A DNA stretch of 64,000 bases from the NCBI GenBank assembly GCA_963735035.1, contig CAVTJJ010000003.1:768001-832000 (forward strand), given 5' to 3'. A program made the position numbers and the translations under genes. The DNA is from an uncultured candidate division Zixibacteria bacterium (lineage in GTDB: Bacteria; Zixibacteria; MSB-5A5; GN15; FEB-12). The first letter of the stretch is position 1, and each line of letters opens with the position of its first letter. The notes under the pieces were generated by a model. That model saw only the letters and a list, made by a program, of their open reading frames with translations. It was not told the DNA's origin and did not search any database. Positions 1-64,000 of the stretch are shown here, piece by piece.

Positions 1-1
1 C

Positions 2-1195
2 GTGCTTGGCGTAATTCTGATTGCACTTCCTGCCGGCACGAACGCCCAATTTGGCAAGCTCAAGAACAAGCTCAAAGACAAGGTGAGTGAGAAGATCACC
101 GAAACGAAGTCACCCAAAGATTCCACCTCGAACGACACGTCCGAAACGAGCTCGTCTCCTCAGACAGATTCGACCGGCCTGACAAGCTCGACCGACACAG
201 CCACAGCCAAGGACAATTTCTCTCTGTACACCAAGTTCGATTTCGTGCCCGGCAATAACGTCCTCTACTATGATGACCTGGCGGGTGAAGAGGTCGGCGA
301 ATTCCCGTCCCGGTGGAACCTGGTCGAAGGTGTCTTTGAGATTGCCAAGGTTGGTCCCGAGCCGTGGATCATGGTGTCAACTCAAGGCACGATCTCCCCC
401 AAACTGAACGGACCGCTGCCCGACAAATATACGGTCGAGTTCGAGTTCTTGAATCGAACCAAGTCCTACCAGGGAAGTCATTTCATTGAATTCGAGTGGG
501 TAGACGCCGAGGAAAACATACCGGCCCGCCTTCAAATCTGGAACAATCATCGAGCCACTTTCTACATGAATGATGGCAACAGTGGCGATAAAGTAATTTC
601 TGAGATCGCCGTGCAGGAGGCCTGGGCAAGCGGCATACACTCTCTCCGAATGATGGTGACCAAGAGCTCGATCAAATGCTACATCGACGAGCAACGCGTA
701 GTAAATGTGCCCAAGACGGAAGGTTTCGCGCCAACCGGTTTTAGGATCGCCTTCATGGCGAACGACGATGATTTTGCGGTGGAGAAGATGTTCGTTCGCA
801 ATTTCCGCCTTGCCCAGGGAGGCAAGACGCTCAAAGAGCAGCTCGACGAAACCGGTAAGATAGTCACCCATGGCATATATTTCGATTCCGGCTCGGATCA
901 GATAAAGGGGGAATCGTACAAGACCCTGGCCGATATCGGCCAACTCCTGACAGAGAATCCCGCTCTGAAGATCTCGATCGAGGGGCACACCGACAGCGAT
1001 GGCGCGGACAACGCCAACCTCGACCTCTCCCAGCGTCGGGCCGAGGCGGTACGGACTTACCTCATCGCCACGTTCAAGATTGATGCCGCCCGACTGGAAG
1101 CGAAAGGCTGGGGCGAAACCAAACCGATTGACGTTAACACATCGGCCGAGGGGAAAGCGAACAACCGGCGGGTCGAATTGGTCAAGCTTGGGTAG
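2..1195 (+). CDS. OmpA family protein (C-terminal peptidoglycan-binding domain); 5' end at the window edge
   Basis: C-terminal OmpA motifs IYFDSGS...ISIEGHTDSDG...NLDLSQRRAEAV...NRRVELV; signal-peptide-like N-terminus. Confidence 0.9.
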   Translation: MLGVILIALPAGTNAQFGKLKNKLKDKVSEKITETKSPKDSTSNDTSETSSSPQTDSTGLTSSTDTATAKDNFSLYTKFDFVPGNNVLYYDDLAGEEVGEFPSRWNLVEGVFEIAKVGPEPWIMVSTQGTISPKLNGPLPDKYTVEFEFLNRTKSYQGSHFIEFEWVDAEENIPARLQIWNNHRATFYMNDGNSGDKVISEIAVQEAWASGIHSLRMMVTKSSIKCYIDEQRVVNVPKTEGFAPTGFRIAFMANDDDFAVEKMFVRNFRLAQGGKTLKEQLDETGKIVTHGIYFDSGSDQIKGESYKTLADIGQLLTENPALKISIEGHTDSDGADNANLDLSQRRAEAVRTYLIATFKIDAARLEAKGWGETKPIDVNTSAEGKANNRRVELVKLG

Positions 1196-1436
1196 CCGGG
1201 CCACGCAAACATAGTCGTAGATTATCCCTAATTGGAATTGGTCTTGAAACAGTGGTCATCCCGGCTTCAGAAAAGAGCTGGCTCGGGCCGCGGCCAATTC
1301 GCAGGACCATCACCGGCAAACTCAAAAATAAGGCTGCCGGGAAGTCGTGTTCAGTGAACTTCCACGGCAGCCAATAACTGCAGGTTAGTAGCGGCGCAAC
1401 TGAGGTCTTCAACCTCGAATTGCTACCGTGACGGCC

Positions 1437-4400
1437 TTATTTCAGGAGCAGCATCTTACGTGTCTCCAGAAATTCGCCTGCCTTGATCCGGTAGAAGTAG
1501 ACACCGCTGGCGTATTGGCTCGCGTTCCAGTCGACCCGGTGATATCCGGCCGGCATCTCACGATCTACGAGGACATCTACCGTCTGGCCAAGAATATTGA
1601 AGATCGTCAGTTTCACCGCATTCGCTTTCGGAAGTGCGAACTCAATCGTGGTTACAGGATTGAACGGGTTGGGGTAGTTCTGCGAAAGCTCGAATCGGGT
1701 CGGGAGGTTCGGGTTGCCGTCCTTGACTGCCAGGCTCACATCCCGGTGAACCATGTCCGCGGCCTGAGCTTTTACCACCTCGTACTCTCCCGGCACGGAG
1801 ATCAACACCCATTCTCCCTTTTCAATCACAGCCGAGCTGTCGAGATCGACCAGACCCACCTTGAGCGTATCCCCATGACGCCCCTGAACGAGATCAAGTC
1901 CCAGTTCCGTGAGCTTGCGAGCAGGCGCAGTTCCCTTCCCGACCAGGCTCAACTGGACGCCTCGCAGTACCATATCGGTCGACAGGAAGAGGCTGGTAGT
2001 GTCGTTGCTGACGGATCGCCACAGGGTGGGCTCGACCGCCGCCATTTTCGCCTGCGGAACGGGTACAGTCTGCGTACAGGAGATCAAATCACGCTGCGAA
2101 ATGAAGAGGTGGTCGACACCGTAGGTTATGTCGCTAATCGTAATGGCGCGCTCCGGATCGGCGTTTAGATTACTCTCGTCGATACACGCCAGTGGGGGGC
2201 AACTGATGAACAGGTGGTCGATAAGAGCTGAGATATCACCGATGGTGCATTCGACCCCGTCCTGGTTGACATCACCACGCACGCCCTGACAGCAGGACGC
2301 AATGGTGAAGCAGTACGGTCCACCCCAGACCGGGTAGGTGTGGCCGGTCCAGTCTCTCCCCGGAAAGTCTCCGTAATACCAGCCCCACGTGTTGCTACCG
2401 TTGGGTAGGTAATCGAAATTGTCAATACAGATCTCCTTGCCGATGTCATCGCATGATACCTGAGTCTCTATATACCAGGCGATTCCCCCGGCCCCGGGCG
2501 GTAGCTTGTAGCCAGCCAAAGGCATAATGGAACCGACAAACGTCACCGAGTCGACCGTTTCGTTATGGTGGATCGAAGTAAAGGTCATGCCGCCCTCCAG
2601 ATACGCCGAGTCCCATACCGGCCCCTCCAAAGCCCATTTCACCACGATTGGATCAAAAGTGGCGCCATCAGGCGACGAAATTGTGAAACCGTTAACTACT
2701 GCCGTGATCGGCTTAGTCTGATCGTTCTGAATGCTCAGTACAAAGCGGACAGTCTGGCCACAGGTAAACTCCGGCCCTGTCGGAGCCAACAATTCCACCG
2801 TCCCGCCGAGCCCGCACGTAGTGTGGGTTGTCTGCACCCAGGGTGTAGTGATATAACCATCCGTCGCCCGTGCCCGCCAGTGATAGACGGTTGCCAGTTC
2901 GCCATCGAAGTTAAGTTTCAGGCTCGGCGACGGGCTATGTTCCACCTGGGTGATGATGTTCTCCATCGCAGAATCACGCGCGAATTGGATATCGTAGTAG
3001 ACCGAATCCTTTTCAGGATCAGTACAACCAGAGAAAGACAAGCCCTCAATGTGTCGATTCCCAGGGTAGTGGGCAGGCGTAAACTGCGGCGTCGACGGTC
3101 CGGCGTTGATGTGTATGAAAAGGTACTTCCAGCTTCCCCAATTAGTGCCGTTGCTTACGTGTACCCGTGCTATATAGTTCGTCCCCCGGGTCAGAGCCGG
3201 CCCGCTGTAGGCAGCCAAGGTATCTACAGACGTTACTTCACCGGTCGTCCAGATACCGCCGCCCTCCCAGGTAGTCGGGAAAGCAGCCAGTTGCAGTTCG
3301 TAGAACTGCTGGGTGCCCACCGTGTCTTTGAAACTCCAGTAGAACGTGGGTGATAATGACATCACGTGATCCTGGACTTCGTCACCAACGTTGATATTCT
3401 CAGCCACCGGCAGGATCTGTGGCGACTGGTAAGGAAAAGCACCTATGTCGCCACGCGTTCCATCGGCATCCACAAACTCCGCAGCGGGATCGCCAGTGTC
3501 AATGCAGGGCGAGCCCGCCGTCAAATGGAAATCACTGTGTGCTGAGTCCGCAAACATTGGATCAGCCGATATACTCCTAGTACCGGGAGTAACCCCGAAG
3601 TAGTTGCCGTCGGCGTTCATATAAGCATCGTTGTAATTGCACGCGACGTTAACATTGGAGAGCACTGCCCAACCTGGGCCGTTGTTGGCAAAAATGTTGT
3701 TTCTTACGTCAACATCGTTCCCGTTCGATTGGGTGAAAGCCAGACATGACCCGCCATAACGGCCGGGAGTGTAGACGGCCTGGACGGTGGTCTGATTGCC
3801 GACGAACGTATTGCCGTGGATCTTCAATTTCAAAGAGTTGCTTGCCCTGATCGCCCCACCCAGATTTGCCTTGTTGTTAGTAAAGAGATTATTTTTGATA
3901 GTGCAATTCTTGGTGTCACTGAGACAGATCCCACCGCCGTATCCACTGAGTCCCAGGTTATTGAACCAGTTGGATTCCACGAGAGCTGAACCGTTTGCGA
4001 TGCGTATACCGCCGCCGCTCGTGCCGTTGTTGCAACTGTTCAGGAATTGATTGTTCCGCACGACTACCTGATCGGTGGTACTGTCGACATACAAAGGCGT
4101 TCTGCCGCAATTAGTGAAGATGCATCCTTCTACTAAGGCCGCCGCGCCATTCAATAGGATTCCCTGGCCGCCGGGGTTTTGAAAGGTAAGATTGCTTATT
4201 GTGGAAACTCCTCGGCTGCCGTTCAATGTAATCAGGGCAGACTGCCAATAAGTAGTACTGGTGATAATCGTAACATCGGGCCCGTCACTGGACGTGAGGA
4301 CAACTACCTTTCCGTCGAAATCAATATTCTCCCGGTAGGTTCCCGGCCCAACAATGACCGAATCGCCGTCAAACGCCGCCGCTACAGCCGCAGATATAGT

Positions 4401-7400
4401 CGCATGATCATCCGGCACCCTTCTTCGACCGGTGAGGCTCACCCGCACAACGGCCGAACTCCAATCACCCCATTCTGTCCCGTCATGCACCCGCAGACGC
4501 AGGAAATATGTCGTGAGATCGACAAGAGCTGGTCCACCATACACCAGATTCCCATCTCCGGATGCAACCGGACCGGAAGTCCAGATCGGGGTGGCCAGCC
4601 ACAGAGGATCTGTTCCCAATTGTGCCTCGTGCTGATTCTGAGTTGTCGATAACGGATCGAGATAGGTCCAGGTGATGGTCGGGGTACCGCTCTTCAGCAC
4701 ACCGTAGGCGTTGACCGGTTCGAGAGCAATATTTGCGGCAATCGGATAATCGACCGGTGAGCCGCTGACGGCCCCGATATCACTGCGACTGCCGTCCGGA
4801 TCGTTGTGGGATGGATCCGGGTCCCCGGCATTCATACACGGCGAATCAAATCGAAGAGCGAAAGTATTGCCAGCCGTGTCAACTATCAGCGGATTGACCG
4901 ACATACCGCCGGGAATTTCCGTAAACCCGACTCGATTGGACAACTGGTTTCCGTAGGCATTGTTATATCGCACATTGGCGGAATAGGTGGATATAATCCC
5001 CGCTCCTTTGTTGAATATGACCAGATTATTGTAATAGTTTCCAGCACAACCAATGCTAAGTCCGTCACCTTCGGTACCGTATATTGTGTTGTTAACAACT
5101 TCCACATTACCGGACTGCGTCTGCAGACCCTGCACGTTGCGGGCAAAGATGTTGTTTCGGGCGGAGCCTGTTCCGGCCCGTAGTCTGGCCGCCAGAGTGC
5201 TTCCCGTGACGTAGTTGCTGTCCAGGCGGTATTGCCCCAGGAGAACAACTGCCCGGTTGTTGTCGACGAATTCGCAGTGCACAGAACTCACGGATTTCGC
5301 AAAACCGCTGTTCAGGGCGGTTCCCGTTAGACCTACGAATCGGCAATCACGAATATCGCAACTTGCGCTGTCTCGTAATAGGATTCCGCAACTGCCATCA
5401 GTGAAGGTCAGTCCAACAATGGTCAATTGGGAGCTCCCTGGCAGAACTGTGATTGTCGCCTCTGCCCCTGGCATCGATTGGAGGATAGTTGAAGCGGCCT
5501 CCCCCGTGGACATCAGGACCAGTCCTTCACACTCCGCTATCACGCTCTCACGATATGTTCCCGGCTCGATGAATATCGTATCACCTTCCACGGCATAATC
5601 AAACGCATCATGAATCGAAGTCATGTCACTGGGGACATGGATCGACCCGGCCCCCTTGAACCGACCGCTTATTTCGTACCAGTCGCCCCATTGGCTACCA
5701 TTGTACAGGCGAATGCGAAAATAGTAGATTACGAAGCTACTCAAAGGCGGACCACTGTAGAAGATATCCGTTTCTGACCCGCTTATCGGCCCCTGGTCCC
5801 ACACCTCGGCTACGTCCCAATATGAATCAGTGCCGACCTGAATCTGGTACATTTGCTGGGTCGTGGGTTGATCATCGACATATTCCCAGCGCAGCTCCGG
5901 AACCAGAGTATAGAATGATACTATCTCGAAGTTGTGAACAAACGGCATCGGCAGTGCTTCGAACCATAAAGCGCCAACATCATTGCGACTGCCGTCCGGA
6001 TCGTTGTAAGACGAATCGGGATCGCCGACGTCGACGGCCGCCGATCCTGGCAGAAGACGTGCATCCCCCAGAGCCGGGTTGGCCAGCATGGGATCGCCGA
6101 AGATCTGCACGCTGCTGTCATAACCCAGGTGGTCTTCCCAGGGAGCCCCGTTTTCCCAGAACAGGTTATGTGAAACATGAGCCAATTCCAGGTCAATCCG
6201 GTAGTCTGACTCGCAGTCAGCGATTGCCTCATAGCGACAGTGTGCAAAGATGTTGTTGTAGACATTGATATCGAAATATTCCGAACTGGCGGAATAGTAT
6301 TCGTCGTTGGTAATGGCCCGGTCATTTCCCCAGAATGTGTTATTGGTTATGTATGCCGAACTGCCCGGTGCTAGAACAGGGATGCGAATAGCGCTCTCGC
6401 CTCCATTGTTAATAAAGAGATTACGCTTGATGTCGATGCGCCGGTTATCGTTGCCCAGAATTACGATAGTTGACGGAGAGACCTGCTGCCAAGTGAAATC
6501 GGGATCGATGTGGATCTGGTTGTCACGGAGGATATTATCTCTGATCGTAGCTGCGCTGTATTGTATGAGGACGGCTGGCGGTCCGGATGCTCCGGTAATG
6601 GTTAGTCCGGCGATTTCGGGCACACCGTAGCTATTGTATCCATATTGGATGCTGATAATCGGCAAATCCAGGGATGCCGGGAGGAGAATAGTATTTTCCG
6701 CTCCCGTTTCGCCCAGGACCAACACCTGACGGTTGATGGCGATTTCGAGGTTCTCTTTGTATTCGCCCGGCGCGATCAGCACAGTATCGCCGGGGAGTGA
6801 CGCATTGATAGCAGCTTGTATCGTGGGGTACTCTGAGGGCACTCGTAGCGCCAGCGAGCCGCCACGGATCATGATGATCGATTGCAGCGGGTTGATCAGG
6901 CCGGAGCCCAACTGACCCGCCAGATCCGGATTGAGATGATCGAGGCTCGTAGCCGTCGAAATAATGGCGTCAATCACTTCCTGGCGCGTGGCCGAAGGTT
7001 TATAGGTCCAGAGCAGGGCCGCCTGGGCCGCCACGAACGGTGCGGCGAAACTGGTTCCTCCCCACCAGGCGTAACTGTCGCCGAGATACGGACCATAGAT
7101 ACCGGTGCCGGGGGCGCAAACATCAATGTTGGAACCGTAGCAGGAGAAATCGGCCAGAAGATCGAGCGTATCGACCGCGGCCACACCCAAAACGTTGGGA
7201 TCCGAAGCTGGGAAATGAGCGCCCGGCGTATGGCCATTGCCTGCCGCGGCCACGATCAGAACCTGATGTTCGGCCGCATAGGCCGCCGCCGCCGCGATCG
7301 CGTCATGGCGTTCGATCGTAACCAGGCTGAGATTGATTACCTTGCATCCGTCATTCACCGCCTGGATGATCGCCTCTGCCAGAACATATGCATTGCCCAG

Positions 7401-8045
7401 ACCATCAAGACCGGTGACGCGATAGACATAGATGTCCGCTTCGGGGGCGACCAATCTGGTGACACCCGCCACGAAAGTACCGTGACCACTGTTAGCTCCG
7501 CCTTCTTCGTCGAAGGGATCGTTGTCGGAATCGACGTAGTCACGGCGTTTGACTACATTATCCTTGAGAAGGGGATGATTGTAATTCACACCGCCGTCGA
7601 GCACCGCCACGCGTACCCCGGCACCGGTGGCCTGAACATGCACCTGATCGAGACCGAGGTGGGTTGCCGCTTCCTGGTTGCGGAAATCTCCTGTGCGCTG
7701 ATTATCCGATACCGGCAGGCTTCCCTGTACACCCTTGAGAGGATCGACCAGGAAATTCGGCTGGCAAAACGCCACCCCAGGCATCGCGGCCACAACCGCC
7801 GCCAGAGAGTCCAGATCGGGACCGGTCGGCAGCGAAAGCAGGTATATCTCCAATTGGCTCAACTGCTGCTCGACCGTCGCACCGACCGATGAGACAACTT
7901 CATCTACGGAATGGCCTGGCTGCATCTTGAGAACCAGCGAACCATCCTCATAGCGCGTTGAGCCGTTGACCATACCGCTGAGTGAGATACCCAGGATCAA
8001 CACGCCTATTGTGATTCTCAAGACTGTAGTTCGGGGACTGCCCAT
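1437..8045 (-). CDS. Giant secreted S8 (subtilisin-like) peptidase with three beta-helix/Ig-FN3-like modules, dockerin-like domain and C-terminal secretion/FlgD-like domain
   Basis: Triad motifs VAVLDGG / GHGTFVAG / GTSFAAPFVA; three VPSxxxTIxxAI...GDP..DxDGxRxDxGA modules; CCQGVRGDVNQDG..IGDISALIDHLF dockerin; LSQNYPNPFNP..TRKMLLLK tail; ATG at 8045 preceded by AAGGAGG and followed by a signal peptide. Confidence 0.9.
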   Translation of the reverse strand: MGSPRTTVLRITIGVLILGISLSGMVNGSTRYEDGSLVLKMQPGHSVDEVVSSVGATVEQQLSQLEIYLLSLPTGPDLDSLAAVVAAMPGVAFCQPNFLVDPLKGVQGSLPVSDNQRTGDFRNQEAATHLGLDQVHVQATGAGVRVAVLDGGVNYNHPLLKDNVVKRRDYVDSDNDPFDEEGGANSGHGTFVAGVTRLVAPEADIYVYRVTGLDGLGNAYVLAEAIIQAVNDGCKVINLSLVTIERHDAIAAAAAYAAEHQVLIVAAAGNGHTPGAHFPASDPNVLGVAAVDTLDLLADFSCYGSNIDVCAPGTGIYGPYLGDSYAWWGGTSFAAPFVAAQAALLWTYKPSATRQEVIDAIISTATSLDHLNPDLAGQLGSGLINPLQSIIMIRGGSLALRVPSEYPTIQAAINASLPGDTVLIAPGEYKENLEIAINRQVLVLGETGAENTILLPASLDLPIISIQYGYNSYGVPEIAGLTITGASGPPAVLIQYSAATIRDNILRDNQIHIDPDFTWQQVSPSTIVILGNDNRRIDIKRNLFINNGGESAIRIPVLAPGSSAYITNNTFWGNDRAITNDEYYSASSEYFDINVYNNIFAHCRYEAIADCESDYRIDLELAHVSHNLFWENGAPWEDHLGYDSSVQIFGDPMLANPALGDARLLPGSAAVDVGDPDSSYNDPDGSRNDVGALWFEALPMPFVHNFEIVSFYTLVPELRWEYVDDQPTTQQMYQIQVGTDSYWDVAEVWDQGPISGSETDIFYSGPPLSSFVIYYFRIRLYNGSQWGDWYEISGRFKGAGSIHVPSDMTSIHDAFDYAVEGDTIFIEPGTYRESVIAECEGLVLMSTGEAASTILQSMPGAEATITVLPGSSQLTIVGLTFTDGSCGILLRDSASCDIRDCRFVGLTGTALNSGFAKSVSSVHCEFVDNNRAVVLLGQYRLDSNYVTGSTLAARLRAGTGSARNNIFARNVQGLQTQSGNVEVVNNTIYGTEGDGLSIGCAGNYYNNLVIFNKGAGIISTYSANVRYNNAYGNQLSNRVGFTEIPGGMSVNPLIVDTAGNTFALRFDSPCMNAGDPDPSHNDPDGSRSDIGAVSGSPVDYPIAANIALEPVNAYGVLKSGTPTITWTYLDPLSTTQNQHEAQLGTDPLWLATPIWTSGPVASGDGNLVYGGPALVDLTTYFLRLRVHDGTEWGDWSSAVVRVSLTGRRRVPDDHATISAAVAAAFDGDSVIVGPGTYRENIDFDGKVVVLTSSDGPDVTIITSTTYWQSALITLNGSRGVSTISNLTFQNPGGQGILLNGAAALVEGCIFTNCGRTPLYVDSTTDQVVVRNNQFLNSCNNGTSGGGIRIANGSALVESNWFNNLGLSGYGGGICLSDTKNCTIKNNLFTNNKANLGGAIRASNSLKLKIHGNTFVGNQTTVQAVYTPGRYGGSCLAFTQSNGNDVDVRNNIFANNGPGWAVLSNVNVACNYNDAYMNADGNYFGVTPGTRSISADPMFADSAHSDFHLTAGSPCIDTGDPAAEFVDADGTRGDIGAFPYQSPQILPVAENINVGDEVQDHVMSLSPTFYWSFKDTVGTQQFYELQLAAFPTTWEGGGIWTTGEVTSVDTLAAYSGPALTRGTNYIARVHVSNGTNWGSWKYLFIHINAGPSTPQFTPAHYPGNRHIEGLSFSGCTDPEKDSVYYDIQFARDSAMENIITQVEHSPSPSLKLNFDGELATVYHWRARATDGYITTPWVQTTHTTCGLGGTVELLAPTGPEFTCGQTVRFVLSIQNDQTKPITAVVNGFTISSPDGATFDPIVVKWALEGPVWDSAYLEGGMTFTSIHHNETVDSVTFVGSIMPLAGYKLPPGAGGIAWYIETQVSCDDIGKEICIDNFDYLPNGSNTWGWYYGDFPGRDWTGHTYPVWGGPYCFTIASCCQGVRGDVNQDGVECTIGDISALIDHLFISCPPLACIDESNLNADPERAITISDITYGVDHLFISQRDLISCTQTVPVPQAKMAAVEPTLWRSVSNDTTSLFLSTDMVLRGVQLSLVGKGTAPARKLTELGLDLVQGRHGDTLKVGLVDLDSSAVIEKGEWVLISVPGEYEVVKAQAADMVHRDVSLAVKDGNPNLPTRFELSQNYPNPFNPVTTIEFALPKANAVKLTIFNILGQTVDVLVDREMPAGYHRVDWNASQYASGVYFYRIKAGEFLETRKMLLLK

Positions 8046-8055
8046 ATCTTCCTCC

Positions 8056-10785
8056 TTATCCTGCTCCGTAAACGGAGAAGGATGCCCAATCATAGACCGA
8101 TGGATATTTCTGTCTGACGGTAAGCGATGCTTCACGCACAGCGTCGCATACACTCTGACCGCTCAAAATCGATTTGTAATAATGACCGATCCACACCGCG
8201 GCCGAATTGTCGGATACCGCCCAATGGCTGCCTACCACGTTGCGGCTGCCCATCTCCAGAAGACAACGCACAAGCCCGGTGGCTTCCTCACCCGGCGCCA
8301 CCGACTGGTGGGCTGTCCGACAGGCAGCCAACGTCACCAGGCCAACCCGGCAGTTCTTCAACCTGAAATCGGCCCCGAACAACGGACCGTCCTGAAGTTG
8401 AAGTGAAGAATAGAACGGATTGTCGGTTCGGTAGCGGGCATGTCCTGTGAAATGCCACATGGCCCACTCGCCCTCAGAGGGCCAGTCCTCGCGTTGACAC
8501 GGATCGTGCAGCTCCAATTCGACCGAGGCACGAAGCAGCCCGGCAAGTTCTTCGTGGGTGGGGACTAGATTTGTCTTGTCGCCCACGAAGACACCGACCC
8601 GTCCCTGCGGCGAAACGTCAAGAGTCCGCGCGTACAGGTGATGTTGCACACTCGGCGAAATGATCAAGCTGTGATCAAGAATCACAGCACGCTTCCCGTG
8701 TATGAATGCCGACCAGGGCAGAGTGGATAAGAGTCCGTCCGGCACAATAAGTACCTTGCGGTGTTCGTGTCCAATTTCGAGCGGGCTCCAGAAGAAATCG
8801 CCCATTTGGGTAAAGAGACGGCGCTCGTCATCCAGATCAGCCGACGTGCACCCGGAAGCTGACAGCAATGACCGATTGAGCTGCACCTGCCATGCGCCGG
8901 ACCATTCAGGAAGCAGTCGTCGCGCACCACGATATCGACACACCCGCGATGAACCGCGCTCATGGACAATTGCCACTATGTCTTCCTTCTGAAGACAGAA
9001 CTGCACCACCGGGTACTCGGCCGACACAGCCTGCAGGCCGGAACGAAATCGCCTTAACCATGGTTCGAGACGTCGCGGCTGTTGCTCCATCATGGCGAGG
9101 TTGTCGCGCACTTCGCGCTGGAGACGGCGCAACGAAGGATGTGACGCGAAACCATCGCCTGATCGCGTGCCGGGAACCGGACCGATCTGCTCGGCCAGAG
9201 CCGATACTTGACGCGCCAGTCGGGAAAGCGATTCCTCAGCCTGAGTACGCTTGGCCGCCGCAGCGAACGACGCGCCGGAGGCCGCCCAAATTCCAACCGT
9301 CTTGAAACGGTCGATCCAGGTGGTTGCGCACACCGGATTGTCGTCTATCGTGTGGGCTATTAATCGCTCATAGGGATCGGTCCGACCATGCGTGAAGGTG
9401 GAGCGGAGTTCCACCGGTGGCAGTTTGGCCCGCACCAAATCAAGCACTTCCGCCGCTCGTGTCCAGTGACCCATGGCGCTGGCGAAAGCACCGCGCTTGT
9501 ATTCACGGTCTCCCTGTATTGTCTGATAATGCGCCAGAAGATACGGCACACTCTTTACGGCGGGATTGCGGCTAAGCCGGCGCCGGGCCGTGTCATCATC
9601 CGGCATATCCGTGAGCAGTTGCAGATCGCTTATAGCGGCCCAGAGAGGGAGTTGACGGTCGGCTAACTTGCTGCGAATCTGTCTCAACCTTGACGGCTTC
9701 GCCGCCTGGCCGGGGGCAACCTGGACTTCGAAAAGTCGGACAGCCGTCCGGAACTCCTTGTTCTTTTCCAGAGAGAATTCGCGTCGCGCCCGCCTCAAGG
9801 CGCGGCTAACCTCGGCCCCGCGGCCGAGCACATGGGCAGATCGAGCCCGAAAGAAAGCCGCTTTGCCCGCTTCATAATGCAGGCCCAGGCTATGCGAACG
9901 GCGCTCCGCCTCTCGTGCTGCACTCAGGGCATCCGCAAAGAGATTCAGTCCAAGGTACACTTCGGCGCGATCTAGTACACACAGCAGCACACCCTTGTTC
10001 TGCCGCACCTGCCGATACTTCTCTTCACACTCGTACAGCAGACGCAGCGCGACATGATAGTCGTTGCTCAACACTGCCAGCCAGGCCAGACCGTAGTTGC
10101 TCTCGTTGACAAACAGATCGTGAAGCTGGCGGCCGAAATTCTCCCGCGCCTTCTCGTAGTATTTCCGGGCTTCATCGAACTCGAAGAGCTGGACCAGGGT
10201 GTTGGCCAGATTGTAGTAGCACAATCCCAGCACCAGTTCGTTCCCGCTCCCCCGCTCGAGATGCCGACGGGCCGTCTCGTAGTTGCGGCGTGCTTCACGG
10301 TGACGGTCCTGCCGATGCAAGAGATTGCCGTAATTGATACGGGTCTTGGCTACCTGGTCCAGGTCCCCGAGTTTTTGAAAAGTAACCATGGCCATACGGG
10401 CCCGACGTCGCGCCACCACCGGGCGTCCCAGATACATATAAACATCTATCAAAATCTTGTCGATTTGGGCGCGATTGAAGGGGCTTCGGACAACCAGCGC
10501 GCGAGCTTCCTGATAAGCCGCCTCTGCTTCCGGATATTTCCCGGAACAAAGACTGGTCCAGCCGAGGCACCTTAGCGCGATCTGTAACGGCATTTCGGAC
10601 TGGGCGCGGGTGAGCTTGACGAACTTCTTCGCCATCGCGTGTGCCCGGGGGATCGATCGTTGGGTTTCCGCCCGAACCAGGCGATCACACGCCGTGGTCA
10701 ATTCATGAGGGTCTATTCCGTCAGCGTGACCGGATTTGAGAAATCTCCTGGCCGCCGCCTCAGAACTGCGCCGCTCTACTACCAC
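8056..10785 (-). CDS. TPR-repeat CHAT-domain (caspase-like, clan CD) protease, copy 1
   Basis: N-terminal TPR helices (NYGNLLH, YNLANTL); CHAT motifs VLIVPDGLLSTLPW, WHFTGHA (His), VTLAACRT (Cys), VVGSHWAVSD, WASFSVYG; no signal peptide. Confidence 0.92.
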   Translation of the reverse strand: MVVERRSSEAAARRFLKSGHADGIDPHELTTACDRLVRAETQRSIPRAHAMAKKFVKLTRAQSEMPLQIALRCLGWTSLCSGKYPEAEAAYQEARALVVRSPFNRAQIDKILIDVYMYLGRPVVARRRARMAMVTFQKLGDLDQVAKTRINYGNLLHRQDRHREARRNYETARRHLERGSGNELVLGLCYYNLANTLVQLFEFDEARKYYEKARENFGRQLHDLFVNESNYGLAWLAVLSNDYHVALRLLYECEEKYRQVRQNKGVLLCVLDRAEVYLGLNLFADALSAAREAERRSHSLGLHYEAGKAAFFRARSAHVLGRGAEVSRALRRARREFSLEKNKEFRTAVRLFEVQVAPGQAAKPSRLRQIRSKLADRQLPLWAAISDLQLLTDMPDDDTARRRLSRNPAVKSVPYLLAHYQTIQGDREYKRGAFASAMGHWTRAAEVLDLVRAKLPPVELRSTFTHGRTDPYERLIAHTIDDNPVCATTWIDRFKTVGIWAASGASFAAAAKRTQAEESLSRLARQVSALAEQIGPVPGTRSGDGFASHPSLRRLQREVRDNLAMMEQQPRRLEPWLRRFRSGLQAVSAEYPVVQFCLQKEDIVAIVHERGSSRVCRYRGARRLLPEWSGAWQVQLNRSLLSASGCTSADLDDERRLFTQMGDFFWSPLEIGHEHRKVLIVPDGLLSTLPWSAFIHGKRAVILDHSLIISPSVQHHLYARTLDVSPQGRVGVFVGDKTNLVPTHEELAGLLRASVELELHDPCQREDWPSEGEWAMWHFTGHARYRTDNPFYSSLQLQDGPLFGADFRLKNCRVGLVTLAACRTAHQSVAPGEEATGLVRCLLEMGSRNVVGSHWAVSDNSAAVWIGHYYKSILSGQSVCDAVREASLTVRQKYPSVYDWASFSVYGAG

Positions 10786-11342
10786 GGAAGTTTCTCCAGG
10801 CTGATCCGGAGATCCGGCGAAAGCAATTCAAGTTTGCGAGGTGGCCGCAACGAAGACCAGACGAAACACTCGCCACAACCAACCGGCAGTTTGCGGCGTC
10901 CCGCCTGAAGAACGAACCGGCTGGTGATGGCGCCGTTTTCATAAACTCGGATCGCCAGGTCCCAGCCCTCCAGTTGCCGGTTGGCCACGAATTCTATTTC
11001 AAATGGTGCCACCGCAAAACGAACTCGTCGTTCCACCCCGAAGGCAGCCTGACGGACAGCCAGCGCCGGACGACTGATCCAGGTATCGAAGACTCGTGAG
11101 GCCGTCACTGAACGGGCGGGCCGACGAGAGCCCACCAGCAACGGGATGGCTTTGTGGCGCCGCAATAACTCACTCGGCAGTTTCGATTCGAGTTGCCCTG
11201 ATTCAGCCCCAAGCCATTTCAGAACGTCAAAAAGTGAGCGACATGAATTGCAGCTTTGGAGGTGTTCGGCGAACGGCACTTGACCCGTACGTGCTGCCAT
11301 AATCAAATCTTCTCTTTCCGGATGGTCATTGTTTGGCTTCAT
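10779..11342 (-). CDS. Putative soluble zinc-binding anti-sigma factor, copy 1
   Basis: HLQSCNSC (HxxxCxxC) near the N-terminus; directly downstream of an ECF sigma; overlaps the CHAT start; paralog at 17384. Confidence 0.75.
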   Translation of the reverse strand: MKPNNDHPEREDLIMAARTGQVPFAEHLQSCNSCRSLFDVLKWLGAESGQLESKLPSELLRRHKAIPLLVGSRRPARSVTASRVFDTWISRPALAVRQAAFGVERRVRFAVAPFEIEFVANRQLEGWDLAIRVYENGAITSRFVLQAGRRKLPVGCGECFVWSSLRPPRKLELLSPDLRISLEKLPW

Positions 11343-11424
11343 GTGGTTCCGTCATCCAGGACAATCGGAGAACAAACGTTCCTACGTAACGACTGCGTCA
11401 CCGACTTGCCCGTCTTGTGTGTAT

Positions 11425-11451
11425 AGTTCCAACCGTCATGAATCTTCGTAC
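11425..11451 (-). promoter_or_regulatory. Putative ECF-sigma-1 promoter GTACGA-N14-TGGAACT upstream of anti-sigma 1
   Basis: Same two boxes with identical spacing recur at 12162-12188 (+); spans the stop codon of the sigma gene. Confidence 0.55.
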
Positions 11452-12026
11452 CAGTTTTCTCCCATTTCTTTCAGAATCTTCCGCAATTTGGATAGACATC
11501 GCTGTCGCATCGGACCGATGCTATTAGTGGGGATGTTGAAACGCCGGGCGATTTCTCCATAAGATTGTTCACCAGGCGAGAAGAACAGCGCCGTCAGTAG
11601 ATCGCGGCAACCGGCATCCATCTGTGCCAGCGCCTTATCCAGCAAGGCGCGTCGCTGCAGGAGGATCACCTGCTGATCGGGTGGTAGTGGGTGGGGAGTA
11701 TGTGGGGCTTTGCTCTCCACGCGCTGAGTGCTCGCCTGCTTGCGAAGGATTCGCATGGCCCGGCGATAAGCGGTCCCGGACAACCAGCCGGGCAACTTCT
11801 GCCAATCATGAATTCGGTGACGCGAAACATAGAGGGCTACCCAGGTTTGCTGGGCGCAGTCTTCGGCATCGTGGTCATCCAATCCGTAGCGACGTGCTAC
11901 CGAGTAGACCAGAGTCGCATAGAGATCGACTAATTCCTCCCACGCGGCATGATCACCGGCCAGTACGCGTAACCATATGTCTCTTAGCTCGGTAGGCATA
12001 GACGGAGTAAATGGCCCGACCGCCAA
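11436..12026 (-). CDS. ECF RNA polymerase sigma factor, copy 1
   Basis: AWEELVDLY..LVYSVARR..DAEDCAQQTWVAL (region 2), WLSGTAYR, SYGEIARRFNIPTNSIGPMRQRCLSKLR (region 4). Confidence 0.93.
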   Translation of the reverse strand: MAVGPFTPSMPTELRDIWLRVLAGDHAAWEELVDLYATLVYSVARRYGLDDHDAEDCAQQTWVALYVSRHRIHDWQKLPGWLSGTAYRRAMRILRKQASTQRVESKAPHTPHPLPPDQQVILLQRRALLDKALAQMDAGCRDLLTALFFSPGEQSYGEIARRFNIPTNSIGPMRQRCLSKLRKILKEMGENWYEDS

Positions 12027-12120
12027 TTTCGGTGGCTTTCCGAAAATCGTGGTTCGCCCGTGGCCTGATGGGTTCCTGTCTAAATTCAGCGCTTCTTACC
12101 AAAAATACGGTCCCCTAATT

Positions 12121-12144
12121 TTTATCCAACACATTTATCCAACA
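12121..12144 (+). repeat. Direct repeat TTTATCCAACA x2
   Basis: Two exact 11-nt copies separated by 2 nt, just upstream of the 12162 motif. Confidence 0.6.
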
Positions 12145-12161
12145 ATATGTCGCGCTACGAT

Positions 12162-12188
12162 GTACGAGAATGCCGCTGAGGTGGAACT
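12162..12188 (+). promoter_or_regulatory. Second copy of putative ECF-sigma-1 promoter GTACGA-N14-TGGAACT
   Basis: Exact match of both boxes and of the spacing to 11425-11451. Confidence 0.5.
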
Positions 12189-12394
12189 GGGCGCGTCGAG
12201 GGGGGAGCAGCCGGTATCTCCTACGGTACCATTCAACAATTACCGCAGGTGGTTCTGCCCCGCTCTGTGGGTGAGATTCAACATGGATACCAAGTCACAA
12301 GATGTGTGCACACGTCGTCAAATGTGATTGCCCTTCGATCCCAGATTCGTCCAACTTGAGGGAAGCAACATATCATGTCAGGAGGTTGGAACCG

Positions 12395-12646
12395 ATGGGT
12401 CAACGCAAGAATCAAGTTCCGGGGTTGCACCCGGTGACGGTGTTTCCTTACTACAAGATTCAGGTTTGGAACGTTCGAGTGGGAGCCTGGCAGGACATTC
12501 AGAAGAAGTTCGATTCGTTGGACTCCTTAGGTGCATATGCCATGGCTAAGCTGTCTTGGAGTGAAACCACAAGAATCGTGACTGTCAAGAGCGAAGGGCA
12601 ACGAATGATCGACAAACTATTTGATGCTTTCGGTGAGCCGCGTTAG
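12395..12646 (+). CDS. Small hypothetical protein (83 aa)
   Basis: AGGAGG at 12380-12385 before the ATG; protein-like composition; no recognised family. Confidence 0.55.
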   Translation: MGQRKNQVPGLHPVTVFPYYKIQVWNVRVGAWQDIQKKFDSLDSLGAYAMAKLSWSETTRIVTVKSEGQRMIDKLFDAFGEPR

Positions 12647-12781
12647 ACGGGCGAGCGGAAGACTGTGGGGAAGGCGCAACCTGGACTCTGACAATCAAAT
12701 CTGGGTCTGAAAGACGAATTTCACAACCGTGACTTGGCAACATGCGCCTTGTTGCGAATGCAAAGAGCGTGAAGCTTTGTA

Positions 12782-14074
12782 TCATAACAGGGCATGAGAC
12801 TTTCCGATCTCCTTTGTCTGCTTCTCACCAACTCCGGCCTTCTTGGCGTAGCTTGACCAATTGCCGACAATGTCAACGATGCTATCTATAATCGAATTGG
12901 GGCTGTTGATACTTGCTTTCTTTGCCACTTCACTAAGGTCTGATCTCGATACTTGATCGTAATTACTGTTTATAGTCATCTGGTGAGATTTCGTCCATAC
13001 CGCTTCCGGATTATAAGCATAGGTGACATCGTAGGCGGGTGATAGCCTCCAATGTCCATCCCTGTCCATCAGGAACGATATGTTCTTGGTGTGGTCGTCC
13101 TGATTTCTTGCGATGACATTGAAACACATTCTCCTGAACAGTTCTTCCGAGGTCGGATAATGAAGACCGAGTGTTCTCATAACCTGAAAGGCCTGCTCAT
13201 AGGAATAGGCGTGAGGCTTATTGTAGTCGTAATGCGCCATCCCACACAATGATAGCATGTGGAGTTTTTCATTGTCTTGCCGATCAAATCTCCTTGTCAT
13301 GAAGTGAGCGCGACCTCCTTCAAGCTTCAACTCACAATCGGTCATTTCAATGCCACAGTCTCGGGCCATCAGATAGTAGGCGTATTCTATCCTGCCATAC
13401 CCCTTAGGATCTCCAAGTAGCCGATTTGTTACGCCATCGAGCTTTATTATCCAATACTCATACCCATCTAGATCATCGATCTGACCCGATCGTATGTCCC
13501 CAGTCTGCTGGTTGTAGGCAACGATCGCTTTGGCTCGTGCCCCTCCCGCGGAGGTACCCACTCTGATTATCTCACGCATGCCTTGCTCATCAAGGTGATC
13601 AAGATCCGCACGAAGATCTGCTCGTTCTAACAAGACGTTAGCTGCCAGTCTTACAAGTTTCTCGATTTCAAGTACCGTTCCCGTGCCACCAATATCCCCT
13701 TGGGGCGGATGATACTCTAGAGCTCCCATTCCTCTTGTCCCGGTGTAACATAACCGCTCTACAGGATTAACCGATTCTAATGTTCGATTCTGCTCAGAAA
13801 GCCATCGATCCAACAACGCTGTACCGAATCTATCTGGAAGGCTATCTGATAGTAGGCCTGGCAGCCCCATAAAGGTCTTGGGATCCAATTCAGGGAAACT
13901 GTAAATTCGTCTTCCAGATCGAGCCTCACTTAGCGACATTCTGATTGGTGATATATCCAGATCCTTTTGAAGAAAGGCCTTGTCATATTCAAAAGTGGCC
14001 AGTTTTCTTGATTCATTCCATGAGACTGCACCAACCATAGTTCCCCAGATCTTCACCTCTGCAACAACAGTCAC
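12782..14074 (-). CDS. hipA: HipA-family Ser/Thr kinase toxin
   Basis: LPGLLSDSLPDRFG, GTSAGGARAKA, HFMTRRFDR, RNQDDHTKNISFL, WRLSPAYDVT motifs; GTGA overlap with the upstream HTH gene. Confidence 0.93.
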   Translation of the reverse strand: MTVVAEVKIWGTMVGAVSWNESRKLATFEYDKAFLQKDLDISPIRMSLSEARSGRRIYSFPELDPKTFMGLPGLLSDSLPDRFGTALLDRWLSEQNRTLESVNPVERLCYTGTRGMGALEYHPPQGDIGGTGTVLEIEKLVRLAANVLLERADLRADLDHLDEQGMREIIRVGTSAGGARAKAIVAYNQQTGDIRSGQIDDLDGYEYWIIKLDGVTNRLLGDPKGYGRIEYAYYLMARDCGIEMTDCELKLEGGRAHFMTRRFDRQDNEKLHMLSLCGMAHYDYNKPHAYSYEQAFQVMRTLGLHYPTSEELFRRMCFNVIARNQDDHTKNISFLMDRDGHWRLSPAYDVTYAYNPEAVWTKSHQMTINSNYDQVSRSDLSEVAKKASINSPNSIIDSIVDIVGNWSSYAKKAGVGEKQTKEIGKSHALL

Positions 14075-14427
14075 TTGGCGCCCCCATTACTCTTTTTGCG
14101 TGAAAGCCGCGATCCCGATGCTCGTTGTCGTCGGTTCCTTTTGAGTTTCAGCAATTGAATCGGGCTAATTTCAGCCTCTTCGGAGAACGTGTTCAGAATG
14201 TCAAGCTTGTCCAAGGCCCTCAAAATCTGTACCAGGGTCAATAGGGTGTAAGCCTGCCCCCTCTCCAATCGACTGACCGTAACTCTGTTCACACCTGACA
14301 TTTGGGCCAACTGCTCCTGGGTCATATTGCGATTTAGTCGCATTCGTTGTATGAACTGGCCGATTTCGATGACAACCGCTGGGTCCGACATGGACCGCCA
14401 GTCTGTTTTGTCGCGAGTTAGCGTCAT
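14071..14427 (-). CDS. XRE-family HTH antitoxin (HipB-like)
   Basis: RLNRNMTQEQLAQMSGVNRVTVSRLERG HTH; coupled to hipA; GAGG before ATG 14427. Confidence 0.88.
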   Translation of the reverse strand: MTLTRDKTDWRSMSDPAVVIEIGQFIQRMRLNRNMTQEQLAQMSGVNRVTVSRLERGQAYTLLTLVQILRALDKLDILNTFSEEAEISPIQLLKLKRNRRQRASGSRLSRKKSNGGAK

Positions 14428-14449
14428 TATGTCCTCAAGACTGAGTTTA

Positions 14450-14499
14450 TGTAACATTTGAGCTACTGTAAGTCTATATACGTTGTCGGAAAATGTCAA
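14450..14499 (-). promoter_or_regulatory. Sigma70-type promoter of hipBA (TTGACA-N17-TAGACT) with operator-like imperfect palindrome at the start site
   Basis: -35 at 14499-14494 and -10 at 14476-14471; GTAGCTCAAATGTTACA near 14450-14466 resembles TGTAGCTTATATACTACA at about 14548-14565. Confidence 0.7.
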
Positions 14500-15250
14500 C
14501 AGCTAATTAATAATATGAGCTTCAAAAGATCCAATTTATGATAATATTGTAGCTTATATACTACATTACAACGGCACCATTCTCAATATATCCACATGAA
14601 ACAACTCGAGACTGGGCCAGACAGAAGTGCAACTGAAACAAGTGCAGTACTGCCCTCCCCGAAGAACATCCCCACTTGTTACAAACAATAATCAGAGTCG
14701 TGCTCGGAAAAGAGACTCTGAAGATTTCAATTTATTCACTCGGAGACTCGAGAGAGTCATAGGAATATCTTCTGAAGCACCCGGAGCCTGCTGAGGCGCT
14801 AATAAGCGGGGTCTACGAGACGCATTCCGCAACTGGATAGTCGATCATGCGGCATGAGAATGTCCCCTTGACTGGCGACGCCGGGGATTTTGAAGTGCTA
14901 ATCTGGCACCTACCTGGATGTCCGAAAGATCACCGCCTTCCAGAAATAGGCCTTCACGACATTTGGCGATTGATGTTTGTCTGACGGAAATGGCCTACGG
15001 GACCAGGGCATAAAGAAAAGGCCGGGCACCTGCCCGGCCTCCGCTGTGTAGCACCCACAGCCGGGGAACCTGATACATTCGTGCCAGCCGTTGACACAGC
15101 CGCGCAGGTTTCCCTATTCGTACCCACTTCTTGACCATCAGAGATGGCGGATCCCGAAAACCGTTCACCCCGGTGCAAAAAAATTGTGTGTGAGACCTCT
15201 CTTCAAAGGTGCGCTAAATCAGGCCGCACGCCTCCCGCAGGATCATCCAA

Positions 15251-15287
15251 CGGAAAAGCCCGCCTCCAGAGAAGCGGGCTTTCTTCA
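15251..15287 (-). terminator. Intrinsic terminator after the caspase-family gene
   Basis: AAAGCCCGC-loop-GCGGGCTTTT hairpin. Confidence 0.7.
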
Positions 15288-15308
15288 TGCAGTTGGCGGA
15301 TGAGGGAA

Positions 15309-16199
15309 TCAGATATCTAAGTCACCGGTGTACATATCAGTATGTTTCGGATCCACCTTCAGCTTGGACGCTGCCGCCCAGAGCTTCATGTTTACCTCAG
15401 CGTACGTGGATATTTCTTCGTTATAGATCAGTCCCTGGTTCTGGGCGGCGTACAGGAAATAGTAGGTCCAGGCGCCGTTCTGCAGGTCGGGAGCGTCATA
15501 AGAGTACTTTGATGTCGACGCCGTGGAGAGCACAGTGCCGGTCATGCAGTCAGCGTGGAAATCGCCGATCACACAGGCGTCGAGATTGATGGTCTTCTTG
15601 GTGCAGTTGGCGGAATTGAGATACCCCATTACATACGAATGAGTCAGGTAAAACAGGTCGCGTGAAATGATGCTCGATCCGCCAGACGGACGGACTTTAG
15701 TGCCGTGCCCAGAGTAGAAGAAGGCAATCTCGTCACCCGGAGCCGCCGCATCCCGCAACCAGATCAGGCCGGCCTGAATGTTGGCCGCCGAGGCGCTATA
15801 ATCTACGTCGCTGCGAATCGTGAATCCCTCAGCAGTCAGGTATTCAATGACATCGCGGGCGTCGTCGTCGCAGTAACTCAGGTCGTTGGCCGTGCCGTCG
15901 TAGTCGGAAATCCCGATGATATAGGCATACTTGTGAGCCGGGCTCGGATTGGGATCGATGGCCAGGCCGCCCGGATCAGTCAGCCGGTCATTCGTCTCTA
16001 CGGCAGTGCCAAACTTGGTGTAGGCGAGTTGCACCGCTTCGGGGCGGGTGTCGATGAACTCAGGCCGCTGAACCAGGGTACCTGAGTTGGTCTGGTTTCC
16101 ACCGGGGCCGGTCACCGTCGGCTCTTGTGAGCACCCAAAGAGAGCCGTGAGGACACAGCACAGGCTAAGCAATATTAATAGCCTTTTCATGTAAGACAT
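15309..16199 (-). CDS. Caspase-family (peptidase C14, metacaspase-like) lipoprotein
   Basis: Lipobox LFGC; AYIIGISDY..DLSYCDDDA; FFYSGHG (His); INLDAC (Cys); NGAWTYYFL. Confidence 0.88.
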   Translation of the reverse strand: MSYMKRLLILLSLCCVLTALFGCSQEPTVTGPGGNQTNSGTLVQRPEFIDTRPEAVQLAYTKFGTAVETNDRLTDPGGLAIDPNPSPAHKYAYIIGISDYDGTANDLSYCDDDARDVIEYLTAEGFTIRSDVDYSASAANIQAGLIWLRDAAAPGDEIAFFYSGHGTKVRPSGGSSIISRDLFYLTHSYVMGYLNSANCTKKTINLDACVIGDFHADCMTGTVLSTASTSKYSYDAPDLQNGAWTYYFLYAAQNQGLIYNEEISTYAEVNMKLWAAASKLKVDPKHTDMYTGDLDI

Positions 16200-16790
16200 C
16201 TCCTATCGGTTTATGTTAGTAAACGATCAAAGAGGGAGTTCACCCCGATACCGAACGCTGACGACCTCCTGTCCCAGAGGACGTACCGGCTTGGTTATTT
16301 TCATCTTCCGGCACTCCTCAAAGGCGGTCGAGAACCGGAACATGATGCTGTGGGTGCACTGTAAGTATAAGCTATATCAAACAAGACTGTCCACTCTTTT
16401 TTATCGTCACAGATTAGGGCTTCCGGACCAAAGGGGAAGCTTACGTGCGTACTACTGCTATTGCAGGCACGATGACAAGTCGGAAGAGAAGACCGACGGC
16501 ATGGCAGGAAGACTTGGTTGAGATATGCCCGATGCTGACCACCGTGGGCAATTCGACGACCAACTTCTACCAGCTGGCGCCTTGGAGTTGCTGCCCACTC
16601 GAAGGCTGAGATCATCTTACAACCGATTGTAGGTCATGCGGATTGCCTCCCCGATTGCTCCTGCGAACAGCTGCAGCGAATCACCTGACTTCAATTGTCC
16701 TTCCAAGAAGTCGAAAAGGACATTATAATCCAGATTAGACGGGTCAGGCCCATCCGGCCAGGATCCGTGGGCTTAGGCAAATGGATTGCA

Positions 16791-17387
16791 ATGACTTCTA
16801 AAGAGATGAGTCGCACCGATACCGAGTTGTGGCACGCCATCCTGGCCGGCGAACCAGCAGCGTGGAAGGAGCTGGTCGTCCGTTATCGGTCTCTCGTCTA
16901 TGCCACGTGCACCTACCTTGGCCTCTCTCAATCTGAGGCCGGGGATGCCTTCCAACAGACCTGGCTTCTTCTCTTTCAGAAACGGGGGCAGATTCGTGAC
17001 CCCCAACGGCTATCGGCCTGGCTCGTAACCACCGCCAGGCGTGAGGCCCTTAGGTTGAAGAACCGCTCCGATGCCGTATCACTTGACTCAGCGGCGGCAG
17101 AAATCCCCAACCTGGAACCAGGCCCGGAGCAGGAGCTTCTGTTGATCGAACGGCAGGCTGTGATAGAAACTGCTATCGAGCAACTCGACAACCCCTGCCG
17201 GGAACTAGTGCGTGCCTTCTTTTTCGCACCCGCCGACCTTTCCTACGAGGACATCGCCCGTCAACTCGGGTATTCCCCCAACACCCTTGGAGCCAAACGA
17301 CAACGATGTCTGGCCCGGCTCAGAAGAATCCTCGAGAAACTTGGCTTTCTGGATGAACGAAAATCGGAAAAGGAACCTCTGCTATGA
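16791..17387 (+). CDS. ECF RNA polymerase sigma factor, copy 2
   Basis: AWKELVVRYRSLVY..AGDAFQQTWLLL, WLVTTARRE, SYEDIARQLGYSPNTLGAKRQRCLARLR; start could be 16791 or 16806. Confidence 0.93.
   Translation: MTSKEMSRTDTELWHAILAGEPAAWKELVVRYRSLVYATCTYLGLSQSEAGDAFQQTWLLLFQKRGQIRDPQRLSAWLVTTARREALRLKNRSDAVSLDSAAAEIPNLEPGPEQELLLIERQAVIETAIEQLDNPCRELVRAFFFAPADLSYEDIARQLGYSPNTLGAKRQRCLARLRRILEKLGFLDERKSEKEPLL
17354..17381 (+). promoter_or_regulatory. Putative ECF-sigma-2 promoter TGAACGAAAATC-N11-CTCTG
   Basis: Recurs at 22217-22245; sits at the 3' end of the sigma gene like the copy-1 motif. Confidence 0.55.
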
Positions 17388-17971
17388 CGAAGCAAAGGAG
17401 GTCTGGTACGGAAAGACATTTGACACGCAAGGAACTGCTCTCGGCTGCCAGGGACGAACAGGTGCCGACCGATCATCTCAGCCAGTGCGCCGAGTGTCGG
17501 GAGTCGGTGTCGCTCCTCAGATCGTTCCAGATGGCTGGCCGAACGCCTTTACCCGAGCCGCCGCTGGCATGGATCGAGCGAGCGGCGAAGATCCCGGAAA
17601 GTTCATGGCGCTCCCGGATTCTGGCTCAAGTAAAGGGTGTCATCACATTCGATTCCTGGCTTCAACCGTACCCGGTTGGAGTGCGCGGCCAGGCCAGCTC
17701 CAATGAACGGCGAGTCTGCTGTGAAGCTGGTCCCTATCTTGTTGATCTTCGAGCCGAGAAACACGTCGACGGCTGGAGAATGGTGGCTCAACTCTCCGGC
17801 GAAAACGCCGAGACGGCCAGATTGATTGACGGCGCTCAAATTGTCCCGGCCGACCCCGACGCAATATTTCAATGGTCAGCGACACACCCCCCGTCGGCCC
17901 TGTCAATCCAGGTCGGCGAGAAATGCATCCTGTTCCCTAAATTGTCATGGAAACGTCCTCGCAAAACATAG
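17384..17971 (+). CDS. Putative soluble zinc-binding anti-sigma factor, copy 2
   Basis: HLSQCAEC (HxxxCxxC); FDSWLQPYPVGVRG aligns with FDTWISRPALAVRQ of copy 1; no transmembrane helix. Confidence 0.75.
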   Translation: MTKQRRSGTERHLTRKELLSAARDEQVPTDHLSQCAECRESVSLLRSFQMAGRTPLPEPPLAWIERAAKIPESSWRSRILAQVKGVITFDSWLQPYPVGVRGQASSNERRVCCEAGPYLVDLRAEKHVDGWRMVAQLSGENAETARLIDGAQIVPADPDAIFQWSATHPPSALSIQVGEKCILFPKLSWKRPRKT

Positions 17972-20694
17972 CCCGGAGATTTCTCTCTACGGGTCGAACG
18001 ACGACCGTCCCAGAGGCGGAGCTTACGACCGCCTGTGTCAGTTTGATCCTTGCTGTGTCCCGGAAATCTTTCGTGCGCTCACTGGAACTGAGCGAGAAGT
18101 TTGTTGGGTTCGCTAAGAGTCATGATCAGGGGATGCGTCTGATGGCCTATCGTGTCCTCGGGCAAATGAATCACATGGCCGGAAAACACACCGAGGCTCT
18201 CGCGGCCTACAGTCACGCGCGACGTCTCGCCGCCCATGATGTCAGGGCACGAGCCGGTATGGACAGGATGCTGATCGACGTCTACATGTACCTTGGCCGT
18301 TATTCGGACGCCCGGCGTGCGGCCACCCGAGCAATGAAAGCCTACAAGCAGGCTGGCCTGGAAGGCGACTGGCACAAAACTCGTGTCAATTATGCCAACC
18401 TGTTGCATCGTCTGGATCGCCATGTCGATGCTGGTCGGATATACCGTGAGGCGGCTGACTATTTCGAGCGGGCGGCTGATCCGTTGGCTACGGCCCGTTG
18501 CCTGTACAACCTTGCCAATTGTCTGGTGCAACAGTTTGAAATAGCGGAAGCCGAAAGAGACTATGCCCAAGCCCGGGAAATATACGAGCGCGAGTCTTAC
18601 ATGCTGGACGCCTGCGACGTGCGCTACGGTCAGGCCTGGCTCAAGATGCTCAGAGGGGAACTACATCTGGCCCTCCTCGAGTTAAACGAATGTTCGCGGA
18701 TCTATCAAAGTGCCGGAAATCGTCGCGGCGTGGCGCTCTGCCAGCTTGATCTTGCCGAAGTGTCTTTGGGACTCGGTCTCTATTCGGATGCTCTCGACTA
18801 CGCTCGCAAATCGTTCCGACAATTTGCACATCTGAATCTTCGCTACGAACAAGCCAAATCGGCTCTCTTTCGGGGCCAAGCCGCTCTGGCCGTGGGCAAG
18901 AACAAGGAAGCTGCCCGGGCGGCTGAATGGGCCAAAGCAGGTTTCGACGCTGAACAAAACCGTGGTTTTGCCGGCGTAGTCCAGCTTTTGTTTGCCGCTT
19001 TGGAGGAAGGATCTGATCATGCGGCTTCACTTCGGCTGCAACGTGCCGGCCGACTCTTTCAACGGAGCCAACTACCTCTTTGGGAAGCTGTATGCGACAT
19101 GCGCTCAGCCCATGATGAGTCGCGCTCGGACCGGGCACTGCAGCGCCTGGCGCGGAACAAGGCTGCCCATGTGGTACCACATATATATGCAGGTTGGCAG
19201 ACCATCCAGGGCGACCGACACCAGGCCGCCGGCCACGGCGCGCAAGCACGAAAATGCTGGACGCGAGCGGCAGACCGACTCGACGCGGTCCGGAGCCAAC
19301 TCCCCCCTATAGAGCTACGGAGCGCCTACGGACGCTCCCTACCTTCACCACACTCCAGACTGGTGGCTGCGGAGGCGGTTCGTGCTCCCCTCCGCGCTGC
19401 CGTCTGGTCTGAACGCCTGAAGACCGCAGGTGTATGGGCTCCGGTTTCGTCGGAGGCGCTTAACTCCCACAGTCGCCGGAGAATTAACGCCAGCCTCGAA
19501 GCATTGTCGTCACAGGTTGCCGGCCTGATGCACCACTTGCCGGGACAGCAGGGCGAACGCGGAATGACTACCGTCGGATCCAGTCGATCGCTTCATCGCC
19601 TCCAGCGTCAACTTCGACTTCAGTTCTCAGAAATGGAAACGACACCGGCTGCCCAAACCGATGACCATGGCGATCTGGATCGATTGATAGCATCGACTTC
19701 GAAACGTCTGCCGATCGTGCAGTTCCATGTAGCCGACAATGACATTTACGTCTTTGTACATCAGCACGGGCGAACGACCCTGTGTACCATTCGGGACGGT
19801 CGTCGCCGAATTGCGTACGCGATGGAGCGATGGCGCTTCTTCATGGAGCGACAGCTATTTGCATCTTTCCCGGGAAGGCAGATCCTGGGGCAAAAGGAAG
19901 ATACTTTCTGGGCTGAGCTGGGGAGTTGGCTCTGGCATCCGCTAATGGTGGATTCGGCGGCTGACAATGTCTTGATTGTGGCCGAAGGCGAGCTGGCCAA
20001 CCTGCCCTGGCAGGCGCTGTCGTTTCACGGAAAACTCCTGGCCGAGCAACATCATATCACTCTCGCGCCCAGCATCCGTCATTTTGTGGCGGCTGAAAGA
20101 GTTAGGGTATCCGATCCGTCGGTTCAATTCTTTCGGAGTGACGTTGGCAGCTTGCCTAATACAGAGGCAGAAGCTTCAATCCTGCGGAGACTGGCCGGTG
20201 ATGCGTTGACCGAACATTTTCCCTCGCGCCGGACCGACTGGCCCACCGAAGGGGAAAGTCGCTTATGGCATTTTGCCGGTCACGCGGTGCTCCGCCACGA
20301 AAACCCTTTCTATTCCTACTTGCTTCAATCGGATGGTCCACTTTTTGCGGCTGATTTTCGCATGCGCCGCTGTCAAGTCAGCCTTGCCACGCTGGCCGCT
20401 TGCAGGACTGGCGAACAGGTGGCCTTGCCAGGTGATGAATCAACTGGCCTGGTGCGCTCCCTTCTTGAGATGGGGGCCCGCAATGTTGTGGCAGGACGCT
20501 GGCCGGTATCGGATGAAAGCGCCTCACATTGGATGACTGATTTCTATGGCAGATACTTTCGAGATGATGATCTTTTCACCGCGGCCCGTGAAGCAACCCT
20601 CGGGGTGAGAGAGAAGTACCCCTCGGCCTTTCATTGGGCTGCTTTCGCGGTTTTTGGCGCCGCCAGAACGGGAGGCCCATATGTGGCCCATTAG
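17947..20694 (+). CDS. TPR-repeat CHAT-domain protease, copy 2
   Basis: TPR helices; WHFAGHA (His), ATLAACRTG (Cys), VVAGRWPVSD, HWAAFAVFG; colinear with the 8056-10785 product. Confidence 0.92.
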   Translation: METSSQNIARRFLSTGRTTTVPEAELTTACVSLILAVSRKSFVRSLELSEKFVGFAKSHDQGMRLMAYRVLGQMNHMAGKHTEALAAYSHARRLAAHDVRARAGMDRMLIDVYMYLGRYSDARRAATRAMKAYKQAGLEGDWHKTRVNYANLLHRLDRHVDAGRIYREAADYFERAADPLATARCLYNLANCLVQQFEIAEAERDYAQAREIYERESYMLDACDVRYGQAWLKMLRGELHLALLELNECSRIYQSAGNRRGVALCQLDLAEVSLGLGLYSDALDYARKSFRQFAHLNLRYEQAKSALFRGQAALAVGKNKEAARAAEWAKAGFDAEQNRGFAGVVQLLFAALEEGSDHAASLRLQRAGRLFQRSQLPLWEAVCDMRSAHDESRSDRALQRLARNKAAHVVPHIYAGWQTIQGDRHQAAGHGAQARKCWTRAADRLDAVRSQLPPIELRSAYGRSLPSPHSRLVAAEAVRAPLRAAVWSERLKTAGVWAPVSSEALNSHSRRRINASLEALSSQVAGLMHHLPGQQGERGMTTVGSSRSLHRLQRQLRLQFSEMETTPAAQTDDHGDLDRLIASTSKRLPIVQFHVADNDIYVFVHQHGRTTLCTIRDGRRRIAYAMERWRFFMERQLFASFPGRQILGQKEDTFWAELGSWLWHPLMVDSAADNVLIVAEGELANLPWQALSFHGKLLAEQHHITLAPSIRHFVAAERVRVSDPSVQFFRSDVGSLPNTEAEASILRRLAGDALTEHFPSRRTDWPTEGESRLWHFAGHAVLRHENPFYSYLLQSDGPLFAADFRMRRCQVSLATLAACRTGEQVALPGDESTGLVRSLLEMGARNVVAGRWPVSDESASHWMTDFYGRYFRDDDLFTAAREATLGVREKYPSAFHWAAFAVFGAARTGGPYVAH

Positions 20695-22108
20695 GCAACT
20701 GTTAACATCGCTCACCTTCATCCTGGTATTGCTGCTCCCGCCCGCGGCGACAGCACAGGGGGGGCAGGGGCCAGGCAAGGGTGGCTATAAGCCCGCTGAG
20801 ATCGTATGCCGCCTCGACTCAACTACTACAATAGATGAAATCAACACTCTTTTCGGTACGACCGTTCGCGGACACCAAACCCAGACCGACTGCTTCTTGT
20901 TGTTCGTCAGTGGCGGGCGTAATGCTGACAGCTTAGCTGAGATTATCGCCCAGACTCCCGGAGTCGTCTACTGCAGCCCCAATTATTATCTAATGGCTCC
21001 TGAGGGCCTTCAGGGTAGTTCTCCATTTCCTGATCTGGAAGTGATTGGCGACATGGATGGCCAGCTCGCTGCCGAGCAGCTTCAACTCACGCAGGTGCAT
21101 CAGGTCGCAACGGGAACCGGCATGAAAGTGGCCGTGATTGACGGCGGCGTGAACTTAAAGCATCCCTATTTTGCTCTTCATTCGGGAACTCTTGTTTCTG
21201 TCTATGATTACATCGACAACGACGAAGTGGCCTTCGACGAGCCCGGAGGGTCGAATTCCGGCCACGGCACGTTTGTCGCCGGAATTGTTCGTCTGGTTGC
21301 CCCTGACGCCGATTTGTACATATATCGAGTGCTAGATACAGCCGGCATGGGTGACGGCTTCTCTATCGCGCAGGCCGTCCTGCAGGCCATATCCGACGGT
21401 TGCCAGGTTATAAATCTGAGTCTGGGTATGTCCGGCTTGCACGACGGGCTCGACGATGCTCTCAAACTGGCACACCAAAACGAAATAATGGTGGTCGCAG
21501 CCGCCGGCAATGATTCGACCAGCGCCTTGAACACGTTCCCCTTCCCGGCAATTCGGGAATACTGCATAGCCGTAGCGGCTCTCGACTCCGTTCTGCTCAA
21601 AGCCGATTTCTCCAACTACGGCACACCAATTGACATCTGTGCTCCCGGAACACGCGTGTACTCTCCTTACCTTGACGAACTCTATGCCTGGTGGGACGGC
21701 ACGAGCTTCTCGACGGCGTTCGTCACCGGGCTGGCTACGCTGTTAAGACAGCAGCATCCGGTGGCCTCGTGGGATGATCTATATGGCTCGATCCTCAACT
21801 CGGCTAAGAACGTCGATACTCTCAATCCGACCTACGCCGGACTGCTGGGTTCCGGCCAGATCGACCTGCTCAAATCGCTTGGGGCGTCGGGTGAAATCAA
21901 ACGCGGGGATTTGAACTCAGATGGCACTGTGAGTATCGGTGACATATGTGTACTAATAACCTACCTATACATCGATCCCTCAATTTCCAATCCGGGAATT
22001 GCAGGCGATGTCAATTGTGATAATTCACTGAGCATAGGTGACATATCGATGCTTGTGGCTCACCTTTTCATAGACGATCAACCGCTCTGTTCGGGCGATT
22101 TGCCTTAG
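20681..22108 (+). CDS. Secreted S8 peptidase with C-terminal dockerin-like domain
   Basis: Signal peptide; VAVIDGG / GHGTFVAG / GTSFSTAFVTG; RGDLNSDGTVSIGDI..GDVNCDNSLSIGDI; GGAGG before ATG 20681. Confidence 0.9.
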   Translation: MWPIRQLLTSLTFILVLLLPPAATAQGGQGPGKGGYKPAEIVCRLDSTTTIDEINTLFGTTVRGHQTQTDCFLLFVSGGRNADSLAEIIAQTPGVVYCSPNYYLMAPEGLQGSSPFPDLEVIGDMDGQLAAEQLQLTQVHQVATGTGMKVAVIDGGVNLKHPYFALHSGTLVSVYDYIDNDEVAFDEPGGSNSGHGTFVAGIVRLVAPDADLYIYRVLDTAGMGDGFSIAQAVLQAISDGCQVINLSLGMSGLHDGLDDALKLAHQNEIMVVAAAGNDSTSALNTFPFPAIREYCIAVAALDSVLLKADFSNYGTPIDICAPGTRVYSPYLDELYAWWDGTSFSTAFVTGLATLLRQQHPVASWDDLYGSILNSAKNVDTLNPTYAGLLGSGQIDLLKSLGASGEIKRGDLNSDGTVSIGDICVLITYLYIDPSISNPGIAGDVNCDNSLSIGDISMLVAHLFIDDQPLCSGDLP

Positions 22109-22140
22109 TAGGCTGACTACCGCTTCTCACCTCAGAGATC

Positions 22141-22177
22141 GCCGGGGTGGTGCTCAGACACCATCCCGGCTTTTTCG
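22141..22177 (+). terminator. Intrinsic terminator of cassette 2
   Basis: GCCGGGGTGGTG-loop-CACCATCCCGGC followed by TTTTT. Confidence 0.75.
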
Positions 22178-22216
22178 TGAATACTCACCGGAAATTCCGA
22201 TTCCTGTCATATTTCC

Positions 22217-22245
22217 TGAACGAAAATCAGGTCGCCCCCGCTCTG
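22217..22245 (+). promoter_or_regulatory. Second copy of putative ECF-sigma-2 promoter TGAACGAAAATC-N12-CTCTG
   Basis: 12-nt exact match plus the CTCTG box to 17354-17381; intergenic, downstream of a terminator. Confidence 0.55.
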
Positions 22246-22321
22246 TATTTCAAAAGACGTCCAGACATGGACATTAACCGGCACCGTCGTTCCGGTGACC
22301 GCTTTTGCGAAGGAGGAATGT

Positions 22322-23527
22322 ATGAAGTATGCAAGATCAGCCGTGGTTACCGGAATGGTACTTATGGCTGCCGTCATGTTCGCCGGGTGTTCGCGTAACA
22401 ACCCGATCCAGCCTACATCCGACCACTCGGCGTTTGACGTCCTTGCCAGCTCGCCGACCGGGGCCCAGCTCAACGTTCGCGTTCAAACCTGTGATCAGCT
22501 TCGTCAGATGCTGACCGTCTGTGACCGTCCGGACACGATCATGGCCAACCAGAACTGCGAAGTTGTCCGCGTACAAAACGGACAGGCAACTGCAGCATCG
22601 TTTGGAGACATTCACCCCGGCGATAGCCTTCAGGTGTTCGGCTCACGTCAGCAAAACAACTATATCTATGCTTACCGCCTTCAGATCAAGTACCAGGAGG
22701 CACAGGGTTATCAGGTGGCCGCCCGGGTCGCAACCACTGACCGAAACCGATTGATGCTCACCTTCCAGGACAGGCCTGACACGTGCGTCGCAACGCAGCA
22801 ATGTGAATGCACCCGCCAGTGCCAGAGAACCCAGTTCGGGCTTGATTTCGCCGATATCCAACCCGGCGATTCCGTCCAGGTGTTCGGATCACGGCAACAG
22901 GATGGTTTTATCCATGCGCAGCGTATCAAAGTATGTGCCACCGACGCCGGCGGGCGGTGGGATATTTCTTTCAAAGATACAATTGCTGCCATCGACTACG
23001 AACTCGGTACGTTCACGGTCAAGAACCGTACTGAGTTGATCACAACCGACGAAAACACCGTGGTGAAAGCTGTATTAGTAGTGGTCAACCCGCCGACTGA
23101 CAACGGCAAGAACAGAGGCGGCGTCTCACTCGGAACGCCGCCGCAGTGGGGTCAGACTTTCATCGATACTTTGCTTTCATTCACGGATCTGGAAGTTGGC
23201 GACTTGGTCACGGTACACGCACTATATGTGGATGATCAGACCCTGTTGGCGGCCTGCATTACTCTGTCCGACTGCACCAATCTGAATCAGAAGTGCGTGC
23301 AATTTACGGCTCCCATCGCTACGATAGAAGTCGGGACCAGGACCGTCACATTTGATGGTCAGGCCTGGATCGGTCAGGTATGTAATGGCGCTAAGTTGAT
23401 TGGATTGGACGGAGAAGAGCTTACTCTGGCTGATTTTGTAATCGGCGACCTGGTGGCGGTGAAGGGGTTTCCTCTTAGTGAGTCAGAATTGCGCATTTCG
23501 CAGATGGAGAAAGTAACCGCTCTCTAG
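22322..23527 (+). CDS. Cys-rich lipoprotein with repeated OB-fold-like (DUF5666-like) domains
   Basis: Lipobox FAGC; four repeats of the type F.DI.PGD.V.V.G / L.VGDLV.V; AGGAGG upstream. Confidence 0.75.
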   Translation: MKYARSAVVTGMVLMAAVMFAGCSRNNPIQPTSDHSAFDVLASSPTGAQLNVRVQTCDQLRQMLTVCDRPDTIMANQNCEVVRVQNGQATAASFGDIHPGDSLQVFGSRQQNNYIYAYRLQIKYQEAQGYQVAARVATTDRNRLMLTFQDRPDTCVATQQCECTRQCQRTQFGLDFADIQPGDSVQVFGSRQQDGFIHAQRIKVCATDAGGRWDISFKDTIAAIDYELGTFTVKNRTELITTDENTVVKAVLVVVNPPTDNGKNRGGVSLGTPPQWGQTFIDTLLSFTDLEVGDLVTVHALYVDDQTLLAACITLSDCTNLNQKCVQFTAPIATIEVGTRTVTFDGQAWIGQVCNGAKLIGLDGEELTLADFVIGDLVAVKGFPLSESELRISQMEKVTAL

Positions 23528-23660
23528 GACGACTACTTCTGGCACCGTGTGGGGCAGGCCTCAGCGCAACTCTCGTCCTCACACAGTACTATCACCTGCG
23601 AGCGGGTCGGTGCCGACCCGCTCGTATCTATTCATAGTAGATAAATTGGATCGATATCAA

Positions 23661-23737
23661 TGGCGGGGTTGACGAGACTCGAACTCGCGGCCTTCTGCGT
23701 GACAGGCAGACGTTCTAACCAACTGAACTACAACCCC
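23661..23737 (-). tRNA. tRNA-Asp (GTC)
   Basis: GGGGTTGTAGTTCAGTTGGTTAGAACGTCTGCCTGTCACGCAGAAGGCCGCGAGTTCGAGTCTCGTCAACCCCGCCA cloverleaf with CCA. Confidence 0.96.
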
Positions 23738-23860
23738 GTCTCAAATACCATCGACATGCTCAACATCGCCCTGAAGCCATCCATCCTGCAGGTCCGCTGT
23801 CACCACCGACCCGCTACCCACGACCCGGAGTCATCGGCGCAAACCCATCACCCAAAAAAA

Positions 23861-23934
23861 TGGGCGATACTGGATTCGAACCAGTGACCCCCTGCGTGTA
23901 AGGCAGGTGCTCTAACCAGCTGAGCTAACCGCCC
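23861..23934 (-). tRNA. tRNA-Val (TAC)
   Basis: GGGCGGTTAGCTCAGCTGGTTAGAGCACCTGCCTTACACGCAGGGGGTCACTGGTTCGAATCCAGTATCGCCCA; 3' CCA not encoded after the discriminator. Confidence 0.96.
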
Positions 23935-24254
23935 AATGGCTCCAAACGCTGCCAAGGGCCCCAAATATAAACAACCCGCCCAAAAGTGCAAGAGATAATG
24001 AAGAACCAAAATTGTCCCTGAACCATATCGTCAAACCAATCCCGCCACCAGGTCAGTCGGCAAGTCGATCTGCGAGCCCGCGGCCCGCCGTGCTTCCGCC
24101 CCCTCAAGCCCACAACCCCCAGGTGCCGACCCTAGAAGTGCCAGAAACCTACCGGAACCCCTCCTCCAAACTGACAATACAGGAAAACTCGCTCCAGACT
24201 CGATTGGGCCCTTATAGCCCCAAACTGCCCTGCGGCGAAAAACAGGCTGCGAGG

Positions 24255-24530
24255 CTACTCTGCTTCGGCGCTGCCCGGCTCCGGGGTCGCCTCGTCCGGC
24301 TTCCCTTTGGCCATGATCGCAAACGGAATCAGCAGGTAACCGATCACCAGGATAATCGGCGCCACCGTCAACGTGATCGGATTGTTCGGATCGTCGCCAT
24401 AACCGAGACAGATATACCCGATCGCGATAATCGCCAGGGCGACTCCGAAAAGGATGTAGTTCTTCCTGCCGAACGGCCAATCGAACGCCGGAGAATCAGC
24501 AGCTTTTGCTTTGGTGGTTTTGACTGCCAT
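24255..24530 (-). CDS. Small membrane protein (DUF3098-like)
   Basis: F.RKNYILFGVALAIIAIGYICL...LTVAPIILVIGY pattern, two TM helices. Confidence 0.75.
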   Translation of the reverse strand: MAVKTTKAKAADSPAFDWPFGRKNYILFGVALAIIAIGYICLGYGDDPNNPITLTVAPIILVIGYLLIPFAIMAKGKPDEATPEPGSAEAE

Positions 24531-24565
24531 AAGTATCCCAATAAACAATCAATTGTACTCAAGTG

Positions 24566-25807
24566 TCAAGAGACAGAAACGTCCCGCGACGGCTCCGTCT
24601 CCGAAAAATTATACACTGCCGAAAGCCCAATGGCCCAAACCAGCAGCAAAACCGTCCGAACCTCTTCATCCGAAAAGGTCGCTTCGGTCATCGAAGCTAT
24701 CAGAAACGCGATTGAGCCGACTATCGCAATCGCCAGCCGGCCCCGTACTTCTGGGTCCCCGACCGTCTGACGCCACCCCTTCGCCAGAGTGTAAAGGAGC
24801 GCCGCCCAGAGCAGGACGAATGTTACCAGTCCTGGAATCCCCGACCGGGCCGCCGCCTCAAGAAAATCGTTGTGGGCGTGCGAATACCAAAATTTGGATT
24901 CGACCGAAGGATCGAGTCTTTTCATATAGTCAGGTCCGAAATTCCCCGGCCCAACGCCCAGAATCGGATGGTCGGAAATCATCTCCAGCGACCGCTCCCA
25001 AATAAACAGCCGCCCGCCCGGCCAATCGGCGTTTAAGTGATATCGCAGCTCGGTCGTAAACCGACTCCTGACACTGGGCGTCAAGACCCCGATTAACAAC
25101 ACGGCCATCAGGATTGCGAATCCCCATTTGCGAGACGTACGAGCGGTCATCAGCAGCAAGGTGATGAGACCAACCAGCCCCGCCAGTGCCGGCCCGCGAC
25201 CACCGCAGAACAGGATCGATACCAGTCCCAGCCCCCCCGCGGTCAGCACCGCCCAGTGCTTCCACGACCATCGCTCAACTTTGGTCAGCACCCAGGTCAG
25301 AACAGCCAGCGAGGCCACCGCTACCAGATTTCCATAGGTCAGAGCTTGCACAAAAGTTCCGCTCGCCCTGGGATTGGCCTCCGGAAGTGGCGCGAACCCG
25401 TCCCCAAGATGATATTGCACCCGAAACACATACATTAGAATTGTGGCTACCGAGAAAAGAGTCAGTCCAATCGAGAGAACCCCCACGGTTTGATCCAACA
25501 TTCTCCGCTCCCGGCCTAGATACAACCCAACCGGAATGATTATGAACAGCCATTCCTCGCGCATGTTGTCGAGCGAATGCAGCGGTCGTTCTTGCAGCAA
25601 ACAGACGAAGACCAACCAGCCGACATATAACCCTACCGCTGTCCAAAAAACCCCCAGCCCATGACCAAACGGATTGAATCGTTCCCGCACTGCCACTATG
25701 ACGAACAAAACCGCGCAGACACCGAGTGAGAGCTGTGTGATGGAGATCGAGAAAGTCGAACCGAAGACAAAGAGGAGGAAGAAGAACGCCATCAGCCGCC
25801 GAAGCAT
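24566..25807 (-). CDS. O-antigen ligase (Wzy_C/WaaL-like) membrane protein
   Basis: Multiple TM helices; RLFIWERSLEMISDHPILGVGPGNF, HAHNDFLEAAARSGIPG. Confidence 0.88.
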   Translation of the reverse strand: MLRRLMAFFFLLFVFGSTFSISITQLSLGVCAVLFVIVAVRERFNPFGHGLGVFWTAVGLYVGWLVFVCLLQERPLHSLDNMREEWLFIIIPVGLYLGRERRMLDQTVGVLSIGLTLFSVATILMYVFRVQYHLGDGFAPLPEANPRASGTFVQALTYGNLVAVASLAVLTWVLTKVERWSWKHWAVLTAGGLGLVSILFCGGRGPALAGLVGLITLLLMTARTSRKWGFAILMAVLLIGVLTPSVRSRFTTELRYHLNADWPGGRLFIWERSLEMISDHPILGVGPGNFGPDYMKRLDPSVESKFWYSHAHNDFLEAAARSGIPGLVTFVLLWAALLYTLAKGWRQTVGDPEVRGRLAIAIVGSIAFLIASMTEATFSDEEVRTVLLLVWAIGLSAVYNFSETEPSRDVSVS

Positions 25808-25824
25808 ATCAGCCTCTGTCGGTC

Positions 25825-26415
25825 TCAGACGAATAGGTCGCGTTCGACCATTTCGACTAACTGGTGTATGATGAACAAGTGCTCTTCCTGAATCCGCTGG
25901 GTTGACCGATGCGGAACTATCAGCGGTTTGTCAACCTGCTTGCCCAACAGTCCCCCGTCGCCGCCCAGCAACCCGGCCGTGATCACCTGCTTGTGGCGAG
26001 CGGTCGAAACCGCTTTCAGCAGATTCTCGGAGTTGCCCGACGTGGACATCACTATCAGCATGTCTCCCCGGTGCCCGAGCGCCTCTACTTGACGAGCAAA
26101 GATATTTTCGAAACCATAGTCATTACCGACCGCAGTTATAACAGCCAGGTCGGCAGACAACGCTATCGCCGGAAGCGCTTCCCGGTTACGATCCGATGTC
26201 AACCGGACCACCATCTCGGCGGCAAAGTGACAGGCCATCGACGCCGACCCGCCGTTACCGCAGATCAGGATCTTGCCGTGGGAGCCGATCACACCCGACA
26301 TGATACCGGACAAGTCGAGCATCTTCTGGCCCAGATAATCAACGGTCGCCTTGCGCACCAGGACCGCTTCTTCGGACTGGCGGACCAGTTCTATCAACGC
26401 TTCTTGCTGATTCAT
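25825..26415 (-). CDS. gmhA: Phosphoheptose isomerase (SIS domain)
   Basis: KILICGNGGSA, GNDYGFENIFARQVEALG, STSGNSEN, TQRIQEEH. Confidence 0.9.
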   Translation of the reverse strand: MNQQEALIELVRQSEEAVLVRKATVDYLGQKMLDLSGIMSGVIGSHGKILICGNGGSASMACHFAAEMVVRLTSDRNREALPAIALSADLAVITAVGNDYGFENIFARQVEALGHRGDMLIVMSTSGNSENLLKAVSTARHKQVITAGLLGGDGGLLGKQVDKPLIVPHRSTQRIQEEHLFIIHQLVEMVERDLFV

Positions 26416-27179
26416 ACTCTTACAGATTCCTTTGGATGGGTGGCCGCGGTAAGTTCGCGAAGATAATCGATGCCACCCTTTGATTCCAGGCGAGTGCCCA
26501 TGACGATAAACGACGCCCCGGCTGCTACTCGTGAGGCACAGTCTTCGGGCGAGTGCAACCCGCCGCCCACCAGCACCGGAATGTCTATGATCCCCGCAAC
26601 CGCCTGCACCATGTCGACCGGCACCGGCTGCCCGGCCCCGGACCCGGCTTCAAGATAGACTAATTGCATTCCGAGATACTGCGCGGCCAGCGCATGAGCG
26701 CAGGCTATATCCGGCTTGCTTCGCGGAATAGGCAAAGTCCCGGAAATAAACTGCACCGACGTGAGCGGGCCGGATTCAATTAGCATGTACCCGGTCGGGA
26801 TAGCTTCCAGACCGGCTGCCCGGATAAACGGCGCGCCCTTGACCTGCTCGTCGATCAGATACTGCGGATTGCGCCCAGATATCAGCGAGGTGTAGAGAAT
26901 GGCGTCGGCGTCGGAAGTTATCTGAGTGAACGAGCCGGGGAAAATTATCACCGGCAGGTGGGCGCGCGCCTTGATCTGTCGCACCGCCGTGGGGAAATGG
27001 CCGGCCATCATGAACGATGTCCCCACGAGGATGGCATCGACACCGCAATCCGAGGCCGCTTCGGCGAGCGCGAGATAATCTGAATCGTGACTTCGATCAG
27101 GGTCAATCAGCAACAGAAATCCGCCGCCGCGCGCGGCGCGGGCATCAAGAAGGCTGTTGAATACCTGTCCCATGTGCAA
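26412..27179 (-). CDS. Geranylgeranylglyceryl/heptaprenylglyceryl phosphate synthase (GGGPS/PcrB family)
   Basis: LLIDPD, LISGRNPQYLI, IPTGYMLIESG, YLEAGSGA, VLVGGG motifs. Confidence 0.9.
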   Translation of the reverse strand: MHMGQVFNSLLDARAARGGGFLLLIDPDRSHDSDYLALAEAASDCGVDAILVGTSFMMAGHFPTAVRQIKARAHLPVIIFPGSFTQITSDADAILYTSLISGRNPQYLIDEQVKGAPFIRAAGLEAIPTGYMLIESGPLTSVQFISGTLPIPRSKPDIACAHALAAQYLGMQLVYLEAGSGAGQPVPVDMVQAVAGIIDIPVLVGGGLHSPEDCASRVAAGASFIVMGTRLESKGGIDYLRELTAATHPKESVRV

Positions 27180-27184
27180 AGCCT

Positions 27185-29807
27185 CTATTTCTTGAGGAGT
27201 TCCATGAGCTTCGTAATCAGTAATTGAGGTTCGACCGGCGACGGGGTGCCGCCCTGGGCGAAATTCGGTTTGCCGCCGCCGCGACCGCCGTGCTCGGCCA
27301 GTAAGTCACGGAGTAGCTTGCCGGCGTCGATTTTCGAGCCATCGATTGCTGCCGCACTGGCCGCCAACATCACCGCCATCTTGCCCTGAGTGATTCCGGT
27401 CCCGAGAGCCACTACCGCGTGGTTCATCTCCTTGCGCGAGTCAATCCAGGCCGACATCGTCTCGCGATCGGTTTCGCCGAAATCGTGTGTCCAGAGTGAG
27501 AGAGCGCCGATTTTTGTCTCGGTGCCTATCGATGCCCCCGCGCCGAAGACTAATTCGGTCTTGAGCTTCTTGATTTCTTTCTGCAGCGCAGAGTTGTCGC
27601 TGCGAAGTTGCTCCACTCCTGCCAACAAGTCTGATTCGGGGCGATTCACTGCGCCGGACAAACTGAGAACGAGCCGCTTCCGATCAAGCATCTGCTTTTG
27701 AGCCTCGCGGCCGGTGATAGCTTCAAGACGCCGGACCCCCGACGCGATTCCGGTTTCGACCGTAATGAAGAACGGCCCGATCTGGCCGGTGTTGGTCACA
27801 TGGGTGCCGCCGCAAAGTTCCTTGGAGAAACCAGGGACAGAGACAACTCGCACCGTGTCGCCATATTTCTCGCCGAACAACGCCATGGCGCCCGATTTCT
27901 TGGCTTCGGCAACCGGCATGATATCGGTGTTGACATCGACCGCCTTCAGAATCTGTTCGTTGACGAGCCGCTCTACCTCGGCGACTTCATCGGGTGTCAA
28001 CGGTTGATGATGCGAGAAATCGAATCGCAGTCTATCCGGACCGACATACGAGCCGGACTGCTTGACATGCTCCCCGAGGACTTTGCGCAGCGCGGCGTGA
28101 GCGAGATGGGTCGCGGTATGATTGCGCATGATGTCCCACCGGCGCTCGGCATCGACTTCGGCGGTGACCGAAATACCTGTGGGAATCTTCTCAGCGCTTC
28201 CTTTGATGACGATCCCCTCGTGGATATACCAGTCGCGATGCTGATACATCGCCTTTACCTGTATTTCCAGATTCTGGCCGACAATTCGACCCTGGTCGCC
28301 AATCTGGCCACCCGACTCGACATAGAAGGGTGTCTTGTCAAGAATGAGACACACGTCCGCCGTATCCACGGTGTCGTTAGACTTTCTACGATAGAGAATC
28401 TTCGCGTCTGTGGACAACGCTTCACGAATGAAATTCGTAGGTCCTACATCGGGCGGTTCTTTTTCGAGAATCTGTTGCATCGTTCCGGCATGAGATTGAA
28501 ACACCCCGGCCGACCGCGAACGCTCCTGCTGCGCGCGTCATCGCCTTGTCAAAACCTTCACGATCGAGCGTCAGCTTATGCTCCGCGGCGATAGTCTCTG
28601 TCAGATCGTACGGAAAACCATAGGTGTCGTAGAGCTTGAAGACATCACCACCGGGGATGACATTGCTCCCGGTTGACCTTACTTCTTTCGCCAATGTTCC
28701 AAGAAGCTCAAGGCCCGTATCCAGCGTGCGCGCGAATGATTCTTCTTCCGCCTTGATCACGCTGATAACATAATCCTGCTTCTGCTTGATCTCCGGAAAG
28801 ACACCGCCCATCTCGCCCACCAGCGCCGGCACCAGTTTGTGCAGGAACGGCTCTTTGGCGCCTAACTCACGTCCATGACGGGCGGCGCGGCGAAGAATCC
28901 GCCGCAGAACATACCCTCTCCCCTCGTTGGAGATGCCGGCCCCGTCGGCCAGAGCAAACGTCAGCGCCCGGATATGATCCGCCACTACATGATGCGACGG
29001 CACATGGTCCTGATATTTCGAGCCGGTTATTTCGGAGATCGCCTTGATCAGCGTCTGGAATATGTCTATGCCGTAGTTGCTGTCTGCTCCCTGCATAATC
29101 GCGGCGATTCGTTCGAGCCCGGCACCCGTGTCCACCGACGGTTTCGGCAGCTTCACCAGCTTGCCGTCGGGCGTCTGCTCGTACTGCATGAACACGAGAT
29201 TCCAGATTTCGACAAACCGGTCGGACTCGCCGTTGACTTTGTCTTCGGGCCCGTCGCCGAATTTCACGCCCCGATCAAAATGAATCTCAGAACAGGGTCC
29301 GCACGGACCGATATCGCCCATCGACCAGTAGTTGTCCTTCTTGCCGAACCGAAGCACCCGGCCGTTTTTCAACTCCGGCGCGATCTTGCCCCAGAGACGG
29401 TAGGCTTCATCATCGTCGAGATAGACGGTCGCGTACAGCCGGTCCTTGGGAAGTTGCAGGACTTTGGTGACCCATTCCCAGGCGTACTCGATAGCCTCGG
29501 CCTTGAAATAGTCACCGAACGAGAAATTCCCGAGCATCTCGAAGAACGTATGGTGCCGGGCGGTGAAGCCGACATTGTCGAGATCGTTGTGTTTGCCGCC
29601 GGCGCGGATGCATTTCTGCGACGAGGTCGCGCGCGGAAAATCCGGTTTGCGTTTGCCGGTGAAAATATCCTTGAACTGGTTCATCCCCGCGTTGGTGAAC
29701 AGAATCGTAGGGTCGTCGAACGGGACAACCGGCGAGGATTCTACCAGGCGATGGTCATGTTTCTGAAAATAGTCCAGAAACGACTGTCTGACATCTGCGG
29801 TCCTAAT
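27185..29807 (-). CDS. alaS: Alanyl-tRNA synthetase, split by a frameshift near 28533 (probable sequence error)
   Basis: FTNAGMNQFK, HHTFFEMLGNFSFGDYFK, DTGAGLER, FKLYDTYGFP in ORF 28422-29921; RNHTATHL, ELCGGTHV, GGRGGGKPNFAQGG in ORF 27185-28504. Confidence 0.95.
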
Positions 29808-30498
29808 CGTCGTCTGCCTTTCCTGAGGTGCCAAAAACTTCTTCAAAGGCGGCGCGGGCCGTCTCATAGCCGAAACCGCGCCGGGAGAGGTAACTATACG
29901 CCTTGCTGCGTACGGATTCAACCTCTATCTGGTCGGGAACCGGCCACCTCAGACGAAGCGCCCGCACGGCGTTCTCGACCGTCTCGGTTCCTTCGAGCAG
30001 CATATCCACCGCCTGCTCGGCGGTTATCCGCTCGATCATCTTCTTCCGTAGCAGAGCAATCAGGAATGACCGTCCCGACGGCTTCCGTTCGAGCGCCCGA
30101 CGCGCCAGCGCCAGCGCCAGGCGGGCGTCATCGACCAATCCCTTTGAGGCGTATTTCGTGATAGTCGCCGCCGTCAACTTCTCGGTGAACCCTTTGCGTC
30201 GCAATTTCAGCCGCAATTCACCTGCCGAGTGTTCGCGCAACGCCAGCAGGCGAGCGATCTCGCGGTCGCACAGGAATCGTTCTGATTCGTCCACCAGCGA
30301 GTTCACCTGGGCCAGTGTAATTACAACGCCCGCTTTGAGATTGTATTGGTAGACCAGTTCGATTGGCAGAAACAGGGGGTCGGGAAGGTCAGAAAGGGTG
30401 ACACGGAATCCGCCCGGTTTTTCTTCGACGGCGGTTATTCTCGATTGATTGACCATCCTCTGTGTGCTCTCCGAAACGGCACGATAATAGTCCGGCAT
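29803..30498 (-). CDS. recX: Regulatory protein RecX
   Basis: LALREHSAGELRLKLRRKGF, GLVDDARLA, YLSRRGF; adjacent to alaS; start uncertain. Confidence 0.85.
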   Translation of the reverse strand: MPDYYRAVSESTQRMVNQSRITAVEEKPGGFRVTLSDLPDPLFLPIELVYQYNLKAGVVITLAQVNSLVDESERFLCDREIARLLALREHSAGELRLKLRRKGFTEKLTAATITKYASKGLVDDARLALALARRALERKPSGRSFLIALLRKKMIERITAEQAVDMLLEGTETVENAVRALRLRWPVPDQIEVESVRSKAYSYLSRRGFGYETARAAFEEVFGTSGKADDD

Positions 30499-30556
30499 GG
30501 CCGGAGAAACAAAAATTGCCGGTTGCTGACTGACGACCTACGGTCACTATCAGCTA

Positions 30557-30803
30557 GTGCCCGGCAGATGTCCACATCTGCCGGCTTCAGACCCCGTCAC
30601 CCTGAGCCTGTCGAAGGGTGAAGTCATCGTAGGGCAGAACCCCTTGTCGTTCTGCCAGTAGGTCAGGAGGCCTTAGCCTCCTGACAAATTCCCTCGGATC
30701 GGAGAGGCGTCAGGAGCCTAAGGGCTCCTGACCTACCAGGACCGTGCGCGGCACACGTCCCGTGTGCCCGTATCCCTGCAGACGAGGACGTCTGCCGGGC
30801 ACA
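30557..30803. repeat. Cluster of REP-like palindromic repeats
   Basis: GTGCCCGGCAGATGTCCACATCTGCCGG, GTCACCCTGAGCCTGTCGAAGGGTGA, GTAGGGCAGAACCC..GTTCTGCC and an inverted pair GTAGGTCAGGAG..CTCCTGAC; most families recur elsewhere in the window. Confidence 0.85.
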
Positions 30804-31064
30804 TAATGGGTCGCCCTGAGTCCCATCCGTCCCCCCCGGCAACATCCTACTTCATCGTACGCCATGATCTCAAAACCCGCGTCTGGCTCCGGAAATCAGG
30901 TTTCTGCGTCAAGTTGGTGGTTGACAGACCGGCAGCGTTTTCCTATCATGCTCCCAGACAAGTGGGGTGCTAACCTCGCTTCGGATATTAGGTTCATGTT
31001 TCGTTGAATTTCGAATTGTGGCATCGTACACAGATGCAGCAAGTTATCGAACAACTGCGACCTG

Positions 31065-31961
31065 ATGGCCCAAAATGAAGGACTAGACGCTTTGGATTTG
31101 CAGGGAAATATCGAGAAATTCGCCCTCGTGGAAATACTCCAGTTGCTGGCCGGCGGACGCAAATCGGGCACGCTCGGAATCCAGCACGACGACTCCATCA
31201 TCATGATCTATTTCGAGGCGGGCGATGTTGTCTACGCCTACGGCCCTCGCGAGACGTTCCATCTCGGCCAGCTCCTCAACGAACGGGGCAAGATCACCGA
31301 GACTCAGCTCGAAGAAGCTGTAGCGATCCAGGCCAAGAACGAGAATACTCGTCGCCTCGGCGAAATCCTGATGAGCATGGGGCATATCGACCGCGCCGAT
31401 CTTGAGTTGGTGGTGCGCGAACAAATTCAGGAATTACTCTACTCGATGCTTAGCTGGCGGAGCGGCTCGTTCAAATTCTACGAGAACCAATTCCCCACCA
31501 AAGAAGAAATCACCGTGTCGATCTCGGTCGAGAACGTTATTCTCGAAGGGTTACGTCGTCTCGACGAAGAAACCATGATCCGCGAAACGCTACCGAACCT
31601 CGACCAGGTCTTTCAAATTTCGACTTCGCAGGCGGGACGTACCCGCGCGGTAACCATGAAGGCGTCCGAGTGGAACGTCATGGCCATAGTTGACGGACAT
31701 CGGTCGATCAATCAGATCTGCGAGACCAGCCCGGTCGGCCGTCACGAGACTCTCAACCGGATCGCGCAACTGAAACTGGCCGGACTGATCGAGCCGGCTG
31801 AGCGACGCATGTTGCCCGCCGATGACACCAATCTCGAAAAGATGATCGCCGGGCTGAGCCGTCAGCTCGAAGAATACCTGACACAGAAAACGAAGACGGT
31901 CCCGACCGGACGCGCCGTCACACGCACTTTGATCGAAGAGGCGGTGAGTGAGTCGAACTGA
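31065..31961 (+). CDS. DUF4388 (PatA_N-like) domain protein
   Basis: LQGNIEKFALVEILQLL..RKSGTL, RLGEILMSMG, WRSGSFKF, ENVILEGLRRLDE. Confidence 0.85.
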   Translation: MAQNEGLDALDLQGNIEKFALVEILQLLAGGRKSGTLGIQHDDSIIMIYFEAGDVVYAYGPRETFHLGQLLNERGKITETQLEEAVAIQAKNENTRRLGEILMSMGHIDRADLELVVREQIQELLYSMLSWRSGSFKFYENQFPTKEEITVSISVENVILEGLRRLDEETMIRETLPNLDQVFQISTSQAGRTRAVTMKASEWNVMAIVDGHRSINQICETSPVGRHETLNRIAQLKLAGLIEPAERRMLPADDTNLEKMIAGLSRQLEEYLTQKTKTVPTGRAVTRTLIEEAVSESN

Positions 31962-32669
31962 CACGCTCAAATCATTCGAGGTCGTTCTCGAATCGTTTCT
32001 CGAACGGGCGGTCTCGCTGAAGACCGACCGTATTCAGGTGCTTGACGGCATCAACCGGCTGGACGATATCGCCGGGATGTTGCAGGGACCGGAAGGGATC
32101 GGCCGGGTCGAGCTCAGTGACCGGGTCGGCGACTGGTTTGCCCGTCACCAGAGATGGATCGAAGACGGCTCTTTGAGGACTTCCGACCGGACCCGAATCG
32201 CCCAGATTCTGGGCAATATTCGCAAAGAAGTCGAGCGCCCCGAAGACCGTACCCCGGCGTCCGAGAAGATTCTGTCAGAAATCAAGCGGTGGCAGACCGG
32301 GATTCTTTCGGGCGCGCCGCTGGAGACGATTTGTCGACTTCGAGTCGCAAAATCACCTACCGGAAAGGGCCGGAAGCCCTTGGTATGACAGGAGTTCACC
32401 CGTCGAGCGCGGATTCGATCGCCCTGTTCGCCGAGTCGCTCAAGATGATGGGAATCGTGTTCGAAGAGGCTTCCCGTGACCGGGGCCACCTGATGTCGGT
32501 TTTGGGCGACGCCCTGAATTCGGCGACCCTACAGAAGAACAGAGAGGCCTTGCTTTTGTCGGCCTTGATTGTATATTACCTCAAGCAAAACGGCTATATG
32601 GTTGAGCCGTTTGTGAAGCGGCTTAAGGAAGCCGAGCGTACGCAGAGAGAGGTGGGCGTCGATGCTTGA
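31948..32669 (+). CDS. Hypothetical helical protein, probably one gene with a frameshift near 32330
   Basis: Overlapping ORFs 31948-32388 and 32154-32669, coupled to both neighbours. Confidence 0.55.
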
Positions 32670-32916
32670 TCCCCACGAAAAGGCCTATTTGCAGGCTCTG
32701 CAGGCGCTTCGCGACAAACAGTATCAGCAGGCTGTCGGTTTTTTCGACCAGGCAGCGGAATTCTTCGTAAATAATCAGGAATTCAACCTGCTGAGGGAAA
32801 CCACCCGCCTCCTTTTGGAGGTTAAAGGTGAGTTGGCCGCGACCGAAGTAAAGAGAAGTGAATTATTGATTCCTGAGGAGATATCGATCAATGGCAAAGA
32901 AACAATCATTCCTTGA
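32662..32916 (+). CDS. Small hypothetical TPR-like protein
   Basis: AYLQALQALRDKQYQQAVGFF; overlaps both neighbours. Confidence 0.6.
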   Translation: MLDPHEKAYLQALQALRDKQYQQAVGFFDQAAEFFVNNQEFNLLRETTRLLLEVKGELAATEVKRSELLIPEEISINGKETIIP

Positions 32917-33079
32917 CAAGGCTGCGAAGAAGAAATTCGCGTCGTTCTGCCCGATCTGTGAAGGTGAAATTGCACGGATCAAGCAGGTGAAGGCTGAGAA
33001 GGGTCCGAACGGGGCCTGGAAGTTCCGCACGCAGAACGTCGGTGTCTGCAAGTGCAACGAGAAAGAAGTCTACGCGTAG
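32891..33079 (+). CDS. Small basic Cys-containing protein, possibly DUF4295/bL38-like
   Basis: MAKKQSF...CPICE..IKQVKAEK..NGAWKF..VCKC; GAGGAG RBS; followed by a terminator. Confidence 0.7.
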   Translation: MAKKQSFLDKAAKKKFASFCPICEGEIARIKQVKAEKGPNGAWKFRTQNVGVCKCNEKEVYA

Positions 33080-33110
33080 TTTATTCGACGCGTGACATCG
33101 TCACAAACTG

Positions 33111-33140
33111 AAAAACTCCCGCCCTCGCGGGAGTTTTTTT
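33111..33140 (+). terminator. Intrinsic (bidirectional-type) terminator
   Basis: AAAAACTCCCGC-CCTC-GCGGGAGTTTTTTT. Confidence 0.85.
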
Positions 33141-33191
33141 GTATGTGGGGGATTTTCGACTATCTATTTTCTCCATCCCCGCTCTTATCTG

Positions 33192-34202
33192 TCATGCCCC
33201 GGCTTGACCGGGGCTGGATTCACATTTGAAGTGCAACAGTTCGAGCCAAAAGAACTCTGCTGGAGTGAGGAAGTCCAGGCATTTTCGAGGCGTGTTATTG
33301 TAGATTTGAAAGAAGTCTGCGAACCGTCTCGGCGAGAGTTTGGTCAAGTCGGTTGACCGAGGGAGTCGGCGTCGGAGGCGACCGATTCCATTTTCGACGC
33401 CGCCTTTCTGCCAGGGTGAGTAGGTGTTACAGAAGTAGGTCTCGATGTCGTGGTCATGGAGTCGGTAGTGCTGGCCGAACTCGGGACCGTTATCGAAGGT
33501 GATGGTCTGTCGCCAGGCGGGCGGCAAGGGTGCCAGGAGAGTGCACATGGCCTTAGCAACCGAGGCGGCATCTTTGGCGGGTAGCTTAACCCCCATCATC
33601 AGGCGTGAGTGTCGCTCATGAAGGACGAGGACGCTCTGATCGGGTTTTCGGAAGTTCATGAGATCACCTTCCCAGTGTCCTGGTGTTTTCCGGCTCTTGG
33701 CGCTCTTCGGCCGCGCGGAGATAGGGCACCGCAGGGCTATAGACGACGTCGACCGACCTCTCTTGCACCCTCGCCAGCTACGTCTGGCTCGGCCACGGAT
33801 CAGTAAGTACCGCCAAGTGTAATCCTTAGTACGGGCGATCTGCGCGTAGATAAACCGGTAGATCGTTTCGTAGGAAATCACCTTCCGGCCCATCTCCACG
33901 GCCAGCCTTCCCGCGACCAACTCCGGAGACAAACCATTAGCTAGTCCCATCACTACCATGTCGCGCAGTTCTGGACGGCGATCCAATTTGGAGCCGGTCC
34001 AACGCCGGGCACGGCTCTGGTCGTTGGCATAGGCGGGCAGGTAACCGCTTTGTCGGCTGCGATTTCGCCTTATCTCCCGAGCAATGGTCGATGGCGCGCG
34101 ATCCAGAGCTGCCGCGATTTGCCGGAGCGACCGCCCGTTGGTGTGTAAGCGGGCAATCTCACACCGCTCTTCAAGATTGATCTGTGCATATCTTCGTTCC
34201 AT
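33192..34202 (-). CDS. IS30-family DDE transposase
   Basis: HTH SLRQIAAALDRAPSTIAREIRRN; ISYETIYRFIY; GHWEGD, TITFDNGPEF, QKGGVENG, NNTPRKCL. Confidence 0.93.
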   Translation of the reverse strand: MERRYAQINLEERCEIARLHTNGRSLRQIAAALDRAPSTIAREIRRNRSRQSGYLPAYANDQSRARRWTGSKLDRRPELRDMVVMGLANGLSPELVAGRLAVEMGRKVISYETIYRFIYAQIARTKDYTWRYLLIRGRARRSWRGCKRGRSTSSIALRCPISARPKSAKSRKTPGHWEGDLMNFRKPDQSVLVLHERHSRLMMGVKLPAKDAASVAKAMCTLLAPLPPAWRQTITFDNGPEFGQHYRLHDHDIETYFCNTYSPWQKGGVENGIGRLRRRLPRSTDLTKLSPRRFADFFQIYNNTPRKCLDFLTPAEFFWLELLHFKCESSPGQAGA

Positions 34203-34246
34203 GACAACACCTTTAACAGGTGTTGCACTTCGTTTGTGAACAGGGG
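33213..34246 (-). mobile_element. IS30-family insertion sequence
   Basis: Terminal inverted repeats GGATTCACATTTGAAGTGCAACA (ending 33238) and TGTTGCACTTCGTTTGTGAA (from 34221) flank the transposase; exact ends +/-2 nt. Confidence 0.88.
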
Positions 34247-35290
34247 GCACCCAAGAATTTGGTCGGGTTCACGAGTCGTGCGCACAGCGAACGACGAGAA
34301 ACCCGACGGGCGGTTATGCACAGCGGATCACTTCTTCGATAGCCGGCCTTACGGAGTTCGCTCAAATATGATTCGTTTCCTTCCCGTAGTTCTTCAGTTA
34401 GCTTGGGAGAGGATTGAGATAGTTTGAAACAAGCGACAGCTTCCCGCCTCCGTCCCTTGTAGTAGTTTGCCCTGCCTGCCATGGCAAAGATCTCAGCTTT
34501 GTACCACCAATCCGGAATCTCGCACGATCGTGCGGCTCTGTAGTGCACCAGTGTTCCTTTGTAGTCTCCCTTACGAAGGAGAACACGCATCTTATTGATG
34601 GTACTCTACGACCAGAGTTCGGCAACAAAGTCATCAACATTGATAGTATTGAGGAGGTTCTCGGCACTATTGTGATCGCCCACGTAGTCCAGGACGCGAC
34701 CACCAAAGCGGAAAGAGCTCTGTCTCTAGTCGTAATTCCTTGGGAGAATGCAAGAAGTATCCGACGCACGCGACCGTTCCAACGAACCTGAATCTACCGA
34801 AGCAATAGCACGAGACTTGAGAAGTCGTTATGCCAACTACGAGCCTTCGTCTTCTGACCAGGTGAAGCTGCTCTAAACTAATGAAAGCGAAAAGACGAGA
34901 TGCACGACGGTAAAATAGAAGAATATCCGTGTGGTGAAGCCTGAAGAATACTCAGACCTTCTTCTGCTCTGTTCACATCTGTCACCGATACGACCAGGTG
35001 AACTAGGCTTCTTCACAATTGCCACTCCACAGATGGCAAACGCGGATGAATCGATGTCGGTCGATCAACCTCGTCGGGGTATTCGGTCAAGAGGCGCACA
35101 AATACTTCGACGGCACCCCTGTATTCGTTCTGAGAGACCAGACGCAGTCTCCGCAAACAAGAGATCTCCGGTGTCCCGTTTGGGAGTGTGCTGGAATGTT
35201 CATCCCTACCTGTTGACAGGTACATTCACCAGCCGCTGCGAATAACGGATCAATATTACACTGCCCCGCGCTTCGTACTCGCATGCTGGA
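34213..35290 (-). pseudogene. Degraded or error-broken TPR-like gene
   Basis: Fragments EYRGAVEVFVRLLTEYP and AGRANYYKGRRREAVACF in separate ORFs with in-frame stops; lower GC. Confidence 0.35.
34261..34307. repeat. Palindromic repeat GGTCGGGTTCACGAGTCGT..GAACGACGAG.AACCCGAC
   Basis: Near-identical copy at 62221-62267. Confidence 0.8.
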
Positions 35291-35380
35291 ATAATAACTC
35301 ACCTTCGAACCCCCGTCAACCATTCTTGAATCCCACCATAATTGGTGGGCCACCCAGGACTATCCCGGAACCGGCAGGTT

Positions 35381-35668
35381 CCGTCACCCCGGTGAAAACC
35401 GGGGCCCAGTTATGGTCGATAGATCACCGTAGTAATGACGAGAATTCCCATCGCAGGGTCAGTCAAAGCATAAGCGTCAGTCTTCTTCCCAACACAACTG
35501 GGTTCTGGCTTCCGCCAGAATGACGGCCTGTCGGCCGTTAGCATACTTCCGGCGGGTTTGCGGCAAACCCGCCCTACCAACCGGGCATAGTAGGTCAGGA
35601 GCCCTTAGGCTCCTGACATTTGGTGCTCGACCCGTATCCTGTCAGGAGCCTAAGGGCTCCTGACCTAC
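35381..35668. repeat. REP-like palindrome cluster
   Basis: GTCACCCCGGTGAAAACCGGGG, GGCGGGTTTGCGGCAAACCCGCCCTAC and an inverted pair GTAGGTCAGGAGCC..GGCTCCTGAC matching 30658-30736. Confidence 0.8.
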
Positions 35669-35823
35669 AAGAATGGGCCACCCCACACGTTTCCCCACCC
35701 TTGAACCCTGGCCCACCGGAGCGTATATTCCGCCGATACGATGTCGGCACGTTCCGGAGGGCGCTCCAGACCGGGCCGACGTCGAACCAACATCGAACCA
35801 GCGCAAACGAATAGCAAAGACCG

Positions 35824-36570
35824 ATGGCCGCAGACCGATTCACAGAGCCAAATTCGAAAACAGAGCGGCCCAATCCGTCACGGAAGCAGGTCTACAAGAT
35901 GTTCGACCGGATCGCCGGACGGTACGACCTGCTCAATCGGCTCCTGTCCAGCGGTATCGACCGTCGCTGGCGCGCCCGCATGGCCCGAATGTTGCCTCAG
36001 CGTGACAATCTCGAAGTGCTCGATCTGGCGTCCGGCACGGCCGACCAGTTGATTGCGCTGGCCGATACCGGCCGGGTGGCACGCGGAGTCGGCCTCGACC
36101 TCGCCGAACAGATGCTTGCAATTGGCCGTGACAAAATCAAAAGGCGTGGGCTCGATGACAAACTGACGCTGAGTGTCGGCGACGCCGAGAATCTACAGTT
36201 ACAGTCGGCTACGTTCGACACGGTCACGATTACATTCGGCATACGCAACATGACCGACACCGCACGAACACTCGCAGAGATGCACCGCGTGCTCAAACCG
36301 GGCGGACGGGCACTGATACTCGAGTTCTCATTGCCCTCAAATGGATTCGTGCGCCGCTGCTATCTGATCTACCTGCGACATATTCTTCCCCGGCTCGGAG
36401 CGTTGATTTCGGGCGATGCCTCGGCGTATCGCTATCTTAACGAGACGATTGAGACTTTCCCCTACGGTGATGCTTTCTGCCAACTTATGACACGGGCCGG
36501 ATTCACGAGTGTCACCTGCACGCCGCTGACTTTCGGGATAGCATCGATCTACCAGGGGGACAAGCAGTGA
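35824..36570 (+). CDS. ubiE: Demethylmenaquinone methyltransferase (UbiE/MenG)
   Basis: MFDRIAGRYDLLNRLLSSGIDRRWR, VLDLASGTAD, FGIRN, RVLKPGG, AYRYLNETIETFP. Confidence 0.93.
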   Translation: MAADRFTEPNSKTERPNPSRKQVYKMFDRIAGRYDLLNRLLSSGIDRRWRARMARMLPQRDNLEVLDLASGTADQLIALADTGRVARGVGLDLAEQMLAIGRDKIKRRGLDDKLTLSVGDAENLQLQSATFDTVTITFGIRNMTDTARTLAEMHRVLKPGGRALILEFSLPSNGFVRRCYLIYLRHILPRLGALISGDASAYRYLNETIETFPYGDAFCQLMTRAGFTSVTCTPLTFGIASIYQGDKQ

Positions 36571-37947
36571 ACCAGGACGTCGCCGCCAGACTCTCTGCCG
36601 CACTTGACACGTTCACCCACGATCGGACGTCATCGTCGGATAGTCATCCGCGCATACATCGTATCGTAATCGATATCGATCCAATTGATCCGCTCGACTG
36701 GCTGAGGGCGAATTCGCAAAACGACGGCATCTACTGGCAGGACCGCGATGACAGCGCGCGAATAGCCGCAATCGGCGAGGCTGACAGCGTAACGATTACG
36801 AATCATGGGGACCTGCAAGAAGCGCTGCGGCGAATCACGAGGACGCTCAAGCGCGCGGATCCGGGGATAAGGTATTTCGGCGGCCTTCGCTTCGATCCTG
36901 AGCGGCCGGAGTCTAGGCGAGATAATCGCTGGGATCGGTTCGCGATCGCCCGGTTCGTTCTCCCTCGTTTCGAGATCATTGCCGCAGACGGTAAGTGTTA
37001 TCTGGCCTGCAATTTCCTGGCGGAAGAAACCGGGACGACGGCTACTGCGAAAATAATCGAGGCGGCGCGACAACTCCGATTCGACCCGCTGTCCGCTCCG
37101 TCAGAAACTCCGCCCCTGCTCGCGCGCGCTGACTCTCCTGACCGGGCTCAATGGAACGACTTGATTGCTGACATGCTCAAAGCATTCACGCGGGGTGAGT
37201 GCGACAAATTGGTGTTGGCGCGCCGCACCACGTTGGAATTCGGCAACGCGGTCGATCCCTGGCATCTGCTCAAGCGCCTTCGCGACCTGAACAAGCACTG
37301 CTTCGTATTCGGTTTCCAGCCCGACCGTTCGGCTACGTTCATAGGTGCGTCGCCGGAACGACTATACAGCCGCACCGCCGACCGTATTCTGACCGAGGCT
37401 CTCGCCGGGACCCGCCCAGCCGTCGCCGACAAGTCCGCTGACAGCGCTTTCGCCGCCGAACTGCTCGAGTCGGCCAAGGATCGGCGCGAACATGAGTTGG
37501 TTGTCGATGGGGTTGCGGCGGCACTTGACCGTGTATGCGAGCGATATTCGATCACCGAATCGCGCGGGTTGCTCCGGCTGCAATCGCTTCAGCATCTGAT
37601 AACGCGCTTCGAGGGACAGCTTCGGAACCATGTTGACGACTGTCAATTGTTGTCAGCACTCCACCCCACTCCGGCGGTGGGGGGAACACCCGGAGATCGA
37701 CGCCGTCGAGCACCTGCGAGCACTTGAGCCGATTGACCGGGGCTGGTACGCCGGACCGGTCGGCTGGATCGGCGCCGACCGCGCCGAGTTTGCTGTGGCG
37801 ATCCGTTCGGCATTGATCCACGACCGCCAGATTGATATCTTTGCGGGGGCCGGGATCGTGGCCGGTTCCGACGCCGATATCGAATGGATCGAAGTTGAAA
37901 ACAAGATCATTCCGTTTCTGATACTACTTTACAGCGGACGACCATGA
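36567..37947 (+). CDS. menF: Isochorismate synthase, frameshift near 37690
   Basis: KLVLARR, FIGASPERL, EALAGT, KDRREHELVV, LHPTPAVGGTP, then RGWYAGPVGW, AGAGIVAGS in the next frame. Confidence 0.88.
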
Positions 37948-39732
37948 CCATTGACGAACAAAACCTGTTTCAAGCCCAATTGCTGATCGAAGAACTTCGT
38001 CGGCACGGTGTGACACGGTTTGTCGTCTGCCCCGGTTCGCGCTCGACCCCGCTGGTGCTGGCACTGTCAATGGAAGAGCGGGTCGAGTGCGTGGTGCATC
38101 ACGACGAACGTGGCGCCGGATATTACGCGGTCGGATACGCCCGTGCTACCGGACAGGCCGCAGCGGTGGTGACTACGTCCGGAACGGCGGCGGTGAATCT
38201 TCATCCGGCCATCGTTGAAGCCTCACAGGACAATCTTCCGTTGGTCGCTCTGACAGCAGATCGTCCGCCGGAACTGCATGTGCGCGGCGTGAATCAGACT
38301 ATCGAGCAGAAGAATCTGTTCGGCACTCATGTCCGTTTTGCGGCGGACCTGCCATGTCCCGATGATATTGAACCAACCGATTCGCTCACCCTGATCGATC
38401 AGGCTTGCAGTTATTTGACCGGCCGCACTGGTCCGATCGGGCCCGTGCACATCAATTGCATGTACCGCGAGCCGCTGGTGCCTACTGCCGAATAAGTTGA
38501 GACCGTATCGTCAGGTAATTGAGAACAACTATCCGGATCTTAAGCAATGGCTGATTCGAACAAGAGTTACGATTCAGACTCGACGACCCACAGTTGCGCA
38601 GGACATAACGGACCTGAACACAATAGCCTGCATAGTACAAAGCTCCAAACGTGGCTTGATGCTGGTCGGACATCTTCGCTCCGAAGCCGAGCAGGAAGCA
38701 GTACGTAATTGATCGGCAGACTTGGTTGGCCGACACTCGCCGACATCACATCAGGTCTGGCCGGTACACAGCAACCACTTCATCGTCTATCACCACGACT
38801 TGATTCTGCGTCGGAGCGATTCACCAGGAGCCATGCACCTGACACAATCCTGCACGTTGGCGGACGGTTGACATCGAAACGATTGCTGCAATTCATGGAG
38901 ATGTCGCGTCCGACAAATTACGTCTTCAACGCCGGCGGCGGGATCGTCTACGACCCGGTCGGTGTGGTGACTCGACGATCCAACTATGACACCGGCACGT
39001 TCTGCCGGCAACTCACAAGACAACTTGCTAACAGTAATCATGACCCGGTGTGGTGCGGAATCTGGCGCGCCGCTTCCGAGAAATGCCGACAGGTTGTCGC
39101 CAAGTCGTGCGGCGCGATTGACACGTTGACCGAACCGGTATTGGCCCACCTTATTGCTCGCGATGTCCCTGATAACGCAGGTCTCTTCTTAGCCAGCTCA
39201 ATGCCGATTCGCGACATGGATATGTTCGCCACTTCGAAACGTGCTTTGCCTGTAGCTGCCAACCGGGGTGCCTCGGGGATCGACGGCACCATCGCCTCAG
39301 CCTGCGGGTACGCCGACGGGCTGAACCGTCCCGTCACATTGTTGATCGGCGATCAAGCGTTCCTGCACGACTCTGAGTTCACTGCCGTTGATAGCCGCCA
39401 GTCATCAACCGGTCACTATCGTGATCGTAAACAACCGTGGTGGCCGTATCTTCGAACAACTGCCGGTGGCGGCACATCATAAAGCGTTCGATCGGTTCTT
39501 TGTCGCCCCGCACAATCTGACTGTCGATAAGATCGCAAGCACGTTCGGAATCGATTATACCCACGTCTCAGACCGGGGTTCATTCGAGAGAGCTTACAAC
39601 AAATCCTCTGCCTCAAGACTCTCTTCGATAGTCGAAGTTGAGATGAACCCGGTTTCAAGCCGGGAACACCGCCACCGAATAATCAGCGAAATCAAATCCG
39701 TAACAGACTCTCTGACAATTCAATCGGTATGA
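37944..39732 (+). CDS. menD: SEPHCHC synthase, broken by about three frameshifts (near 38490, 38710, 39375)
   Basis: CPGSRSTPL, DERGAGY, TSGTAAVN, LTADRPPEL, GPVHIN; SSMPIRD, NRGASGIDG; NNRGGRIFEQLP. Confidence 0.88.
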
Positions 39733-40530
39733 CTCTTCCGTCGTACAGTCTGACTTACTCTGCCGACGCGCAGAAGACCGTGCTGTTCCTGCACGGCTTC
39801 ATGGGCTGCCGGTATGATTGGAATGAAGTGGTGGAGCATATCGGTCTGCGGTATCGCTCTCTGCGAATCGATCTTCCCGGACATCATTGGTCGTGTTCGG
39901 ATCTCTCTCCCGAATCTTACTCTATGCCGGAATGTGCGCAACTCGTGATCGATCTGCTGAATCACAATCGCGTGGAGCAAGTGTCACCTGGTCGGTTATT
40001 CGATGGGTGGACGGCTCGGGCTGTATCTTCTCACCCATTTCCCTGAGCGATTCACGGCCGCGGTAATCGAATCCGCTTCACCGGGTCTTCGCACCGACAC
40101 GGAACGAGAGGCACGACTAAAGGACGATCTGAGACTGGCGCGCCGTCTGCGCGAGGAACCGTTTGATAAGTTCGTGCGCGCCTGGTATCGCCTGCCGCTC
40201 TTCAACACGATTGATCAGAGTACTCCCCGTTTCGAAGCTCTTATTCAGCGCCGAATGGAAGCAGATCCCCTCAGTCTCGCCTTGTCACTGGAGCAGATGG
40301 GTACCGGATCGATGCCTTCGCTCTGGGACGAATTGCCGCGCCTTGAGATACCGACGCTGTTTGTCGCCGGCGAGAAAGACGAAAAGTACCGCTCTCTGGC
40401 ACACGAAATGGCGACCTTGTGTCCGAGGGGGCAAGTCGCTATAATTCCGGGCGCCGGGCACAATACTCATTTCGAACGCCCGGAGGAGTTCAGCCGCATA
40501 CTCACAGGATTCTTTGACGCGGACAGATGA
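39729..40530 (+). CDS. menH: SHCHC synthase (alpha/beta hydrolase), frameshift near 39985
   Basis: FLHGFMG, IDLPGH, GYSMGGR across frames, [16 protein letters not shown]. Confidence 0.85.
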
Positions 40531-40537
40531 GGCAGTT

Positions 40538-41359
40538 ATGACGAAATACAATTGGATCGAATCCGGCAAGTATCAGGATATCAAGTACCACAAATTCGAG
40601 GGGATCGCTCGAATAACGATCAACCGTCCCGAAGTGCGCAACGCGTTCAGACCCAAAACGGTCTTCGAGATGTCCGAGGCACTCAACGACGCTCGCATGG
40701 ACCCGAATATTGGCGTGGTCATTCTCACCGGCGAAGGCGATCAGGCTTTCTGTTCCGGCGGCGACCAGAAGATCCGAGGTGATTCCGGCTACAGTGATGA
40801 AAATGGGACGAACCATCTTAACGTACTCGATTTCCAGCGTCAGATGCGTACCTGCCCCAAACCGATCATCGCCATGGTGGCCGGATATGCAATCGGCGGC
40901 GGCCACGTGTTGCACCTGATGTGCGACCTGACCATCGCCGCCGACAACGCCGTGTTCGGCCAGACGGGACCGAAAGTCGGTTCGTTCGACGGCGGCTACG
41001 GCGCCTCGTACATGGCCCGGATTGTCGGACAGAAGAAAGCCCGTGAAATCTGGTTCCTGTGTCGTCAATACGACGCCCGTCAGGCGCTCGAAATGGGTCT
41101 CGTGAACGTGGTGGTGCCGTTGACGCAACTCGAAGACGAGACCGTGCAATGGTGTCGTGAGATTCTGACCAACTCCCCCATGGCAATTCGTTGCCTCAAG
41201 GCTGCGCTCAACGCCGATTGCGACGGCCAGGCCGGGCTTCAGGAGTTGGCCGGCAACGCCACCATGCTTTACTACATGAGCGAAGAAGCTCAGGAAGGGC
41301 GCGACGCTTTCAAAGAGAAGCGCAAACCGAATTTCTCCAAATTCCGCCGCCAACCGTAG
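40538..41359 (+). CDS. menB: 1,4-dihydroxy-2-naphthoyl-CoA synthase
   Basis: [45 protein letters not shown]. Confidence 0.97.
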
Positions 41360-41368
41360 GTGCCACGC

Positions 41369-42250
41369 ATGGCGCAGAATCAATTTCAGGTCTGGTTACT
41401 CGCGGCGCGTCTGAAAACCCTTCCAGCCGCTTCCGCACCCGTCATAATAGGCACGGCCATGGCGCACACCGGCGGAGGCATCCACTGGCCGTCGGCCCTG
41501 GCTGCGTTAGTCGGCGCGCTGCTCATTCAGGTAGGCACTAATTTCGCCAATGACTATTTCGATTTTCACAAAGGAGCCGATACCCCCGACCGCCTCGGAC
41601 CGCTCCGAGTTACTCAGGCCGGACTGGTTAGTCCGGACGCAATGAAGCGTGCGACTATTCTCGTTTTCGCGCTGGCCATCCTGATCGGCGTCTATCTCGT
41701 CTGGCGGGGTGGCTGGCCGATTGTGATTATCGGCCTGCTGTCGGTCCTGTTCGGCGTACTCTATACCGGCGGGCCGTATCCGCTCGGCTACAACGGTCTG
41801 GCTGATGCGTTCGTGTTGATATTTTTCGGTCCGGTAGCAGTCAGTGGAACTTACTACGTACAGACCCTCGACATCAACTCGGCGGTGGTTTTCGCAGGTC
41901 TCGCACCCGGACTCTTCTCAGTGGCTATACTTACAGTTAATAATCTACGCGATATCGAAAGTGATCGGAGCGCCGGGAAGAAGACCCTGGCCGTTCGATT
42001 CGGGCGCACGTTCGCTTTGAGCGAATACAACTGGTCGATGTTCTTCGCATGTACTATCCCGTTCGCCCTGGTGCTGTTCTTTCGTGCGCCAATGTCAGCC
42101 ATGCTGGCTTCTTTGACAGTCGTCCCGGCGATCATGGCGATGCGCAAAGTTGCGCGGGTCACGGGCCGCGATTTGAATGACTGTCTGGCCGGAACCGGAC
42201 GTCTATTGATAGTTTACAGCATTCTCTTTTCACTCGGCTGGATCTTATGA
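41369..42250 (+). CDS. menA: DHNA polyprenyltransferase
   Basis: ARLKTLPA, QVGTNFANDYFD, DRLGPLR, YTGGPYPLGY, VNNLRDIESD..GKKTLAVRFG. Confidence 0.93.
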   Translation: MAQNQFQVWLLAARLKTLPAASAPVIIGTAMAHTGGGIHWPSALAALVGALLIQVGTNFANDYFDFHKGADTPDRLGPLRVTQAGLVSPDAMKRATILVFALAILIGVYLVWRGGWPIVIIGLLSVLFGVLYTGGPYPLGYNGLADAFVLIFFGPVAVSGTYYVQTLDINSAVVFAGLAPGLFSVAILTVNNLRDIESDRSAGKKTLAVRFGRTFALSEYNWSMFFACTIPFALVLFFRAPMSAMLASLTVVPAIMAMRKVARVTGRDLNDCLAGTGRLLIVYSILFSLGWIL

Positions 42251-43345
42251 AATTCGTCGATGCCGAACTCTTTACTTATCAACTGCCGTTGCTTCGACCA
42301 CTTATACTTAAGAACGCTACTATCACAGAGCGAAGCGGTTGTCTAATCAAGCTCACGTCCGAGTCCGGTGCGGTCGGCTGGGGCGAAGCGGCTCCGCTGC
42401 CCGGCTTTTCCTCCGAGTCGCTTGATGAAGCTATTCAGCAACTACGTAATCTGGCGCCACGACTGATCGGCTCGAATGCCCCGATGGCGCTGGTTGAGCT
42501 TACCGACGGTTTCCATCCGGGGCTCTGCACACATCCACATGCTCCGTCGGTTCAATGCGCGCTGGAGATGGCAGTACTCAACGTGATAGCCGCTCACGGA
42601 TCAACTTCCCTGGCGCAGTTACTTCACAAACGACCCGCTTCGTCGATCCCGCTCAATAGACTGATTACGGACGATGCGACGGATTGTGAGAGCACCCGCG
42701 CACTATTGCAGCGTGGATTCAGCACGATAAAGATGAAGGTTGGTCGGAACCCCTTAGCGATCGACATCGCACGAGTACACAAAGTAAGCGATGAACTTGC
42801 CGACCGAGCTGCCCTCCGTTTGGACGCCAACCGCGCCTGGAATTTTGAAGACGCCATAGACTTTGCCAGATCAATCTCCGACCGCAGGATCGAATATATC
42901 GAAGAGCCGTTGTCGGATCTGTCAATGCTGTCAGGAATTCTGTGCCAGAACCGGTCTGCCCGTGGCACTCGACGAGAGCCTGATCGGAATGTCATCCGAC
43001 GATTTGCGCGAGCATCACTATGCGTCAGCAATTGTTCTCAAACCTACACTGATAGGAGGATTCGAGAAATCGGCCTCATTGGCGCGGATCGCACGTGAAC
43101 TGGGTATGAAGGTCGTGATTAGTTCATCTTTCGAGAGCGGTGTCGGCATAGCGGCTCTGGCACAATTTGCCGCGGCCTACGCCCTTCCCGACACAGCGGC
43201 AGGTCTTGATACGATGACTTGGTTTACGCATGATCTATTGACCAGGCCGATTGACTGCTCACGCGGTCGCATCGATATCGCAAAGGCCAACCAGGTCGCC
43301 CGCGACGTTGACGAATCGCGACTGCACAGGATTGGCCATGGATAG
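42247..43345 (+). CDS. menC: o-Succinylbenzoate synthase, frameshift near 42930
   Basis: GWGEAAPLPGFS, KMKVG, LRLDANRAW, YIEEP; VALDESL, VLKPTLIGG, ISSSFESGVG. Confidence 0.88.
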
Positions 43346-44973
43346 GATCACCGAATCCCTCGAACTTGCTGCTGAACAGTATGGAGAACAACCCGCCCTG
43401 GTTGACCACGTCCGCGTTGTTTCGTGGCGCGAAGTACAATCCGCCGTCACACAACTGGAAACGAACCTGCTCACTCTTGGCGTGCGACCGGGCGATCGTA
43501 TAGCCGTGGTCGAGAACAATAGCATTCAACTCCCCCTTCTGATTCTGGCCAATATCCGACTGGGCACCGTAACAGTGCTGATAAGCCCTCGATTTCCCGA
43601 GACCACACGAAATGCTATGATCAAATCAGTCGGTGGCCGAATCCTGGACGGATGGGACAAAGGCCTGATAAGCATCAACGTTCCGAAGGCTGATGGTGCC
43701 CGGCAGATGTCCACATCTGCCGACTCGAACGGCGCTCTTTGTACCCCACCCAACGGGTGGGATTTGTCGCCCTGGATGCCCCGCCTGAAGCGGGGCAAGA
43801 CAGAGTGTTGGCCCGCTCGTGAAGAATGCCCGGTCCGCCGCGACGAACCCACCTCTGCCGACTCGTTTACGCCTCTACTTGAGAGTGCCCGGCAGATGCC
43901 CACATCTGCCGACTCGGACGACACGCCGGCCACAATCGTCTTCACCTCCGGCAGCACCGGCACACCCAAAGCGGTGTCTGCACTCCATCGGCAATCATTA
44001 CTACAGCGCACTGGGCTCTAACCAGTTGATGCCGGTCGCTCCTGATGATCGCTGGCTGCTCGCCCTGCCGCTATATCATGTCGGTGGCCTGGGGATACTC
44101 TTCCGTTGCCTGCTAGGTGGCGGAGCAGTCGTGTTTGAGAGGCGTGGAATCGATCTGGTAGACCAGATCATTCAGGATCAAATCACGCATCTTGTCGCTC
44201 GTGCCGACTCAGCTTCGTCGGCTGCTGCAACATCCCGACTATCGGTCAACTGTGCTCCTCTCTGAAAGTGATCTTGTTGGGTGGCGGGCCGATTCCACCC
44301 GATCTGCTGCAACAATCGTTAGACGCCGGACTACCGGTTTTCCCGTCCTACGGCTTGACCGAAATGACCTCGCAGGTCGCTACCGCCACACCTCATGACC
44401 CCAATGTCCCCCGCGTGCTGCCATATCGGGAAGTCATGATCGCCGACTGACGGAGCCATATGCGTACGCGGTGAGACGCTCTTCCTCGGATATGTCACTG
44501 CAGACGGAGTCGATCGCCCCCTTGATGCCGACGGCTGGTTTCACACCGGCGATATTGGAAGTATCGACTCAAGGGGATGCCTGCACGTTCTTGGCCGCAG
44601 AGATAACATGTTCATCTCCGGCGGAGAGAATATTCATCCGGAGCAGATCGAAGCAGCACTGGTAGGAATTGAAGGTATTGACGAAGCTGTCATAGTTCCA
44701 ATCGACGATCCAGAGTATGGCCAACGTCCGGTAGCGTTTCTTCGATATCTTCCCGACTTGAACCTGTCGGAAACCGAGTCGGATCTCCCCGAAGAGACAC
44801 GGTTCGGTTTCGACCATCAGTCCTTGTCAACACAACTTGAGAAGACACTCCCCCGGTTTATGCTTCCAGTTGTGTATTATCCCTGGCCGCAGGCGTACAA
44901 GCCGGCGGGAATCAAGCACGATCGACCGTTCTTCAGAGAACTGGCCGCGCGTCTCCACCGTAACAAACGTTGA
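43338..44973 (+). CDS. menE: OSB-CoA ligase with several frameshifts and an in-frame repeat-derived insertion
   Basis: FTSGSTGTPKAV, LPLYHVGGLGI, SYGLTEMTSQV, GWFHTGDIG, MFISGGENIHPEQIE, YGQRPVA distributed over frames. Confidence 0.85.
43696..43917. repeat. Two copies of GTGCCCGGCAGATG(T/C)CCACATCTGCCG inside menE
   Basis: Copies at 43696-43722 and 43885-43911; same element intergenic at 30557, 47631 (reverse), 62173, 63359. Confidence 0.9.
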
Positions 44974-44974
44974 A

Positions 44975-45388
44975 TTAGACCGCCTGGTAAATCTGTTCCA
45001 GCGCTTGCTTGAGTGGGGCAGGCAATTCGATCTTCTGGTTGCCGGCCAGTTCGATCATGACATGAACAGTCGAAACCGTCGCCAGATCAGCCCCGTCCGG
45101 ACCCTTCACCAGATACCGAAGTACAAATGAATGTTCGGAGATCTTCGAACAGGTCATCTGTATTGTCAACCGATCACCCACCACTGCGGGTTGCAGATAA
45201 TCGGCTTCAGCATGGACGATCGGGATCAGAATCTTTCTTTCGCGCAACGCCTGGGCGAAACTGATGCCGTTCTTCTCGAGATAGGTCTGATAGGCGTCGT
45301 GGGCGATGCGAAAGTAGTTTCCGAAAAAGACTATTCCGGCTGCATCGGTGTCGTACAGCTTGACGGTCGTTTCGTACTTGAAAGCCAT
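44975..45388 (-). CDS. Hotdog-fold acyl-CoA thioesterase (4HBT family), likely DHNA-CoA hydrolase
   Basis: YDTDAAGIVFFGNY, PIVHAEADYLQP; adjacent to the men operon. Confidence 0.82.
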   Translation of the reverse strand: MAFKYETTVKLYDTDAAGIVFFGNYFRIAHDAYQTYLEKNGISFAQALRERKILIPIVHAEADYLQPAVVGDRLTIQMTCSKISEHSFVLRYLVKGPDGADLATVSTVHVMIELAGNQKIELPAPLKQALEQIYQAV

Positions 45389-45494
45389 GACCTGTCATCT
45401 CCTGTGTCGTCGCACCTGCCGTTGCGACCGTTGGAAGAAACGGCCGGAAGCCTTTAGCTCCCGGCCGTAGTAATCTACAAAATCAAACCGACTG

Positions 45495-47417
45495 TTACTT
45501 TAGCTGAGCCAGTTCTTTCTCAAGCAAAGTGACGTATTGATCGAGTCGGTCGACAATCGCCTGGAAAGTCTCCGGCTTGCTGAGATCGACACCGGCCTTC
45601 TTGAGCAGTTCCATCGGATAGTCGCTGCTACCTGATTTCAGCAGGGTCATGTAACGATCCAACCCGGCCTTCTGGACTTTCTTGTCCTTCGACGTTATCT
45701 CCGCCGCCAGCTTCGCCGAGGTGGCGTAGCAGGTAGCGTACTTATAGACGTAGAACGGCGTATTGTAGAAGTGCGGTATGCGTGTCCAGACGTAGCGGTA
45801 CTGGTCGTCCACGGTCACGGCATCACCGTAATACTCCTTCTGAAGCGTTCCATACAGAGCGGCGATTGACTCAGCCGTCATCGGTTGACCCTGCTCGACA
45901 GCTTCATGCATCCGCATTTCGAAATCGGCCCACATCGACTGCGTATAGAACGTCTGATCGATGCTGTTGATGGCGCGCGTGAGAAGGGCGATGCGTTCCA
46001 CCGGGTCCTTCGTCTTGGTCAGCATGTAATCCAGCAGCAGCGCTTCGTTCATGGTCGAGGCAACTTCGGCGACAAAGATGGTCGGCTGCGAAGTGCTGAA
46101 CGGCTGCGTCTCGCTCGACAGCATGCTGTGCATGCAGTGACCGAGTTCGTGCGCCATCGTGTACATGTTATCCACGGATTCATTGTAGTTCATCAACAGG
46201 AACGGGTGGACACCATAAGTGGATGCTGAGAAGGCGCCGGTCCGCTTGCCGTCGTTCTCGTATACGTCGATCCAGCGACTATCGAAGGCGGTGCGAAGGC
46301 GAGCCTGATAGTCCTTGCCTAACGGCGCCATCGCCTGAATTATCGGTGCCTGGATGCTATCGTAGGGGTATTTCTTGTCAAAGTCGACGATGGGAATCAT
46401 ACCGTCATACAGGTGATATTCAGTCAATCCGAGTCTCGCTTTGACGAGCTTATAGTAGCGTTGAAGCGGTCCGACGCCACCCTTGACGGTGTTGACCAGA
46501 TTCTTATAGACGTCGGGCGGCACGTTGTCGCCGTTCAGGTAAGATTCGAGGCAAGTGGGGTAGTTGCGCGCCTGGGCCGATGCCCAGTCACTCTGAAGAA
46601 CGCCGTTGTAGATGGCGGCGTAGGTGTTACGATTGTCCACGTACACGCCGTAGAAACCCTCGAACGCCTTAGCGCGATCCGCCTGGTTTCGGTTGGAGGA
46701 GAGTATACTGTAATAGGAGCCTGGCGTAAGTTTGACCGATTTCCCGTCCGACAGAGTAGTCGTGGGATATTTAATGTCGGCCGTGGACAGTTTCCCGAAA
46801 ATAGTCCCCGGAGCGCCATTTACCTGCGAGAAATACGAGAGTAATTGCTCTTTGTCTTCGCTGAGAACGTGGGCCTGTTGACGATACAGGTCTTCGATAC
46901 CCAACCGATACGGTTTCAATTCGGGTGTGGTATCGAGCCAGCCCTTCATGGTCTCCCACGGAATAGCGAGCAATTCCGGATTATACCAGGCGGTAGCGAT
47001 CCCGAACTTGGCGAAGGCAATCTGGACCTGCTGAATCCGGCCGGACGCGGAATTATCCCTCGTATCCTGGGCGCTGTTAAGGCTGGCGTACTGGTAGACC
47101 TTATAGGCCAGCATACCCAATTCATCACTCACTTTGCTGGCTTTCAGAATCGCCTGCGGTCCACCGGCGAGCGATCCTTTTAGCGCCGCATACTCATCCA
47201 TCAACTGTTGCAGCCGGGTTAGTCCCTGCTCCCAGGCGGTCCAGTCGGTGTAGATCTGGCTCAGGTCCCACTTGTATTTGTCGGGGATCGAGTCCCGGTT
47301 CAGTGTGTTCGGTCCGGCCTGGGCCATACCTGCCGCGAGCGCCAGGACCAGTGTCAGCGTCATACCCAGCGCTGACAATCTGCGCGTTAACTGTGTCACG
47401 TTAAGAGCTCCTTTCAT
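45495..47417 (-). CDS. pepF: Oligoendopeptidase F (M3B) with signal peptide
   Basis: KYKWDLSQIY, WIDVYENDGKRTGAF, TMAHELGHCMH (HExxH), AEVAST, PHFYNTPFYVYKYA. Confidence 0.93.
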   Translation of the reverse strand: MKGALNVTQLTRRLSALGMTLTLVLALAAGMAQAGPNTLNRDSIPDKYKWDLSQIYTDWTAWEQGLTRLQQLMDEYAALKGSLAGGPQAILKASKVSDELGMLAYKVYQYASLNSAQDTRDNSASGRIQQVQIAFAKFGIATAWYNPELLAIPWETMKGWLDTTPELKPYRLGIEDLYRQQAHVLSEDKEQLLSYFSQVNGAPGTIFGKLSTADIKYPTTTLSDGKSVKLTPGSYYSILSSNRNQADRAKAFEGFYGVYVDNRNTYAAIYNGVLQSDWASAQARNYPTCLESYLNGDNVPPDVYKNLVNTVKGGVGPLQRYYKLVKARLGLTEYHLYDGMIPIVDFDKKYPYDSIQAPIIQAMAPLGKDYQARLRTAFDSRWIDVYENDGKRTGAFSASTYGVHPFLLMNYNESVDNMYTMAHELGHCMHSMLSSETQPFSTSQPTIFVAEVASTMNEALLLDYMLTKTKDPVERIALLTRAINSIDQTFYTQSMWADFEMRMHEAVEQGQPMTAESIAALYGTLQKEYYGDAVTVDDQYRYVWTRIPHFYNTPFYVYKYATCYATSAKLAAEITSKDKKVQKAGLDRYMTLLKSGSSDYPMELLKKAGVDLSKPETFQAIVDRLDQYVTLLEKELAQLK

Positions 47418-47630
47418 CAGTGCAACCCTGTTGTTTCTTCAAGGCCCTAAAGGTAGCAGCCGCAGCAACCGATGTCAACTGGCTTGGAGAGAGAAGCTTC
47501 GGACGCAGGTGCTCGGCCCTATTCGAGCCTGCAGCAGCGGCTGCCTTGCTAGTCATTGCGAGCTAAGATGGCCCGCCGTCAAGCGGGACTTCGTAGCGCG
47601 GCAATCTCAATTCGGCGACATCGATACGAG

Positions 47631-47709
47631 CCGGCAGATGTGGGCATCTGCCGGGCACTTAGTAACATTTGAGATCGCCACGGCCGCCGGGGGCGGCCTC
47701 GCGATGACA
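47631..47709. repeat. REP-like palindromes
   Basis: Reverse copy of the GTGCCCGGCAGATG element plus GAGATCGCCACGGCCGCC..GGCGGCCTCGCGATGAC. Confidence 0.75.
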
Positions 47710-47770
47710 GCTTCGGGCGTCTTTCAACACTCCCAATCGCGCTAAAAGTCCCCTGCCTTGTGAAAGTAGA

Positions 47771-50380
47771 TTAGTTCTTAGGAGGCGTTTCGACTGTGGG
47801 GGTGAGCGGAACCATCAGAAAATCAACATTTTCCACCGGCTGACCACCCGCCATAGGCTTGATATCGAATTCAATCGATTCCGGCTGTGACTTGTACCCG
47901 CCGCGCGCCAACTGATCCGGATCGAGATAGGCCCGATAAGAACCAGGCAGCAGTCCCAAGTAATAGTAGGCGCCGTCGTTGAACGTAGTGATCTCGGTCA
48001 AAACGTCCTTGGAGATATTGAGCACCATGACTTTGATGGCCCCAACTCCGGCCTGACCCTGGCCGACCAGGCGCTTGACCGATCCACTGATTTCACTGGC
48101 CGCCACAATCGGCACTTCGATTTCAGTCACAACACTCGGATTCAGCGTCACTTTGTAGTTTTCGTTACTGGGTTTGAGGGTCGGATCATCCAGACTGTAC
48201 GGATCAATCTGCACCAGGTACTCATCGTACGGCCGCATGCGGTCATAATAGTAAGTCCGGTCGTCGCCGTGCGGCTCGCCCGACACGCCGGAAATCTTGG
48301 CTTTCAGCCCAGGGATGGTTTCCTCGTTCTTATCCTTTTGTCCGTTGAAATTCTCATCGAGGAACGGCCTGACTACCGCCGAACCGTATCCCACCGCTCG
48401 CCGGCGATCGAACAGGAAACGTGTCTTGTGCTGGTCAAATCGGATCGACCCCTGTTGGAGTTGCGACATGGCTACGCGACCTCCGGACACCTGCGTGCGC
48501 GACGAACAGTCCAGAAAACTGGTGAAGAAATGAAGGGTCACTAGAAAAGTGCTGTTTCTGGCTACCGGGTTATTCTCGTACGAAATCGACATTTGCGAAG
48601 AGCGCCAGAGCCTCTTTGCGAGCGAAACGCCGTACCTCGTGATCTCGCCGGTGCTGTGATCGTAATCGAATCGAAATTGGGGCCGGAAGAGACGATGAAA
48701 CTCAACCGATCCCATGATCTTGCTGGACAATGTGCTCGAAAGCTGCTCGCCGACCGAGCCCTTCTTCTGCTGCCACTGACCCACGTAGTTGAAGTGGAGC
48801 AGGCTTATATCGGAATTGAAGCCGAAAGTCATACTGGTCAGTGAGAAGAGTTTGTACTCGTCGTGGGCGACGTTATAGCGCAGACCCAGATACCGTCCGA
48901 ATAATCTTAGAGGACTGGAAAGTGACAACTGCCAGCGGAGTTTCTGCCCGATGGCGTTCGTGAAGACATTGTCCTCGTATGCTGAGATGTGAGCGCTGGC
49001 CGATATCACCGACGGCCACGCATAGTTGGCGTCAAATGACATATTGTTCGACGGCGAGACGTTGGCGGCGAAAGTCAGGTTGGTTGCCGGTTGAATCGTG
49101 GTCTCAATAGAGTAGATCGGCTTTTCGTTCTTTAACGGTGATAGCGGAACGTCCGCTTCCATGCCGGCCGTCAGCCGCGACAAGAGCCCGTAGTACACGC
49201 TAGTCTGGGAGAATGATCTTCCTTCATCCTCTCCCCGTCCAGCGCCGCCGGTTATTGCATACTCTACTTCACCTTTGGGAATCAGGTTGAACGGAATGCG
49301 ATAGTGCTGTTCCTCGACCTGTATTTCGCCGTTGGGACCGTACAATTTGACTTCTACGTTAGACGCGCCGTAGTAGACATCGACATTGAAATCATACTTG
49401 CCGGATGCGTCTACTTCCTGATAATCTACGAGGCGGTTGTCGACATAGAGTTCCGCTTCCCATCCGGGACCCGGCTGTCCGGTCAGACGAACGGTTTGGA
49501 AATATTTGCGTCGAACCTGCGGTCGATTCGTGACCGTCGCCCCGGTAACGCTTCGCGCCACCGGGCCGGTCATGCTTATTCGTCCCAGTGATCCCTGGGA
49601 AATATATTTGTTATTGTCGAAGCAATAGTGCCAGAGGTAATTCAGGCGGCTTTGGTCGAAACCGGTCCGGCTGCTACCTCCCGCCGTGACGGCTAGATCG
49701 CCACCAAGCACCATACTGCCCAGATCGAAATCGAAATACTGTGCGCCGCCTCCGACCGGAGCCGTGGACAATCGCCAGTCGAGCGCCCCGCCCGCGATAT
49801 AATCCTTGGAACGCGACATCATGAGAACGTCACGAAGGGCTGCCTGCTTCTCAACCAGTTGCGTACGCTCTTTGTGGCGCTTGAGCTTTTGGTAAGCCGG
49901 GAAAGCCTCGTCCAACGGCAAGAGCACCCGCAGCATCGAGAAGTCGAACTTCATGTACAGTCCGAACAACTCACCGTACAGATTGACTTTCAAGTAGAGA
50001 TCGCGACCGTCATAGTAGTAGTCCGAGTGCAATAGATCCCGTTCCACCCCGGGGGCTTTGACATGGAACCGGGTCAGGTCGATCAGGAATTTTTCATCTG
50101 TACTGGCCAAGTTACCGGAAATCCGCTCGTTGGGCAGATCCGGCTTAACATTCATATTCAGGAGCGCGAAAACTTCCAGCAACGGCACGTACACGGTTTC
50201 ACCGTCGTACTGCACGAAAATATCCTGCTTGAGCAATTGGGGGATTTCGAAGCCTACGACGATTTCCTCGCGCATCGGTTCCTGAGCGAATCCCGACCCA
50301 CACAGAATGAACCCCGTCAGCCCGGCGATCAAGAGCCGCCGACCACCGGAAGCCTTTATCTGTGTGACGTGACGATCCAT
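47771..50380 (-). CDS. Usher-like outer-membrane protein
   Basis: 869 aa with signal peptide; WEAELYVDNRL..Y.F.V.VYYG.SNVEVKLYGPNGE plug-like segment; beta-strand-rich; FLDENFNG and FNDGAYYYLGLLPG C-terminal Ig-like domains; next to chaperone and pilins. Confidence 0.75.
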   Translation of the reverse strand: MDRHVTQIKASGGRRLLIAGLTGFILCGSGFAQEPMREEIVVGFEIPQLLKQDIFVQYDGETVYVPLLEVFALLNMNVKPDLPNERISGNLASTDEKFLIDLTRFHVKAPGVERDLLHSDYYYDGRDLYLKVNLYGELFGLYMKFDFSMLRVLLPLDEAFPAYQKLKRHKERTQLVEKQAALRDVLMMSRSKDYIAGGALDWRLSTAPVGGGAQYFDFDLGSMVLGGDLAVTAGGSSRTGFDQSRLNYLWHYCFDNNKYISQGSLGRISMTGPVARSVTGATVTNRPQVRRKYFQTVRLTGQPGPGWEAELYVDNRLVDYQEVDASGKYDFNVDVYYGASNVEVKLYGPNGEIQVEEQHYRIPFNLIPKGEVEYAITGGAGRGEDEGRSFSQTSVYYGLLSRLTAGMEADVPLSPLKNEKPIYSIETTIQPATNLTFAANVSPSNNMSFDANYAWPSVISASAHISAYEDNVFTNAIGQKLRWQLSLSSPLRLFGRYLGLRYNVAHDEYKLFSLTSMTFGFNSDISLLHFNYVGQWQQKKGSVGEQLSSTLSSKIMGSVEFHRLFRPQFRFDYDHSTGEITRYGVSLAKRLWRSSQMSISYENNPVARNSTFLVTLHFFTSFLDCSSRTQVSGGRVAMSQLQQGSIRFDQHKTRFLFDRRRAVGYGSAVVRPFLDENFNGQKDKNEETIPGLKAKISGVSGEPHGDDRTYYYDRMRPYDEYLVQIDPYSLDDPTLKPSNENYKVTLNPSVVTEIEVPIVAASEISGSVKRLVGQGQAGVGAIKVMVLNISKDVLTEITTFNDGAYYYLGLLPGSYRAYLDPDQLARGGYKSQPESIEFDIKPMAGGQPVENVDFLMVPLTPTVETPPKN

Positions 50381-50413
50381 CGTCTGGTTCCTGTGCTCCG
50401 TCCGTTGTCCCGG

Positions 50414-51293
50414 CTATTCGACTGTCGCCGTGAAAGTCAGATCATTGCCATAAAGCATATCTGCCGAGGCGATATCAGTTCGCCCTTTTCCGGTGATTTC
50501 CATGTTCACTTTGAAGGGTTTGGCGAAATTTCCTTCAGGTATGGGTATGAGGACCCGGCGACGGAGCTCCCGATAGACGGCCAATTGCACTCCGCGTGCG
50601 GCCACTTCCTTGCCTTGAGCGTCTACCACATGACAATTCAGCATGCCGACATAGGAGGCATTGCCAACATTCTTGGTATCCACGACCACTTCCACCTGGC
50701 CATCGACAATCCGCGCCTGGGTCGGGCCCACTTCGAGGGAGCAGAAGACTTCCCCGCGTCGGTACTTGAGCATGATAGCGGTTTGCATGACCATGTTGAG
50801 CCGGGTGCTTATCTGGCCTTCACCACCTGCCTTGGGAACGTTGGGATCGGCCTCTTGCGATTTGATTACCACCCGCGCCCAATACTCACCATCGGCCAAT
50901 TCCCTGGGCGGGTTGGCCACAAATCTTATGACCTGAGAGGCGTTGGGCGGAAGGATCAATCGGCGCGGAAACGCCTTTACCCAATCCAGACAGGCGTTCG
51001 GGTCCGTGACGGCGGAATCCTGGAGTCGCACCGAGACATCGCCGAGGCTGTCATTGACAGGAATTCCGAAACTGAAGTAGACCGTTACTTCCTCGGGTTT
51101 GTCACCGATGTTCTGGATGGTTATGCGGCTGGTGCGGGCGGCGTCGGAGAGAAAGACCACCGTCGGTGCAACCAGCACGCCACCGAAGAGATTGGCGGCT
51201 AGAGAGCGCCAGGGCCACAAACAAGAAACCGCCGACACGTTTCCACGCGCCTGCGAAGTTCACCGCCGCATTGATTCTGACTGACTGCATCAT
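50414..51293 (-). CDS. PapD-like pilus chaperone; probable frameshift in the signal region near 51200
   Basis: VLVAPTVVFLS..ITIQNIG, WVKAFPRRLILPPNASQVIRF, DGEYWARVVI, KNVGNAS. Confidence 0.78.
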
Positions 51294-51334
51294 GTTCACT
51301 ATCCTATGTCCTGAAACTGAATCGTTTCTGTCCA

Positions 51335-51357
51335 GAACCGGCCGTCCTGGCCGGTTC
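51335..51357 (-). terminator. Stem-loop between major pilins and chaperone
   Basis: GAACCGGCC-GTCCT-GGCCGGTTC. Confidence 0.55.
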
Positions 51358-51411
51358 CAAACAGAACGTTATTTCATGACAGCCCTCGCTGTCAACAAAA
51401 CGGTGCGACGA

Positions 51412-51978
51412 CTATACCCCGGTGTAGGCCACCGTCAATATAATGTCGGCCTCGTAGTTTCCGGCCTTCTGATCTACCGACGGAGTCACTCCGCCGCCCA
51501 GATAGATGTTGGTGCCGCCGCTACCGACCGTCGTTGCGGTCGAGATGTTGTGCGGATCCTGGTCGGCCCAGCCATCGGTGGCTACAAACCCGGTCGGGTC
51601 AGCGCCGGCGGTGGTGTCGATGTTGCAGTCGGTCGTGCTGAATCCGATCACCATCCGGTCGTCGCCGTTACCTGACGCCGCATCGGTCGCGAGGTAGTCG
51701 GGCAACTGCATGTAGATGGCGATGTTGGCGTCCGGTTCTCCCACGATGAGGAACTCTCCAGCGGCAGCATCGGTCTTAGCGACCGATTTGGCCACACCCT
51801 GGTAGACGTTACCGAAGGCCAACGCGTTCGTCGCTGTTACGGTCAGCGCGATCACCAGCGTAGCCGTCGCCGAGCCGGTGGCCACGTCCTGTGCAGCCAC
51901 GTTCGCGCTCGTGAAGGCGACTAGAGCAGCCACAGTGATCAGCACACTCCGTAGCGTCGTCCTTGATTGTCTGCGCAT
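51412..51978 (-). CDS. Pilin-like subunit (DUF4402-like) 1
   Basis: Signal peptide, QDVATGSATAT.., LAFGNV, IYLGGGV.P..QKAGNYEADIILTVAY. Confidence 0.8.
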   Translation of the reverse strand: MRRQSRTTLRSVLITVAALVAFTSANVAAQDVATGSATATLVIALTVTATNALAFGNVYQGVAKSVAKTDAAAGEFLIVGEPDANIAIYMQLPDYLATDAASGNGDDRMVIGFSTTDCNIDTTAGADPTGFVATDGWADQDPHNISTATTVGSGGTNIYLGGGVTPSVDQKAGNYEADIILTVAYTGV

Positions 51979-52068
51979 TACTCTCTCCTTACTGTGCGGG
52001 AGAAACCGAGTTCTCCCTTCCTGTATGTTGGTATGCTCTGTGTATTTCTGTTGCATATTTGTCGATTA

Positions 52069-52647
52069 TCAACTGCCCGTATAGGCGACGGTCAGAATTA
52101 TGTCCGCCTCGTAGGTTCCGGCCTTCTGATCCACCGAAGGCTGTACCGTACCGCCCAGATAGATGTTTGTCCCGCCACTGCCCACGGTCGTGGCGTTGGT
52201 AATAGTGTGCGGGTCCTGGTCGCCCCAACCGTCGGTCGCCACAAACCCGGTCGGGTCTCCGGCTCCGGTGGTGTCCACGTTCGCATCGGTGGTGCTGAAC
52301 GAAATCACCATCCGGTCGTCGCCGCTTCCTGAGGCGGCGTCGGTCGCCAGATAGTCGGGCAACTGCAGGTAGACTGCGATGATGGCGTCCGGCTCACCGG
52401 TAATTGTAAATTCACCGGCAGTCGCGGCTGTCTTGGCGATCGTCTTGGGAACCCCCTGGTAGACGCTACCAAAGGCCAGCGGCGCCGTCGCGGTAACCGA
52501 GAGGACCGTCAACACCGTCGCGGTGGCCTGACCAACCGCCACGTCCTGCGAAGAGGCCGTTGTCGGGAGCAGCATCGCCGCCGCTATCAGACCGACTCCG
52601 ATTAGCCTCAGTCCCCTAAACATTCCCTGTTTAGTTTTCATACGCAT
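52069..52647 (-). CDS. Pilin-like subunit (DUF4402-like) 2
   Basis: Close paralog of 51412-51978; GTYEADIILTVAY. Confidence 0.8.
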   Translation of the reverse strand: MRMKTKQGMFRGLRLIGVGLIAAAMLLPTTASSQDVAVGQATATVLTVLSVTATAPLAFGSVYQGVPKTIAKTAATAGEFTITGEPDAIIAVYLQLPDYLATDAASGSGDDRMVISFSTTDANVDTTGAGDPTGFVATDGWGDQDPHTITNATTVGSGGTNIYLGGTVQPSVDQKAGTYEADIILTVAYTGS

Positions 52648-52918
52648 TGACCTCAATGTTCAGTCCGTAAACAGAATCCTTAACTGATTCGTGTTCTGCA
52701 TTTCGTATCTGTTTAATCGGTCACCAGTTCAGATTCTTTACAGGCCCGAACTAGTTTTTTTCGCAATCTGCAACGCTTACACACACCTTTTTGGCCTTCC
52801 TGGGGTAGGCGCACCCTATAGAATCGTTTCATCGGGGTATTAGACTGGAATGGGCAAAAATTGGCGCCGTGCCGCCATTACATAGAGAATAGAGAGGGGT
52901 TGATCGGGTGGATAAGGC

Positions 52919-52948
52919 AAAAAAATAGGAGGGTATAACCCTCCTAAC
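52919..52948 (-). terminator. Intrinsic terminator
   Basis: TAGGAGGGT-TAT-ACCCTCCTA followed by a T-run on the minus strand. Confidence 0.75.
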
Positions 52949-52970
52949 TTATTGCGGGACAATTTCGTGA

Positions 52971-53531
52971 CTAGGTGCCGGTGTAGGCGACATTACAGAT
53001 AATGTCACCGGAATAGGCCCCTGAGGTCTGATCGACCGATGGAACCACACGACCACCCAGGTAGATATTAGTTTGACCGCCCTGACCAACCACCAGGACG
53101 TTCGGCAGGTTGTTCGGGTCGACATCGACCCAGCCGTCGGCGAGTGTGACTGTAGACGGAGACAGACTCATAGTATCAATTGTGCAGTCGGTAGTGCGAA
53201 AAGCGATGGTCATACGATCCGACCCATCGGCCAAAGCAATGTACTGCGGTAAAGTCATATAAATAGAAATTCCGGCCGAGCCCGCTCCGCCTATGGCAAA
53301 AATGCCTGATAGGGCATCGTCAGTCTGATCCTGGATCTTCGCGATTCCCTGGTAGACATTCTGAAAATCAAGAGGTTGGACTGCAATCACGCTCAGGGCC
53401 GCCAGTACGTTCGCCAGGGCTTGCCCGGTCGCGACGTCTTGTCCCTGGACAGTACCTGACATGACTGCGATCAGAATGGTCGCCAACACGGCGATCCAGC
53501 GAACCGGCCTGGCATTTTGTCTCAATTCCAT
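52971..53531 (-). CDS. Pilin-like subunit (DUF4402-like) 3
   Basis: QDVATGQALANV, LDFQNV, IYLGGRV.P..QTSGAYSGDIICNVAY. Confidence 0.8.
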   Translation of the reverse strand: MELRQNARPVRWIAVLATILIAVMSGTVQGQDVATGQALANVLAALSVIAVQPLDFQNVYQGIAKIQDQTDDALSGIFAIGGAGSAGISIYMTLPQYIALADGSDRMTIAFRTTDCTIDTMSLSPSTVTLADGWVDVDPNNLPNVLVVGQGGQTNIYLGGRVVPSVDQTSGAYSGDIICNVAYTGT

Positions 53532-53709
53532 AGACTATTCCCTGACAATCTCTATTGTCCAGCTCACGATTGTTTAAGGCGAATACACTCGCGCCTGCTT
53601 GTATCATCGCCATACAGGCAGTCAAATAGCGTCTTCCGGCCTCAATTCGCCCCCTCGGACACGAACAATGATTGCGGCCTGCACAGGTGATTTCAGGCTG
53701 AAACGGTCT

Positions 53710-54210
53710 TCAATTCCCAGTATAGGTGACAGTCAACACGATAAGCTGAGTATAGGCGCCGTTAACCTGGTTTAGTCGAGGCACCACCGTGCCGCCGAGC
53801 CAGACGGTCATACCGTTCAATCCAAATCGGTAGGTGATAGTATGCCAGGGATTGAGGTCGTCATATCCCGGATTGCTCTGATCAGGCGTGGCCGAAGAGT
53901 CTAAGGCGCAGTCGGTCTGCTTGAAGATGAGCGGCATATTGAAGCCGGACTGGTTCATGTAAGTAGGCAGGGTAAAATCCAGCGTAACCTCGAACCCGGC
54001 TGTCCCCGTCACTTGAAATTCTGCGGCCGCGCCGGCATTGGCCTTATCGATGGTCTTGGGGATTCCCGGGAATACTTCGCCGAACACCAGATTATTGTTC
54101 ACCGTGATGCTTTGGGCTGAGACACCCGGCACTGACACTAATAGCAGGAGCAGCGTCGATGCGACGCCCCACAATAATCTTCCTGCTTGATGTGATCTGA
54201 GCGACATCAT
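53710..54210 (-). CDS. Pilin-like subunit (DUF4402-like) 4, lacking the N-terminal extension
   Basis: Mature start QSITVNNNLVFG; VWLGGTV.P..QVNGAYTQLIVLTVTY. Confidence 0.8.
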   Translation of the reverse strand: MMSLRSHQAGRLLWGVASTLLLLLVSVPGVSAQSITVNNNLVFGEVFPGIPKTIDKANAGAAAEFQVTGTAGFEVTLDFTLPTYMNQSGFNMPLIFKQTDCALDSSATPDQSNPGYDDLNPWHTITYRFGLNGMTVWLGGTVVPRLNQVNGAYTQLIVLTVTYTGN

Positions 54211-54283
54211 CAGCTAACCTAGACCGCCCCGAGCGGCAGGTCAATACTTAACTACGATCCGAGCTTGATCGGGGATTAGTTAG

Positions 54284-54706
54284 TCAATTATTGGTGAAGA
54301 TCAACGTCAGGGTCAGGGCGGTGGAATCCCCTTCGCAGGCGCGGGTAGTCTCACACAAATCCACCAGCGAGACCTGCGGATATATCTGCAATACATCCGG
54401 CTCGACCCGGACAATTTCAGATACCGAAGACGGGTTGTTGTCCTTGTCTGCTAGTGTCGGGTGCGACATCTGAATCAGAACGCCCTCCGCCCGAGGATAG
54501 TAAAGCCAATAGAGGTGACTTCCCGGGGTGATGTCGTCGTTGCGCGTTCCCCGTTCCACTACCGCATCAACCATTCCCAAGGATGCTTCGACATGGGCCA
54601 CAGCCTGAATTGAAGCCGACTTCTCGGCAGAGACCGAACCGGCCAAGCACAGGTTCGCGACGGCGATAACCAGTAATAGAAGAGAACGCTGTTTTCGATT
54701 CGACAT
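54284..54706 (-). CDS. Divergent secreted pilin-like protein
   Basis: Signal peptide, SASIQAVAHV N-terminus like the neighbours, C-terminal LTLTLIF strand. Confidence 0.6.
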   Translation of the reverse strand: MSNRKQRSLLLLVIAVANLCLAGSVSAEKSASIQAVAHVEASLGMVDAVVERGTRNDDITPGSHLYWLYYPRAEGVLIQMSHPTLADKDNNPSSVSEIVRVEPDVLQIYPQVSLVDLCETTRACEGDSTALTLTLIFTNN

Positions 54707-54905
54707 CTTCGTTCGGGTCAGAGTAATATCTACCTGAACAAGATAACAGCAATCCTCAGGATGTCAAGGCCGTAATCGCGTAACTATTTATAACACAGAT
54801 GATTAGACTATCAGCCGGCTTGAATTCCCAGATAGAAATAGAAAGCCGATCCACCCGAAAAATTCGAGGGACCTGCCTGATGAGATCGTCGTCAGTCGGT
54901 GGACG

Positions 54906-55439
54906 TCAGTTGCCCGTATATGCGACGCTCAAGACCACGTCTTCAGCGTAGTCACCGCCTGTCTGCGAGATTCGGGGCTGAACCATGCCACCGATCCAGA
55001 CCGACATTTGGCCGCCCGCTCCCAGACGTTCGGTGCCGAGACCGTTGGGATTGAGCACCCCGCTCGGCGCGAGCTGGCCACCGCCGGAGCCGTCGTCGAA
55101 TGACGCATCGATGTTGGAAAAATTGATCGGCAGGCCGTTGGTGCTGTCGCTAACTAGCAGCAATGAATCCGGCAGATCAAAATCGAGCGTAATCTCAGCG
55201 CCGACCGCACCCGTGATTTCCCATTCACCGGCAAAACCAGGTTCGGACTTGTCCACCAACTTGCTGATGCCGGGCGTTACGGTCCCGAACTGTAAGTTGT
55301 TGTTACCGGTGATCGAGAGACTCGACACCACTGTCGCAAGCGCCTGAATGGTAGCGCTTTCCTGAGCCTGGATCGCGGCTGGTCCGGTCAGCCCAAGCAG
55401 GCCGCCCATAACCAGAATCAATACCCTTTTGCGAAACAT
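54906..55439 (-). CDS. Pilin-like subunit (DUF4402-like) 5
   Basis: QESATIQALATV, LQFGTV, VWIGGMV.P..QTGGDYAEDVVLSVAY. Confidence 0.8.
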   Translation of the reverse strand: MFRKRVLILVMGGLLGLTGPAAIQAQESATIQALATVVSSLSITGNNNLQFGTVTPGISKLVDKSEPGFAGEWEITGAVGAEITLDFDLPDSLLLVSDSTNGLPINFSNIDASFDDGSGGGQLAPSGVLNPNGLGTERLGAGGQMSVWIGGMVQPRISQTGGDYAEDVVLSVAYTGN

Positions 55440-55759
55440 ATATATCCCTCTGAATTAGGGTCCTTCCTTCAACTGAAACAGTCCCAATGCAACTGGTCTG
55501 CCGGGCGAAAGACGCTGGTTAATTCATTGTGGGAGTTCAGATTAGGCTGATATGCCGAGAAGGGAAACTCTCCTCCAATGGGGGCGAAAGGCCATAGGTC
55601 GGGTGAGAGTCCGAAACACCTGGATTCTCTGGCGAGAACCGGGGGAATCGAGGTGCGATGGGTTTGGGGAGGTTAAGAACCGTAAATCGGGTGCCGACAA
55701 TTATGGAAAGAAGGGATGTGCAACAATTGCACACCCGGCGCCAAATTGGACTTTAGGCG

Positions 55760-57250
55760 ATGAATAGATCAAGACTTGTCGGTCTTTCAATTCCGGCGTC
55801 ACTGACGGCGGTTATTCTGATGCTGGGCCATCCGGCCACAGCACAGGATGTCGTCTGGTCAGAATACTACGGCGGAGAATATGCCGAGGAAGGGAACGCG
55901 GGGGTCCGTACTTACGACGGCGGCTACGCCGTGCTCGGATCGACTTACTCCTACGGCGCCGGCGATCACGACATCTACCTGCTTCGACTCGACTCTCTGG
56001 GCGATACCCTCTGGAGCCGGACTTACGGTGGTCCGGCCACCGAATACGGCTATGATATCAGACAGTTAAGCGACGCCGGGTTTATCGTGGTTGGATCTAC
56101 CCGATCATGGGGCGCGGGTGACGCTGATGTTTATCTGCTTCGATTGAATTTCATGGGCGGCGTGGTCTGGTCACGCACTTACGGCGGCGCCGGCAAAGAT
56201 GTCGGCCGCTCGGTTCAGGCGGTAACAGGCGGATTCATCATAGGCGGCGGAACCAGTTCCTTCGGCGCCGGATATGAAGATTTCTACCTGATCAAGACCA
56301 ACGAAAACGGCGATACCGTTTGGACCAGAGCCTACGGCGGTGCGGGTGGTGAATCAGCTTTCGGAGTGCATGAAACTCCCGACGGCGGTTATGTTCTCTG
56401 TGGCGCGACGGGGAGTTTCGGGGTCGGATACAGCAGCATGTATGTGGTCAAGACCAATTTCTATGGCGACACCCTCTGGACTAATACTTACGGTGGCAGT
56501 CGCGCCGACATGGGTTACGGTATTGATGTCGCCCTCGACGGCGGCCTCATCATGGTGGGGGCCACGGCTTCGTTCGGGGCCGGAGAATACGACGTTTACC
56601 TGGTGAAGACCGATCCCTACGGCGGTTTCGAATGGGATAAGACTTACGGCGGTCCACGAGCTGACCAGGGCTTTTCTGTACGACCGGTCGCCGACGGCGG
56701 TTATCTGATTGCCGGCACAACGGCCTCGTATGGCAAGGGACAATTCGACGGTTGGGCGCTTCGGACCGATCCAATCGGCACGGTTGTGTGGCAACGAACT
56801 TACGGCGGCGCGGCGTCGGACTACTTCTATTCTTCAGCCACCGACAACGGCGCCTGGGTACTGATTGGCCACACTTACTCGTACGGGTCGGGGGCTTCGG
56901 ACGTATTTATCAACAAGATCACCGCCGATGGGGCCACGTCGGTTGAAGACGATCCGACCTCAGTTCTCCCAGAAGAATTCACTCTGGAACAGAACTACCC
57001 CAATCCGTTCAATTCGAGTACGACAATCGCGTTCACTTTGCCGCAACGCGCCGATATCACCCTGACCGTTTACAACATTCTCGGACAATCCGTTCGGTCA
57101 TGGGCTCTCGGAATCCGGTCAGCCGGGCGAACATTATGTCGACTGGAACGGAATCGATGAGACCGGCCACGAAGTCGCATCCGGCATCTACCTCTACTCG
57201 CTGCGCGCCGGTACACAACGCCTGACGAAGAAGATGGTGCTGCTGAAGTA
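55760..57250 (+). CDS. Secreted beta-propeller repeat protein with C-terminal secretion/FlgD-like domain; frameshift near 57120
   Basis: About seven W.RTYGG..DGGY..G.T.S.G.G..D.YL repeats; LEQNYPNPFN; VASGIYLY..KKMVLLK in another frame ending 57250. Confidence 0.82.
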
Positions 57251-57320
57251 GACAGTTCCCCCAAGAAGAATCCGTGTGCTCCTTCCAATAAGTCAGACTG
57301 AGCTGATCAAAGTGTGACTT

Positions 57321-58304
57321 CTACAAACAATCCTTCAACATCAAGTTTTGCGGGCCGGTGATGAAGAGGTAATCGATCAGGGACGAGATGTCTCCGATAG
57401 TGATATCATCACAGGTTGGGTTGGCGCCGCCGGATTGGTTGATGTCCGCTTCGGCCGCACAGGGGATCAAATTGTCACATGAATATGAGATGAACTTTGC
57501 GTCGATCATCACGCTGATGTCTCCTATTGTCGGCTCGTCACCGTCAACCCCATTAGCATCACCCACGCGTCCGACACAGCACTTCTTCGTCCACCGGGCC
57601 ATGAGGGCTGCGACTTTGCTGCCGGATCTCGTGAATGTACCTCCAACGATTAGGCCGTCGTCAGACGGATAGAAAGTGTACACATTTCCATTTACTCCGG
57701 AGCCGAGTGATGACCAACTGAAGCCGTCCCAGGCGGCTAGGCAGTTTTCCGACGGGTCTCGACTGATTGTGAACGCACCGCCGGCTATTAGTTTCCCTTC
57801 GTATTCTGTCAACGCCCAAATCGTACCTCCCATCTCATCTTCCAGTGGTACCCAGGAGTTGCCGTTCCATTCAGCGGCCCGAGTCTCCGCGGGCTGGTCT
57901 TTGAGCCAAAGGTTCCCCCCCACCACTAGTTTGTCGCCGTAAGAAGTCACGGCGGTCGGCGCTGCCGTGTAATCAAGGCCGGACCCGAAGGCTGACCACG
58001 TAGAACCGTCCCAGGCCGCCACTATGCAAGCATCTGTGTTTCCTGCAACCGCCCTGAAGGTGCCTGCGGCGACGAGTCGGCCGTCGAAGACGGTCAGAGC
58101 CCGGACGCTCCCGTTGGGCCCGGGATCCAAAGGAATCCATCTCTCGCCACTCCATTGCGCCAGGAAGCTTCCGAACCCTCCCGCGCCGTACAATGTGTTA
58201 TCATAGACCGCCAACGCTGAGACGCTGCCTGTGGTCCCTGAGTCCATGTTATGTGTCCCTGTCCTTACCGCCGCTTCCCAGAGGAAAAGCGCTCCGGCCA
58301 ACAA
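57321..58304 (-). CDS. Beta-propeller repeat protein with dockerin-like C-terminus, apparently N-terminally truncated
   Basis: Repeats V.ALT.YDG.L..GG.F..A.WDG..WS.LGSG; CCVGRVGDANG..TIGDISVMID dockerin; no signal peptide. Confidence 0.65.
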   Translation of the reverse strand: MLAGALFLWEAAVRTGTHNMDSGTTGSVSALAVYDNTLYGAGGFGSFLAQWSGERWIPLDPGPNGSVRALTVFDGRLVAAGTFRAVAGNTDACIVAAWDGSTWSAFGSGLDYTAAPTAVTSYGDKLVVGGNLWLKDQPAETRAAEWNGNSWVPLEDEMGGTIWALTEYEGKLIAGGAFTISRDPSENCLAAWDGFSWSSLGSGVNGNVYTFYPSDDGLIVGGTFTRSGSKVAALMARWTKKCCVGRVGDANGVDGDEPTIGDISVMIDAKFISYSCDNLIPCAAEADINQSGGANPTCDDITIGDISSLIDYLFITGPQNLMLKDCL

Positions 58305-58345
58305 ACTACTTGCTTCTCCGACATATCGAGCATTACTAAGCGGTC

Positions 58346-59101
58346 ATGGCAAAATCAGCCCTTGGTTTCGACATCGGTGGGTCATCCATCAAGTTCGCAT
58401 GCACGGACACCGACACCGGCAAGCTTGTGGGAGAAACCTCGTCCGTCCTTCTGCCCAACCCTGCTACACCCGCGGTTCTACTTGATACAATCAAGACCGC
58501 TCTCCATACCCTTCCTTGGACCGGCCCGTTCGGTGTCGGCTACCCCGGCGTGATCCGCCACGGCCGGACGCTTTCGGCGGCCCATCTGGACAAAAGCTTT
58601 ATTGGTCAAGATTGGTTGAGGGATCTTAGAACGCTGTCATCGGCACCGGTTACGCTCATAAACGACGCCGATGCTGCCGGGCTGGCCGAAGTCCGGTTTG
58701 GGGCCGCGCGGAAGTATACCAAACCCGATTCCGGGACGGTCGTCGTGGCCACACTGGGAACCGGTATCGGCACTGCGCTTTTCCACGGCGGGCGGTTGTT
58801 TCCGAACACCGAGTTCGGCCACATGCAGATGGGCGAACGCGAAGCCGAACAGTGGGCGGCCGGGGCGGTGCGGGTCCGTGAACAACTCGACTGGCCGGAG
58901 TACGGACGACGGGTCGATCTCTTCCTGCAAGAAATGGAGCGCCTGCTCTCCCCTGATTTGATCGTCCTGGGCGGGGGCGTCAGCGAAAATTTCGCCTCAT
59001 TCAGGCCATATCTGACGGTCGCATGTGATGTTCTTCCGGCAACCCTGGGCAACAACGCGGGCCTGATTGGGGCGGCCCTGGCGACCACACTGCACTTGTA
59101 G
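58346..59101 (+). CDS. ppgK: ROK family (polyphosphate) glucokinase
   Basis: GFDIGGSSIK, GVGYPGVI, NDADAAGLAE, TLGTGIGTALF, PNTEFGH, LGNNAGLIGAA. Confidence 0.85.
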   Translation: MAKSALGFDIGGSSIKFACTDTDTGKLVGETSSVLLPNPATPAVLLDTIKTALHTLPWTGPFGVGYPGVIRHGRTLSAAHLDKSFIGQDWLRDLRTLSSAPVTLINDADAAGLAEVRFGAARKYTKPDSGTVVVATLGTGIGTALFHGGRLFPNTEFGHMQMGEREAEQWAAGAVRVREQLDWPEYGRRVDLFLQEMERLLSPDLIVLGGGVSENFASFRPYLTVACDVLPATLGNNAGLIGAALATTLHL

Positions 59102-59336
59102 GGCAGAACCCCCGAAAACCGACCACAACTCTCACCAAAGGTTGCGGCAGGTCCCTGCGCCCCGCCCGGCGGGGCGTGTGACCTGCCGCGTTGAATCCGT
59201 TTGGCGAATCCCAAGACTTGCGTAGGGCAGAACCCTCGCCCGCCCTGCGGACGAGTGGTTCTGCCAAACTTGCGTCCGAGTCTAAAGAGACGTGGCAGAA
59301 CCGCTCCGACCGAAGCGGTCGGAGGGTTCTGCCCTA
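59098..59336. repeat. GTAGGGCAGAACC(C) REP-like repeats
   Basis: Copies near 59098, 59222 and inverted at about 59294-59336; family also at 30629. Confidence 0.8.
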
Positions 59337-59432
59337 CGGGAAACAGGGTCTGACACTTCATCCAGTTGCCTTGATCCATTGCTTGTTGTACCTTTCTCCA
59401 GCGATGAAACCAAGGCGCAAAGGAGGCCTGAA

Positions 59433-60758
59433 TTGTTCAGAAAACCTGTTCTCTTGATAGCCGCGGTACTGCTTTTCCTAGCAGGGTCGGCCATGGCGGA
59501 ATTCCGGGTTGACGTTAAGGAATTCAAGCTGGATAACGGCCTGACCATTCTGATGATGGAGAATCATACCGCACCGGTCATCACGTACTACACCTATTAC
59601 AGAGTCGGCGCGCGCAACGAACGGCGCGACAACTCGGGCATCAGCCATTTCTTCGAACACATGATGTTCAACGGGGCAAAGAAATACGGCCCGGCGATGT
59701 TCGATCAGGCGCTGGAGTCCAAGGGCGGAAACAACAACGCCTGGACCAGCAAGAACATCACCGCGTACTACGAGGATTTCCCCACTGAGGCGCTCGACCT
59801 GGTGCTCGACCTCGAGTCCGACCGTATGGCCAATCTCGCCCTGGTGGAAGAAAAAGTGAAGTCCGAGGCGGGTGTGGTCAGCGAAGAACGACTGGTCGGT
59901 ATCGACAACGACAACGAAGGGATCATGTGGGAAGAGCTCGAAGCGACCGCCTACATGGCCCACGCCTACGAAGGTCCGGTGCTCGGCTGGATGGAATCGA
60001 TCAAGCATTTCAACCGCGCCGACTGTGTGGAATATTTCAAGACTTTCTACGCCCCCAACAACGCCGTAGTGGCGATCGTGGGTGATATCAATCCCGAGCA
60101 GACCTTGGCTAAGATGAAGCAGTATCTAGGCGGCCTGCCGAGCGGCCCCCCACCGCCCGTGGTTCCCCGTTACGAACCGGAACAGCGCGGCGCCAAGCGG
60201 GTTTTCCTGGAGCGCGAGGCCGAACATGATCACCTCATGCGCGGCTATCATATCGGCGACAAAGACAGCCCGGATTTGTTCACGCTGGAAGTGATCCAGT
60301 TCATACTCACGTCCGGCGAATCCTCACGCATGCATCAGACGCTGGTGAACGATCTCCAACTGGCCCTCTACCAGTACGGCGGTTTCGAATGGGGTTTCGA
60401 TCCGGATCTATTCTATTTCTATGTCGCCGTGGCCCCCGGCAAGAACTATGACGCAGCCGAAAAGGCGTTTGATTCGGTGCTGACCGATTTGACCGTCAAC
60501 GGCCCCACCCCGGCCGAATTGCAGAAAGCCCAGAACAGCCTGACTGCCGGCTTCTACCAGAACTACAAGACCAACAACGGCACGGCCGGACAACTGGCCC
60601 GGTACAAAACGCTCTATGGTGACGTCAACGCGATGTACCAGTATGTGCCTGGTGTGAAGGCAGTCACCGCGCAGCAAGTGAAGGATGTAATGGCGAAATA
60701 TTTCAAGCCCAAGAATTCCACCACCGTGGTGCTGGTTCCGGAAGGAGGTAAGTCATGA
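59433..60758 (+). CDS. M16 (pitrilysin-family) zinc peptidase, catalytic subunit
   Basis: GISHFFEHMMFNG (HxxEH), NNAWT, LESDRM; TTG start after AAGGAGG gives a signal peptide. Confidence 0.9.
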   Translation: MFRKPVLLIAAVLLFLAGSAMAEFRVDVKEFKLDNGLTILMMENHTAPVITYYTYYRVGARNERRDNSGISHFFEHMMFNGAKKYGPAMFDQALESKGGNNNAWTSKNITAYYEDFPTEALDLVLDLESDRMANLALVEEKVKSEAGVVSEERLVGIDNDNEGIMWEELEATAYMAHAYEGPVLGWMESIKHFNRADCVEYFKTFYAPNNAVVAIVGDINPEQTLAKMKQYLGGLPSGPPPPVVPRYEPEQRGAKRVFLEREAEHDHLMRGYHIGDKDSPDLFTLEVIQFILTSGESSRMHQTLVNDLQLALYQYGGFEWGFDPDLFYFYVAVAPGKNYDAAEKAFDSVLTDLTVNGPTPAELQKAQNSLTAGFYQNYKTNNGTAGQLARYKTLYGDVNAMYQYVPGVKAVTAQQVKDVMAKYFKPKNSTTVVLVPEGGKS

Positions 60759-62126
60759 AGAAACTACTCCTGACCCTCGCTCTGTGTGCTCTGACCGCAA
60801 CGGATGTCACAGCCAAGATTACACTGCCGAAAGCGGCCGAGTTCAAGCTATCGAACGGCCTGACTGTAAACGTGATCGAGCGCCATCAATTGCCTCTCTT
60901 CTCGGTGTCGCTGACCTGCCGCGCCGGATCGATCTATGATCCAGTCGGCCAGGAAGGTCTGGCGTCACTCTCCAGCGACATGCTCATGCGGGGCACGAAG
61001 ACCCGTACGGCGAAGCAGATCGCCGATGAAATCGCGTTCGGCGGCGGCACGCTGGGCAACTCATGCGGTTTCAGTTCCGCCGGATTCAATGGCGAGTTTC
61101 TGACCGAGAACGGCGAAAAGGGTTTCCAGATTCTCGCCGATCTGCTCCTCAATTCGACCTTCACTCCCGAAGAATTCGAGAAGACCAAGACCCTCGACCT
61201 GGGCGGCCTTCAGGGACGCCGTGAGGACCCACGCAACGTCGCCGGTGACGCGATCTGGGAAGCCGTTCTGGGCAGCAGCCGGTACGCTCATTTCAGCGGC
61301 GGTATTCCCGCGCAGGTTCAGGGATTGACGCGGGACAATGTCGTTCAGTTCGTCAAGGAACATTACACGCCGGACAATTGTGTTCTCGTGGTTTGTGGCG
61401 ATATCACAACCAAAGCTGTCCGCGGCTGGGTGGACAAGTATTTCGGTCCGTGGAAGGGGAAAGCTGTTCAGGCTCAGGCCGAACAAACTTTCGCCCCGAT
61501 AACAGGACGCGAAGTCATCATCTTCGACAAACCGGATGCCTCTCAGACTCAAATTCGAATCGGCGGTAACGGCATTCCGCTCAATCATACCGACTATCCC
61601 GCCCTCGAAGTGGCTCGCACAGTCTACGGCGGCTCGTTTGCGTCGCGTCTGGGCGACGAGATCCGGGTCAAGCGTGGCCTCACCTACGGCGTGAGTTATC
61701 GCAGTTCCAGTTTCAAGCCGGGCGGAGTGGCGTTTGTAACGACGTTCACCAAGAATGCGACGGTCGGCCAGGTGGTGGACTTAATTCTATCCGAGGCCTA
61801 TCGGATGCAGACCGAACCACTGCCCGATTCGGAGTTGGCCGACGGCGCCGCGTTCCGGTGTGGCACTTACCCGCTCAACTATGAAACGAACGATGACCTC
61901 GCCGACGTGTTCGCCAATATGTGGCTGAACGGTCTGGACCGGTCGTATTTCGAGGATTATCAGGAACGACTGAAAGCGGTCACATCGGCGCAGGCGATGG
62001 ACGCTGCCAAGAAGTATTTCTCGAAGGACAATTATCGATCTGGTGCTGGTAGGCAAAGCGGACGAGGTCAAACCGCAGGTCGAGAAATTCGGCCCGGTGA
62101 CGGTGAAGCCGTTCTCACAGGAGTGA
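60755..62126 (+). CDS. M16 peptidase non-catalytic partner subunit; frameshift near 62035
   Basis: LSNGLTV, GLASLSSDMLMRGT (no HxxEH), SRLGDEIRVKRGLTYG; natural tail LVLVGKADEVKPQVEKFG..QE* in the adjacent frame. Confidence 0.85.
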
Positions 62127-62172
62127 CGTGTGTGATCTCGGGTGGCCCATCCGCTTGCGGGTGGGATTACAC

Positions 62173-62267
62173 GTGCCCGGCAGATGTCCACATCTGCCGG
62201 CTTTCATCAGGAGAAATGTAGGTCGGGTTCACGAGTCGTTTGCAGAGCGAACGACGAGCAACCCGAC
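62173..62267. repeat. REP-like palindromes
   Basis: GTGCCCGGCAGATG element and the GTAGGTCGGGTT..AACCCGAC element. Confidence 0.8.
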
Positions 62268-62384
62268 ATCGTTCGCTGAAATCTGAACCCAGCGCAGCGC
62301 TCGGGCGGCAGGCAAGGGGATGTTGAAACGTGACCTCAAATAGTACTCATTTGGACTGCATTAAGGTTATGGAGAGCACGGAGA

Positions 62385-62978
62385 ATGAAACGATGGCTGT
62401 ATTTTGCTGCTGCAACCGGTGTGTGTGGCTTATTGTCAACCGCCGTAGTGGTCATCTACCTCTACTGTGACTTTGGACTCGATACGCGTTCCGTAGCACC
62501 TGCACAACGCTTAATCTGTCCTGGTCAACATATCGTTGAACTTCCTGATACGGGGTTACATTACGTCTATTTCGAGAACGTAGTCAGTTACGACTCGGTT
62601 ACATACGCTATGGATAGCTTGCCGTGCAGTACTTCGGTGACGGTGAAGAACGGGGCCGTAGGACGGGTTGGGCCAATCAGACCAGCAGAGTCGACGGTTA
62701 GATACAGTTGGCCAGAACGCGCAGGGCTTTCCCTAGTTGAGTTTGATGTACTTAATCCTGGTGACTTGTTGATAGACGTTTCGTTCGACACGCAGATGAG
62801 CCATGGCCCCCTTGTCTTTGCGGTTGGATCTGCATCATCGATGGTTTCGATGATAAAGCGTGGAGTGACACTATTCTGGGTAAGCTTTCTTTTGCTCTAT
62901 TCGGCTGCAATAGTCTTATGGAAACGGAGAGTTCGCCGAAATCTGACCCCACCGCAAGCGGTGGGGCACCCGGCATGA
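62385..62978 (+). CDS. Hypothetical membrane protein
   Basis: 197-aa ORF with N- and C-terminal hydrophobic helices; GGAG RBS. Confidence 0.6.
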   Translation: MKRWLYFAAATGVCGLLSTAVVVIYLYCDFGLDTRSVAPAQRLICPGQHIVELPDTGLHYVYFENVVSYDSVTYAMDSLPCSTSVTVKNGAVGRVGPIRPAESTVRYSWPERAGLSLVEFDVLNPGDLLIDVSFDTQMSHGPLVFAVGSASSMVSMIKRGVTLFWVSFLLLYSAAIVLWKRRVRRNLTPPQAVGHPA

Positions 62979-62990
62979 GGAGCCTTCAAC

Positions 62991-63320
62991 ATGAAAATGA
63001 CCGACTGCCCCTTCACACCGATCGACTGGAGCAAGGTCGAACCTGAGTTGCACAAGGGCGAACAAGGGAACGCCACCTGGCGAACCGAGCATTGCGGACC
63101 TCTGCGCGTACGCGTGGTCGACTACTCCCCCGGATATATCGCCGACCATTGGTGCCACAAGGGTCATGTCTTGTTCGTGATGGAAGGCGAGCTGGTGACG
63201 ACGCTCTCCGATGGGAGGGAATTCGTTCTGCACAAGGGCGAAGGCTATCTGGTCGCCGACGATATCGCTCCGCACAAATCGGCCACGCCAACCGGCGCCA
63301 AATTGTTCATTGTGGATTGA
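62991..63320 (+). CDS. DHCW-motif cupin-fold protein
   Basis: HKGEQGNATWRT, YSPGYIADHWCHKGHVLFVMEGEL. Confidence 0.88.
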   Translation: MKMTDCPFTPIDWSKVEPELHKGEQGNATWRTEHCGPLRVRVVDYSPGYIADHWCHKGHVLFVMEGELVTTLSDGREFVLHKGEGYLVADDIAPHKSATPTGAKLFIVD

Positions 63321-63461
63321 ACATAGTGATCGGCAGGCCTCCGGGCCTGCCGTGGAAAGTGCCCGGCAGATGTCCACATCTGCCGGTAATGAGACTCCTG
63401 TAAGTCGGCGTTTCAGAGTCACGAGCCAAGCAAGTGATGACGAAACCCGACAGGCCTCTCG

Positions 63462-63857
63462 TTATGTCTTATTGCCCGACTTGAACCATCTTCCGATTAT
63501 TGATAAGAATTTCAGTGAAAATAAATCTCCGAGGACCTTTCGTGCGAAAGGTGGACGGTAATTGCGGAATGCTTCTTCTATAGCGCTGATTTCCACACGC
63601 TCTTGCGATTCCTCCTTAGGACCTATCCAAAAGCGACTGCTGTCTGCGTAAGGTTCCCACACAATAAATTCCCGACCCTTGTAGACAAATGCGACTTGAA
63701 CATCGTTTGGCGATTCGAATACTTTCTTGGCACGCACACTCCGTACACCGTCAACCGAGAGCAGAATTGACGCCGCAGTCGTTCTGCCAAGATAGGCATT
63801 GTCTATTTCAAACGCGAAGGTTTGTCCTGCTTTGTCACTTATGGGGTACGTATTCAT
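63462..63857 (-). CDS. Hypothetical protein
   Basis: 131-aa ORF (FAFEIDN..FIVWEPYADSSRFWIGP), protein-like composition. Confidence 0.6.
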   Translation of the reverse strand: MNTYPISDKAGQTFAFEIDNAYLGRTTAASILLSVDGVRSVRAKKVFESPNDVQVAFVYKGREFIVWEPYADSSRFWIGPKEESQERVEISAIEEAFRNYRPPFARKVLGDLFSLKFLSIIGRWFKSGNKT

Positions 63858-64000
63858 AGTGGCGTCTCACAAGAAAGAACCTGCAATCGAATTCATTGTC
63901 GGGTTGCGCACTCAACAAATCCATGCGCACAATCTGTCCTACTTGTACTTGCGGCAGGGATGGAACCCTGCCGATCATGGTTAACCCAGCGCAAGCGCTG

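Follow-up and report, generated by a model that had tools for sequence, protein, structure and literature searches.

Do two neighbouring gene cassettes of a candidate division Zixibacteria bacterium each encode a stand-alone switch, in which a caspase-like CHAT protease frees an ECF sigma factor from a soluble inhibitor, and has such a combination already been described? The question arises from an earlier note on the 64,000-nucleotide stretch analysed here (hereafter the window), and we address it below from the gene layout, the small putative anti-sigma protein, the promoter motifs and the comparison with known systems.

Layout, conservation and domain content of the two cassettes

The four-gene order claimed in the earlier note was recovered twice in divergent orientation, with the open reading frames where that note had placed them. 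Each cassette encodes an ECF sigma factor, a soluble protein with an HxxxCxxC motif, a TPR-CHAT protease that stays in the cytoplasm and an S8 subtilase destined for secretion. Cassette A lies on the minus strand and consists of sigma A (11436..12026, 196 aa), the anti-sigma-like small protein A (10779..11342, 187 aa), CHAT protease A (8056..10785, 909 aa) and the giant subtilase A (1437..8045, about 2202 aa), whose reading frame spans 1437-8153 and whose likely start at 8045 has an AAGGAGG site just ahead. Cassette B, on the plus strand, comprises sigma B (16791..17387, 198 aa), small protein B (17384..17971, 195 aa), CHAT protease B (17947..20694, 915 aa) and the dockerin-bearing subtilase B (20681..22108, 475 aa; reading frame 20654-22108, with the ATG at 20681 as the likely start). 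Downstream of the latter follow an intrinsic terminator (22141..22170, plus strand; a 12-pair stem with 9 G-C pairs, then TTTTT) and a fifth conserved gene of cassette B that was absent from the earlier account. It encodes a DUF5666 lipoprotein (22322..23527, plus strand; 401 aa; DUF5666 E 2e-12) with a signal peptide and the lipobox FAGC, and its homologues lie 3' of the S8 gene in 46 of the 97 loci searched. A HipA/HipB-like pair and a Peptidase_C14 gene are found between the two cassettes.

The description of most junctions as overlapping or nearly touching holds for all but one of them, as sigma A and small protein A are 93 nt apart. Sigma B and small protein B overlap by 4 nt, and the small-protein and CHAT genes by 25 nt in cassette B and 7 nt in cassette A; given the likely subtilase starts, CHAT B and S8 B overlap by 14 nt and CHAT A is separated from S8 A by a 10 nt gap. 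The two cassettes are old paralogues, with identities of 41% for sigma, 28% for the small protein (E 7e-20), 40% across 907 residues for CHAT and 45% for the S8 domain.

A gene-neighbourhood survey, as suggested in the earlier note, revealed that the four-gene order is strongly conserved in Zixibacteria-type genomes. All four genes occur in 19 of 20 loci around small-protein homologues in relatives, the S8 gene being absent from the remaining one (L028). Among the 64 loci retrieved by way of the CHAT protein, all 51 that could be evaluated have sigma and small protein 5' of CHAT (49 by script count, the other two being ORF-calling artefacts), and S8 lies 3' of CHAT in 56 of 57. Of 69 small-protein/CHAT gene pairs 68 overlap, 33 of them by 25 nt. 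A more divergent third type retains the four genes as well, and in two loci (L102 and L109) CHAT is found on the opposite strand with the genes still together. Apparent anti-sigma/CHAT fusions in L084 and L107 were rejected, as they stem from runs of N. The related loci are Zixibacteria-type MAGs; 108 of 285 genomes from the phylum contain the small-protein family, which was not found in either of the other two genomes of this genus, one being 100% complete. The proposal of a stand-alone, CRISPR-free unit is borne out by the conservation of the cassette across loci and by the absence of Cas1 from the whole genome (96.9% complete), and the window contains no tandem repeats, in agreement with the remark that it holds neither cas genes nor an array.

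Both sigma factors are of the ECF type (group 4), with domains sigma-2 and sigma-4 only and a length of about 200 aa. They score 69 (A) and 79 bits (B) against TIGR02937 (sigma70-ECF; cut-off 42.9), with Sigma70_r2 at E 2e-11 and a weak r4 in A, and Sigma70_r2 at 3e-9 and r4_2 at 1e-4 in B. The CHAT proteins match PF12770 (E 3e-32 for A, 2e-32 for B) in addition to TPRs, and carry neither a signal peptide nor a hydrophobic helix. Their His/Cys dyad is intact as claimed, with H779 and C819 (copy B numbering) invariant in 21 of 21 aligned relatives. A model of CHAT B (pLDDT 86) returned separase (E 2.6e-17), Csx29 (2.4e-14) and DdvA (2.9e-12) in Foldseek searches, which points to a predicted fold of the separase/Csx29/DdvA type. 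The Asp, His and Ser motifs of S8 are likewise present in both subtilases according to the A/B alignment, and both proteins match PF00082 (E 9e-43 for A, 2e-39 for B) and carry signal peptides. Subtilase B also has a dockerin (Dockerin_1, 4e-8), and subtilase A is composed of a signal peptide, a fervidolysin-like prodomain, the S8 domain, a beta-helix (Beta_helix), Ig-like and dockerin-like parts and a T9SS C-terminal sorting domain (Por_Secre_tail, 2e-9).

The small HxxxCxxC protein as a predicted anti-sigma factor

Both small proteins contain the HxxxCxxC motif (HLQSCNSC and HLSQCAEC) and lack a transmembrane helix, the maximum Kyte-Doolittle value over 19 residues being 0.55 and 0.61, as had been stated before. 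The motif occurs in 27 of the 31 family members, and both window copies have the full ZAS ligand set H12, H31, C35 and C38, as do 25 of 31 members; four of the 31 have lost all four ligands. Neither small protein has a Pfam family match at E up to 0.01, zf-HC2 (PF13490) included. Weaker support for a ZAS domain comes from an Atlas cluster with zf-HC2 in 27% of its members and from two database matches. When a profile of the 31 members was run over every PDB chain with E up to 10, RsiW was the only match (E 0.03, over the HxxxCxxC stretch); in Foldseek, the first-ranked row is the ChrR structure with bound SigE (E 0.024).

Co-folding of sigma and small protein, proposed earlier as a check, yielded ipSAE values of 0.79, 0.76 and 0.79 in three runs, compared with 0.00 for the best of three controls. 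The runs share at least 78% of their contacts, the partner pLDDT is at least 76, and the interface is formed by residues 12-74 of the small protein, i.e. its N-terminal helices, and residues 20-62 and 118-178 of sigma. Of 157 solved complexes 116 reach the mark applied to such runs, as do 2 of 215 mismatched pairs, counts that are only rough for the alignments used here; and since many sigma/anti-sigma complexes have been solved, the co-fold may pass by its likeness to those. The prediction thus has the small protein gripping sigma at domains 2 and 4, as ZAS does, which in silico is the behaviour of an anti-sigma factor.

C-terminal to this region the small protein has a predicted beta-sandwich, a generic Ig-like fold with a best Z of 7.1, in the usual background range; the combination of an N-terminal anti-sigma domain with such a sandwich is new here. 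All 31 members, the four without zinc ligands included, share D90, W92, R101, R109, R110, W164, P170 and W189, and R101 is situated in a conserved loop between two strands that is modelled with lower confidence. Conservation of these residues suggests a second job of the C-terminal domain.

We considered whether the small protein might be a redox- or zinc-sensing anti-sigma factor of the ChrR/RsrA kind and thereby itself the sensor, with CHAT protease, subtilase and lipoprotein as mere output and the CHAT substrate elsewhere. The ligand set retained in 25 of 31 members and the ChrR match are in keeping with this, and CHAT and S8 both sit 3' of the promoter motif described below and so within the presumed regulon. 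However, the four members devoid of all four ligands keep every invariant C-terminal residue, and the overlap of the small-protein and CHAT genes, together with a linkage that persists in rearranged loci, suggests that the two products form a complex and that CHAT is not just a co-regulated target. We therefore regard a sensory small protein as unlikely, and favour its being an inhibitor on which the CHAT protease acts.

Promoter motifs and the proposed circuit

An ECF-like promoter motif of the form TG(A/T)ACGAA-N13/14-CTCTGT is associated with B-type cassettes, being found in 42 of the 47 non-redundant regions that lie upstream of DUF5666 family genes. With a matrix built from 43 sites, all from other genomes and with the sigma-gene-end site left out, the best match in the whole genome is located before the lipoprotein gene (22216..22248, plus strand; 29.1 bits), and the second best within the 3' end of sigma B (17353..17385, plus strand; 24.0 bits), where it reads TGAACGAAA, spacer, CTCTGC. 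Top scores in three shuffled versions of the 3.6 Mb genome were 21.9, 20.8 and 22.7 bits, and the genome-wide scan gave nothing above chance beyond the two cassette B sites. The sigma-end site scores at least 15 bits in 33 of 41 B-type loci; the corresponding counts are 1 of 15 for A-type loci and 0 of 175 for control windows. From its position we infer that the B-type motif is read by the sigma factor of cassette B. Upstream of the sigma genes themselves no copy was found in the loci scanned, bar one weak match, and a crude Gibbs search there detected no common motif. In the window and in about 10 of the 41 B-type loci, the -10 part ends 4-11 nt 5' of the small-protein start codon, so close that a transcript from the sigma-end site might not encode the anti-sigma factor. 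In cassette A, a tentative promoter-like motif recognised by eye extends over the sigma A stop codon (approximately 11421..11453, minus strand), with the -35-like element GTACGAAG and the -10-like element ACTATAC; similar motifs are seen in 11 A-type loci of other genomes, either at the stop codon of sigma or between the sigma and anti-sigma genes.

These observations are consistent with each cassette being a self-contained sigma/inhibitor switch with CHAT input and secreted-protein output, an explanation to which we give roughly even chances of being right as a whole. The soluble zinc-type anti-sigma factor would hold the ECF sigma with its N-terminal helices on domains 2 and 4 and leave the beta-sandwich free, and the translationally coupled, cytoplasmic separase-like TPR-CHAT protein would serve as the input device that, on a cytoplasmic signal, cuts or otherwise removes the anti-sigma factor, possibly in that loop of the sandwich which carries the invariant Arg. 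Freed sigma B would then read its own promoters, one within the 3' end of the sigma gene, driving anti-sigma, CHAT and secreted subtilase, and one ahead of the DUF5666 lipoprotein gene, so that the output would be exported subtilase and lipoprotein, with negative feedback via newly made anti-sigma. The earlier suggestion of the subtilase as output fits in with its place as the last gene of an operon with a strong terminator and with the ECF-type motif at the start of the small-protein gene; a ligand bound by the TPRs and a peptide signal generated by the subtilase, also suggested there, are hypothetical. As the A and B cassettes appear to differ in their -35 elements, they would form separate channels for two exoproteases. 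The full, most specific version, in which a separase-like protease independent of CRISPR controls an ECF sigma via a soluble two-domain anti-sigma, with the sigma gene outside its own regulon, a sigma-dependent promoter in its last codons (so that active sigma would produce anti-sigma, protease and exoprotease and no more sigma), and two parallel circuits of diverged -35 specificity and different subtilases, is possible and somewhat doubtful.

The CHAT protease might alternatively target sigma itself, or cytoplasmic precursors of subtilase and lipoprotein, in line with a proposal made for ECF54, a group in which an anti-sigma factor had not been recognised. Three Cys residues that are invariant or nearly so in sigma, as well as the conserved tail of type B sigma factors, could be taken as signs of such a target; yet the cassettes do encode an anti-sigma-like partner with predicted sigma binding, and the conservation of the tail is accounted for by the promoter embedded in the sigma B coding sequence, which renders this possibility quite improbable. 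Just as little probability is attached to a stress or anti-phage defence module with the caspase-like protease as effector (cf. CRISPR type III, CBASS and gasdermin proteases), which would suit the patchy distribution of the family, the HipA/HipB-like pair and C14 gene between the cassettes, and the control of a defence island by DdvA/DdvS (PMC11506125), whereas no PADLOC family matches sigma, small protein or CHAT of either cassette, the C14 gene accompanies a cassette in just two other loci among those searched, the conserved outputs are exported (subtilase with signal peptide, T9SS or dockerin; lipoprotein) and not intracellular toxins, and the further promoter matches in the genome do not rise above chance.

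If the CHAT-gated switch is real, it would represent a soluble, stand-alone version of sigma release, a compact and probably portable signalling module with partner, promoter and output defined. For Zixibacteria, it would point to regulated secretion of large subtilases, i.e. control of protein feeding, and with promoter motif and predicted interface at hand, a heterologous reporter test would be straightforward.

Comparison with known systems

To our knowledge, release of sigma by a caspase-like CHAT protease has been shown only for CRISPR-bound Csx29/Csx30 and proposed for the membrane protein DdvA. In type III-E systems, Csx29 cleaves Csx30, an inhibitor that binds CASP-sigma with its N-terminal domain (PMC10028731). 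The cassettes resemble this arrangement in the TPR-CHAT protein and in a two-domain inhibitor with its N-terminal domain on an ECF-like sigma. In that account sigma is freed by a cut in the C-terminal part of Csx30; for the cassettes, we infer cleavage of the anti-sigma factor by CHAT. Unlike type III-E, which is associated with Cas7-11 and a CRISPR array, the window has no array and the genome, searched for Cas1, has none, the activating signal cannot be target RNA, and the output consists of secreted proteins. No Csx30 chain was matched by the small-protein profile in the sequence-only search of all PDB chains at E up to 10.

DdvA/DdvS of Myxococcus xanthus combines the same parts in one circuit, namely a zinc anti-sigma domain, a TPR-CHAT module and an ECF sigma (PMC11506125), and the likeness extends to the matches obtained here (Foldseek E 2.9e-12; profile against 8rot_B, E 1.3e-5). 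DdvA is one transmembrane polypeptide whose periplasmic TPR-CHAT lacks part of the active site, and self-cleavage with RseP acting afterwards has been proposed (PMC11506125). In contrast, anti-sigma and CHAT are here separate genes, and their products are soluble, cytoplasmic and without hydrophobic helix.

ChrR/SigE and RsiW/SigW likewise feature an HxxxCxxC anti-sigma domain followed by a second domain, with weak matches (E 0.024 and 0.03). The ChrR ligands H6, H31, C35 and C38 are close to H12, H31, C35 and C38 of the small protein; however, its C-terminal domain is not a cupin as in ChrR, and it lacks the membrane anchor of RsiW. Among the structural matches to the CHAT protein, separase ranks first (E 2.6e-17; TM 0.56 on the query), although it is eukaryotic and its biology is unrelated to the cassette. 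It joins a TPR-like superhelix to a caspase-like domain, with cleavage after Arg and a pseudosubstrate that holds the enzyme. By analogy, the invariant Arg loop of the small protein might act as a CHAT substrate or pseudosubstrate.

As to whether the combination has been described before, the set of sigma, subtilase and CHAT is already catalogued, in a different order, as the ECF54 context, known from Actinobacteria since 2015 (Huang et al. 2015, as cited in PMC8999054 section 3.3 and the PMC7826278 supplement). The entry in that supplement gives ECF54 as 100% actinobacterial, with the order sigma, +1 protein, subtilase (+2 or -1) and CHAT (+3 or -2), a 'carboxypeptidase regulatory-like' domain in the +1 protein and 'no anti-sigma' (PMC7826278 supplement). 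Compared by gene context with this entry, the cassettes share the neighbourhood of subtilase and TPR-CHAT, whereas they belong to Zixibacteria, follow the order sigma, anti-sigma-like protein, CHAT, subtilase, and encode a +1 protein with a zinc anti-sigma domain and predicted sigma binding. The predicted ECF54 promoter listed there, GTATCAG / CTCC, resembles GTACGAA or GAACGAA / CTCTGT of the motifs found here. A domain of the carboxypeptidase regulatory-like kind forms a beta-sandwich, and the +1 protein of ECF54 would then resemble the C-terminal half of the small protein. New here are the domain architecture of the anti-sigma factor with its predicted sigma clamp, the DUF5666 fifth member and the ECF-type promoter motif; if the proposed circuit holds, it would offer a testable mechanism for ECF54-type neighbourhoods, which have figured in sigma surveys since 2015 without an anti-sigma factor.

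Gene content and conservation of the cassettes

Two divergent copies of a four-gene cassette, as read by the earlier note, are borne out by open reading frames on the minus strand (cassette A: sigma A, 11436-12026; small protein A, 10779-11342; CHAT A, 8056-10785; S8 A, 1437-8045) and on the plus strand (cassette B: sigma B, 16791-17387; small protein B, 17384-17971; CHAT B, 17947-20694; S8 B, 20681-22108). In each cassette, Pfam and NCBIfam matches identify an ECF-type sigma factor (Sigma70_r2 and r4 in both copies; TIGR02937, 69 bits for A and 79 bits for B), a TPR-CHAT protein (909 aa in A, 915 aa in B) and an S8 subtilase; no family match was obtained for the second gene of either cassette. 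Both small proteins carry HxxxCxxC and neither has a hydrophobic helix, and the catalytic residues are in place, for the CHAT dyad by alignment with relatives and for the S8 motifs by alignment of the two copies. S8 A is very large, at about 2200 aa, and combines beta-helix, Ig-like and dockerin-like regions with a sorting domain of the T9SS, while S8 B comprises 475 aa with dockerin; given likely starts at 8045 (A) and 20681 (B) behind good ribosome-binding sites, both have signal peptides. The paralogues share 41% (sigma), 28% (small protein), 40% (CHAT) and 45% (S8) identity, and the duplication is thus old. The CRISPR-free setting also holds, as the window has no tandem repeats and the genome (96.9% complete) no Cas1. 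Three cysteines (C53, C136 and C173 in sigma B numbering) show little or no variation among the aligned sigma factors.

A gene-neighbourhood survey found the four-gene order, which the earlier note had proposed to look for elsewhere, conserved in Zixibacteria-type genomes. Of 41 close relatives, 18 have small-protein homologues. In 20/20 fetched neighbourhoods sigma and CHAT genes stand next to the small-protein gene, and 19 of them also include the subtilase gene (locus L028 has none). A one-genome-per-species scan with CHAT alignment gave 142 confirmed relatives, from which 64 distinct loci were kept, several identical with places in the small-protein neighbourhood set. All came from Zixibacteria-type MAGs, some labelled Ignavibacteria or GN15, in a scan whose search patterns were specific to this family. 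Sigma and small-protein genes lie upstream of CHAT in 51/51 evaluable loci (49 by script, L086 and L090 being added back as ORF-calling artefacts), and S8 lies downstream in 56/57, the exception being L091. Of 69 small-protein/CHAT gene pairs, 68 overlap.

Across the phylum, the small-protein profile matched 108 of 285 genomes at E <= 1e-8 (79 of 198 high-quality genomes), with one to four copies per matching genome and a concentration in four families (57/107, 20/33, 17/21 and 5/14 genomes); neither of two other genomes of the window's genus gave a match. Against 1.84 billion representative proteins, the profile retrieved 154 clusters at E <= 1e-30, 234 at 1e-10 and 1328 at 0.001, and look-ups of 10 clusters yielded no protein names for family members. 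Atlas neighbours in Acidobacteriota are taken only as leads on a wider range. Twelve loci with weaker matches carry a more divergent third cassette type, colinear in eight, cut by a contig end in two and with CHAT on the opposite strand in two (L102, L109), where the genes still stand together. L107, one of the colinear eight, has its small-protein and CHAT frames joined by an N-run; the apparent 1058-aa fusion there was rejected, as was a 367-aa "sigma plus small protein" fusion at L084, because both frames run through scaffold N and contain an X-run.

Several neighbouring genes deserve mention. Between the cassettes lie a HipA-like kinase (HipA_C, E 2e-51) with an HTH partner (12782-14499, minus strand), which looks like a toxin-antitoxin pair, and a Peptidase_C14 (caspase-type) lipoprotein with the lipobox LFGC (15309-16199, minus strand), close homologues of which stand near a cassette in only two other loci (L053, L079). 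Alanyl-tRNA synthetase is encoded at 27185-29921 (minus strand) in two overlapping ORFs (28422-29921 and 27185-28504); the gene may be split or frameshifted, or the assembly may be wrong here. Another place of the same genome (L097, G000:C3:934000-950000, outside the window) holds a third group on the same theme, with a weak sigma-like gene, a 285-aa zf-HC2 protein, an S8 subtilase and, about 2.7 kb away, a divergent 1056-aa TPR-CHAT beside a radical SAM/SPASM gene.

A fifth gene and the promoter motifs

Downstream of S8 B, and separated from it by a strong terminator (22141-22170), lies a gene (22322-23527) for a DUF5666 lipoprotein with an FAGC lipobox. In 46 of the 97 loci searched, a homologue comes after the S8 gene, sometimes as two tandem copies; none was found in the listed A-type loci, that is, relatives' loci resembling cassette A. 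Upstream of the DUF5666 genes, 42 of 47 non-redundant regions share the motif TG(A/T)ACG(A/G)AA, 13-14 nt, CTCTGT, with one exception 72-116 nt before the estimated start, and this sequence is shaped like an ECF promoter: its -35 is of the AAC type, its spacing is the usual one and its -10 is short.

The whole genome (3.6 Mb) was searched on both strands with a matrix of 43 sites from other genomes. The two best matches both fell in cassette B, one at 22216 (29.1 bits) and the other at 17353 (24.0 bits), inside the last codons of sigma B, compared with top scores of 21.9, 20.8 and 22.7 bits in three shuffled genomes; sites at the sigma gene end had been left out of matrix building. A third match at 15168 (minus strand, 19.6-19.7 bits), between the C14 and HipB-like genes, was taken as chance, since its score lies within the shuffled-genome range and no gene follows within 600 nt. 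At the sigma gene end, 33 of 41 non-redundant B-type loci have the motif in the same place with at least 15 bits, as do 4/4 further B-type loci with incomplete CHAT, compared with one of 15 A-type loci and none of 175 control windows. The embedded motif accounts for the conserved tail beyond domain 4 in B-type sigma factors.

The -10 part ends 4-11 nt before the anti-sigma start codon in the window and in about ten other loci, and at 17377-17386 it ends 4 nt before the ATG, with no later in-frame start. With so short a distance, the internal transcript may lack a leader, or it may not encode the anti-sigma protein. In L018, L057, L058, L073, L076 and other loci, the B-type motif additionally stands before a divergently oriented S8-like gene (600-660 aa) upstream of sigma, and in several loci it appears again after the DUF5666 genes, before further genes. 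Upstream of the sigma genes themselves, the scanned loci gave no B-type motif except one weak match, and a search for another promoter there by dyad count and a home-made Gibbs sampler (62 non-redundant regions) brought no credible motif to light, information being near background. In A-type loci, inspection by eye suggests a similar motif whose -35 differs, G(T/G)AC(T/G)wA, either at the stop codon of sigma or in the gap between sigma and small-protein genes (about 11421-11453 in the window), a hint that the two paralogous cassettes may use different promoters. Computation shows that the linkage is tight and conserved, and that a cassette-specific ECF-like promoter stands before the anti-sigma/CHAT/S8 genes and before the lipoprotein gene.

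Predicted anti-sigma protein, CHAT protease and proposed working of the cassette

In the working we propose, the cassette's own sigma factor would read the motif promoter, a cytoplasmic signal would be taken up by the TPR superhelix of CHAT, and CHAT would then cut or displace the anti-sigma protein via its C-terminal domain. The output would be the exported subtilase and the lipoprotein, damped by newly made anti-sigma protein. We give this scheme as a whole an even chance. Among its components, computation shows a second domain that is free and strongly conserved and an intact separase-like protease of the cytoplasm, and it predicts an anti-sigma clamp of the classical kind.

The AlphaFold model of the small protein (pLDDT 82) comprises N-terminal helices (15-69) and a C-terminal beta-sandwich (81-183). 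A profile search of all PDB chains matched only the anti-sigma factor RsiW, on the zinc motif (E 0.03); Foldseek returned nothing at E <= 0.001, its top row being ChrR bound to SigE (E 0.024). Co-folding of sigma with the small protein, one of the checks named in the earlier note, was carried out for the B pair with own alignments for each protein, and predicted a complex, with ipSAE of 0.79, 0.76 and 0.79 vs 0.00 in each of three controls, at least 78% of contacts agreeing between runs and partner pLDDT of at least 76. Of 157 solved complexes, 116 reach the mark applied, as do 2 of 215 mismatched pairs, counts that are only rough with own alignments, and as sigma/anti-sigma complexes are well represented among solved structures, a pass expresses likeness rather than proof of binding. 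In the predicted interface, residues 12-74 of the small protein contact both sigma domains (20-62 and 118-178), and the beta-sandwich is left free. This second half holds eight residues invariant in 31/31 members (D90, W92, R101, R109, R110, W164, P170 and W189), R101 lying within a conserved VGVRG loop where model confidence is lower. For this domain VIA-align gave only generic Ig-like sandwiches (best Z 7.1), no better than the background usual for the tool. The putative zinc ligands H12, H31, C35 and C38 are all present in 25 of the 31 aligned members and all lost in four; that the anti-sigma protein is itself a redox or zinc sensor, with CHAT acting as an output, seems to us unlikely.

The proposed release of the sigma factor by CHAT would draw on a protease modelled for copy B (pLDDT 86, pTM 0.82) as a long superhelix of TPRs with a caspase-like domain after it. 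In structure this model comes closest to separase (E 2.6e-17), Csx29 (2.4e-14) and DdvA (2.9e-12), and the nearest solved CHAT proteins by sequence are DdvA (8rot_B, E 1.3e-5) and Csx29 (about 1e-4). CHAT has no signal peptide and thus acts in the cytoplasm, the compartment of the sigma/anti-sigma pair; that its substrate there would be the sigma factor, or precursors, is improbable in our estimation. No PADLOC family was matched by the sigma factor, the small protein or CHAT, and we think it very doubtful that the cassette is a defence module. Regulated removal of the anti-sigma protein is the reading we retain. The cassette itself is real, strongly conserved and suggestive of mechanism, with CHAT cleavage of the anti-sigma protein as the putative key step.

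Comparison with known systems

CHAT cleavage of a sigma inhibitor has been demonstrated only for Csx29/Csx30/CASP-sigma, where it needs Cas7-11 and target RNA (PMC10028731). In DdvA/DdvS, a single membrane protein carries both the zinc anti-sigma domain and the TPR-CHAT, the latter periplasmic, and that paper calls DdvA the only characterised anti-sigma factor with such a domain (PMC11506125). For a soluble stand-alone version, a full-text literature search covering few subscription journals found no paper.

Whether the gene order had already been described, a question left by the earlier note, can be answered. The gene combination is catalogued as ECF54, for which PMC8999054 and the PMC7826278 supplement give Actinobacteria only, "no anti-sigma", a +1 protein of the "carboxypeptidase regulatory-like" kind, a subtilase at position +2 or -1, TPR-CHAT at +3 or -2, and the predicted promoter GTATCAG / CTCC; the main text of PMC7826278 lists a 4Fe-4S protein only. 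The gene set and even the promoter thus resemble those of the present cassette. Phylum and gene order differ, and an anti-sigma protein is recognisable here but not reported in ECF54. The new elements of this analysis are the DUF5666 fifth gene, the promoter inside the sigma gene end and the predicted anti-sigma function of the +1 protein.
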